A DNA stretch of 64,000 nt from contig OX597827.1 of NCBI GenBank assembly GCA_951406725.2, forward strand, positions 27,900,001-27,964,000, in the 5' to 3' direction. A program made the position numbers and the translations under genes. Under the pieces are notes generated by a model. It saw only the letters and a list, made by a program, of their open reading frames with translations, ran no database searches and was not told the origin of the DNA. The DNA is from Octopus vulgaris. Its lineage: Eukaryota. Below are positions 1 to 64,000 of this stretch, piece after piece (the first letter of the stretch is position 1; each line of letters begins with the position of its first letter).

Positions 1-228
1 ATATCATTGAAATTATTTTTGGCAACAATGTCGTATCCCATAAGAAGGTGGGGTACGTTACAGCCAACTCTAGGCGGTTCATGATGGTAATATGGATGAA
101 CTTTCTACGCTAATATAGGACAACCGATATTGCGTATCACGAAGAGAAATTTTGAACACATCCTTACCTCATATTCATAAGGAATTCAAAAGAATGCAAC
201 AATTATTCTTGAATAACGAAGTCGTATA

Positions 229-674
229 CAGTGATCCCTCGTTTATCGCGGTAGAGTGGTTCCGAGACCGGCCGCGATAACTGAATTTCCGCGAAGTAGG
301 GACACCATATTTACAGTATTTATTTAGCGTGTATTTGGACTTTTAAAACCCACCCATTACAGTAGTCTATTAATAACAAGGACAACTGTTGAGCAATAAC
401 GCTTTAGATTTAAAAAAAAATTGTTACTGTTACACAGGCCAGATTACAAAATAGAAAGCTGCGAGTCGTCATCTCTCTCCATTGCACCAATCACTGCCCG
501 TCTTAAGTTCAAATACCCCTGTATATGCTGTTTTGCTATTTTACGCTTGTTTTATTGTTTCTAGACTAGGAAATAGTATTTATTATTGATATTTTAAGGG
601 ATTTAATGAAAAATTTTAGGCGTTCATATATATATATATATATAGTTGAACCGCGAAGTAGCGAGGGGTCACTG
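229..674. mobile_element. pogo/Tigger-like MITE (non-autonomous Tc1/mariner superfamily)
   Basis: Imperfect TIRs cagtgatccctcgtttatcgcggt (from 229) and accgcgaagtagcgaggggtcactg (to 674), flanked by TA at 227-228 and 675-676; no ORF. Confidence 0.8.
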
Positions 675-750
675 TATTTGTAGGTAGGATATATCAACCA
701 CTATTCCGGAAAACGCTATTCTTCTTTCCCATCTTGCTCATGTCTTTTAA

Positions 751-960
751 GGCGTTGAGCTGGCAGAATCGTTAGCACGAAATGTTTCGCGGTACTTCGT
801 CTGTTTTTATGTTCTGACTTCAAATTCTACCGAGGGTGACTTCACCTTTCATCCTTTCGGGGGTCTATAAAATAGATATTAGTTACGCACTAGGGTCGAT
901 GTAATCGACTTACCCCGTGACTCGAAAATACCGGCCCTGTGCCAAAATTTGAGAGCAATA
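751..960 (+). mobile_element. SINE family A, degraded copy
   Basis: ggcgttgagctggcagaatcgttagc head, ttcaaattc B-box-like motif, ctttcatcctttcgggggtc core; homologous to 16575-16807, 50634-51078 and 61641-61873. Confidence 0.8.
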
Positions 961-1983
961 TTGCTCCTATCTTCTAACTTCTGAAATGCGTATCATTCTT
1001 GTTTTACGAATAGGACAAATGTTTTTCCCTAAAATTTCCCAAAAGTTCATTGTTTTTAAGACCAAGTTTTTATTGATACCACGAAAATAATATTCACTGC
1101 AAGAAAAAAATGAACCGTCCCCTATGATGACGTCATGTAAGAATATATTTAGGAGTTTTGAAACCTGCATAGAAGAATCCAAAGTAAAGGACTTTTGAGA
1201 AGTCCTTTCTTTCTTTATCCTTTTATTTTTCTTTCTTTCTTTTTCCTTTTTTTGTTTTTCCTCTCTTTCTTTCTCTCTCTCTTTCTCGCTTTCTTTCTTT
1301 CTTTATTTTTTCATTCTTTCTTTCTTCAAATCAAAACAGTTCCAGGGATTTGTGAAAATATGAGGGATTGAGTGTGCGTGTGTTTGAGTTTGTTTGTTTG
1401 CGTGTGTTTGTGTGTCTGTTTGTGTGCTTGTGTGTATGTGTGTGTGCATGCGTGTGCCCGTGTGTGTGTGTCTGTTCGTTTGTTTGTGTGTGTGTGTAAC
1501 TGTGTCCGTGTACGTTTATATATGGAGATGCATGAAAGAAATTTACTCACAATCACGTAATGAGTATATACGATGCTTTAGTATAAAAGCGTGTTTGTGT
1601 CATTACTCATCACGTATGTGTGTGTATGTCAAATGCACACGTGACTGTGAACATGTAAAAAAAAAAAGAAAATCTAAAATGAAGGCAATTCGGAACGTTT
1701 TACAAATCTTGCCCGTAACACCGAGCGATCTGATTTGAAGGATGTGAACCAGTTTGCTTTGTCCTTCTTTGGATAACCGCCAATATTTCCAAGCTTTTAT
1801 ACAAATCTGTTGCAACATATAGCTGTACCTTTTCTTGCTACACGTAAAAAGCTGTCACCGGGTTATAACAACTCCGTGTTCCACATTAATTCGCCATAGC
1901 TGTTATGTTTTGCTATAAAATTAGATGAGACATTAACATCAGAATCAGTATATATACACATATATATGTGTATATAATATGAG

Positions 1984-1987
<4 letters not shown>

Positions 1988-2037
<50 letters not shown>

Positions 2038-2075
2038 TCTCTCTATCTATCTCTCTCTATCTCTCTCTCTCTCTA

Positions 2076-2111
<36 letters not shown>

Positions 2112-2196
2112 CCTGTCTGTCTGTCTATCAATATATCTATCTCTTTGTATCTATCAATCAATCAATCTATCAATCAATCAATCTATCAATCAATCA

Positions 2197-2270
<74 letters not shown>
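1988..2270. repeat. Compound (CT)n/(CTAT)n/(CAAT)n microsatellite
   Basis: Direct reading; a similar (CTAT)n/(CTGT)n tract lies at 3315-3560. Confidence 0.95.
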
Positions 2271-2273
<3 letters not shown>

Positions 2274-3313
2274 CCTGTTCTGTCTACATACACGCACACA
2301 GACCTACATCAAATATGGGCAACATTTTGCTAGATGCGGGCCGCATGAGATGTGATTCATCATGAGGCGACTGGCACAACTAAAGAAACGATTCAAGAAA
2401 ATTTTGACTAGGCGTACTATTCAGAAAGCCCCGCGAGCCGCAGTTTGCCCACGATTGTTACGCGCGCGCGCGTGCACACACATACACACATGCATACACA
2501 TACATTTATATATATATGTGTATATGTGCATGTGTGCATGTGTATATGTATTTTTATATGTATATAATGATTAGCTTTTAGTATATGTATGTATGTATGT
2601 GTGTATGTATGTATGTATGTATGTATGTATGTATGTGTGTATGTATGTATGTATGTATGTGTGTATGCATGAGTGCATGCATGTATTTACGCCTGTCTTT
2701 TCGAAGTACACCTAATGAATGTGTTTGACTATTGTACCAAAACATAGTTGATATGTCCGTGACAGTTTTACAATAGACAGTAAAGAGCTCCAGGGTTTCT
2801 CAACATATTTTGGCAAAGACAAGCTTCTATGATCTCGGCCTCTTCGGCTCTTGTTGAACTCTTTGCATAGCTAACCTCTTAAACTACAACAAAGAAACTG
2901 GTGGAGATAGTGGTTGGGGTTGCGGTTTAAAACACAGTGGTAAAACATGATTATATTCACCGCAACGAGACATCCTTAACTGTCAAAGCGTAATCAATGC
3001 CCATGAATCCGGTATTTGGCAAATAAGCTATTAAGCTTTTTCTAAGGGTTTGCTTGAACGTAAACAATCAGTCCCGCCCACGACCACGCCCTACCGGTTT
3101 CCCAAGAATCTTCTGAAGACGCACACAAAGTCTACAGTCTTTCACCTCACCCCGTCTCATTGTACAGGGTGCACTTAATTAAATCAGGATCTTTTCTATG
3201 CGTACAGACACCAGCTTTTCTTCCTCTCTCTCTCGCTCTCCATTTCTCTCTCTCTTTCCGTTCTTATGTATCTGTCTGTTTGTCTGTCAGTCAGTCTGTT
3301 CATCTATGTGTCA

Positions 3314-3459
<146 letters not shown>

Positions 3460-3499
3460 ATGTTTGCCTACCTGCCTGCCTATCTATTTATTTATTTAT

Positions 3500-3559
<60 letters not shown>

Positions 3560-3656
3560 TTATCTGTCTGTCAATCAGTTTGTCTGTCTGTCAGTCTATC
3601 TATCTACCGTTCTATCTATTCATCTATGTAACTGTCAGTTTGTCTCTTTTCCTTTA

Positions 3657-3692
<36 letters not shown>

Positions 3693-3792
3693 AAGCTGTA
3701 TGTGCATACACACATCAAAATATATTTATCTATCTACATATTTATCTATGAATTTATATGCATATACATATAAATAAATAAATAAATAAATA

Positions 3793-3896
<104 letters not shown>

Positions 3897-4479
3897 TTGC
3901 TATCATGCAAAAGTGTCGTAAGTTCAAAACGTTGCTTTTTCAGAAAATGAAAAAATGGTTTCAGCATTCCATAGCAAAACCGTTGAACTAAACTTTGACA
4001 TTTTTTTACATCTTGGCATCAGAAGCAGCTGAAGACATGATAGTTTGACCAGAAAAACTTGCTATTGCACGCAAAAATAAATATTTAAAAGCAACGCATT
4101 TGGCCAAATTTGGACATACATAAGCTTGCTGGTTAGTGATTCAAAACTGGAGGACGCCAAAGTAATGTAATTGGAATCATATTGTATTCATGGTTGAAAT
4201 ACTTTTAATAGGTCAAAATGAAAATGCTGGACTCTGATTGAGCAACTTCGCCAAGGAAATTAATATGGAGGAAAAACTGATGGTTGGATGATAGCAACAT
4301 AATTAAAATAAAGAGTGAAAGTATTTCCAAGAGATCGCTCTATATGCTAGAAATAGAAGCATTTCTTCATCAAATTATTCCCTACAATCTTATAAGAAAA
4401 AGAAGGATATATTGGACAATGTATTGATAGTTATACAAAAAGACTCTGTGTGTGCATGAGTATGTTTTTGTGCATATAA

Positions 4480-4520
<41 letters not shown>

Positions 4521-4610
4521 TGTGTGTGTGTGTGTATGGTTATACATGTCTCTCTCTCCCTACCTAGCTTTCTCTCTCCATCCCTCTCTCTCTCTCTCCC
4601 TATATATATA

Positions 4611-4945
4611 CCAGAGTAAGCACATAAATGTGAACCAAGGTGGAAAAAATTGTACTGGAATATTGGACGAAGAGTAATATACTTTATTATCATTAGAGCT
4701 GCCAAAACATCACAAAAATATCATAAAAAACCTGTTACTCAGAGTTTCCCGTTCCCGATCGTCGGGCAGCTGTGATCAAGAAGGGAATAAAAATTGTGAT
4801 TGTACGTATAATGTAAACTTCGATATGAATTATACGTACAAACACAATGTTCCATTCTTGATCACAGCTGCCAGACGAACGGGAACGTGAATCTCTGAGC
4901 AGCAGATTTTTGTGATATTTTTGTTATGTTTTTGCATCTTTGATA
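4611..4945 (-). mobile_element. Non-coding HHR cassette family H1 with inverted duplication (PLE pLTR-like)
   Basis: Starts in (TA)n with ccagagtaagcacataaatg, shared with 40445-40563 and 59624-59814; arms ~4700-4812 and ~4829-4940 are inverted and each carries an HHR-like motif. Confidence 0.75.
4732..4769 (-). ncRNA. Hammerhead ribozyme type I, variant core (CCGACGA)
   Basis: Minus strand: cug-c-CCGACGA-UCG-ggaa-CGG-GAAA-CUC-u-GAG-UA-a-cag; a more degenerate mirror copy is on + at 4868-4905. Confidence 0.65.
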
Positions 4946-5001
4946 ATAGAGTATACATACATGCATACATACATACATACATACATACATACATACATAC
5001 A

Positions 5002-5033
<32 letters not shown>

Positions 5034-5310
5034 CGTACATATGGTATAATTATAAAAATTATAAACAGGGCAAATTTTAACCATTTCTCCGCAGACTGAA
5101 AAAAATTATGAACAACCTTAATCGAATTTTCGAACCTTATTGCTTTCTCATTAGAGGCATCTCCATCATTTTGACAATCTCCAGAGAAACAAGCGGCCAA
5201 ACTGTTTATATACTCAATAAATGCAGCAGTTACTCTATGACGGAGTCCCTAATTTGTATTATATATACGTTTATGTCTGCTTGTCTGTATATACGTATAT
5301 AATGATTTCT

Positions 5311-5346
5311 CCTCTGATGATCGCTGTTACGTGAAACTTGAGTTTC
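5311..5346 (+). ncRNA. Degenerate hammerhead-like motif
   Basis: CTGATGA-tcg-ctgtta-cgt-GAAA-CTTGAG-TT; helix I does not pair. Confidence 0.35.
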
Positions 5347-6045
5347 CCGGTGGAATTCATTTTCAACTATATATTTTACGTTTTATATCTTTTACTTGTT
5401 TCAGTCTAATAAGACTGCGACCATGCTGGGGCACCGCCTCGAAAAATCTTAGTCGAATGAATCGTACGCGTATATAGTTTGTTTAATCATAATCTCTACT
5501 GAATACCATTAAGCACTCGGTTTAAAAGCAACCATGGTGTGTGAGTGATGGTTGTAGTAGAGATAAAACAGATGGGAAGAAGCTGGATGATGCCAGAAGA
5601 GCATTTCGTTGAGGTGGTCATTTAGCCTTATTATTAAACCTGAAGTACTTTTCATAAGAAAGATATAGACAATTGTCATACGAGGAAGGACGAAGCTCAA
5701 AGTGTATCTATTATGTTGACAAATTTTATATCGAGTTATATATCTAATGATATGTAACTATCAGCATGTCAATAGAAAATGGTTTGCGTACATGGTGTAT
5801 TTGTTGTTATTGTTGTTGTTGTTGTTGCTGTTGTTGATTTCCCCAATTCTCAGAGTAATATAAAAGCATTGAACATTTCCAATATAAGTGTCTATTTAGA
5901 TAAAAGCACGCAAATTTATCATATATCTTATCGCTTGTTTGTGTATGTCTGCGTTCGGGTGTGTATACATGTAGGAATGCACACACACACATGCACACAT
6001 AAACACATATATATGTATATATATATGTATATGTACATACAACCG

Positions 6046-6080
<35 letters not shown>

Positions 6081-6246
6081 ATATGTATTTATGTATGTAT
6101 GTGTTATATATATGCATACATACGCACATGGTTTTATGAGCATATGTATGTGTGTAGGTATACGCGTTAATAGCAAAAGAGAGCTTAAATGCACGTAAAT
6201 ACAGACATGTGTACGTATAGGTATACACATACATACATATACATAC

Positions 6247-6281
<35 letters not shown>

Positions 6282-6282
6282 C

Positions 6283-6380
<98 letters not shown>

Positions 6381-6914
6381 ATGTATGTATGTGTATACAT
6401 ATATATATATATACATATATATACATATATATATATATAATTACATATATATCTGTGAGCGCGTTTGCATACATGAAAATATACATCTATGTATATATAT
6501 ACATACACACATAATCGCGTGCGCGTATGTATAACACATTCATATACATGTATACGTACATATATATCGGAGTGGCGTATGGATATATATACTTTGAATC
6601 TTCCGTCGAGCGTGACAACTGAAACAGCAGTATTAGGAGACATGCGATATCGATATTACAAAGAGTATCTCATGATTGAATACGTTTAGCATCGTATCCC
6701 CATCCGGACATCCTTTAATTACCGTGCACTTTATCGTATAACACCGGCCTTACTCCGACGAAAGCACTTTAATGTGATGATAATCGATCTACGATATTAA
6801 ATCCTCTGAGATTTCTGCTTTTAGTCCTTGGTGAGTTTAGTTCCTTCTCTCTGTCTTCCTTCCTCACCTTTATCTGTATGTGTATGTATACAAATGTATA
6901 TAGTTATGTGTGTG

Positions 6915-6968
<54 letters not shown>

Positions 6969-8424
6969 CACACACATACACTCATACATACACTCACAGA
7001 CACATACATATACGTATACATGTATGCATATATCTATTTACCGTTTTTCTCTATATCCGTTTTGTACATACCACTCAACGTATATATTTAGACAAGTTTA
7101 TCGACGCCTATGCACATAACGCATATATATACCTATATACTTCTATAAACAAACTGTATATATCTTATTGTTCTGCTTGCTTATATCTGACCTTCTTATC
7201 CGATCGTGTATTCAGGTTTAGCTCCACCTTTACACTTCAGCGTGCGGTCTACTGTAACAAAGGGCAAGCACGCCCGGGAGCACTATAACAAAAATGTTAA
7301 AAGAACTTAAGGGCAGATAAGAAACCTATACCATGGAAAGTCACAAAACCAGCTTAATTCTCAATAGACCGACCAAGGTATATCATACGAATACTGCAGT
7401 AGACCTCACACTTAAATAGCAGATTTTATCCTCATATTTTAAAAAATAGGGACGATGTCTCAATATCCTTTCATTGTTAACATATTTAATCTTAGTTTGA
7501 CGCCCCTGCGATATAACGATTGTCACATTTGTGAAGATGTGATCGCCTTCCCTCAACATTTCCTCTCAAAATTCGTCCTTTCCAGAAGACTTACCTTTTT
7601 TTAAGCATTATGATGGCAGCGCTAACCTCGAAAAGCTCGGTAACTCGTACACATAGTTATAACAATTTCTATATGGCTATTAAGCTAGTTTAGATGCTGT
7701 TTACAGTGTTCACCATAACACACCATTATCGAAGTGTCTGCATTTCCAGAATATCTCAAATCTGATATTTATGTAATGTTTATAGTGCATCGTTGAAGAA
7801 ATTAACAGATGTTAAACGCACACGCACGCACACACACACACACGCACACACGCACACACACGCACACGCGCGCGCAAACACACACGCACACACAAACAAA
7901 CAAACAAATGTACACGTATAGTCCACGTGTCATGTTTCCTTTCAAAAATTCCGATGTTCCTTCGATCCAGTCGTGTCCACCCGGCGTTTTAAATTTAGTA
8001 AAGGTACGCTTTAAAGGATATTTAGCTACTATTATTCACCGATGTTTATGTTGTTGTTGCCTTTGTGTTTTAACTTCCAGGTCAGCCTGTATTATCATCA
8101 ATATTCCATCCGTGACTATCACTTCGTTTTTGTCAGCTACGATGCATTTAGGGCTACAGTATCTGATGTATCCTTCATTTAAGACGGTATGGTGTAATAT
8201 GATGGAAATATGACTGCTGTTCCAAGCAGCAACAAGGTCTCGTCGGAAGCTGAAGAGTGGATATTAGAGCATTTGTGGAGAAGAGACAGAAAGAAGGAGC
8301 AACAGCTCAGCGGCCCAGGGTGGTATGGAGTGTTGAGGAATAAAGTACACAAAGTAAACAAGCTGAATAACAAAGAAAACATCATCGGGAAATGGAACTT
8401 GCAAGTTAAAACTTTCATCGTTTA

Positions 8425-8655
8425 GCTTTTGGCTGTATCGGTCATTGGACTGCGGCCATGCTGGGGCACCGCCTTGAGCGATGTAGTCGAATAAGTTAAT
8501 CCCTGTACTTATTTCATTATTTTTATTTTTAAAACCTATTGCAGATTCTAACGGTCTCTATTTGCCGAACTGTTAATTTACGGGGGCAAAAACAGACCAA
8601 TACCAGTTGTCGGGCGGTGATAGGGAACAAACACAAAAGCAAACACACATAGACA
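8425..8655 (-). mobile_element. SINE family B, 3' half
   Basis: gactgcggccatgctggggcaccgcc...tttgccgaac...ggttgtc; matches the reverse of the 3' half of 16987-17428. A further 3' piece is at 5385-5465 and a 5' piece at 9018-9150. Confidence 0.75.
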
Positions 8656-8667
8656 CATACATTCATT

Positions 8668-8820
8668 GTTTCTTTCTGTGTTCTTTTCTGTGGAAGAGCG
8701 TAGGATCCAAACGTTAACTACTTTTTCAATTCCCGAGCGTTATACTAATACATCTGTTTGTTTTCTACACCACCTGTCTTCGTCTTTTGATTTTTTCGTA
8801 AATTCTCCCCATTTTTATAT
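8668..8820 (+). mobile_element. Solo 3' terminal repeat (pLTR) of Neptune-like PLE with decayed HHR
   Basis: Homologous to 27715-27862 (ttctgtggaagagcgtaggatccaaacgttaa...cttcgtcttttg...taaatt); ends at (TA)n. Confidence 0.7.
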
Positions 8821-8860
8821 ATATGCGATTACGTCTTATATCTATCTATTTATCTATCTA

Positions 8861-8910
<50 letters not shown>

Positions 8911-8915
8911 GATAT

Positions 8916-8970
<55 letters not shown>

Positions 8971-8985
8971 TGAGACGGAATCGTG

Positions 8986-9020
<35 letters not shown>

Positions 9021-9851
9021 CGGACTTCTTTCAATTTCCGTCTACCAAATCTATTCAGAAGGATTTCGTCGGCCCGGGGCTATAGTAGATGATACTTGCC
9101 CAAGGTGCAGCACAGTAAGACTGAATCCGAAACCGCACAGCCACAGCTGCACCTTAAAAGTATCTCTGAGTAACAACAAGTCGTAGGGCCACTCTACGGA
9201 TCGTGGCCTTTCTGATGGGTTTCATTGGAAACAATCAACACATTGAACGATCAGAAATATCGAACAGATTAAAAATAAAAAGGAAAAGAACGAAACAAAG
9301 ACGGCACTAAGAAAGTATTTAATAAATGCTTTCCGAGAATTGTATAAACAAATTGTTGCAGACAATAGCTTGTTACAGATCGATTGTGATATTTATAAAT
9401 AGTTTATTCAATAAATTTTAGTCGTTCATACGAAGACTTTGTAATTGAGATGAAACGATGGAGGTATGGAGCAAGAAGTATGATATAAAATGATTACATA
9501 TTTCCGACAAGCAGACATCTATAAATTTAATTCAGATAATTCAATTTTGAAACCTTTTGTAGAAGCTGTTATTGAGAAATCTCTGCCGTGTTTTATGCGT
9601 ATGATTTGTCGGTATAGTTGAAATATAATTATAACTACAATACGTAACTACCTGCTTTAACTCGCTAATAATTGAAAGACATAATACCAAAGTTTGTGAC
9701 GACATGCTTTTGGTGACTGACTGTAATTACCTTGTTTCGTGCACTGTGGCTTGTGTGTCTACATTTGAGTATGTCTGTATCTGTGTGCATGTGTATATAT
9801 GTATATATATCTATGTATTTGTCTTTGTGTATGAATATAACTTTGTATATA

Positions 9852-9939
<88 letters not shown>

Positions 9940-10065
9940 CATACACACATACACACATACATACATACATACACACATACATACATACATACACACACAA
10001 ATACATATATATATATACATATACATAAACATACACACACATATGTATATATATATTTATTTATT

Positions 10066-10097
<32 letters not shown>

Positions 10098-10112
10098 CAC
10101 ACACACTTATAT

Positions 10113-10160
<48 letters not shown>

Positions 10161-11231
10161 GCACACATATATAATACATACATAGATATACATGGCTGTA
10201 TTTCTATATTTGTTTATATGTTAGATTTGTGATTTTACGTGCCTGTCTCTAAATATACACATGTGTGTGTTTATGTGTGTGTATGTATGTGTGTGTGTGT
10301 ATGTGTGTGTGTGTGTGTGCGCGCGCGCTGTTCTACGTTTGCCTTATACTATCACCTTGTTTATGTATGCGTTTGCGTGAGAGCCTCTATATGTAGTTAG
10401 CGTAGCTAGCATGCACGCATGTATGTGCATACATACGAGTGTACGTGTATAAGTGTGCATGTGTGTGTGTCTGTGTGTGCATGTGTGCGTGTTTCTATGT
10501 GTCCATGCTAGTATTCGCAAACTAGTAGAGCCATTGGTTTTGTTTCTGCTTACGTACGTTCATATGTGCAAATTGCCCGTATGTACATGCATATGTGCTT
10601 TATCTACGCACATGTGCTTGCGTTTGTGCGTGTGTAGAAATATTTGCAAAACTGAAATTATAAATCAGAAAATTTCGATATCATGTATGTTTATTAATTG
10701 AATCTGATTTAATACGTCCCGGAGTGGCATTTGGAGATTGGCTGGCAAACCATTCCCATGGCACATCATATAGCATGCAACTTCCAAACGAAACAATATC
10801 TATATACATGCATACAGACATACATACATACATATATAATACATACTTATATAATTATATATATCTATATGCATCAAACTTGATACACACATACATACAT
10901 ACATAGATTCATACACACACACACACACGCACACACATATCAGTGAAAACCTAAAATTCAGTTCGCGTATCCGAAAGACCATTGTTTGGCATTGCTAGGA
11001 ATGTTTTAAATTTTTAATTGTTTTTGATGCCATCCAACCAATTTAGTTTAAAATGATATCATATAATTAATTAACCATCCATGATTCGTTTCATATTCTA
11101 GTCAATATCGTAATGGACTTTAAAGTGAAATTAGAAGGAAAAAATTCCTAATTAACAAATTAATTATGAGGAACAGGAGACAATATAATGGTTTTATTTT
11201 TTAAACATTTTTCTAAATGTTAGCAAATTGG

Positions 11232-11421
11232 TGAAGTCGTGGCTGTATAGTAAGAAATTTGCTTCCCACTCACAGGGTTCTAGGTTCAGTCCTATTGCAC
11301 GGCACCATGGGCAAGTCTGTTATAGTAAAACCTGGGGCCGACCAAAGCCTTATGAGTGAATTTGCTTGGCAGAAACTGAAAGAAGCCCGTCGTATATACA
11401 CATACGAACACACACACACAA

Positions 11422-11471
<50 letters not shown>

Positions 11472-11650
11472 TTACTTTTTACTTTTTACTTGTTTCAGTC
11501 ATGTGACTGTGGCCATGCTGGAGCACCGCCTTTAGTCTAGCAAATCGACCCCAGGACTTTTGGCGAACCACTAAGTTACGAAGACGTAAACACACCAGCA
11601 TCGGTTGTCAAGCGATGTTGGGGGGACAAACGCAGACACACAAACATATA
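11232..11650. mobile_element. SINE family B: 5' half (+, 11232-11395) and 3' half (-, 11470-11650)
   Basis: gtggctgt...ggttcagtcc...tgggcaag...ccgaccaaagcctt...gaaactgaaagaagcccgtcg, then the reverse-oriented tail. Confidence 0.75.
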
Positions 11651-11664
11651 CACACACAACACAT

Positions 11665-11716
<52 letters not shown>

Positions 11717-12190
11717 ATATGTATATTTATATATATATATAGGCATAATTAAATCTCAGAATGAGATTGAAACAGTAATGTAAAGTATAGAAGCCATCTT
11801 ATCATGGCTAACCACATTGGGGAGGGGGTGTTACTGTATACATACACTCATACCTCGTTACTACAGACCTCCCTTTAACAGATTTCCGAAGCAGCAGTTA
11901 AAATCATGGCATGTCAACAACAGCTCTTCACCATCTATGTTAAATGTGATTTCTAATTAAAAATGTTGAATTTGCTGTATTATATTTACAGTGTAGAGGT
12001 ATTTTTCACTGTCAGATTGGACAGTGTATTTGATTAAAAGTACAGTACTCTATTCCTCTGTCTTTCATAACGTAATTGTTGATAGCCACCCCAACGTAAC
12101 TTAGCCTTAGTTTCGGTACCTACGGACAATCGGCTTCGTCGGACCGATATTCCCTCTCCTTTAGTCCCTAGTACCAAGATATGAGTGAAG

Positions 12191-12237
<47 letters not shown>

Positions 12238-12238
<1 letters not shown>

Positions 12239-12413
12239 AAGCACTCCGTAGGTTGCGATGATGATGGGCCCAGCTGGTACCATCAACAGAACAGCTTACT
12301 CGTGAAACTAACGTGCAAGTGGCTGAGCACTCCACAGCTACGTGTACCCTTAAGGTAGTTCTCAGGGAGATTCAGTGTGACACAGAGTGTGATAAGGCTG
12401 ACCCTTTGAAATA
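12238..12413. repeat. Unclassified interspersed repeat, probably a SINE part
   Basis: GC-richer block (gtgcaagtggctgagcactccacag...gtagttctcagggagattcag) starting at a (TA)n tract; resembles a recalled octopus repeat; single copy here. Confidence 0.35.
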
Positions 12414-12489
12414 AAGATTTTTTATTTTATATTTTATCTAGTTTCAGCTCACGAGCTGTGGCCATGCTGGGGCGATACTACTCATTTTT

Positions 12490-13335
12490 GCCACCAGCGA
12501 AGATTCTGATTTTACTGTGCTTGATGATACCAGTAATGTCATTAATGTAGATGATGAAGAGAAATGGGCCCAACACAGTGCCGTGTGGGACACCACTACT
12601 GACTTTGGTTGGGCTGGATTTGACTCCTTTGACTACAACATGTAGGGTTCTATTTGACAGGAAGCACTTGATCCACTGCAGCAGCTTTCTGGTGACACCA
12701 GTATTGGACAGCTTTCTCAAAAGGATCTTATGATCAACCCTGTCAAAGGCCTAGCTGCAATCAAGGTAGATTGGAACCCTCTCCCAAGGCTCTCAAAATG
12801 TCATCAAAATAATGCAGTAGCTGTGTCAGGCAATCCCTTCCATTACAGAATCCTGGTTGGAGTTCAGCATATTATTACTCTCAAGAAAGTGAGTCATTCG
12901 CGATCTTGCCACTCTCTTAAATACCTTAATGATATGAGAGGTGAGTGAGATTGGACGGTAATTCACGGCAAGGGATTTGTTTCCTTTTTTGAAAATTGGG
13001 ACAACAGACTGGGATAGAAGGTTTTCTGATATATATCCAGCATCCAGTGGGTTCCGCCACAGATTGGCTGGGTGGGTGGTGCAGGTTGGTGTTGACACTC
13101 ATTCAAGACACAAGCAGGGAACCTATCGGGATCTACTGATCAGCCATATCAGGATTGCTGAAAACAGAGCAGTATTGTTTCTGCAGCATCTCTCCCGTGG
13201 TTTTGGCATTGTCTTGAAGAGAGCCATTTTTATCAATCTGAGGGATAACAGTAGGGCCAGTGACTTTGTGTTTTTTTTCGCAAATGAAAAGAACACTTTG
13301 GGATTAAGATCTTCTCAATGGCCCAGGCCTCTTCG
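12490..13335 (-). mobile_element. CR1/L2-group LINE ORF2 reverse transcriptase fragment (frameshifted)
   Basis: VVPIFKKGNKSLAVNYRPISLTSHIIKVF and LLQWIKCFLSNRT...SGVPHGTVLGPFLFIIYINDI...IRIFA; breaks off just before the catalytic DD. Confidence 0.85.
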
Positions 13336-13529
13336 GCTCTTCTCTAACTATTGATGATAGACATCATGTTGTTTTGGAGTTTATGTTTATTAATCTCTAG
13401 TGATAATATGACTATTATTTTCTCTTTTCTATATTTCTCTCGCATATATAAATATATATATATACATACATACACACCCACTCACACACACACACACACA
13501 CACGCACATATATATATACATATATATAT

Positions 13530-13562
<33 letters not shown>

Positions 13563-14089
13563 CACACGTATCTATCGAAGCCACACTCTAGGTTACAGTC
13601 CGGTGCACAACTGCTGGATCATGTTTATTTATGCAGACATTACATAATGTTTATGTAACAGTATGACATGGAAAACTCAGTAAATAACACCTGCTACCCT
13701 TGCACAGAAACAACTGTTGTGATTTGTGATTAAAACCTGTTCATTCCATCTTCTTTGTTTCATAAATTTTTAATATATATGTGTGTATATATACACACAT
13801 AAACATATGTTTATAACGTATGCATTTATATGACATATACATATATATATATGTGTGTGTGTGCGTGTGTATATAATATGCGTGAGTTTCAATACGTTTT
13901 GGTAGTCTGGATTGACTAACAATTTTTAGCATTCTAAAATTAAGATCAGAATTGCTAGCTGGCACTGATCCTAGCTCACACAAGAAACTTTTCCTTTATT
14001 TTATGACTATAATAAAATTCTTTTGATGTTATTAATACTAATACCATATTGGTATTTATATTGATATTTTATACTTCCTACAAGTCAAC

Positions 14090-14128
<39 letters not shown>

Positions 14129-14246
14129 CGTTGGTAATAAACCAAAAGAAAGAGAGAAAAAGGTAGAATTTCATATATTTCTTTGTCTTTTTTTCTTTCG
14201 TTTTTCCTTCGACGTTGCATTTGAAACATTCATATATATATATTTA

Positions 14247-14355
<109 letters not shown>

Positions 14356-14386
14356 ATACATATATATATGTATATCTATGTATATA

Positions 14387-14457
<71 letters not shown>

Positions 14458-15089
14458 CTATATATACAAGTACCTACATATACAAATAGATACATACCTA
14501 TACAGATATATAAATACATATATATATATACATATATGGCAAACATCTATGTCTTTGAATACATTTATACTAACATACATGCATACATTTATACAAACAC
14601 ACAGAAATAAACTCATTCATACCCACACACAAAGCACATGCACTTCTACACACACTCAAATGAACACGCATGCATACATATATACATATATATATGTATA
14701 TATATATATAAACGCGAAAATATTCATATATAACTTTATTTCTAATTATTTATATATTCAATAAATACGGTTTTTCCTTTTCCTTCATTTTTGCTTTCAA
14801 AAAATATATAAGGCCATCTTTTATAGTGATTTGAATCTAGCCAGGCATACTAGAGGTAGTTGTTAATCGGACACGCACACACACACACACGCACACACAC
14901 ACACACTTACACACGCAAGCACACGATCATACAGTGTATATATATATATATTATATTCAGATATATTCCTTCCTAGATTTCATTTCAAAATTATATTTAG
15001 CATAGAGCTTCAGTGATTCAGAATTGTTGACTTGGTGGGAGCCGACCAGAGAAGCCTTGCCGTCTTATTTAAGCTGCTCAGCATATTTT

Positions 15090-15450
15090 GGCTTTTAGTT
15101 GTTTCACTCTTTTCACTCTTCAGGACAGCGGCCATGCTGGAGCACCGCCTTCAATAATCTATACAAGAGGTACTTATTCTTTTAAACCTGGTACTTATTT
15201 TATCGGTACCTTTTGCCGAGCCGCTAAGTTACAGGAATGTAAACATACCGACACCGTTGTGAAGCAGTCGTGAGGGTCAAAGACAGACACAAAGACACAC
15301 ACACACACACATGTATAAACGCCTGGCTTCTTTCAGTTTCTGTATGGCAGATGTACAGAGAGAACTTTGTTTGGCCCGAGGCAGTGAGACTGAACCCGGA
15401 CTATGTGATAGGGGAGTAAACTTCTTACGACATAGCCAAGCCTGCACATG
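15090..15450 (-). mobile_element. SINE family B, degraded
   Basis: Reverse homology to 16987-17428 (gcggccatgctggagcaccgcc, ttttgccgagccgctaagttac, cttctttcagtttc, gactgaacccgg). Confidence 0.75.
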
Positions 15451-15722
15451 TGTGGATACCAAATCAATAAATGTAATCTTATTTGGCAAATTAAAAATAA
15501 TGTTAAATATATAAAAATAAGTAAATCTCCAGATTTAAAAAAAAAAAAGACAAAGAACGGGTAGGGCAAGAAATGCTGGTTTGATTTGATCAAAATAGCA
15601 GCCAAAATGCCTTGGAGTTGAACTTCACAGTATCAAGAACCAGACGGGCATATTGGATAATGTAGTGATATAAGCAAGATGCTTAAACGCACATGCATGC
15701 ACACACACACATATATATATAT

Positions 15723-15776
<54 letters not shown>

Positions 15777-15830
15777 GTATATATATATATGTCATATTTA
15801 TATGTATATAATATATGTGTGTGTGTATGC

Positions 15831-15882
<52 letters not shown>

Positions 15883-16124
15883 GTATATATATATATATGT
15901 CATATTTATATGTATATATATATATTGTGTGTGTGTGTATGCATGTGCGTTTAAGCATCTTATAGAACGGGAAGGTTTACGAAAATAAACAAAAGACGAA
16001 GGCAGGTGGAGTACAAACAAATATATATATATGTAAGAATTTGTTTTTACGTTCAGTTATGATTAAAAAAACTACTTTAATCTGATGTGTTAGAATGTAA
16101 TTTTGTAAAGTACGAAATTATTGT

Positions 16125-16200
16125 TGACAGTGACTTCAAAGTTTCGGTGAGCTAACCGTCGTCGGCTCAAGTAACCGAAACGTCGGAGACACTACCAATA
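16125..16200 (-). ncRNA. Degenerate HHR family H9 with fold-back partial copy
   Basis: Minus: CCGACGA-c-GGU-uagcuc-ACC-GAAA-CUUUGAAG-UC-acuguc; the + strand repeats aacc-GAAA-cgtcggag-ac at 16173-16190; relatives at 38737-38830 and 56823-56866. Confidence 0.5.
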
Positions 16201-16222
16201 ATATTCTTGTTTAAGAATAATA

Positions 16223-16287
<65 letters not shown>

Positions 16288-16574
16288 ATGTGTATATATG
16301 TATGTGTATTTTAATTTTTATACATACATATATGCGTGTGTGTGTAAATATGTATATATAAAATGACAGACACACATAAATATATATGTCAATACAACAT
16401 ATATGTGCGTGTTGACGCATTTATTAAAGATACGTTCATCAGTCGAATAACGATAGCGAGTATCGGAGAAGTGGTTTTTCAGAGACTCAGAGTTGAGAAT
16501 GTATGTGCTATATGCCTGTGTGTTTCACGATTACACACACATACTCACACACTTATATATACTTATATATATAT

Positions 16575-16807
16575 ATTTCTTTATTGCCCACGAGGGGCTA
16601 AATACAGAGGGGACAAACAAAGACATACAAAGGGATTAAGACGATTACATCGACCCCAGTGCGTAACTGTTACTTGATTTATCGACCCCGAAAGGATGAA
16701 AGGCAAAGTGTCGAACTTGGCGAAATTTTAACTCAGAACGTATAGTTGGGCGAAATACCGCTAAGCGTTTCGCCTGACGCGCTAACGTTTCTGCCAGCTC
16801 GCCGCCT
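16575..16807 (-). mobile_element. SINE family A (A1 tail), full length
   Basis: Reverse of ggcggcgagctggcagaaacgttagc...tttgcctttcatcctttcggggtcgataaa...aataaagaaata. Confidence 0.85.
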
Positions 16808-16986
16808 TTGGATATTTATGTACATATAAATTTATTTATATATGTACATATAAATACATACATACATACATACATACATACATACATACATACATACACA
16901 TACATGTTTACATACTTACATATATACATACATACATACATACATACATACATACACACATACATACATACAAACATACGTACATA

Positions 16987-17142
16987 GGCGCAGGAGTGGC
17001 TGCGTGACAAGTAGTTTGCTTACCAGCCACATAGTTACCGATTCAGTGGCACCTTGGGCAAGTGTTTTCTGCGATAGCGTCGGGCCGACCAAAGCCTTCT
17101 GAGTGGATTTCATAGACGGAAACTGAAAGAAGCTCGTTGTAC

Positions 17143-17225
<83 letters not shown>

Positions 17226-17428
17226 TTTGTGTGTGTATGTGTGTATCTTTGTGTCCGTGTTTGTCTCTCCCACCGCGCTTGAGAACTTAGCGGTTCGGCA
17301 AAAGATACAGAATAGAATAAGTACTAGGCTTACAAAAAATAAGTCCTGGGGTCGATTTGTTCGGCTAAAGGCAGTGCTCCACCATGGCCACAGTCAAATG
17401 ATTGAACAAGTAAAAGAATATAAGAATA
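16987..17428 (+). mobile_element. SINE family B (tRNA-derived, CORE-like centre), near full length, with internal (TA)n(TG)n
   Basis: ggcgcaggagtggctgcgtg A-box-like head, ccttgggcaagtg CORE-like motif, internal microsatellite 17140-17220, tail ...ccatggccacagtcaaatgattgaacaagtaaaagaat; more than 15 partial copies in the window. Confidence 0.85.
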
Positions 17429-17796
17429 CATACATACATACATACATACATACATGTATTTCTTTTTTCGTGTGTTAGTGTGCCTGAGTGTATTTCCGCT
17501 TGAATATATACATGGGGAGAGACAGAGGCGGACATGCACAGACACACAGGAACTCAAGCGGAAATACACACAGGCACACACACACGAAAAAAAATACATG
17601 TATATACGTATTTAATATGTGTTAGTGTGGGAGTGTAAGTCGTTGTGTGAGTGTGTGCCTTTGTGTTTGTGTATGTGTGCGTGTGTGAGACTGATTTGTA
17701 TATATTTTTGCGTTGAAATTCTTATTTAACGAACCGCAGCCATTTTCTCATTGCTTACAGTACATTATATTTGTGAATATATCAGTATCTATCTCT

Positions 17797-17845
<49 letters not shown>

Positions 17846-17878
17846 ATATATATAAACCAACTTTCTTATCTGTATATA

Positions 17879-17927
<49 letters not shown>

Positions 17928-18419
17928 GCATGCATATATAATTTATGGATATATAATATGCATGAAAATAACAAAATATATATATAAATATATATATATA
18001 CAAATATATATACATAGATGTACATATGTACACAACTTAAGGCACCAAAGCAATCACAAATATATACATATATACGCATACCATGCTTAAATAGAAATAC
18101 TCTCACATATACACATTCAGACGTATATATATACATTCATATAGGTATGTACATAAGTGTAAACAAACATATATATGAACACACATTCATTACATACAGG
18201 AGTACATACATAAACACACGAACACACGTACGCACTCACACACACTAAAACACACATATAATTACACACGTACGCACGCTCACAATACACACATACATAT
18301 ATACAGAGAAAGAGAGAACTGGAAAATTAAGCGCAATAAGGTTGAGAGAAGTTCAGAATCAAAGCAGAATTGAATCATTCATAACCGCCATTTTATTACA
18401 GAGTAAGAGATTAATAACA

Positions 18420-18464
<45 letters not shown>

Positions 18465-18748
18465 GATACATACAAACACACATATATATACATGTGTATA
18501 TATATATATATATATGCATATATATATCTATACACATATATATACATACATATATACCTACACATAGCTATATATATATATATGGCTTATACATGTATAT
18601 AGATGAATGTATGCGTATGTGTGCTGGGTAATAAGTCGTTTGGACAACAAAGTAGTGTATTGAAAAATAGCACTAGCCCTTTACAATATTAATGTCTGCT
18701 ACACTGCTGTGCTTCGATTCAAGAACACAACGATATGTATGTTTGTAC

Positions 18749-18861
<113 letters not shown>

Positions 18862-19299
18862 TATGTATATATATGTATATAGATATTTGTGGGTGGATAT
18901 ATATATATACACATGCATATATACATTATACATTCGCATACATGTGTATAATTACATACATGCATGTACACACTCATATATATATATATATATATATATT
19001 CGTATATAAATATATGTATTAATATAAGTTTGTATAGAACCTCATATTTACATCTAATATGTATATAATATTGAAGATATACACATATGTACATATACAT
19101 TTATATACATATATATTCACTCATATATGTATATATATATATACGCGAATAATATACGCATAGATACATATACATATAGCTATAAAGATAGCTAGACAGA
19201 TGCGTATTTTTGCATATAGGTATGATATATGTGTCTGTGTGTGCATGTGTGTCTGTGTATTGATAGATATGTACATTATATACATATATATATATATAG

Positions 19300-19348
<49 letters not shown>

Positions 19349-19802
19349 TATATGCATGCTTATCTGCCTCTTTCATTCTCTCTCTGTATATATACGTAGA
19401 TGCGTACACAAGCACACACACACATGCGTGTACACACACACTTATTCTCACATTGACATATACAGTCATACACACTCCCCCATATATATATATGCACATA
19501 TATACACAAATATATACTTGTCTACTGCATGTGTGAAGAAGCGTGTCTCTATAATTTTCCATCCAATATATTTTTAGTCGCAGAAATATTTTTCATGTTT
19601 CCATATTTATGCTTTTTAGTTCCTTATTGTTTTATAATTTTTTTTTTTCTTTTTTGTTCTGCATAAAAATATCTTGAAATATATGAAATACATAGATGGG
19701 AGGTCGGCTTTTGTTGATCGCTTTGACCTCACATGAATAGCGAAAACAGCAACAGTAATAATGACAACACACAGCAACAACATTAACAACTACAGCATCA
19801 CA

Positions 19803-19834
19803 AAATAATAATAATAATGATAATGATAATAATG

Positions 19835-19898
<64 letters not shown>

Positions 19899-19912
19899 TA
19901 ATAATAATAATA
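19803..19912. repeat. (TAA)n microsatellite
   Basis: Direct reading. Confidence 0.95.
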
Positions 19913-20053
19913 ACGTCAACATTAAGCGGAGAAACATTAGTTCCATCTCGCAAGGCACTGTCTGAATTAAGCGTGGACACCTGCAGGCAAACATGCTTTC
20001 TATGTGATATATATATACATATGAGTGTTTATACACACATATATATATACATG

Positions 20054-20111
<58 letters not shown>

Positions 20112-20899
20112 AGAGAGAGAGAGAGAGAGAGAGATGTCTGGTTTATATTGGATGCATTTGAGAGGAGTGTTCAAATCAGGTGGTATGGTATAGGGTACAT
20201 TTTCTGTATTGCCCTGCAAATAGTTTTTCCTGTCGTTCTCGCAGTGGAGACCGCATTGGCGTGAAACTCTTCACGCGAGACAAACTCTGTTACCTCGGTG
20301 GGAGAGTGGCTCACATTAAAAACATAAACTTATCACAAGAATTATATTTGTAGTTGTTGGTGATATGTATGGTCTTAGAAGATCCCAGCACGCTTATAGA
20401 AATAAAAATTATCTTTCAAAAATAAATAAATAAAAGTATTGGGTCGGTACTGGTTTGGAAATCTTGATTCAGTTGAGACACGCAGCACTTGAGAATGCCC
20501 CTAACCTATTGGGGATCCCAGAAGGGCATCGAATGTATTTGGTTGTGGGGAGCAGAAGGTCGAATCAGTAGAACTCTAGGGAGCACAAATAACTAAATGA
20601 CACAAATAACTTAAATGATAAAAAAATAGTTACAAATACAAAGAGAGAAACAAAAACACACCAAAACAAAGAACTGGCAGCTACGAACAAATGGGGGAGG
20701 GGAGATGTTTTTGGGCAAAAATTCCACCATGACCACCCCAAACGGCATCCAAACCTGTACCCGTTAACATCACAATCCCGATCTTCATTGCAACTATCCG
20801 TAACAAACACAATCCAGTTCACACACACATACACCTACACACGCACACACACACACACAAAGAAAAAATACAGATAGAACAGAAAACAGCCCACAAATA

Positions 20900-21477
20900 T
20901 ATTCTTTTCTATTCTAGTCACAAGGGCCGAAATGTTTAGGGAGGCGTCCAGTCGATTAGATCAACCTCTGTACGCAACTGGTACTTAATTTATCGACCCC
21001 GAAAGGATGAAAGGCAAAGTCGACCTCGGCGGAATTTGAACTCACAACGTAACGGCAGACGAAATACCTGTTTTTTTACTACCCACAAGGGGCTAAACAC
21101 AGAGTGGACAAACAAGGAGAGACAAACGGATTAAGTCGATTACATCAACCCCAGTGCGTAACTGGTACTTAATTTATCGACCCCGAAAGGATAAAAGGCA
21201 AAGTCGACCTCGGCGGAATTTGAACTCACAACGTAACGGCAGACGAAATACCTATTTCTTTACTACCCACAAGGGGCTAAACATAGAGTGGACAAACAAG
21301 GAGAGACAAACGGATTAAGTCGATTACATCGACCCCACTGCGTAACTGGTACTTAATTTATCGACCCCGAAATGATGAAAGGTAAAGTCGACCTCGGCGG
21401 AATTTGAACTCAGAACGTAACGGCAAACGAAATAATTTCGCCCGGCGTGCTAACGTTTCTACCAGCTCGCCGCCTTA
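20900..21477 (-). mobile_element. Tandem/nested trimer of SINE family A (about 182-bp period)
   Basis: Three copies of ctggtacttaatttatcgaccccgaaa...ggcggaatttgaactca; units join at aaagaaata|ggtatttcg on the minus strand. Confidence 0.9.
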
Positions 21478-22377
21478 AACCACAAATACATTAACTACAC
21501 GGCCATAAATATAAAGTACAAAATGAACCATATACACCAAAATACTAGCATGACGCACAATAACTGTATCATATTCTATCAACATATTAAGATACTACAA
21601 CATGCATATGGCATCCTTAAAAAAATAAGTGACGAAAAGGGGTAGGAAACATCCGAGTAAATATCAGTTAACGACTACAAAGAATTGCTAATGGAATTAG
21701 TCTGAGGGACGAAATACCTGTCCCTTCATAGAAATGAGTTAAGTGATCCTTTCTCGCCCATTCGTCGATCGTGCACCAGATCTGAAAAGGCAGTGTAATT
21801 ACACGTGGCCTGGGCTCATCCAGACAGCTAGATCTTATGTTACAGACCATCTTCTTGGACTTAAAAGGTAAGGTATTTGCCCTGGATGCGAACGGTAGCG
21901 ATGGTGGTGCTTTCGGGTTAGTAGCTGCTTAAGCCCTGGGAAAGAGGAGTAGTCTGGTTTCTCCAGGAATCCGGAGATTTACTTAGGAACACCTACTCTT
22001 TTGTGTAAGTGGGCAACTCGAATGCCATCTGCGATGCACATTTTGTTTGTGTGGGGCTGATAGGAGAGGAGTATGTAAACTCCTCTCAAAGCTACCCCAA
22101 CTCTTTGACAAATTCTGACTGAATTTCCCGAATGTGCTAGTGTGTGCATAAGGAAATCGCATTCAGTCATGTAGCTCGTATCTTGATAGAATATTCTCTA
22201 GGCCTGTTGATAAGGATAGCATAATTGTCCATTTAAAAAAAAAATCGCGCCTACACTGACCACAAATTTGTGATCTGGGCGGTCGAGCTAGATAAGCTTC
22301 GTAGGCAAAGATCCGGTTGTCAGAAATAGAACTCGTCGTTCCCGGAACGCCAAGCTGATAGAGATCGAATTTGTGTA

Positions 22378-23395
22378 CTAATACAGTTTTATCTATCAGG
22401 AGTTGATCCTTGGTACCTCTGTACTTACGTTTGCAACCCTTCTGCTCATGTGGCAAGACTCCATTTTTTCCAGATGTTCGTACATGGAATCTGCGAGTAT
22501 TCCAGTCAATAACTTCCACATAAGTGGCAAACAGGATATCGGCCTGTAATTGTCTACCGTATTGCCTTTTTCGATGTTTTGCAGGCACAGCACTGTCCTA
22601 CCCAATTTCAACCACCCTGATATTCCTTGGTCGGCATTTAACAAGTTGTTGAGTTGCGCAGCTATTCGTGCATGACATTCACCAAAACTTTTGATCCAGT
22701 AGCCTTGAACTCCATCTGGTCCCGGGGGTTTCTAGTTGCTCATTATTTTGCTGATTTCCTTCACTCCCCTAACTGAAATGACTAGTTTAGCCTGTTTTGG
22801 ACAGACTAATGTTTGTTTCAGTTCTTGCAACCATTCAGCATCCTTCTTGTGCTCTTTGACTTTGCTTTTCAATGTTATCTGGTATCAACTTTCATCTGTA
22901 CATTCTCCATTTATTTCTTTGTAGAATCTCTTCTGATCTACTCTAAATAACCTATTCTGGTGGTAACCCCTCATTCTTTGGTCGTATCTTACCATCTTTG
23001 CTTTCTTTGCAACGAGGCGCTGTTTCAGTTCCTCCTTTACTACTTTCAGGCCCTTTCTTTCAATATTATACTTCCTTTTCAGCGCCCTGTATTTTTGTTC
23101 GCTTTTAAGCTCCGCTTTCTCTTTTCGGTCTAGCACAGAGATTTCCTTCAAGAACATGTCTAATTCTGCCTGGATTCTTCTTTTCCACCATGGATCTTTT
23201 CTTTTGCCACTCCCAATATGTTTCTTTTTCTTGACATCAAAACCATGTTTTCTGCTACAAAAATACTTGCTGCTTTGATCAAATTATTTGTTTGTGATGT
23301 TGGTTGTTCTGAATTATTTCAGAATTTCATTGACATTTTTCGTTTCTTGGTTCAATTTCCATCGGTCAACTTTTTTAAGATTGCAAATAATGTCG
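22378..23395 (-). mobile_element. R4/Dong-clade non-LTR retrotransposon fragment (pre-RT region and RT N-terminal half)
   Basis: LKQRLVAKKAKMVRYDQR...QNRLFRVDQKRFYKEING, then GRTVL...[20 protein letters not shown] and [26 protein letters not shown]; frameshifted and truncated. Confidence 0.8.
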
Positions 23396-23396
23396 C

Positions 23397-23533
23397 TCTT
23401 CTTCTTCTTCTTCTTCTTCTTCTTCTTCTTCTTCTTCTTCTTCTTCTTCTTCTTCTTCTTCTTCTTCTTCTTCTTCTTCTTCTTCTTCTTCTTCTTCTTC
23501 TTCTTCTTCTTCTAATTATTATTATTATCATCA

Positions 23534-23622
<89 letters not shown>
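23397..23622. repeat. Compound (CTT)n(ATT)n microsatellite
   Basis: Direct reading; the same compound order recurs at 37365-37509. Confidence 0.95.
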
Positions 23623-23624
<2 letters not shown>

Positions 23625-23639
23625 GACAGCGTGCGGGTT

Positions 23640-24135
23640 GAATCTTTAGCCCGCCGGAAAAAATGCAACGCAGCATTTCTTCCGGTACTTTATGTTCCGA
23701 GATCAAACGCTGTTGAAGTCGATTTTGCCTTTTATCGTTTCGGGGTCGATGAAATAAGTACCTGTGAAATACTAGGGTTAATATTATAGACTAGCTTCTG
23801 AAATAACTACGCGCAAGCACTTGAATCGATTGACAACAAAAAAAATTTTGAAGACGTTGCTCCAGCAGAGTCGTAGGCTAATGAATGTAAGAGAGTAAGA
23901 TAACACATAAGATATTTGTTTTTCTGTAACTCTTTACTTGTTTCAATCATTTTGACTGCGGCAATACTGGAGCACCGCATTCCATACAAAGAAACCGACT
24001 CCTGGACTTATTCTTTGTAAGCCTGGTATTTATTCTGTCGGACGCTTTTGCCGAACCGCTATTTTGCAGGGACATAAACACGCCACGATCGGTTGTAAAG
24101 TGATGGTGGAGGGACAAACACAGACACACACTTAT
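23640..24135. mobile_element. Degraded SINE A (+, 23640-23790) and SINE B 3' half (-, 23920-24135)
   Basis: gtcgattttgccttttatcgtttcggggtcgatgaaataagtacc; gactgcggcaatactggagcaccgc...ttttgccgaaccgcta. Confidence 0.7.
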
Positions 24136-24196
24136 ACACACACATACATACACACAGGCACGCACACACGCTCACACACACACACACACACACACG

Positions 24197-24320
<124 letters not shown>

Positions 24321-24334
24321 ACGTGTTTCTTTCT

Positions 24335-24777
<443 letters not shown>

Positions 24778-25067
24778 CAGCAAAATTTAGATTCAAATGA
24801 ATATGGTACTTAAGTTAGATGCAGCAGAATTTTGTATGGTGTTATCCATATAAATCCATGGGGTGATTATAATCTATAAATAGAAAATCTTTGTTGTCTC
24901 CTTTCACTTGTTCATTCCTCTCTGAACCTTACAGTAGTTCGGAGCAACTGAAATTTAGTCAGTCAGTTGATAAACTCCACTACCTCAAATGTTCTTAAAA
25001 TTTAAATCTACATCTTTGTCTATATAACTACCTTCTCTATCATGTATTAATGGAAAACCTCTATTAA

Positions 25068-25151
25068 TGGCTGATGAGTGCTCAGCATTTTAAAAGTGTT
25101 GTAATACTTACAACATTTGATAAAATGATGTAGTGCGAAACGATAGTACCA
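25068..25151 (+). ncRNA. Hammerhead ribozyme type I, long helix II (family H2)
   Basis: UGG-CUGAUGA-[GUGCU CAGCAUUUUA ...uguuguaa-uac-uuacaaca... UAAAAUGAUG U AGUGC]-GAAA-CGAUAG-UA-CCA; lies in cassette 24775-25185, whose left end matches 56066-56165. Confidence 0.8.
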
Positions 25152-25204
25152 AATTACCGAAATTATTCTTGTAACTTATTTTGAATATATATATATATAT
25201 ATAT

Positions 25205-25630
25205 ATATATGAAACTGAGAATGTGTGTCTGTGTGTCTGTGTGAATCAATAAAACTTGAGAAGTATACAACCAATTTCATTTAAATTTTACACATGCCTT
25301 ACTTAGGGTCCATGTAGTGTCATGGGCAAAACAATTTCTAACTTCTTGCCTAGGGCGAGCCCACAGCAATATCATATCTTCTCCACTATTTCAGTATTAC
25401 GTGTTTAAAGTGAAACAAAAACATCTCTCTATTCTAATGTCAGATACTTTCACTTTAATACTGAAACTATTGAAGTCAAAATATTATATAAGAGGGATGA
25501 ACCATTAACAGTGGACATCCATTTTGCGAGGAGAAGATCCGCTATGGTCTTGTATGGTACACCACTGGTTTCAATTCATATTAATCAAATTAATATTCAA
25601 TTTCTCACCCTAATTATTTTAAATTTAATT
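25205..25630 (+). mobile_element. Possible Helitron 5' portion
   Basis: tatatatgaaa...tgtgtgtctgtgtgtctg...caaccaatttcatttaaatttt resembles common non-autonomous Helitron 5' ends; no 3' CTAG hairpin seen. Confidence 0.35.
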
Positions 25631-25769
25631 TTAATTGGAACGAAGTTTCTTACCACACACCTATACCTGCACCTATGTATGTGTGTGTGTGTGTGTGTGT
25701 GTGTATAGCTGTATATGTATACATTTATTTCTATACATATAGATGTATATGTATACATGTATATGTGCA

Positions 25770-25808
<39 letters not shown>

Positions 25809-25878
25809 CAAATGATGTACATGTAATATGTACACATATATATTCACATATATGCATACATACATATATACACCCATG

Positions 25879-25910
<32 letters not shown>

Positions 25911-25915
25911 TACAT

Positions 25916-26260
25916 AGGTGCAGGTGTGGCTGTGTTGTAACAAACTTCGTTCCAAAACACCCATGTGTTTTGGAACGAAGTTTGTTACCTGTGTTTAGTC
26001 CCACTGCGTGGTGACTTGGCATTTGTCTTCTGCTATAGCCTCGGACCAACCAAAGCCTTGTCAGTGGATTTTGTAGACAGAAAATGAAAGAAATCAATCG
26101 TATATATATGTACGTATATATGTAAGTCTTTGTGTGTTTCTCCCTCATCACTGCCTCACAACTAGTGTTCTTTTATTCACATCCCCATAACTTACTTGTT
26201 TCACAAGCAGAACCTGATAGAATAAGTACCAGGCTTATCAAAATAAAAAAAAACACTGGG
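25916..26260 (+). mobile_element. SINE family B copy with internal 24-bp perfect hairpin
   Basis: ggtgcaggtgtggctgtg head, ggaccaaccaaagccttg, gatagaataagtaccaggctt. Confidence 0.7.
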
Positions 26261-26367
26261 CAGTATCTCATATTTTTGTTTGCCCACACAATTTATCTTT
26301 GTGTGTGTGTGTGTGTGTGTATGTGTGTGTGTATGTGTGTATGTGTGTGTGTATACATACAGACATA

Positions 26368-27862
26368 CGAGCACGTTCCGTAGACCGTGCATCTGCTCTC
26401 TCCCACCGAAACCGCCCTGCAGTCTCCCGCCTCCCTTTTCTCCTCACTTCTCTCCAACGCACCATTCTTCGAGCTTTTCGGCATCTCCAGTCCGACTCGT
26501 CCACTTCACACCTCTTCCGTAACCGACCCCCCCCTCCTTCAAACGAGCCCATAACCTACGAGACCTCTTGGTCCACAGCTTCTTCCCCGACCCTATGTCC
26601 CAACCTGGCTCGTTCCCTGCTCCCGCCCACGTTGCCGCATTTGCCCTTACCTCTCCAACACCACCCTCCTCACCGGCACCCATCATCGACCCTATCGCAT
26701 CATCGACTCCTTCACCTGCACCTCCAGCAATATCATCTATTGCATCTCCTGCTCTCTCTGCCATTCCCTGTACATCGGACAAACGGAACGCCGCTTGGTT
26801 GACCGGTTCGCGGAACACCTTCGAGACATCCGCCTCGCCAATAACACTCCAGTCGCACGCCATTTCCGCTCCACCGGTCGCTCCTTGCAACACCTGTCTG
26901 TGTTCGGATTGTCTTTGCACAGAGGGCATCCGGATTCCCGCTTGCGCCGTGAACAGGGATTAATATTCTCTCTTCGCTCTTTTACGCCATTTGGGCTCAA
27001 CTCTCCCCCACTTTTCATCTAACCTCCCCCCGACTCCTACTTCAGTCCTTCATCTCTTCACCCCTACTCTCTTTCCCTCCTCTTCCCTTCTTTCCCTTCT
27101 TCCCCCTTCTTCCCTCTTCTCCCTCTTCTTCTCTCTTCTTCCCTCTTCCCCTTTTCTCTTTCTCTCTGCTCCCTCACTCACCTTCTCTCCCCTCTCCCTC
27201 TCAACATCTCCCCCTCCCCTCCTCCTCATCTCTCGCTTCCTCCTCTCCCTCCTCCTCCTCTCCCTCCTCCTCCTCTCCCTCCTTCTCCTCCTATCCCTCC
27301 TCCTCCTCTCCCCCTCATCTCCTCTCTCCCCTCATCATCACTCTCCCCTCATCTCTCTCCCCTCATCCCCCCTTTTTTCCCCACAACACCCACTCTACCG
27401 CAACCCCCAGCCGAACCCACACACCACTTGGGCTTTCCCCACTCTCGCCTCCCCCACCTCCCCACAACATCACACCACACTGCACTACACCATACAACAT
27501 TACACATCACAACACACCACCCACACACCCATCCCCACATCTCCACACCCACACATACATACACACACACGTCCAGACCACCAGCCCTCTTTCGCACGCA
27601 CATATATACTCTCTTATACACACACTGTTATCTCCCCTGACCACTGTCTGAAGTCAGGACGCCATGATAGATCGTTAGCTCCTATACGCATTTTTTCTCT
27701 CCTTGTTTCTCCCTTTTTTTCTGTGTATCTTTCTGTCGAAGAGCGTAGGCTCGAAACGTAAAAGACTCGTTCTATTTCTATTCATGAGCGCCATACTAAT
27801 ACATTTGTTTGTTTGTACTCCATCTGCCTTCGTCTTTTGTTTATTTTTGTAAATTTTCCCGT
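26368..27862 (+). mobile_element. 5'-truncated Neptune-like PLE: linker and GIY-YIG fragment, CT/CA-rich 3' region, pLTR with HHR-like motif
   Basis: Homologous to 32520-33180 (CSRPRCRIC, FTCTSSNIIYCISC...YIGQ, DRFAEHLRDIRLANNTPVARHF...EQGLIFSLRSFTPFGLN); ctgtcgaagagcgtaggctcGAAAcgtaa at 27733-27761. Confidence 0.9.
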
Positions 27863-28123
27863 TATATATATATATAACGGGAAAATTTACAAAATAAACA
27901 AAAATGAATGTATATATCTAAGTGCATGTGTGTGACTTTGTTTCTGTGTTTCACCCTCATCACTGCTTCCCAACTGCTGTTCGTTTATTTACATCCCCAT
28001 AACTTACTGGTTTCACAAAAAGAAACTAATAGAATAAGTACCAGGCTTATCAACATAAAAAAAGCACTACGTTGTGTCTCATATTTTTGTTTGCCCACTC
28101 AGTTGTATCTATCAATTTATCTT

Positions 28124-28154
<31 letters not shown>

Positions 28155-28733
28155 CACACACACGCACCCCCCCCGCATATGTATATATATATATATATAA
28201 CATAAGGGACTAAAGCCATCTGAATATGGCTAGGGACAGGGCAGGGTGGTGCGGGTGTTACTGTTGCATTTAGCCCCAGGCGAACATCAACGTCGCCAGA
28301 TAGGCTTGACACCATCACGGCGTCCTTTATCCTGCAAAGGGAGATAATTCCCCGATGAAGCGGAAACCTCACACGGACCTAGGTTTCAAGGTATATTGCC
28401 TATCATCAACGTGTGGTAGGCCCCCGCTTCCTCGACGAACAACTCACTCTGCAGGATATTTATATATAGATTTTCAAGCAAAATACATTTGCTGATTTCG
28501 AAAATCTGTTCGACAGCAATAATAATTCTCTAAATGAGATATAGACAGTAACTGCTCCATAACATAAGGGACTAAAGCCATCTGAATATGGCTAGGGACA
28601 GGGCAGGGTGGTGGGGGTGTTACTGTTGCATATATATATATATATAATATACACACACACGCACCCACCCACCCGCATATGTATATATATATATATATAT
28701 ATGTAACACATGTCCTTGTGGAAGTTGTTGTGC

Positions 28734-28811
28734 GCGGCTGAAGAAGGCCACAGACATACATTATGCATTGTTATAAATCTGTCTAATAAAGGCCCGAAAC
28801 ATATGTACCGC
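28734..28811 (+). ncRNA. Hammerhead ribozyme type I, intact core (family H8)
   Basis: GCGG-CUGAAGA-a-GGCC...GGCC-c-GAAA-CAUAUG-UA-CCGC: perfect 4-bp helix I, palindromic helix III, inside a ~150-bp island between (TA)n tracts. Confidence 0.85.
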
Positions 28812-28959
28812 TGAATCCTTGGCATCATGTTTTTATTTTGATCAATTATATATATATATATATATATATATACAAGTATGTATATGTGTACATTCATATT
28901 TATTATATCAAAGACAATGTCCTTATGTGTTTGTGTATTACTTACATATTCGAAAGCTG

Positions 28960-29510
28960 CTGCACTGATCATAAGGAAATTTGGAACATAAAATCGAAGC
29001 CTAGGGAGAAGGGTAATGCTGTGTGTTTCATACAATTTCATGGACCAAAATTACTGAATGGATCCTTATATTTGAAACTTAGATTCAATGCATAAGGGCA
29101 GGTATAATACAATATGTTTGGTTTGAATTTCAGATGGCTTAAAGGGGGGAGAACCTCTCATGAAATTTTCGATGTTGATGAAATTTCAACCATGGGTAAT
29201 TGACACACATCAAGAAGTATTCTCAAAGTTTCCACTTCACATGAGAACTCTTAGACACCCTAATGGGGGCCTTAACTCCCAAATTTTAGTCATTTCTTTT
29301 ATGAAAGAAAACTAAGTCAAAGGTACGGAATGGATCTTTACGAAATATGGAAATTATATTCTATGCATAAGGGCCACAACCCCCATGACAATTCATATAC
29401 TTTTGCTGTTGATGAAATTTTAACCTTAGATATTAGATACAAATGAAGTAATATTTATAAAATTTCATCTTCTTACAAGTTAGAAAAACACCCACAATTT
29501 TGTCATTTTA
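28960..29510. repeat. Degraded repeat with internal duplications (possibly Helitron/Helentron internal)
   Basis: tgttgatgaaatttcaacc (29173) / tgttgatgaaattttaacc (29407) and repeated atggatc...atgcataaggg blocks. Confidence 0.3.
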
Positions 29511-30322
29511 TCTAAGCAAAGACGAATAGTTGTACTCTTGGAAGCTGTGCAGTCATCCGAGCATAGAAGATGAGCATTATTTGTAATCCAATGGTACAAC
29601 AATGTAAGAGTTTGCTTTGACATACACTTAGATTGTGATTTCTACAATGTGCTGCATAAATTGTCAAGTAAATGAGAGGCATCTTTGCCTCCACTGATTC
29701 AGTTGCAAAGTGTTGAGTAAAGTTATTTGATTGCAGATCTCCTTTCAGTCATTTTATTATCACTGGGTCACACATAGTCCCCACATGGTAACATTGATTT
29801 CAAGGCTTTCCCAGATGAGTGACTGGTTATTCAAAGACATTTATAGATTGTATATTTATTCTGTCCAGTTACGTATCATTATAGTGGTCATTTGCAAACT
29901 CCAATTTCCATTTCTCCTTAGCCCTCACAGTTGTTAATGTTTATTTCAGTTGGGTCACGCCCTTCCAATTGCTATAGATTCGTAATGCATCTTAAGGCTG
30001 TGCCTGTCACCTGCATGGTGAGGAATACTACATTGGGAGTGCTAACGACTAGGGTACTGTAGCTGACTGCATATTGTGATCATTCGTCTTTTGGTTTCCT
30101 GTAGCTTTGCTCTCTTTTACAAACCCAGTGAGCATATATTTCCTATTTCAAAGAAATTCAAATAATAGATATAAGATCCAAGTTAAAAAGATTCTCAACT
30201 TTTTTCCTGAACTTATCTCCCTGTACTTTTCCTTTTCCTTCTTTACCTTTCTTCTTCCACCTCCATTCTTCCACTTGTGTCACCACCACTTACACCTACA
30301 TACACATTCACCACTTCCCAAC

Positions 30323-33187
30323 ATGCCTGACTTGCACTCGTTCGTCCAACACCTTCAATCCTTTCTTAGCCGCTTTCTCGCTTTTTTCCCCCCCCAATGC
30401 TTACAACCCGCAAAAAACTCTCTCACTTACCTTTTAAAAAAACTCGCCACTCCAGCCATCTCTCCTTCCTCAGCCGTTGCCTCCGCTATCACGTCACACC
30501 CCGTGGCTTCTTCTTGAAGTTCCACGCCACCCCCTATTCCTCCCCCTTCATCGAACCCACCCTCGCCCGCACTTCCCGCCTCCTAATCCGTGCTACCATC
30601 CGTTCCACCCGCTCTTTCCTCCACTCCTTTGACCACCTACTTCCCCAAGCTTACCTTCTTCTCTCCTCCCTCTGCCCTCCACTCTTCATCCAACCTATTC
30701 TCCGCTTCATTCTTAATCTCAACCACCAGCTTCATAATTTCCTCACACACACAAAAAACAAAAAACTCCACCACCTCCTCAACCCTTCACCTCCTTCCGC
30801 TCCCCTCTCCTCCACATCCTCCATTTCCTCCCCTCCAGCTTCCCCGACTCTCTCCACCCCTCCCCCCCCCTCCACGGACCAACACACACCCCACCCTGAC
30901 CTTTCTACGCCTACCACCACTTCATCTAACCACCCCACTATCCTCCCCACACCTCTGCACCCCCTCTTCCCGACCCCACTCATCCCACCACCCCGCTTCC
31001 TCGCACTGTTGTCACTATACCCCCCAATCTCCCCCTCTCCGCAGCCGAGCGCTCTCTCCTCAGTAAGGGACTCCGCTTCACGCCTCTCACGCCCCACTGT
31101 GACGAATTCAAGACTCGGACGGACGTCAACCAGTTCCTGCGCCGCCTCAAACTTTGCGCCTTCTACCACGCATCTCCGCAGCGTCACGACAACCAGGATT
31201 GCTTTTTGGAGCTGGGGCGCCGCCCATCCAACTGGACGCCGCCCCCGAGCCAATTCAGTAGCCTAGAATCGTTTGTGAACGACTGCAACGGGTTGGTAAA
31301 CCGGTTTAATTTTTAAAAAAGACCTCTCCGAGACAACTTCACACAGGCTGAATTGGTTGCCCTTCGCCACCTCCGTCGCCGTAATGACATTGTCATCAAA
31401 CCGGCGGACAAAGGCGGAGCAGTGGTGGTGTGACGCGCGGATCTCTACAGGGAGGAAGCGCTCAGCCAGCTTCAAAATCCCCTCTTCTATCGCCTCCTCC
31501 CCTCTGATCCCACCTCTTCCTACCAACAGCGAGTGTCCTCCACTATCCGCGAACTCATCTCCTCTTCTGCTCTCCCCCCACCGCCACCAACCTCATCGTC
31601 CGCACACCCCGCACCTCCACCATCTATTTCCTTCCCAAAATTCATAAGCCCAATACCCCTGGCCGACCCATCGTTTCCGCCTGTAATTGCCCTACTGAAC
31701 ACATTTCCCTATACCTCGACCGCATCCTGTCCCCTTTAGTCAAAGCCCTCTCTTCCCACATACATGATACCAACCACGCCCTCCGTCTCTTCAATTCCTT
31801 TTCCTTCCCTTCCAGCCCCTCACACCTCCTCTTCACCATTGACATCAAATCAGTGTATACGGTAATTCCCCACAACGACGGTCTCCTAGCTCTCCAACAG
31901 CGTCGCCCCGACCCCACCCCTAGCACCCCCACCATCCTCCGCCTGGCAGAGCTCGTCCTAACCTTCAACTGTTTCATGTTCGCTGGGGAAACGTACCAAC
32001 AGTTGTCCGGGGTCGCGATGGGAACGAGAATGGGTCCCAATTTCGCCAATCTCTTTGTTGGCTACATTGAGGCCCAAGTATTCTCCCAATTCTCCGGGCC
32101 GACCCCAGAACTATACGGTCGTTACATAGACGACTGTATAGGCGCCACCTCCCTTTCCCGCGAACAACTCTGCCACTTCATCTCTTTCCTCTCTAACTTC
32201 CACCCCTCTCTACAATTCACTTCCACCATATCCAATACTTCCGTTAACTTCCTTGATATCTCACTCAGCATCGACCACCCCTCCCACTCTCTCACCACTT
32301 CCGCCTTCTTCAAACCCACGGATTCCCACCTCTATCTCAACTTCTCCTCCTCCCATCCCTTCCACACTAAACGGGCTATCCCCTACTCCCAGTTCCTCCG
32401 CCTCCGACTCCTGTGCAGCCGCGACCAGGATTTCAAGACCCAGTCTCAATACCTGGCCCGCCTGTTCAGGCTTCGAGGATACCCACCTACCCTGGTCTTG
32501 AACGCCCTCGCCCGCGCTCGCCGCATTGACCGCACCACCGCCCTTTCTCCTTCCAATCACCCACCCACCAACCGCACCCCCTTTCCCCTCCTTTTCCACC
32601 CCTCTACTCTACCCCTACGTCGGAAGATACTTCGTGCCTTCCGTCGTCTCCAGCTCGATTCCACGACCCACCCCATTTTCCCCAACCCACCCCTGTCCTC
32701 CTTCAAACGAGCCCGGAATCTACGCGACCTCCTGGTCCGTAGCACCCTCCCTTCTTCCCTCTCGGCCCCACTCGGATACTTCCCATGCTCCAGATCCCGC
32801 TGCAACACCTGCCCCCTCATCACCAACACCACTGCTGTAACCGGTTCCAACCGGCGAACTGTACGTATCAGGTATTCCTTTACGTGCACCTCGTCTGGAC
32901 TCATATACTGCATTAAATGCAACCGCTTCAGGATGCTGTATATAGGACAGACGGGACGCCGATTGTCAGACCGATTCGCCGAGCATCTGCGGGATGTTCG
33001 TCTACTTTCCAATTCTCCCGTCGCACGGCACTTCCGCTCGGCCAGCCTTTCCCCCGATGACATCTCGGTGTTTCGTCTTGCCCCACACAACGGCTCCCCC
33101 CAATCTAGGCTTCACTTGGAGCAACGGTTCATATTCCTTCTACGGACTCTAACCCCACACGGACTCAAAACAGCCCCCTCCTCTTAG
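30323..33187 (+). pseudogene. Penelope-like element polyprotein (RT + Cys-rich linker + GIY-YIG endonuclease), Neptune-like, disrupted
   Basis: Across frames: HLSFLSRCL...TPRGF, LLSKGLRFTP, IVIKPADKGGAVVV, LPKIHKPNTPGRPIVS, IDIKSVYTVIP, GVAMGTRMGP, RYIDD, FLD, KPTDSHLYLNFSSSHP, CSRSRCNTC, GLIYCIKC...YIGQTGRRLSDRFAEH, LEQRFIFLLRTLTPHGL. Stops at 31314 (TAA) and 31431 (TGA) and several frameshifts; 31853-33187 is open. Confidence 0.93.
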
Positions 33188-33304
33188 TGACTGCGCTCCA
33201 CTTCTCTCCACGCATCTTTTATTTTTTATTTTTTATTTTTTGTTTATTAATTATTATTTATTTTTATTTTTTTAATATTTATAATTGTCCTTGCAGTAAC
33301 AAAA

Positions 33305-35203
33305 ACACACATACTCACGTACCCACGAACACACCTATTTCCAACACACCACACACACACAACGTACATGCACATGTACGCACACATACTTCCATACCCA
33401 TACACACACCCACACAACCACACACCCCCACGCACACACACACACATGCCCGTGCACACACACCAGGGACAATACACATACAGATACGCACACTCCTATA
33501 AACACCTAGCTGGGACGCACAGATACACGCACGTAAGCGCACACACGCACATGTACCTTACGCCCACGCAACTCCAACCCCCCCCACACGTATACATTCA
33601 CACACACACATACATACGTACACACACATAATACATACATAGATACATTCATACATACATACATACATACACACACACGCACACATACATACATACATAC
33701 ATACATTCATACATACATACACACACACATACACACACACACATACACACATACATACATATATACACACATACATACACACACACATACATACACACAT
33801 ACATACATACGCATACACACACATACATACACACACATATACATACATACACATACACATACACACACATACATACATATATACATACACACATACATAT
33901 ACATACATACATACATACATACATACATACATACATACATACATACATACATACATACATACATACATACACACACACACATACATACACATATGCATAC
34001 ACACACATACACATATGCACACATACATACATTCACACACACATACATACACACATACATACATACATACATACATACATACATACACACACATACATAT
34101 ACATACACACATACATACACACACATACCCACACACACACACGCACACATACATACACACACATACATACATGCATACATACACACACGTACACACACAC
34201 ATACATACATACATACATACAAACATACATACACACATACACACACACACACATACATACACACACACACACACACACATACACATACATACACACATAC
34301 ACACACATACACGCACATACATATACATACATACATACACACACATACACACATACACTAATACACACATACATACGCACACATACATACACACATACAT
34401 AGATACATACACACACACATACATATACATACATACACACGCACATACATATACACACATACATACACACACACACATACACACATACACGCATGCACAC
34501 ATACATACATATATACACATACATACACACACACATACATACGCACATACATACAAACACACACTTACATATATACATACACACACATGCATACACACAC
34601 ACATACACACATACATACACACACACATACACACATATATACATACACACACATACATATACATACATACATACATACATACATACATACACACACACAT
34701 ACTATACACACATACATACATACACACACGCGTACATATACATACATACATACATACATACATACACACACACATACACACATACACCCGTACATACATA
34801 CATACACACACACTTACATACACACACATACATACACACTTACACACATACACACACATACACACATACACATATACATACATACACACACACATACATA
34901 CATATATACACACATACATACACACATACATACATAGATACATACATACACAAACATACATATACATACATACAAACACACACACATACACACACACACA
35001 CGCACACATACATACATACATACACATACATACACACACACGTACATACATACATACACACAAACTTACACACACACACATACATACATACATACATACA
35101 CACACATACACACACATACACACATACATACATACATACATACATACACACATACATACACACACATATACATACATACACACACACATACACACACATA
35201 CAT

Positions 35204-35239
<36 letters not shown>

Positions 35240-35573
35240 GCACACATACATACATACACACATACATACATACACACACACATACATACACTACATACAT
35301 AGATACATACATACATACACACATATACATAAACATACATATGTACACACACGCACATACACACATACACGCATGCAAAAATACATACATACACACATAC
35401 GTACATACATACATACATACACACACATTTACACACTTACACACACACATACATACGTACGTACATACATACATACATACATACATACACACACATACAC
35501 ACACACACATACATACATACATACATACATACACACATACACACACATACACACATACATACATACACACACG

Positions 35574-35604
<31 letters not shown>

Positions 35605-35632
35605 ACACACATACATACATACACACACGCAT

Positions 35633-35666
<34 letters not shown>

Positions 35667-36140
35667 ACACTCCTACATACACACATATAAACACACATAT
35701 AAGCCCCTACATTGTACACACACGCACACATATATACATACATTCACTCGCACGCACGTACACACACACGCACACACACACATTTACATATATACATACT
35801 ATACACTCACACACACATACACACGTACAAGCACACACAAACTCACATACACACCGACAGATATACATACACATTATACACCTATCCGCGCACGCACACA
35901 CAAACACATACAAACGCACACATACACGCACACACATACACGTACATACATACACTCTCACACAAATGAACCCACACATACATCCCTACACACACACGCA
36001 CGTACAAGCACACACGCACGTACAAGCACACACGCACTAGGTTAAACAGTTACTCGCCACACACCCACACTCTACGCATACACACACGAACACACACATG
36101 CACACACACACACACTACAAACAACACACACACATGATAC
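33305..36140. repeat. About 2.8-kb mosaic (CA)n/(CATA)n low-complexity tract inside the PLE 3' region
   Basis: Interleaved CA and CATA units between the PLE stop codon and its pLTR. Confidence 0.95.
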
Positions 36141-36329
36141 ATATAGCCCTTTGTTTTATTGACCCGGTTTTGACCTGGCTTGATACAAACAGCTAGTAGT
36201 CATTATGACAGCTGGCTTTGTCATTGCCTTTATTCACCAAAAATACACACACACACACACACACGCACGCACAAACACACTTGTCAACTTGCACATACAC
36301 ACACGCATTCCTTTTTTTTTGGAACTCTC

Positions 36330-36594
36330 TTGCCGTATAAAACCATGTTTCAGCTACCTTCAACTTCTGTTCTTTCAACATGTGATCTCTTGAGCACCAC
36401 CAGCTCAAATATTTTCTCCTCTGTCTTCCCTCCTTGGGATCTTTCCTTCTCCTTGTTTCCGACGAAGAGCTCCGCTCGAAACATTAAACTCTCCTTCCCT
36501 TCTTTCCTGAGCGTCAATAATACTTTAATTGTTCCACGTCCTGCGTTGCTGTGTTTTTTTTTCTTTTTTTTTCTGTGTTTTCTTGTTTGTATTA

Positions 36595-36598
<4 letters not shown>
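36330..36598 (+). mobile_element. PLE 3' pLTR with minimal HHR (36457-36490)
   Basis: ttt-CCGACGA-a-GAGC-tcc-GCTC-GAAA-ca-tt-aaa; homologous to 54955-55120 in reverse; ends in (TA)n. Confidence 0.8.
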
Positions 36599-36684
<86 letters not shown>

Positions 36685-37150
36685 GGTATATGTGTGTATA
36701 TTTATGTATCCTGTATTCATACCAAACAACGGAGACTCATACATTTTGCATAATACAACCTAAAAGACGTATTGTAATTGTACGAAAAGGAATTTAGAAA
36801 GAAAGTAGAAAATTTATGTAAAAATGAAAACGTACAAAATACAATAACATTAAATAATAAATATAGGTTTGCATGTGTTTGATGTATGCTGATCACAGTC
36901 TTGTAATGGATAGCTGCCATGAAGGAAATATTTTCATACTAAATTCTGCTACCACGATAATTTTCTACAGTTTCAACAAGAGACGGATTGCGCCATATTT
37001 TCTAAGTGCAGCACTCGTCCATCTGCATCGCAAGATGATGTCTTTCTGTCAAAAGTGATTTTCTTAAAGCGCAACTTAACATTCTTTCATCAAGCTAAAC
37101 CATAAAAAAAACGAGCTATACAAACATGCATATATATATGTATATATATG

Positions 37151-37249
<99 letters not shown>

Positions 37250-37467
37250 GGAAATGCATACACATATATGAATCAGTCTATATGTATAAAAATCAAAATG
37301 AAAAAATATAATTTTTTGGCTTATGCTACTTTTTAATCACAATTCATAAAGTCTCCGTCGACATTCTTCTTTTTCTTCTTCTTCTTCTTCTTCTTCTTCT
37401 TCTTCTTCTTCTTCTTCTTCTTCTTCTTCTTCTTCTTCTTCTTCTTCTTCTTCTTCTTCTTCTTTTA

Positions 37468-37509
<42 letters not shown>

Positions 37510-38105
37510 GTTAATATACTTTCACTGGAATGAAATGAGAATTAAAAGTATGCGTATGTACGTCTGCGTCTGTCTGCCTGTCTTCCCCCTCTCTCTCTCT
37601 CTACAAATATATATCTATATATTTGTAGAGAGAGAGAGACAGAGAGAGCGAGAGAGGCATGGGATTGCATCTAATAAGTACACGATAGTTTTATTTATTT
37701 ATTTATCCATATATTTATCCATTTATTTATTTATTTATTTATTTATTATACATTATGTTTTATAGAACTTTACTCAAAGCAACGGATACCACTTTACTCG
37801 CAACTCGCTTGATCTGGTTTTCTCTTTCCCTCTATCTATTTAATCTTTGCACCTTTCTGTCTTCCTTTCCCTCCCTCCCTTCTTCCCTTCCACATATATA
37901 AGTGTATGTATATGTGTGTGTGTGTGTGCGTGTGTGTATATATATATGTGTATATATGTGTGTGTGTATTTATGTATGTATGTATGTGAGTATGCATGTA
38001 TGTATGTATGTATGTATACATGTATGCATATATGTATGTATTTGTATATATATTCTCATTTTTCTTCTTGAAAATGTTATACATATATATATATATATAT
38101 AGTTT

Positions 38106-38137
<32 letters not shown>

Positions 38138-38249
38138 CATACATACATACATACATACATGCATACATATATGTATGTGTTTGTGTACATACATACGTAC
38201 ACGTATACATATATATCGAGAGCTAGGTATAAATAGATGGATAAATAGT

Positions 38250-38281
<32 letters not shown>

Positions 38282-38282
38282 C

Positions 38283-38356
<74 letters not shown>

Positions 38357-38736
38357 GTATGATGGCCCAAATAGGTGAAAATATGTATACGTACATACAA
38401 AGAAAAGGAGACACTACACACACCGACACACGATCGTCTCACTAACTCTCTACGCTGTCTTTGTATTCCATTTCTTTCTTAGGCACACACAAACTTGACT
38501 TTAATTGTTTATGACTGAATTTCAGAAAAATACGCCTCTTTTAGCTTACACATATAAATACACTCGCACACGCGCAGTTGCAAAAACTCATACACTTACA
38601 CATGCATACATTTATGTATACATATGTTTAAACTTTCCTTTTTATGTTAAGTTATGATAAAATCAAGTTTACCTTATGCTAAAATTTTACTCATTTTTGT
38701 TGACGATATATTTATTAGTCTTTACGAAGAACGGTA

Positions 38737-38832
38737 CTGACAATGCCTTCGATGTTTCGGTCTGTTCCGACGTCATCGGACAGTTTGCTGTTGACTTAAC
38801 TGGCCCAAACTTTGAAGTTACTGACAATACTA
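38737..38832 (-). ncRNA. Degenerate HHR family H9 with fold-back partial copy
   Basis: Minus: gu-CCGAUGA-c-GUC-ggaaca-GAC-c-GAAA-CAUCGAAG-gc-auugucagu; the + strand repeats aaactttgaagttactgacaat. Confidence 0.45.
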
Positions 38833-38941
38833 TTCTTGTTAAATACACACACGCAAGCACACACACAGACACACATATACATACATACATATATATATAT
38901 ACATCTGTCTCTGTCTATTTCTCTCTCTCTCTCTCTCTCTC

Positions 38942-38985
<44 letters not shown>

Positions 38986-39159
38986 GTACAAAGTAAGATA
39001 GGGGTTATGGGTTTAACCCACTATGGGATATCATTTATCCAATATACTGTTGGTAAATTACCCAAATTCTTAATACAAAAATGCTTTTAATTGCAATGCA
39101 ATTAAGTCATTTATTGTATTAAACGGGTGAAGGTAAAGAAATATTTTACCGTAAATTTA

Positions 39160-39738
39160 TAATACAAATAAGAAAATGGAGAAACAAATTTGGTTTGTTC
39201 ATCAACTTACGGATATTATGATATTGGATTATTTATTCATTTTACAAATAAGAACATCAAAAGCATACAAAAATATTATATAAATCAATAGATAAGATAA
39301 TAATACAAATACAGATTGTAAGAGTCACAGTATAAATTAATGAAATCCTAAAAACTACTTCTTACAGCTGTTTCAGTCTATGGTCAAAAGTAAGTTTAAT
39401 TTTCATTGCCTATAGATGTCAACATACTAAGGCATACTGTAGGCATTTTAAAAATTATAATACTTATATATTAAAAAAACCATAGGCCTCGTCAGAGCTT
39501 ATAATGGACTTTAGAAATATTAATATTAATATACTAACGTAATTTTTTAGGATTTCATTAATTTATAGTATGACTTATAAAATCTGTATTTGTATGATTA
39601 ACTTATCTATTGATTATATAACATTTTTGTATGCTTTTGATGTTCTCATTTGTAAAATGAATAAATAATCCAACATTATAATATCCCTAAGTTGATGAAC
39701 AAACCAGATTTGTTTCTCCATTTTCTTATTTGTATTAT
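39160..39738. repeat. About 185-bp inverted repeat enclosing an HHR (cassette family H5)
   Basis: 39160-39355 is the reverse complement of 39545-39738 with scattered substitutions. Confidence 0.9.
39358..39498 (-). ncRNA. Hammerhead ribozyme with about 95-nt helix II loop
   Basis: Minus: cu-CUGACGA-GGCCUAUGG...CCAUAGACU-GAAA-CAGCUG-UA-ag; helix I is short. Confidence 0.7.
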
Positions 39739-39747
39739 ATATATATA

Positions 39748-40139
39748 CTAGCAGTATCGCCCGGCGTTGCTCGGGTTTGTAAGGGAAGTAACTATATAAG
39801 CATTTTTAGAGATGTAAAGTATAATAGCCATCTCAATATGGCTAACAACAAAGGGGGTGTTACTGTAGCTTTTTACGTTCTGAGATTTAATAATACATTT
39901 TTAGAGAGTTACTTCCCTTATATAATACCAAAAAATGCATTAAAATGGGAAAAAATGATGGTAATCTTTTAAAAATCTTAGACTCATTGTAGACGCGCGC
40001 TAATACCCAGAAGGGCTCGATATGAATCACGACTTAACGATACCCGCTTTTGGTTACACTGCATCGTAAAATGTGGGAGTAGTTAGGAATCTAAATTGTA
40101 GGAGACAGACACACAACTTCACTTTTATATATAAAGAGA
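39748..40139 (-). mobile_element. Non-autonomous Helitron
   Basis: Minus strand starts A|TCTCTTTATATATAAAA and ends with hairpin CCCG-agcaacgc-CGGG then CTAG|T; no TSD. Confidence 0.85.
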
Positions 40140-40372
40140 TGTGTGTGTGTGTGTGTGTGTATGTGTGCGTGTGTGTATGCGTGTGTGTGTGTGCTAATAC
40201 CGAACAGGAAAAATGATTCCTCGATATTGCAATGGTTGCTAGATAGTTTTTTTTATTGGTTAACAAGGCAACAAGTGGTTCCATGCAAAGATATTTTCAC
40301 AATTGTTTTAAGAAGACCTCATCTAATTGCTGGTACTCGTCTCTGTTTTGGATGAGAATATGCACACAAAAA

Positions 40373-40425
<53 letters not shown>

Positions 40426-40444
40426 TAAAGTATATATATATAAT

Positions 40445-40561
40445 TTATTTAAAAGCAGCAAAAATATTTTTACTGCTTCTTAATAAAGCATATTAATTAC
40501 TCTACCTCTGGTATTCGAGTACTATTTTTTCCACCTTGTTTCGCATTTATGTGCTTACTCT

Positions 40562-40563
<2 letters not shown>
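40445..40563 (+). mobile_element. 3' end of HHR cassette family H1 with short fold-back
   Basis: Reverse of 59624-59715; ends ...gtgcttactctgg(TA)n. Confidence 0.75.
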
Positions 40564-40608
<45 letters not shown>

Positions 40609-41096
40609 ATATATATGTATATAAGTATATAAGTATACAAATAAATGCATATTAGGTTATATTGGATTCATAGAAAATCAAGTTATATTACTTTATAGTA
40701 GTGCTCAATCGCACCACTGATTAGCTAGGCGGAACCACTTAAAGCAGGCAGAAAATTAATCCATTATCAATTTCAAAGCATAAATGAAGACTAGTCACTG
40801 TTGTCGAGCAATTCTTAATTCGACGAATATGAGAGTGTTTGAGTTGGTGTGAAGCTATCTCGTTTAAAAAGAAACGAATGTTTTGAAATAATGAGACGAT
40901 TGTTTCGTTGTGAAAGTTTCTTTAGTGTTTACGTAATACAGTATTGTGGATCACGTGATATATTGTGCAAAGTTTTATGCTAATCAGGGATTATTCCAGA
41001 TAGAGTTGAACAAAGACTTAGGTAATCTTTTCATTAGCAAGCAAGTTTTATATATACATATTCATAATTGCACACACACACACACACAGTCGCACG

Positions 41097-41160
<64 letters not shown>

Positions 41161-41166
<6 letters not shown>

Positions 41167-41971
41167 CATAATCAAAAAGGGTAATAACTTAGGTTATTAT
41201 GACCAATGGCCTAGCACAAAAGACGAATTAGTCATTAGATAAAATATTATTCATATAGAAATATAATAAAAGCTCCCAAATAAGGAAGCTTAGTGCTAGA
41301 GACACAAAGAGGGATAAATTCATGGAGAGAGTGAAAATCAAAAACATTTGCCATTAACAATATATCCCGGACTGATCAGTTTCTACCTCTTTCTTGCAAA
41401 TATAGTCCGGGATATATCGTTAATGGTAAATGTTTTTGATTTTCACTCTCTCCATGAATTTATCCCTCTTCGTGTCTCTAGCACTAAGCTTCCTTTTTTG
41501 GGAGCCGTTTATTATATTTCTATATAAATGATATTTTTCTATATGAATAATATTTCGTCTAATGACTAATTCCTCTTTTGTGCTAGGCCACTGGTAATAA
41601 TAACCTATGTTATTACCCTTTTTGATTATGTTCACATATTACTTGATAAATTTGTTCGTAAAACTTTTTACCGGCATGTCCTATGTTGCCGGGTATATTT
41701 TGCGTCTGCGCAGAGGCTTGAAAAGTTAAGATATACAAATTGTTAGATCGACATGTGCTCTAACGCTCTGTGCATCTAGAATAAGGAAGGCGTCCCGCTG
41801 ACGAACCTTGCCTTGGCAAACATATTCTGTCTGTTTTGCTAGAAAGAGGTGGAAACTGATCAGTCTGGGATATATCGTTAATGGTAAATGTTTTTGATTT
41901 TGACTATCTCCATGAATTTATCCCTCTTTGTGTCTCTGTCGCTAAGCTTCCTTATTTGGGAGCCTTTTATT

Positions 41972-41977
<6 letters not shown>
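41161..41977 (+). mobile_element. HHR cassette family H4: inverted copy plus two direct partial repeats (pLTR-like)
   Basis: 41161-41372 is inverted relative to 41404-41634; 41835-41977 repeats the same sequence on +; flanked by (TA)n and (CT)n(TA)n; no ORF. Confidence 0.85.
41793..41870 (+). ncRNA. Hammerhead ribozyme type I, intact core (H4)
   Basis: UCCCG-CUGACGA-ACCU...AGGU-g-GAAA-CUGAUCAG-UC-UGGGA: 5-bp helix I, 8-nt palindrome, GUC site. Confidence 0.85.
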
Positions 41978-42060
<83 letters not shown>

Positions 42061-42253
42061 AATAAATATTACAGGGAAAAATCAGATTTAGGATTGAATC
42101 CAATTTTATAGTAAAATATTATATTATATTATATTAGAGACAAAACCACTATAGGCAAATCAAACAATGAAAAACTTAATCCAATACATAATATTATTTA
42201 ATTTATATTATTTAAATATATAACATAATTATTAAAAAATATAATTAATATCA

Positions 42254-42317
42254 CACTACGATCGTTTCATGCCTGCTAACATCTTCAAATTTTTGAGTCG
42301 CTGTCATTCATCAGGTG
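42254..42317 (-). ncRNA. Hammerhead ribozyme type I, intact core (H6)
   Basis: Minus: CAC-CUGAUGA-AUG...CAU-GAAA-CGAUCG-UA-GUG, in AT-rich cassette 42060-42370 bounded by (TA)n. Confidence 0.8.
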
Positions 42318-42360
42318 GTTTAAATATTTAACTTGGCGAGGTTTAAACAATGAACTCAAT

Positions 42361-42410
<50 letters not shown>

Positions 42411-42443
42411 GTATAATATATATGCATGCATATGGTCGTACAT

Positions 42444-42728
42444 AGGCGCAGGAGTAGCTGTGAGTTAAAAAGCTTGCTTTCTAACCACATGTTTCCGGGT
42501 CCAGCCCCAGTATCGAGGCCTCTTGGGCAAATGTCATCTATTATAGCCTCGGGTTATAGTAGAAGACATAGTAAAAGAGACCGAAAGAATAAGTGCTAGC
42601 CTGAAAAAATACAAGAAATAAGTCCTGGGGCGATTTGTCCGACTAAAGTCCTTCGAGGTGATACTCCAGCATGGCCGCAGTGAAATGACTGAAACAAGTA
42701 AAAGAATTAAAGTCTAAAAGAATAAAAA
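42444..42728 (+). mobile_element. SINE family B, internally deleted
   Basis: ggcgcaggagtagctgtg head, cttgggcaaatgtc, tail ccagcatggccgcagtgaaatgactgaaacaagtaaaagaat. Confidence 0.8.
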
Positions 42729-43196
42729 GTTTCCACATGTCAATCTTAATTTTTATAATTGTAAACTTCCTAATTTATCGTCAAATAAATATTCTTTGAG
42801 ACATCGCTTGCTATATGAAGAGAAGAGTAGTGAATGATACAAAGCTAAAATCCATTGGACACAGATTCACCTGCAACGTAATAACGAGGTTCAATTGCCA
42901 CTTCTTACTAATATAACAAAACCATATTCCATTATTTTATATTATCTAAGTGTAAAAACTATATTTGTAATACAAGACAATATGATGGATTTTTATACAT
43001 AATTATTACGGATTAAAGCAGAAGACTTACCAAGGAGGCATACATGCATTTCAAAACCCACTTACTAAAGTTTAATTACCAAAATCAAAAGCAGTAATTT
43101 TTAATTTATATTTCAAACAAACACCATTTTCCATTATTACTTCATATTTATAAAAAAAATTACTATTCGATAAATTATACAAATTTCACAGTTTTA

Positions 43197-43288
43197 TATC
43201 TCTGAAGAGCGGAAGTGTAGTCTATAAATGCTTATCGATATAGGATTCCATTATAGGGATAATACTTCAGCGAAACAATCGTAAGGTG
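43197..43288 (+). ncRNA. Hammerhead ribozyme type I, long helix II (H7)
   Basis: UAUCU-CUGAAGA-GC-g-GAAGUGU...AUACUUC-a-GC-GAAA-CAAUCG-UA-AGGUG. Confidence 0.8.
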
Positions 43289-43431
43289 CTTTAAAAACTT
43301 AATTCGAAACTTTTAAACTGTTATATTTATATATATATATATACTTATACATGTTTACATATATTTATATTTTTAATACAACAATTATTCTACACACGTA
43401 TATGTCTGAAGAATTTCCTTATATTAATAAC

Positions 43432-43483
<52 letters not shown>

Positions 43484-43488
<5 letters not shown>

Positions 43489-44648
43489 CCTCCCTGAGTA
43501 GTTGCACATATTGCACCTCGACTCCTTGCCTCTGCAGCGAGTTCAGCACTGCGTTGGTTTCGACGCTATCGAAGGCCTTCTCATAGTCTACAAACGCAAC
43601 GCAAAGAGGCAGCTTGTACTCATTCGCTCGCTCAAGCAGTTGTGTTAGAGTAAATATATGGTTCATCGTGCTGTAGGGAGGCAAATTCCGGATGCACCAC
43701 CGACATAGCTCTGCTGTCATCACCCGTCCGAGTGTCGGTCGAGAAGGGAATGAAGCAAGGAGATACGATCTCTCCAAAACTTTCACCGCATGTCTTGGGC
43801 AGATTATCAGAGGCGTCGACTGGCAAGGCGGTGTCAACATCAATGGCGAGCTCCTCACCCACCTCCGTTTCGCTGACGACATCGTACTCATCGCTGAAAA
43901 CACGGATCAGCTTCAGACCATGCTGACGGAGCTCGACATCAAAAGCTCTGCAGTAAGTCTCAAGATGAGCCGCATGAAAACGAAGTTCATGCGGTCAGTC
44001 AACGTACCAAGTTGAATGGTGATAGGCAGTGATGAAATAAAGGAGGCAAAGGAGTATGTCTACCTGGGACAGGAAATGAATATGTGCCGAGATATCGAAA
44101 AGGAGATCTCACGGAAAGTAAGGGCTGGATGGAAGGCGTTTAATGGCATAAGGGATCTGCTCAAGGGAAGGTTGGACAGGACCACCCGCGCCAACCTCAT
44201 CAACAGTACAGTTCTACCTGCAATGTTATATGGTAGTGAAACATGGGCTACCACTAAGAGAGAAGAGCAGAGACTGGTAACGGCTCAAAGAGCCATGGAA
44301 AGGTCAATGCTTGGTATCTCGTTGAGAGAGCACATCAGTAGGGAAATCATCAGAAAGAAGTCCGGCGTGAGGATGTCATCGCAGAGTATACACGCAGCAA
44401 GTATAGATGGGCTGGACACATCGCCCGGCTCACCGATAATCGGTGGACCCACGCAGTTGTCGAGTGGTACCCGCGCGAGAGGAAACGACCACCCGGAAGG
44501 CCTTCACGACGGTGGAGTTACGATTACAGGAGGACGATTGGGATCACGTGGATGAGAAAGGCGCGATCCAGAGAGGAGTGGACAGCGTGCAGTGACCAGC
44601 GGTGTCAAATGGACGCCCGACGGACTGGTCGGTCAAGGTGATCAAGGT

Positions 44649-44650
<2 letters not shown>
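43484..44650 (+). mobile_element. RTE-clade LINE, 5'-truncated with 5' inversion (copy 1)
   Basis: Inverted 43484-43675 encodes YSTMNHIFTLTQLLE...FVDYEKAFDSVE...LLREAN; + strand encodes KGMKQGDTISPKL, LTHLRFADDIVLI, YVYLGQ, VLPAMLYGSETW; 3' end ggtcaaggtgatcaaggtga; (TA)n on both sides. Confidence 0.92.
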
Positions 44651-44718
<68 letters not shown>

Positions 44719-44722
<4 letters not shown>

Positions 44723-45150
44723 CTTGATCACCTTCACCGACCAGTCCGCCAGGCGTCCATTTGACACCGCTGGTCACTGCACGCTGTCCACTCCTCTCTG
44801 GATCGCGCCTTTCTCATCCACGTGATCCCAATCGTCCTCCTGAAATCGTAACTCCACCGTCGTGGAAGTCTTCCGGGTGGTCTTTTCCGTTCACGCAGGT
44901 ACCACTCGACAACTGCGTGGGTCCACCGATTATCGGTGAGCCGGGCGACGGTAGTGAAACATGGGCTACAACAAAGAGAGAAGAGCAAAGACTGGTAACG
45001 GCTCAAAGTGCCATGGAAAGGTCAATGCTTGGTATCTCGTCGAGAGAGCACATAAGTAGCGAGATCATCAGAAAGAAGTCCGGCGTGAGAGATGTCATCG
45101 CAGAGTATACACGCAGCAAGTATAGACGGGCTGGACACGTCGTGCGGCTT

Positions 45151-45156
<6 letters not shown>
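44719..45156 (-). mobile_element. RTE-clade LINE, short copy with 5' inversion (copy 2), tail-to-tail with copy 1
   Basis: 44719-44949 is the 3' end on minus (VARLTDNRWTHAVVEWYLRERKRPPGR); 44950-45156 is the preceding segment on + (GSETWATTKREEQRL...AGHVVRLTD). Confidence 0.9.
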
Positions 45157-45215
<59 letters not shown>

Positions 45216-45349
45216 TATGTAGTTGGAGACTAAATTATTCTTGTGTAACAAATATGAAAATCTTTAAACCGTAATTCAGTTAAACCACCAACGAACATAT
45301 ATATATGTATATATATATATCGTTTCAAATCACAAACCTCGACTTTAAA

Positions 45350-45495
45350 TACGAGCGGTTCGGCACGAAATACCGATAAAATAAGTATCAAGCTTAAAAA
45401 TGTATATACTGGGGTCAATTCATTCGACTAAAAATTCTTCAAGGTGATGCCCCGGCATGGCCGCAGTCTGATAATCGAAACAAGGAAAATAACGA
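45350..45495 (+). mobile_element. SINE family B 3' half
   Basis: agcggttcggcacgaaataccgataaaataagta...gcatggccgcagtc. Confidence 0.7.
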
Positions 45496-45507
45496 AACAA
45501 TATATAT

Positions 45508-45549
45508 AACTGCCTGACGAACGGGAACGTGAAACTCTGAGTAACAGTT
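45508..45549 (+). ncRNA. Minimal hammerhead ribozyme type I, intact core (H1)
   Basis: AACUG-c-CUGACGA-ACG-ggaa-CGU-GAAA-CUC-u-GAG-UA-a-CAGUU; GNRA-capped helix II. Confidence 0.85.
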
Positions 45550-45576
45550 TTTGTGATATTTTTGCTGCTTTTTAAC

Positions 45577-45620
<44 letters not shown>

Positions 45621-45644
45621 TGGAGTATATATAATATAATAGAA

Positions 45645-45689
<45 letters not shown>

Positions 45690-45906
45690 TATACTATATA
45701 TATATACATATATATATATATAACATATATATATCTTTATATATATACATATATATATATATCTTTATATATATAATATATGCATCTTTATATATATAAT
45801 ATATATATATATAAATATATATACATATATATATCTTTATATATACATATATATATCTTTATATATATACATATATATATCTTTATATATATAATATATG
45901 CATCTT

Positions 45907-45956
<50 letters not shown>

Positions 45957-46129
45957 CATATATTATATATATAAAGATATATATATATATGTATATATCC
46001 TTAAAAATCCTTAAAAATCCTTTAAAATGTTTTAGCCCGAAGGCCTATATTATATATATATATAAAGATGCATATATTATATATATAAAGATATATATAT
46101 GTATATATATAAAGATATATATGCATCTT

Positions 46130-46193
<64 letters not shown>

Positions 46194-46742
46194 GAAAACT
46201 TATGCAAGCACGTAAAATCTCTCACCACTCCTCTCATTTCGATAGCAACTGGATTCCACTTTATTCTTGTCATAACTTAAACCGAAGCAGACCTCGACGT
46301 TTGATATCTAAACCACTTATCATTCTTTAGAAGTTTACCATTCTTTAGAAGTTTTCAATTTACTAGAAGAAAAAAAAATCAATATATTTTCCTAAGTCGC
46401 CGATCTTTTACATATTCCTTTGAAACTTAGAGCGTTCAACAATGCTAATTTAAAACGTTGCTATTTTACAAACATACATTGTAGTCTTCAACAAAAGCTG
46501 CTAAGATAATATCGCGAGGCAGCGGAGTCGTTCAAATGTTCTTCAGGTTTTTATTGGTTTATTTTTCTATCACTCTTCCATCACTTCCTTCATTCTTATG
46601 CTCTGCTGTGTGTTATGTAATTTCTGCTCACTAAAAATTGCCAAACGTACAACAACAGATGATATACTTCACACATTAACAAGCATACGCACATGCACAC
46701 GTCCCCAGACACAAACACCAAATCACATTAGTGTCCGCGTAT

Positions 46743-46785
<43 letters not shown>

Positions 46786-46974
46786 TGTGTGTGTGTGGGG
46801 TTAATTAAACGAAGAAAACTTCTGATACTTAAGACGAATCGTAAATTTTGAAACTAAACAAGTTGGATCATATAAATCATATATAGCCTATTCAATCAGA
46901 CAATTTATTAACCGAACAATACACACACAGAAACACACACACACACACACACAAATATATGTGTGTTTGTGTGT

Positions 46975-47230
46975 GAGGGCGTATGATTTAGTGGTTAGGA
47001 TGTTGCACTTACGGTCGGCAGATCGTGATTTCAATTCCCAGATTGGTCGGTGTGTTATGCTTTTGAGCAAAACACTTCATCTCACGTCGCTCTGCAATCA
47101 CTTTGACACCTGACGAGTGATACACCTTTTCACCTATTCAGGCAACATCGATCTGATAAAGAGATCGATCTAATGTGCGGCACGAACATATAAACATTAT
47201 AAGCAAACCATTATTGCTGGTAGTACTGAA
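46975..47230 (+). mobile_element. tRNA-derived SINE family C
   Basis: A-box-like tgatttagtggttagg, B-box-like gatttcaattccc, CORE-like ttgagcaaaacactt. Confidence 0.6.
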
Positions 47231-47526
47231 AAAGCTGAACGGTCATATAATCATTCATTCATAAACTCCACACACAACATGGACACAATTTTTTTTCTTA
47301 AGAAAATACGTATTCAAATAAATTTTAATGTCATGATTAGCAAAAATAAAATCGGTTGACAAACACAATATAAGATGCATTAAAAATTATATTAAAACTC
47401 TGTAAAGTGCGTGCATTTTCCTTCTTTAGTTTCTTATCTACTCACCATGTGGGGTAATGGAAGTTCTTCCTTTTTTGTTACTATGTATATATTTATATAT
47501 GTGTATGTGTGTGTATGTATGTGTTT

Positions 47527-47560
<34 letters not shown>

Positions 47561-48382
47561 ATATATATATATATATATACATAAACACACACACTAATAT
47601 ATGTATACAGATATATATACATATATATATATATATGATAATCAGTTTCCTTATTTTCATTCATCGATATATCTTCGATATTCCCTTGTATAAATTGCAT
47701 TCTATGAGGAGGCTCAAAAATAAGTGTATGTCTATATATGTATGTATGCATGTATGTATGTATGTTTGTATACGTGTATGCATAGATAAAGCGATAGAAG
47801 AAAACAGCAACAAGGCAGAATCAGTTTACGACAAAACATTTCATTTCATCTCCAGAGAAGAAAATTATGACGTTTTGGAAAATTTAATTCTTCATAATAA
47901 TGGAGACAAACATGAAAAATAAATAAGTCAGTAAGTGAATAACGAAAGACAGAAAGAAAGAAAGAAAGAAAGATCAAGGTATAATATCTAGGTGCATCTT
48001 GTCTATATGTCAAGCATTGACTGGTGAGAAGAAAATTATCGTGTTTGATGTCCCCAATCTGGAGAGTGAATTCAAAGCTGTTCTTTGGCCTATACATATA
48101 GGTTGAAAAGGTTACAAGACGCAACGAAAACTTTAGAAAAAAAAAAAACGCAAAGAAGAAAGAAGTGGGAATTTTATTGGTGAGTGTGTTAAATAATAAT
48201 GCACCAAAAGAGAATGACTCTCCCCAGATAAAACAGAATATACTTTAACACACGAACTCACATATACATATATACATATACATACATACATGTACGTATG
48301 TATGTATGTTTGTATATATATGTATGTATATATATGTTTGTATATATATGTATGTATATATATGTATGCATATATATGTTTG

Positions 48383-48414
<32 letters not shown>

Positions 48415-48470
48415 TGTATGTATGTATGTATGTATGTATGTATGTATGTATGTATGTATGTATGTGTATG

Positions 48471-48523
<53 letters not shown>

Positions 48524-48654
48524 ATATATTAGAAGGTTTGAAGATGATGTACAGGTATTTTATATTAGAAGAATTGAGGTACTCAGAAATTCGGATGGTT
48601 TTAGATTTACGGATATTACATGTTTTTATACATCATATAATTTATATCATATAT

Positions 48655-48697
48655 CATATATTAGCGCTTTCTCCCATCCTAGTGGGGTTTTCAAATC
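48655..48697 (-). ncRNA. Decayed hammerhead-like motif
   Basis: Minus: au-UUGAAAA-CCC-cacuaggau-GGG-a-GAAA-GCGC-UA-au; core has two substitutions. Confidence 0.35.
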
Positions 48698-48703
48698 GAA
48701 CTA

Positions 48704-48793
<90 letters not shown>

Positions 48794-48841
48794 ATATATA
48801 TATATATATTTATACATATTTTCTTTTTCGTAACATATTTC

Positions 48842-48915
<74 letters not shown>

Positions 48916-48955
48916 TATATATATTTATACATATTTTCTTTTCGTAACATATTTC

Positions 48956-48988
<33 letters not shown>

Positions 48989-48989
<1 letters not shown>

Positions 48990-49355
48990 TTCTATTCCAT
49001 CCACCCCTTCTCCACTTCAGTCTGCAGTTACCATTCCCCCGGATCTTCCCCTCTCTGCGGCGGAACGCTCCATCATCAGTAGGGGTCTGCCTTTCATCCC
49101 CCTCACTCCATCCTGTAGGGAATTCCAGACGCGAGCTGATGTCCACAGCTCTGTGCGCCGCGTCTGGTTGGGTGCGTTTTTCCGCGACATACCACCCGCC
49201 GCCGACCATCCCAATGGACGCCTGCCCCCGGCCAGTTCCAAGCAGTGGATATTTTCGCGGGTGCCTGTCAGCGCGCGTTGGAGCGGTTCAACTTCTCTAG
49301 GAGCCACCGGGTGAGCTCTCGGCTCTTCGTTCTCTCCGACGGCGCGCTGACATTG
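48989..49355 (-). mobile_element. GC-rich fragment, possibly a LINE 3' end, abutting (TA)n
   Basis: Sharp GC rise; minus [17 protein letters not shown] resembles the WNxL motif at LINE ORF2 C-termini. Confidence 0.35.
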
Positions 49356-49524
49356 TCATTAAATCGGATAGAGTAGATGGAAACTGAATGAAGCCCGCCA
49401 AATATATGTGTGTGTCTGTGCGTGTGTGTGTGCGCGTCTGTGTTCGTACCCCCTACCATCGCTTGATGCTGGTGTGTAACCTAGCGATGCGGCAAAAGAT
49501 ACTGAGAGAATAAGAACTAGGGCA

Positions 49525-50255
49525 AACCCAACAGAATTAAATGTTTGTCTAATAATTCTAAGATTAAGAATTCTATTTACCAGTGTAAAATTTCTTCCGG
49601 TACCGATGTCTTCTACTTAGGTGCGTCCACTTCCCAGTTATCCAAGAGAATTTCAAACCATTATTCATCAATTAGGGATAGTAAAAAACGACATAGTACA
49701 GGGCTAAGTAAATTAGTTTGGCGTCTTAAAGACAATAATATAGATTTTAAGTTAGATTGGTTCATACTGTCTGTATCCTTTCCTTTTGATAAGGGCAGGA
49801 GATTTTGTAACATTTGCAACTCTGAACCCTTCCATATTCTCTTCTCTAAGGATCCCCTTGTAAACACACTTATAGAGAAATCGTACAAATGTAAACACTG
49901 GCAGAAACATACTTTTTACTCATATAAATGATTTCGATAGTCATTATAGTTTGAACAATTAGTTTACGTGCACTCCACTACAATAGAGAAACTCTTTCCT
50001 AAGCCTTTGAACATTCTTTTTATCAACGTACCCCTCCCTCTCTATTTGTTCCCTACTTATTATTCCTTTAACCCTTCTCTTCCTACTATCTAATTTTGAC
50101 GTCAATTCTACTAACGGTTTTTTTAAACACTTATTATCGTTTTGTTTACCATGTAGGCAGTCATCGCAATTATTATTTTGTCTTGTTGTTGAGAGAGGCT
50201 CCCTTTCTTTCCTGATGAGAAGATTGCATCTTGCACCGTTTATTCCTTTGGAATA
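49525..50255 (+). mobile_element. 5'-truncated PLE of a second clade (Naiad/Nematis-like): GIY-YIG C-terminus, 3' UTR, decayed HHR
   Basis: ORF 49545-49931: SIYQCKI...FYLGAST...KRISNHYSS...STGLSKLVWRLKD...W.IL...CNICNSE..HI...N...KCKH; CTGATGA-g-AAGAT-tgc-ATCTT-gcac at 50212-50236. Confidence 0.8.
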
Positions 50256-50284
50256 AAACGATGTTTATGCGGTAAAGGAAGACG

Positions 50285-50590
50285 CCGACTGCGACAATGG
50301 CGATGATAATAATGACGACGACAACGACGAAGACATGGATGACGATGACGACGATGAAGGGCATAATGAAGAGGCGACAGAGTGAAGGAGTCGGGGCGGG
50401 ATGGGGGGGAGGAGCATTCTGCTGATGACGACGACGATGATCATGGTGCGGCTTATGATGTTTATGACGGCGATAATATTTGTATCGTTAATGATGTTGA
50501 CGATGATCATAAATGTGACAGATGCTTTAATATGATGGCGATGATGATATTGATGAGGATGATGATGACGATGACGACGATGGCGACGGT
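50285..50590. repeat. Cryptic (GAT/GAC)n low-complexity tract
   Basis: Direct reading; interrupted by stops. Confidence 0.8.
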
Positions 50591-50633
50591 GCTACGTCTG
50601 TAATTCCATAGGTTATTCTTATTGTTGTTGTTA

Positions 50634-51078
50634 AAGCGGCGAGCTGACAGAAACGTTAGTACGCCCGGTGAAATGCTCAGTAGTATTTCGTCTGCCGTTA
50701 CGTTCTGAGTTCAAATTCCGCCAACGTCGACTTTGCCTTTCATCCTTTCGGGATCGATAAATTAAGTACCAATTATGCACTGGGGTCGATGTAATCGACT
50801 TAATCCCTTTGTCTGTCCTTGTTTGCCCCATCTCTATGTATGTCCCCTCTATTGCTCTTGTGAACAATAAAGAAATAAGAAACGTTAGCACGCCGGGCGA
50901 AATGCTTAGCGGCATTTTTATCGTCTTTGCATTGCGAGTACAAATTCTGGCGAGGTTGACTTTGCATTTCATCTTTCGGGGTCGAAAAAATAAGTACCAG
51001 TTACGCTCTGGGGTCGTCGATGTTATCAACCTAATCCCCCACTAAATTTCAAGCCTTGTGCCTAGAATAGAAAGGATT
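50634..51078 (+). mobile_element. SINE family A dimer (A1 followed by head-clipped A2)
   Basis: A1 ends aataaagaaata, followed directly by agaaacgttagcacgccgggcg...ccttgtgcctagaatagaaagg. Confidence 0.85.
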
Positions 51079-51224
51079 ATTATTATATTTGTTATTCTCA
51101 TAAATGTGATTGATATTCTGAAAATTGCGAAGATTTTATATTTTATAAAGAAATTGTTGTATATTGTTTTTGTCTTTTTTCTTTTGCTGTTGCTTAGCCC
51201 TAATTTAGCCACGATTCAGCTGCT

Positions 51225-51612
51225 TTATCTTCGACATGTTTCCGTCACTAGACTGCGGCCATGCAGGAGCACCGCCTTGAAGAATTTTAGAGGAACGAAT
51301 CGACCCCTGTACTTAGATTTTTTAAACTATCGATCTCTATTGCCAAACCGCTAGACTACGGGGACGTAAACGCACCAAAACGGGATACCAAGCAGTAGTG
51401 GGGAGCAAACTCAGAGACAATGATACACACCCGCACACTCGAACGCACGCAAACAATATATACAACAGGCTTCTCTCAGTTTCCGTCTATCAAATCCACT
51501 CACAAGGTTTTGGTCGGCCTTAGGTTATATAAGATATCCGACCAAGGTGTCACTGCAGTTCGACTGAACCCAAAACCATGTGGTTAGAAAGCGTTGTTCC
51601 AGCCGTGACCAT
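51225..51612 (-). mobile_element. SINE family B, near full length, degraded
   Basis: Reverse homology to 16987-17428 from tail to head. Confidence 0.8.
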
Positions 51613-51709
51613 ACCGTCTTTTGAGAAGCTGTCTTGGATTACATTATTGTATCTCTTCGTTTGAAGACAACGTACGATTTTGAAAACATCTGAGATCGCC
51701 ATCGTCTAT

Positions 51710-52125
51710 CTTGTTGTAGTGGTAGTTGTTTTGCTAGTGGTATTTGTTGTTGTTAATACAGTTACAATTCTCGTTTCTAACGCTGCTGCTGCAGCTATTA
51801 TTTACATAATTTCTATTTCTGGAGTTTTGTTTTATTTTTGCTGGTGTCCTCCTCTTGAAGCAGCTGCTATGTTTTTGTTGTTGCTGTTGCTGTCGTTGCC
51901 TTTCTTGCTGCTGTTTTCCATGCAAGTGTTGCACTCTTGTTATCGTTGATTTTGTTACTGTTGTTGTAATTTGTTGTTGCTGTTGTTGATGTTGTTGTTT
52001 ATGCTGCTGTCGTTGTTGTCGTCGTTGGTGCTGCTAGTGTTATGATGCTATTCTTGACAGTATTGTTGCTGCTGCTGAAGTTGTTGTTGTTGTTGTTGCC
52101 ACTGCTACAGCTGTTGTTGTTGTCA
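51710..52125. repeat. Cryptic (GTT/GCT)n low-complexity tract
   Basis: Direct reading. Confidence 0.8.
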
Positions 52126-52412
52126 AATAAGCGAAAATTGTCAACTCCATTTTCTATTTCGAAATGAAGAAGCCGAAAGGTATAAAGCAGTTGCCACGGA
52201 ATAAGTAAGTGGATTGTGAATGGGAGACGATGAGGAAGACAAAGAGAGGTGTGTGTGTGTGTCTACGTGAGGGAAAGAGAGTGAGCGAGAGAAAGACAGA
52301 AGAAAGAGAAGGGGAGGCGAAAAAGGGGGAGACAGGGTTTGTGAGATAGAGGGGAGAAGATAGATTATGACAGCAAATATTTATAAAGGAGATTGTGTAT
52401 GTGTGTGTAAGA

Positions 52413-52453
<41 letters not shown>

Positions 52454-52577
52454 ACAAGGAAGAGGGAAGGGAGAGAAAATAGATTTCTCTGGAATTGAGA
52501 AGTAAGCGGAAAGCAAATTCACATAAACATGGGCGCGTGGCTCCGCACAAGATTCCACATATAACGATATATGTATG

Positions 52578-52648
<71 letters not shown>

Positions 52649-52736
52649 ATGCGTGTATATACATACATATATACGTATGTATGTAGATGTAAGTATATAT
52701 ATATGTATACATATGTATATACATGTTTACATATAA

Positions 52737-52775
<39 letters not shown>

Positions 52776-52792
52776 TACATCTATATATTTTT

Positions 52793-52866
<74 letters not shown>

Positions 52867-53163
52867 GGAGAGAGAGAGGGGGGAGAAGGAGAAAGAAAGA
52901 CAGGAGAGTATGAAGAAGTTGTTGCGAGAGAGCGCAGGATCGAGTGTGTGATACATGTGTGGACATATTGCGTAAATGCTTGTGCTGTTCTGCGTGAGCG
53001 CGCGCGCGTGTGTTTGTGTGTGTGCGTGTGTGAAAGGTTGCCGTGTGTCTGTTTCTGAGTCTGTGTGTTTGTTCCTGCACGCGTGCGTCTGTGTGCGTGA
53101 GAAAGAGCAAGAGACAGATAGAAATTCAGAAACGGAGATAGAGACAGAGAGGGAGAAAGATAT

Positions 53164-53235
<72 letters not shown>

Positions 53236-54515
53236 GGATAGAAATAACGGAGGAAAGAAAGAGACAAATAAAGGTAAGGAATGTGTGTGTATGTATGCAG
53301 CAAGCTGGTTGTGTGCGGATGTAAATACGTATGTAAAGAATTATATGTCGCGTTAGTGTGTGTGTTGGTTTGTGAAAGTATTAGCAGCAGAGGCGAAATG
53401 AATTATATAAGAATGAATACATATGTGTTTGTTCAAACGTTTATGAGACTATGTGCGAATGTGTGCGGCGAAGTCAATTATTGGTACGAAACGGTGCAGC
53501 TGCGTTCTAGCGGAAGATTAATTGCTGTTCACCACTAAGACGCGAAATAGGAGAACCACCGTCCTTTATCAAACAGCACAGCGCAAAGCTGCTAGATGTG
53601 ACGAACGACAAACCTTTTCTGATCGAGGGCCTTTTACTGCATACCCCAAAGGGTCTTCTCTAAAGAATAACGATTAGTCTCTAACCGGTTTAACCTATGT
53701 ATAATAAACCACAGATTAGGAATTTTTAAAGTAGATGGCATTTTTGTTGGAGCAAGTAATGCTGCCTGTAATATCAAGGAACAGAGCCATGAGTTAAAAC
53801 AAGTGCCGTCCTTTATAATGTAAAAAGCGGTGCAATGCTTGTGGATGTTTTGCTGCAGGTAGAGCAAGTATTTCTTGAAAAATAGCAACAAGTCTATGAT
53901 CGATGTAAGCTATGTACAATAAACTCCAGTTTTATACAGCTGATGGCATTTTCGGCATTTTTGTAGGTGCAGGCCATGTGGCTCTTAATATCGAAAGAAA
54001 AACTAGAAACCTGAATGGTGGTGATATTTCAGATGAAGAGAAACGTATTTTAGCGAGAGTAGAAGCAGGACGAGAACCGGATTAGGATGTGGGGGAAGGA
54101 TAAGTAACTATGAAGACAAAAACTAAAGCATTCAAGTAGTATTTGTGTTTGAAAGAAAGGAAAATATGTTTGTGAAAGTTATGGGAAGTGACTGGACCAG
54201 ATTGAAACAGATAAAAGCTTTCTCTGTGTGGTCCGCTGGGGAAGACGTGAAATGGGATTGAAAGTAAAAAGGAGAAGAATCGGGGTGATACTGAGCTGGG
54301 TACGGAGCAAAAACTAAATATGTAGCTAGCATCGAGGATGAGACAGTAAGAAATATCTATGAGCGGTCGAAGTTAAGTACATTGCTAGAAGATATAGGCT
54401 GTTAGGTATGCCTTGACATTGAAGCCGGAGCCTTGGGTAACTGCGAGCAGATAAGTAGATAAGCTTGTCTCTTTTGCTCGCTATCTATACACACGCACTC
54501 ACACACACGCACACA

Positions 54516-54546
<31 letters not shown>

Positions 54547-54831
54547 GCGTACATGCACACAAATACACGTATGTATTTCACCGTCACTTAGGTTTTTCGA
54601 TATAATGTATTCGGATCACCTCGAAACGGACAATATCTACTGTTCTCAGTGATTCTGAGGCGAGTTGTCTGTCCTAAACTGGGACATAGAGGTATTCTCT
54701 AAGACTCAGCACCATCTATGGAGCTTTCCCTGGATATTTTCTTGCAGCAAATCTGGCCAATAAACAAAATACATACGCTATGTATGTACGACAGATAACG
54801 TTTACATTTTTAGAGATATTTTGATTCGCAA

Positions 54832-54868
<37 letters not shown>

Positions 54869-54954
54869 TATATTGCCACAGGAGTGACGGTGTGGAAAGA
54901 AGCTTGCTTCCCAACCATATGTTTCAGGGTTCAGTCCCAAATATATATATATAT

Positions 54955-55290
54955 AGTTAATCCAAGCATGAAAATACAAAGAGAAAACACAACAACGCGA
55001 GGACGCGGAATAAGTATAGTGTTATTGGACGCTCAGGAAAGGAAAGAAAGAAGGAGGATTTAACGGTTCGACCGGAGCTCTTCGTCAGAAACATAGAAAA
55101 AGGAAGGGAAGGCGGAGGAAAAGAAATCGCCAATGATACACACGTGGTCACATATTGAATGACCGGAAGGGAATGGGTGAAGATAAAAAAAATCTTTCAA
55201 AGACAGGAGAGTGCAAGAGAAGGAGGTATATGTGTGTATGTGTGGGTATATGCGTGCGCGCAGATCTGTGTGTGTGTAATGATAGCATGT

Positions 55291-55344
<54 letters not shown>

Positions 55345-55572
55345 TTGGGCTTAGTATCGTTTAAGTTCATAGGAAGAATTTATAGTAGGAGTGGCTCCTC
55401 TGTTGTGCGTCTACCTACACATGTGCGTAGGGGAATGGTCAGTGGAAGGTACTGGTAGTTTGAAGTATGTGTGTGTGCGTGTATGTATATGTAGTGTGTG
55501 CGTGTGTATGTGTATATGTGTGTGTTCGTGTGCATATGAGTGTATGCGTAAGGGCTGTGTGTGTGTGTGGGA
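54955..55572 (-). mobile_element. Neptune-like PLE 3' end: CA-rich tract plus pLTR with minimal HHR (55059-55092)
   Basis: Minus: uuu-CUGACGA-a-GAGC-ucc-GGUC-GAAC-cg-uu-aaa; homologous to 36440-36598; follows a SINE B head (54875-54940). Confidence 0.75.
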
Positions 55573-55740
55573 AGAATATATATATATAAACAACTTTAAA
55601 TAAGGGCAAACGAAAACATTTCTAATGCCAAATATGCCGAAAATTGGACATATTGTCCATTTACCATATAATTTTTTTCTCAGTACGCACGCTACTCGAA
55701 AAAAGGTCGACAGAAATTTCTAAAAAATTCCATTATTACC

Positions 55741-55796
55741 ATATCAGACCGATTTCAGGGTTAGTTCAAAAAGAACCCTCCCTTCGTCAGTGATAC
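55741..55796 (-). ncRNA. Hammerhead ribozyme type I, intact core (H3)
   Basis: Minus: GUAUCA-CUGACGA-AGGG-agg-GUUC-uuuuu-GAAC-uaa-CCCU-GAAA-UCGG-UC-UGAUAU; 6-bp helix I, GUC site; cassette 55595-55845. Confidence 0.85.
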
Positions 55797-55988
55797 ATGT
55801 GGCAAAGAAGTAAATGAGATACTTACTCATACCCATGGAAGAAGCAAACACTAAGTCATGAGCACAACTAAGTACCCCAAATAAATCCCAAATAGAAATA
55901 CTGCAGCCCATTCAAGGCACGTGCGATTTGAACTGAGGCACTCACAGAGTGGGAGAGTCCGGAAGTGAACACTATTAAATTTATATAT

Positions 55989-56058
<70 letters not shown>

Positions 56059-56065
56059 TAATATA

Positions 56066-56361
56066 AGTTCAGCAAAATTTAGATTCAGATGAATATGGTA
56101 CTTAAGTCAAAGGCACCAGAATTTTGTATGGTATTATCCATATAAATCAAATGGGGTGATTATAATAAAAATAAGCAACAAGTATATCTGACGTAGTGTA
56201 GTACAATTTTTTCATGCTACTTCATTTTATTAAACACTGTAAGTATTACATAAGTGGCTGAAGATTGCTCGACATTTTAAAGCTGATGTAATACTTAATA
56301 TAATGAAGTAGCATGAAACAATTGTACTACTCTACCTAGGATATACTTTCTACTTATTTTG

Positions 56362-56367
<6 letters not shown>
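56066..56367. mobile_element. HHR cassette family H2 with fold-back; HHR on + at 56254-56330
   Basis: GUGG-CUGAAGA-u-UGCU...AGCA-u-GAAA-CAAUUG-UA-CUAC; 56160-56251 mirrors 56286-56367; (TA)n on both sides. Confidence 0.8.
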
Positions 56368-56410
<43 letters not shown>

Positions 56411-56660
56411 CCTATAAGAACGTAACGGACGACAATAAAAACTGACAGGAAAACCAACCAGGATGGAACATTCGTTGATTTCTATTCATCAGTCAAGCTT
56501 CCAATCATTATTACAGTTTATACATACATACATACATACATACATACAGACATGCATACATACATGCATACATACATACATACATACATACATACATACA
56601 TACATACATACAGACATGCATACATACATGCATACATACATGCATACATACATGCATACA

Positions 56661-56701
<41 letters not shown>

Positions 56702-57027
56702 TACATTTATATTAATGCTTGTTTTTATGTGAAGTTATATATAAAGAATTTAACATTAAGCTGAAAGGATATTCAATATGTTTTAGTAAAGCGCATGTTT
56801 ATTGAACATTTACAGCGAAAAAGTTGACAGTAACCTCGAAGTCTCGGTTAGCTCACTGTCATGAGATAGTGTGTTGATAGTAAGCATGCGAAAGCTAAGC
56901 ATCTTCAAAGTTACTCACACACACACAGTCACACATATAATACATACACACACATATATGTATGTATATATGTATATATGTATGTACACATAAAACACAC
57001 GCACATAAAAACACAGTCACATGCACA

Positions 57028-57096
<69 letters not shown>

Positions 57097-57798
57097 ACGC
57101 ACACAGGCGCAGCACACATCATACACATTTATGTATAGCGAGAGCAAAAGCTGCAGAGGGGGACAGTGAGGAAATATCTAGGATTGTGGGAGAGGGGAGA
57201 AAAGTCTAGTAAGTGCCATCACATTTCTCCAAGAAAATTGAGATAATAGATTAAAAATTAAATATTTAAAGCCACCTCCATTGCTTGGCTTGCAACTGTC
57301 ATTAATCTCGCTGCATCTCGTCTAACTCTCTCGCTACGGAACTCTCTATGCGTAGGTACCTGCCAATGTGTACGTTTTTGCGTGTGCATGCGTACATGTG
57401 TATGTAGATGCGCGCGTGAGTGTGTGTGTGTGCGCACTTGTTATGCTTCTAGTATTCTCTTGTTGATTTCGTATAGGCTAAGCGCGTGTATATATATATA
57501 TATATATATATATGAGTGTGTGCGTATGTGTGTGTGTGTGTACAGGGGTATACTGCACACAAAAGTTTATGCATATGTATATATACTTGTGTTCACAGAT
57601 GTGTATTCATGAAAACATACATACACAGATATGTATAATATATGTACTTATGTGAGTCCTTGTGTGAATGTTTGCGCGTGCGTGTGTGTGTTGGGGGTGC
57701 ATGTATGAATTATGTACGCTTAAGTATTTATTATAATATATATATAAATATGTTTGTATGTATATATATATGCATATATATGTATGTATATATATACA

Positions 57799-57837
<39 letters not shown>

Positions 57838-57842
57838 CTATG

Positions 57843-57876
<34 letters not shown>

Positions 57877-57882
57877 TATATA

Positions 57883-57953
<71 letters not shown>

Positions 57954-58524
57954 CATACCCGCGCACTCACGAGTATGGATGCACATAAACACATAAAGAC
58001 ATGATACGCCGTTGCAAAGTAAAACATGAAAATATACCTGAGTGACAAATAATACTTTTGTTGACACGAAATCAATGTTTTTTAATCAGATTTTGCGACA
58101 AACTTAATTTTAAAATCTTTATTTGTTCGCAAAATCTTCTTAAATTCTGATGTGATTTACTCGGTATAGAGTTTACTCGGTTTCTTCCCTGCATACTCAT
58201 CAGACAGAAACAAAATCTGTACTCATTGATCACGTGGAAGTTTTTCAATTATTTATCTATTTATTTTGTTATTTTGCAAAAAGCTACAACATTAAACATT
58301 CTGGTGCATTGCTAATTTGTAATAAGGAAATTCTTGAAAAAGATGCTTTTTCTTTAATAAAATGATTTTTTATGTACAAACTGTACTAGTTGTTAATACA
58401 ATGCACATACTTTATAACGTGTTGAGCAAACATAAGTGAACTCATCCTGCTAGATTTATCGACCAATGTCTTTTTTTTTGTTTTCTAATCATATGAGGGC
58501 AATTAAAAATAATACGAAGTTAAC

Positions 58525-58693
58525 ATTGGCACTGGTGTGGCTGTGTGGTAAGAAGTTGGTTTCCCAACCACATGGTTTTGGGTTCAGTCCCTCTGCATGG
58601 CACATTGAACAAATATCTTGTACTATAGCTTCGGGCCACAACCAAAGCCTTGAGCCTTGTGAGTGGATTTGGTAGACGGAAACTGAAAGAGAC

Positions 58694-58727
<34 letters not shown>

Positions 58728-59140
58728 TTGTCTTCCACCACCGCTTAATACTCGGTGTTGCTATGCTAACGCATCCAAAACTTAGTGGTTCGGCAAAAGT
58801 AGCAGATGAAATCAGTAACAGGCTTTGAAAGATTGTGGTTGATTCTTTCGACTAAAATTCCTCAAGACGATGCCCCAGTATAGATGCAAGACCCGGAAGA
58901 ATTTTTAGGTGATTGAATAATTTTCTTTAAGGATGGTACTCATTTTATCGGTTACTTATACCGAACCGCTAATAAGCATAACAACACTGGTTGTCAAGCG
59001 GGTATGATGATCAAATACAAAGACACATAGACACATATGTATTAATACAATGAGTGTCTTTCAATTTTCATCAACCAATTCCCATAACAAAGCTTTAGTC
59101 GTGGCCCGAGGCTATACAAGATACTTGCCCAAAGTGCTCT
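58525..59140. mobile_element. Two SINE B copies, tail-to-tail (+ 58525-58890; - 58890-59140)
   Basis: gtggctgtgtggtaagaag...ggtagacggaaactgaaag...cttagtggttcggcaaaag, then reverse ccgaaccgcta...atacttgcccaa. Confidence 0.75.
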
Positions 59141-59167
59141 TTTACTGGGACTGCGCCAACAAAAGGC

Positions 59168-59238
<71 letters not shown>

Positions 59239-59539
59239 GTGTGTGTGTGTGTGTTTGTGTAAGAAGCTTTTGTGTAATGAGAGAAAAAAATGCTGTGAAG
59301 ATATTAGAACATTTATAGATATAAAGTCTATAAATGTTCTAATATCTACACAGACTTGCTTTTTTTTTTTATCTTATTACGCAAAAATTTCTTATATGTA
59401 CACGCTAACATATGACCAACGTTGAACCCCTTATTCGCAATCACCGAACCTCGAACTTAACTATGGTCTGTCATTAGAACTTATTCAACATTACCTGACA
59501 ACTTTGGGTCTCAATGACACCATTACCTCTTAGAACCTA

Positions 59540-59623
<84 letters not shown>

Positions 59624-59625
<2 letters not shown>

Positions 59626-59813
59626 GGAATAAACACATAAATGTGAAACAAGGTGGAAAAAAGAGTACTCAAATACCAGTGGTAGAGTAATATGCTTTAT
59701 TTAAAGCAGCAGAAAATTCAACAAAACCTGTTACTCTGAGTTTCCCGTTGATGAACGGCAACGGGAAACTCAGAGTAACAGGTTTTGTTGAATTTTCTGC
59801 TGCTTTAAATAAA

Positions 59814-59814
<1 letters not shown>
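59624..59814. mobile_element. HHR cassette family H1 with perfect 56-bp-arm palindrome turning inside the ribozyme
   Basis: 59695-59750 is the exact reverse complement of 59759-59814; + strand reads UUGAUGA-ACG-gcaa-CGG-GAAA-CUC-a-GAG-UA-acag. Confidence 0.9.
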
Positions 59815-59852
<38 letters not shown>

Positions 59853-59917
59853 GGTGCCCCAGCATGGCCACAGCTCATGAGCTGAAACTAGAATCAATCA
59901 ATCATATATATATATAT

Positions 59918-60128
59918 GAGTGAAGCACCTAATCTCCACGCTGCTCCGGCAGAAGGTAGTGGCGAACTTCTTCTGACTCTTTCGCCACAACTTTCTCTCA
60001 CTTTTCCCTCCTGCATCTTGCAGCTCACTTGCGACGGACCGGCGTCCCGTCCAGGTGGAGTACCTATACGCCAAGGAAACCGGGAAACCGGCCCTTATGA
60101 GCCAGGCATGCCTCGAGAAGGGACAAAC
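59918..60128 (+). mobile_element. SINE-like 3' fragment
   Basis: gcgacggaccggcgtcccgtccagg...gaaaccggg...gagcc resembles 3' segments of widespread metazoan SINEs (recalled). Confidence 0.45.
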
Positions 60129-60202
60129 ACACACACTACATACACATACATATATATATATTACTCAAAGAAATTCCAACTTTGTCTGACTTTCACATTT
60201 TA

Positions 60203-61271
60203 TTAGGTCGCCCAGTATGAAATTTGTAGAAAAAAAAAGAAGTTCGCTGATGTTTTATAAATACAAGGAATAGTTTTATTCATCAAAGCTTGTACCCATA
60301 TTGTCAAAACATTTTTGCCATTTCAGTGGTAGTTTGTCCAGCCCGGAACTGTAAAAGCCTGTCAATAAGGTCTTGGAAGGCCTGTTTTACAGCATTGTCG
60401 GAATTAAATCATTTTTATATAAAAAAATAAATATGAGTAGATCTGTTAACTAATCTAGGCTGTTTTTTTTGTAGGTTTCTGCATCATTTGGTCCAGCTGG
60501 CCGTAATTGATAGTCAGGTTGAAATAAATCATAAAGGATCTCACCCGTGCCAGACTACCAAACACACACCATCAGCTTCTTTTAATGAGTTTTGATTTTT
60601 GGACTCTGTTTTGGTGGCTCGTCTTTGTTCAACCATTGTGCTGATCCATTTCTCATCACATGTTACAATTCGATTTAAAAAAGATTCATTTTTGTATCGG
60701 CAGGCTTCCAAACGTTGCTGTTTCAGATTTTCATTGAGTTTAGGTGGAACCCACTTATTCAAATTTTTTACTTTACCGATTTGAACTAGGTGAGTCAATA
60801 TTGTTTGCTTGCTAACACCAAACAACAATGATAATTCATGGATACTTTGAAATGGATCTGACTCGACAGTGGCTTTCAGTTCGTCATCATCCACCTTTGT
60901 TTCTCGTCGACCGCGTTGCTCAATTGTGAGTTCAAAGTTACCAGAAAGAAATTTTGCAAACCAATTTGATACTGTCTACTGTGTGATAACATTAGAATGA
61001 AATACTCCATTAATATTCCGAGCTGTCTGTAATGCTGTATTTCCAAGAAAGAACTCTTATTCCAAAACTGTACGAATTTCCGACTTATACATCGATAAAC
61101 AAAAAATAGCAAAAAACGATTTATAAATAATTTATAAAGCGGAAGATGAGTTAGAATAAAGAAATAATAACAAAAAATAAACATTGTCAAAGTATAATAA
61201 TGGCGCAAAATGAGCAGCTGTCAAAGTTTACCATATACCTTACTACAAATTTCATACTTTACAATCTTGTT
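60203..61271 (-). mobile_element. Mariner DNA transposon relic (internally deleted)
   Basis: DDDELKATVESDP...GKVKNLNKWVPPKL...QRLEAC...FLNRIVTCDEKWI (WVPHEL-like motif and first catalytic D); TIR core agtatgaaatttgtag at 60214-60229, inverted at 61243-61258. Confidence 0.88.
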
Positions 61272-61403
61272 ATAATATAATATAATAATATAATATATTA
61301 TAATAATATAATATAATATAATAATATAATATAATATAATAATATAATATAATATAATATAATATAATATAATATAATATAATACAATATAAGATAATAT
61401 AAT
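61271..61403. repeat. (TAATA)n pentanucleotide microsatellite
   Basis: Direct reading. Confidence 0.9.
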
Positions 61404-61640
61404 ATGATGAAACAATAGAATAAATGTCCATTCTGATGAATTCCGCGGGTGTATCATAATTTAATTCATTTCAACAGCTGTTTCGTTAAGGAAATACGTA
61501 ACTAATTACATTTTACTGAAATTACTATGTTATAACGTGTTGCCATTTAACGACCTATTACTTATTGAGTTCACTAGGCGGCGAACTGGCAGAATCTGTA
61601 GTACGCCTGACAAAATGCATAGCGGTATCTACTCATAAGG

Positions 61641-61873
61641 AAGGTGGCGAGCTAGCAGAAACGTTAGCACGCCGGGCGAAATGCTTACCGGTATTTCGTC
61701 TGCCGTTACGGTCTGAGTTCAAATTCCACCGAGGTCGACTTTGCCTTTCATTCTTTCGGGGTCGATAAATTAAGTACCAGTTACGCACTGGGGTCGATGT
61801 AATCGACTTAATCCGTTTGTCTGTCCTTGTTTGTCCCCTCTGTATTTGGCCCCCTGTGGGTAGTAAAGAAATA
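61641..61873 (+). mobile_element. Young full-length SINE A1 with 17-bp TSD
   Basis: ggtatctactcataagg at 61624-61640 and 61874-61890; preceded by an older SINE A head (61577-61628) and followed by reverse SINE B (61890-62015). Confidence 0.9.
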
Positions 61874-62061
61874 GGTATCTACTCATAAGGTTTAAGTCGA
61901 ACCGGGACTGTAGTGAATGGCTCTTGCCTTAGGTGTCGTCACACAGTAGGACTGAACCCGGAACCATTTAGTTAGGAAGCATACTTCTTACTATACATCC
62001 ACACCTGAACCTATGTAGGTGTATGTATGTATGTATTTATGTACATATATGTGTGTGTGTG

Positions 62062-62093
<32 letters not shown>

Positions 62094-62531
62094 TATAGGC
62101 GTCGATGCACGAGTGTGTATGCGCGCGTCCGTGTCCAGTTCAAGAAACTGTTTTATGCCTACAACTTTACATCTTTCTTCGGTAATTAAGGATTTCAATC
62201 ACTCAATCAAAACCCCTGCCTTCTTTGAATTAGGGAGTAAATATTCCCCACCTTTCCAAGAAGTTTGACTTTTAAGCTTCTTATCTCTTCAACTCAAAGT
62301 GAATTTTATTTCATATTTTCAGGGATTAATATTGCAGGTTATCGATCTTCTTCGATTTTTAATGTTGGTTGTTGTATTCTGAGATTGGTTTCTTTTATTC
62401 TATGTATAACAACTAATTGAAAACCTAACTTTATTTTTTCTCCATTTCCTTTACTGTTTTGTTATGCATACATATACGTACATACATACGTCATTACATA
62501 CATACAAACACACACACATACATACACACAC

Positions 62532-62636
<105 letters not shown>

Positions 62637-62717
62637 ATAGATAGATAGATAATGCATACATACAAGCAGAGATGCCTATGCATATATGTATAAATATATA
62701 TATATATATATAGATAG

Positions 62718-62749
<32 letters not shown>

Positions 62750-63024
62750 GTATATTTATATTAAGCACACACTCACACACACAGATATATATATATGCTT
62801 ATATATACATAAGCATGTTAACTATATATATAGCGTGTGTGTGTTTATATACGTATATACGCATATACTTATGTATATGTATAAGTACATATATATATGT
62901 GTATGTGTGGGTGGGTGAGTGTGTATGCGCGCACATAAATATAAGTATACATGTATGAATGCAAGTATGTATGGATACATGTATGTATAAATCTATAAGT
63001 ATTTTAAGTATGTGTATATATTAA

Positions 63025-63102
<78 letters not shown>

Positions 63103-63845
63103 ATATGCATGCGTGTAAGATGGGAAACATTACGTTCCTTCTTTTGGTGACAGCCATAAACTTCTTCCTGTCGTGAAACCCATCAACTTACTTAAAGTGA
63201 AAGTCGTTACGGCTAAAATAGACACATACCTTTGTATGATGTAATTACGTCATTATACGACATGACAAGGTAAGGCACACTCAAAAAAATTCATCCCTTA
63301 ACAGCGAATTTTAAATAAGAACAAGGTTTTACACATATATCTTAAGTAATATCAGTGTAAAGAACGGCTTTCATAGAACATAACACAAATAGAAATGAAG
63401 GACGAGTAATAGTGAGAGACGTCAGTTTAAATTTAAAATAAAAATGACATGATCGCTGTAATTAGATTATCAAAAGAAAGACTTCTGTTTTATTATTAAT
63501 TTTGTTGTTGTTGCATTTTTTGTTGTCGTTGTTGTTGTGGTGCATCATATGGAAAAATACATTTCAATAAAGTTCAGAAACTGAGTTCGCTGTTCACATT
63601 CCCGTGTATGCATAAGTGTATGTGTGCATGGGTGTGTGTATGTGTGTGAGATAGAATAAAGAGAGAAGGTTGAAGAGAGACATTGTGACAGAGACACAGA
63701 GCATGCAAAATGTGATGGGAAGCAACATGGACGCACGAACTCACGCACACGCGAACACGTTCATGCACACATAAGTGCGTGTGCATGTGTATAAGTATAT
63801 GTGCACGTTTGCGTCTGCGTATGTCTATGTATATATTTATGTATA

Positions 63846-63902
<57 letters not shown>

Positions 63903-64000
63903 CACCGTGATCACCGTGACCGACCAGGCTATCAGATGTTGTTACACATCGCTTGTCACAATGCGCTTCGCATTGTTTTAGCCTTCAAATGACGCCATCC
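63903..64000 (-). mobile_element. 3' end of another RTE-type element in (TA)n, running off the window
   Basis: tcaccgtgatcaccgtgaccgaccag matches the RTE tail tcaccttgatcaccttcaccgaccag at 44719. Confidence 0.65.

What the first reader, a model, noticed from the sequence alone, without database searches (positions are those of the whole stretch)
25068..56330. Hammerheads with long helix II and family-specific palindromic helix III
Seen: helix III is a (near-)palindrome that differs by family: CAUAUG, CGAUCG, CAAUUG, CAGCUG, CUGAUCAG, CUUCGAAG, CUCwGAG, UCGG, GCGC, CG. Helix II spans about 30-115 nt in H2-H8 (nested hairpin at 25078-25136; about 95-nt loop at 39383-39479). Known: minimal PLE HHRs with palindromic helix III are proposed to cleave as dimers and usually have short helix II. 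Inference: the palindrome could act as a self-recognition code restricting dimer cleavage to one family, and the long helix II could be an RT-binding or tertiary-contact module.
Basis: partly seen in the sequence, partly recalled or inferred. Interest (0 to 1): 0.72.

Follow-up and report, generated by a model that had tools for sequence, protein, structure and literature searches.

The report
Long-armed hammerheads without family barcode
These are copies of a self-cutting RNA motif already known from the ends of Penelope-like jumping genes; many carry an unusually long arm predicted to fold as a hairpin and likely cut only as pairs, but the palindrome that would join a pair is shared by unrelated families, so on its own it cannot be a family identity code.

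Summary
The motifs are real. The stated range holds 12 complete type I hammerhead cores; those searched genome-wide belong to high-copy families. Three families sit beside Hydra-clade Penelope-like ORFs; the minimal CG motif follows a Neptune-type remnant.
Helix III is self-complementary in 40 of 43 families, which dimer cleavage requires and which is already published. It is not family-specific. CGAUCG is the consensus of four families, three of them in this window. Thirty of 43 families have a foreign helix III match. Cross-compatible pairs exceed chance (30 against 10.6 +/- 3.7), the opposite of a selected code. What separates families is mostly helix I.
The long helix II is real: over 24 nt in 31 of 43 families, up to 114 nt, beyond the published descriptor and the published Hydra motifs. 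It is predicted to fold as an irregular rod, with compensatory changes in one lineage. It shows no shared motif, fixed length or flank pairing. The best reading is a tolerated, self-folding extension; RT binding is untested. Cleavage is untested. This scan already noted the same long-armed motifs on other DNA. Verdict: a new variant of a known kind.

The parts
25071..25148 (+). Type I hammerhead, 59-nt helix II, helix III CGAUAG (family CGAUCG); 3' end of a Hydra-type PLE family, shared segment about 24721-25207
   Evidence: ORF follows the motif in L036 and an endonuclease remnant precedes it in L032
28738..28807 (+). Type I hammerhead, 51-nt helix II, helix III CAUAUG; very young family (40 listed copies 100% identical over 116 nt)
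   Evidence: L361 shows endonuclease with CxCX5C, a 2.1-kb 3' region, the motif and an inverted 367-nt copy
39363..39495 (-). Type I hammerhead, 114-nt helix II (109 in consensus), helix III CAGCUG, helix I only 2 bp; flanked by a 203-nt inverted repeat; no ORF link found
41798..41865 (+). Type I hammerhead, 47-nt helix II, helix III CUGAUCAG; inverted partial copy at 41260-41400
42257..42314 (-). Type I hammerhead, 39-nt helix II, helix III CGAUCG
43202..43283 (+). Type I hammerhead, 63-nt helix II, helix III CAAUCG (family CGAUCG); Hydra-type PLE family
   Evidence: L362 shows motif-ORF-motif with a LINE inserted
56258..56326 (+). Type I hammerhead, 50-nt helix II (59 in family), helix III CAAUUG; sister family of 25071
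55742..55790 (-). Type I hammerhead, 27-nt helix II, 9-nt helix III (family 9-10 nt); related copy at 24392-24440(+)
45514..45543 (+). Short-armed hammerhead (10 nt), helix III CUCUGAG; related copies at 4736-4765(-) and 59748-59777(+); same palindrome type and helix I as published Hydra-2_aMil
48662..48694 (-). Short-armed hammerhead with U3-A8 core variant, helix III GCGC
27733..27760 (+). Minimal hammerhead, 13-nt helix II, helix III CG, variant core; lies about 720 nt after a Neptune-type endonuclease remnant (link inferred from position)
28376..28409 (-). Short-armed hammerhead (15 nt), helix III CCUAGG; a homolog has CCAUGG
16132..16165 (-).
49566..50260 (+). GIY-YIG endonuclease remnant followed by a truncated long-armed hammerhead at 50212, of the lineage whose arm shows compensatory changes
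26368..27010 (+). Broken Neptune-type PLE endonuclease end
31508..33187 (+). 559-codon open frame with RT and GIY-YIG domains, Neptune-type PLE

Best explanation
The motifs are hammerhead cores at the 3' ends (pseudo-LTRs) of many Penelope-like retrotransposon families, likely mostly of the Hydra clade, that are predicted to cut only when two copies pair through the palindromic helix III, and the long helix II is likely a tolerated extension selected only to fold back on itself. Shown: the cores, their copy families, the ORF links of three families, self-complementary helix III, sharing of palindromes between families, arm lengths of 10-114 nt. Predicted: rod folding of the arms and the double-hammerhead fold. 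Inferred: a homodimer forces helix III to be a palindrome, so palindromy needs no code; palindromes drift through G-U intermediates. In a mixed dimer, helix I is also built from both partners, so helix I plus helix III make about 98% of family pairs non-productive as a by-product of divergence. Helix I is short (2-7 bp) with no evident loop for a tertiary contact, so loop II is probably free to accept insertions that do not disturb the core. Most genomic copies are solo or inverted remnants and would stay uncut.
For: Helix III: 31 perfect, 9 G-U-compatible, 3 mismatched of 43 families, with only the outer pair demanded by the descriptor. 10 of 11 changed pairs between sister families keep pairing: 4 double changes, 6 G-U. 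The double hammerhead beats two folded monomers by 3-11 kcal/mol in 9 of 11 families and equals the dimer minimum in 6 of 11. Sharing: CGAUCG in 4 families; CAAUUG, CAGCUG, CAUAUG, CUCAGAG and CG in 3 each. 30 of 43 families have a foreign helix III match; 21 of 43 have one that also gives helix I; 30 of 1806 ordered pairs are compatible against 10.6 +/- 3.7 under permutation. Arms: inner z below -1 in 18 of 26 long families and below -2 in 11; in-register pairs at positions 5-10 are 96 of 156 against 64.6 +/- 6.2. Length differs by up to 9 nt between sister families; only AU-rich words are shared; flank pairing is at chance (P 0.16 and 0.20). Hydra motifs RWK/RWR, DKT and CxCX5C occur in linked ORFs (definition).
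Against: No cleavage was measured. In one lineage, 7 of 12 proximal arm pairs show changes on both sides, 6 of them beyond base pair 4. 19 of 26 long arms fall at 42-63 nt. Both would also fit a functional module. Among the three window families sharing CGAUCG, helix I is incompatible in all 6 ordered pairs, which fits discrimination. The permutation test ignores kinship, so shared ancestry could hide weak displacement. For the CG motif the double hammerhead is not favoured, and for the 114-nt family it only ties. 8- and 10-nt palindromes could also fold as monomers. 16 of 43 families rest on one copy. Four long-armed window families (39495, 41798, 42314, 56258) have no clear ORF link of their own.
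Confidence: 0.65

Rival explanations
1. The long arm is a functional module: a docking site for the element's own RT-endonuclease or a platform for a tertiary contact, recognised by shape.
For: Compensatory changes beyond base pair 4 in one lineage. End-anchored comparison keeps 11 of 15 doubly changed extension pairs, 7.2 expected, P about 0.04. The first interruption lies 3-7 nt from the core in 27 of 30 arms. An anole Poseidon hammerhead cleaved only with its protein in vitro (PMC11167929, passages).
Against: Without the best lineage the result is 7 of 10, P 0.13. With sequence-based alignments, 29 of 100 pairs break against 30.8 expected, and 1 is compensatory against 3.2. No shared motif or flank pairing. 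Published Hydra elements carry arms of about 24 nt or less, and the active element here has 31 nt.
Confidence: 0.2
2. Helix III, with helix I as a second part, is a barcode selected to restrict dimer cleavage to one family.
For: Only 30 of 1806 ordered family pairs are compatible. The three window families with CGAUCG differ in helix I. Sister families 25071 and 56258 differ by a double change, CGAUCG against CAAUUG.
Against: Compatible pairs exceed the permutation mean threefold; 21 of 43 families have a predicted foreign partner. The double change equals two CpG-type transitions, and the G-U intermediate CGAUUG exists as a family. Several Hydra magnipapillata families share CUUUAAG and near-identical helix I (PMC8557442 File S2).
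Confidence: 0.08
3. The motifs no longer cleave; the arms arose by fold-back duplication during reverse transcription and are by-products.
For: Fold-back and inverted copies are common. No reads ended at the cleavage site in the anole element, and cleavage was not needed for insertion in vitro (PMC11167929). In vitro rates of minimal PLE motifs are low (PMC4209133).
Against: Helix II base and helix III keep pairing through double changes between sister families (8-9 of 8-9 and 4 cases). Cores are intact in very young families.
Confidence: 0.07

Closest known systems
Hammerheads of Hydra-clade Penelope-like elements (Craig et al. 2021, PMC8557442; passages, section 11, part 2 of the supplement with File S2)
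   Same: Type I motif near the 3' end; 7-8-nt palindromic helix III such as CUCnGAG; frequent mismatch at the first helix II pair; (TA)n insertion; ORFs with RWK, DKT and CxCX5C; one family already described from an octopus.
   Different: Listed Hydra arms are about 24 nt or less; here 31 of 43 families exceed 24 nt, up to 114 nt, and 6-nt even palindromes dominate. File S2 does list long loop II variants (about 53 nt) in two spike-moss PLE-X elements, marked as deviating.
Minimal and variant hammerheads of metazoan PLE pseudo-LTRs (Cervera and de la Pena 2014, PMC4209133; parts 1-2 of 4 of the text, supplement passages and part 2)
   Same: Palindromic helix III, short helix I, dimer model, U3-A8 core variant, many divergent families per genome, mostly solo copies. 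That paper calls helix II larger than usual (7-8 bp), not short.
   Different: Its descriptor caps stem II at 7 bp and loop 2 at 10 nt. It finds 0 motifs in this window and 1 of 43 families (6 with helix III freed). G10.1-C11.1 holds in only 19 of 43 families.
Amphibian satellite / non-LTR retrozyme hammerheads (PMC7229834, passages; bioRxiv 10.64898/2026.07.22.740005, part 1 of 5 and passages)
   Same: One-base-pair helix III capped by a palindromic tetraloop cleaves poorly as monomer and well as dimer; derived from PLE ends.
   Different: Those are tandem arrays with canonical loop 1-loop 2 contacts; here tandem same-strand copies are rare (2 of about 213 loci) and arms are long.

Membership tests
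Type I hammerhead ribozyme | Core CUGANGA, GAAA, UH with three helices, open helix I | tested here: met
   variant cores at 27733, 28409, 48694
Type I hammerhead ribozyme | Self-cleavage after H17 | not testable with these tools
   only contigs were available
Type I hammerhead ribozyme | Rfam model match at gathering score | tested here: not met
   0 hits in the window
Type I hammerhead ribozyme | Loop I-loop II tertiary contact | tested here: inconclusive
   no excess Watson-Crick pairing of arm loops with flanks; non-canonical contacts not testable
Metazoan PLE pseudo-LTR hammerheads | Located in the terminal repeat of an RT plus GIY-YIG element | tested here: met
   families of 25071, 28738, 43202 and 50212; not shown for 39495, 41798, 42314, 56258
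Metazoan PLE pseudo-LTR hammerheads | Palindromic helix III | tested here: met
   40 of 43 families self-complementary
Metazoan PLE pseudo-LTR hammerheads | Helix II within the published descriptor (stem up to 7 bp, loop up to 10 nt) | tested here: not met
   31 of 43 families exceed 24 nt; descriptor fits 1 of 43, or 6 with free helix III
Metazoan PLE pseudo-LTR hammerheads | Extra base after A9 and G10.1-C11.1 pair | tested here: not met
   G-C first pair in 19 of 43, 5' extra base in 3 of 43
Metazoan PLE pseudo-LTR hammerheads | Cleavage as a dimer | not testable with these tools
   predicted favourable in 9 of 11 families
Hydra-clade PLE | RWK motif and DKG changed to DKT | tested here: met
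   RMRWK and DKT in L337; RIRWI and DKT in L036; RMRWR in L362 and L307
Hydra-clade PLE | CxCX5C linker and C-terminal GIY-YIG | tested here: met
   L337, L361, L032; L318 with a stop inside
Hydra-clade PLE | Insertion into (TA)n | tested here: met
   (TA)n 37-44 nt after the cleavage site in 5 of 10 window motifs checked, 141-195 nt in 4, none within 260 nt in 1
Hydra-clade PLE | Generally under 3 kb | tested here: inconclusive
   active element fits; the 28738 family has a 2.1-kb 3' region
Hydra-clade PLE | Placement in an RT tree | not tested
Non-LTR retrozyme | Tandem repeats with a hammerhead in each unit | tested here: not met
   window copies are solo or inverted; tandem same-strand in 2 of about 213 loci; one other family forms a 404-nt array

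The most novel reading that the evidence does not exclude
Hydra-clade elements use a two-part barcode (helix I plus the helix III palindrome) that keeps tens of thousands of dispersed ribozyme halves from cutting each other's and the host's transcripts, and the long helix II arm is a shape-read docking rod for the cognate RT-endonuclease.
Probability: 0.1. Interest if true: 0.7.

Novelty: new variant of a known kind. Interest (0 to 1): 0.36.

Why it matters
Standard searches miss these motifs: Rfam and the published descriptor both find none in this window. A blind 1.2-Mb sample held 25 long-armed motifs against 0-1 in shuffles, which extrapolates to roughly 50,000-60,000 in this genome, so ribozyme counts for such animals are probably too low. 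The catalogue also supplies matched and mismatched family pairs that make dimer specificity and the role of helix II directly testable. The role of PLE hammerheads is still open in the papers read. The palindrome and the dimer model themselves are published, and the family-code idea is not supported.

Tried and rejected
Rfam scan: no hit. Whole-window repeat finder: swamped by microsatellites; replaced by a masked self-comparison.
Pfam and PDB sequence searches gave nothing for the active Hydra-type protein, so clade calls rest on motifs.
Sequence-aligned covariation of arms: no signal. RNAalifold on one lineage kept only a 5-bp distal hairpin with no double change, because the aligner shifted the register by one. 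The first end-anchored count had register errors and was replaced; one pair of families may still be off by one there. Alignment A2 had wrong coordinates in three rows and was replaced by A3.
Pairing of arm loops with flanks and shared arm motifs: none.
Expression: no RNA holder listed; contigs laid showed no joints and cannot show ends.
Five singleton candidates were dropped as likely chance or decayed before counting 43 families. Within-family conservation was not used as evidence of selection, since copies decay neutrally and were chosen by likeness to the window copy.
Literature: Lunse et al. 2016 was not held; I know it only through review passages (PMC6765202), and it may describe longer arms or mixed dimers. 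The Terminon paper was not seen. Searches for heterodimer tests, extended helix II, trans cleavage and octopus or cephalopod hammerheads found no paper on a family code or long arms. bioRxiv supplements were not seen.
Full report
Setting. The window is G000:C14:27900001-27964000 in a 2.8-Gb, microsatellite-rich animal genome. An octopus is likely; this rests on the likeness, judged by eye, of its active element to the published Hydra-1_Obim protein and on earlier scan notes. Rfam finds nothing.

Observation. Motif scans found 12 complete type I hammerhead cores between 25068 and 56330 and four more outside. They are not chance. A descriptor with no rule for helix III gave 4 window sites against a mean of 0.0 in 30 shuffles. 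It gave 33 sites in 120 blind 10-kb genome samples against 4-11 in 5 shuffles; 7 of the 33 had a perfect even palindrome of 4 nt or more, against 0 in all shuffles. Seven window motifs were searched genome-wide with loci and each gave 509-1773 first-look candidates; the 28738 family has 40 listed identical copies.

What they are. The motif of the 25071 family is followed by an ORF start in L036 and preceded by an endonuclease in L032. The 43202 family gives motif-ORF-motif in L362. The 28738 family gives endonuclease, 3' region and motif with an inverted copy in L361. These ORFs carry RW(K/R/I), DKT and CxCX5C, the marks of the Hydra clade (PMC8557442 section 11). An intact, very young Hydra-type element with a roughly 708-residue ORF carries a hammerhead with a 31-nt arm and CUCAGAG. 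The window also holds an endonuclease remnant with a truncated long-armed motif at 49566-50260. The minimal CG motif at 27733 follows a Neptune-type remnant, and a 559-codon Neptune-type frame lies at 31508-33187. No clear ORF link was found for the 39495, 41798, 42314 and 56258 families. Most copies are solo 3' ends: 185 single, 26 opposite-strand and 2 tandem among about 213 loci, some of which overlap.

Helix III. From 390 candidates I built 43 families, after splitting one cluster and dropping five doubtful singletons; 16 rest on one copy. With only the outer pair demanded, helix III is a perfect palindrome in 31, G-U-compatible in 9 and mismatched in 3. Between sister families 10 of 11 changed pairs stay paired. 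The double-hammerhead fold beats two monomers by 3-11 kcal/mol in 9 of 11 families; it ties for the 114-nt family and loses for CG. This matches the published dimer model (PMC4209133; PMC7229834; PMC6765202). Two identical strands can only pair if they are palindromic, so no code is needed to explain it.

The code idea. CGAUCG is the consensus of four families, three in this window; five other palindromes are each used by three families. In a mixed dimer, one RNA supplies the 5' strand of helix I and the core, the other the cleavage site and the 3' strand, so both helices matter. Helix III alone matches in 116 of 1806 ordered pairs (30 of 43 families have a foreign match); with helix I, 30 pairs remain (21 of 43 families). 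Permuting helix I among families gives 10.6 +/- 3.7, so families are more cross-compatible than chance, as shared ancestry predicts and a selected code does not. The test does not correct for kinship. In favour of de facto specificity: 98% of pairs are non-productive, and the three CGAUCG families of the window are fully separated by helix I. The 25071/56258 change CGAUCG to CAAUUG equals two CpG-type transitions, and the intermediate CGAUUG is itself a family. Published Hydra magnipapillata families share palindromes and helix I (File S2).

Helix II. Arms run from 10 to 109 nt in consensus, over 24 nt in 31 of 43 families. The published descriptor allows 24 nt and finds none in the window and 1 of 43 families, 6 with helix III freed. 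Listed Hydra arms are about 24 nt or less, though two spike-moss PLE-X motifs have long loops. Long-armed, self-complementary motifs number 25 in 1.2 Mb against 0-1 in 8 shuffles. The extensions are predicted to pair: inner z is below -1 in 18 of 26 and below -2 in 11; in-register pairs are 96 of 156 against 64.6. Evidence for conserved pairing is mixed. Sequence-based alignment shows none. End-anchored comparison gives 11 of 15, P about 0.04, and 7 of 10, P 0.13, without the best lineage. In that lineage 7 of 12 pairs change on both sides in 9 copies, with the structure taken from one member. No shared motif beyond AU-rich words and no pairing with flanks was found. The simplest reading is an extension that must fold back on itself but has no fixed sequence or length. 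A shape-read protein site is not excluded; an anole PLE hammerhead needs its protein to cleave (PMC11167929).

Known and new. The PLE association, palindromic helix III and dimer cleavage are published. The long arm in Hydra-type elements was not found in the searches named under Tried and rejected, but Lunse et al. 2016 could not be read. This scan reported the same long-armed motifs on other DNA of this and other genomes; those notes gave me the Hydra lead, which I checked here. What this window adds is a test of the family-code idea, with a negative result, and the point that helix I rather than the palindrome does most of the separating. Verdict: a new variant of a known kind, interest 0.36.

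Noticed in passing
window 31508-33187 (+), upstream motifs from about 31060: 559-codon open frame of a Neptune-type PLE (RT plus GIY-YIG). A decayed CG-type hammerhead at about 36458 may be its 3' end, with a 2.5-kb (CACA/CATA)n array in between.
   Followed up: partly
window 25148, 28807, 43283, 45543, 56326: The cleavage site lies 37-44 nt before the (TA)n junction in five families, whatever the arm length (10-63 nt).
   Followed up: partly
L331-L360 (G000, 150 scored matches at 98-100% protein identity): A very young, apparently active Hydra-type PLE whose hammerhead has the core CCGAAGA (U4 to C) and a 31-nt arm.
   Followed up: partly
L363-L382; window 16132-16200, 59703-59806: Short-armed families often occur as small head-to-head fold-backs of two 5'-truncated hammerhead ends.
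   Followed up: partly
L010 21-1300; L119: A 404-nt tandem array with a long-armed hammerhead in each unit (retrozyme-like), and a three-copy cluster of another family.
   Followed up: no
window 44232-45154: 262-nt inverted repeat (95%) around 44421-44948 with a 205-nt direct repeat; an RT fragment lies at 43830-44000.
   Followed up: no
window 20950-21434: 2.6 tandem copies of a 184-nt unit that is also dispersed in the window, likely a SINE.
   Followed up: no
window 28409 (-) and L098: Homologous motifs differ by a double change in helix III (CCUAGG against CCAUGG).
   Followed up: no
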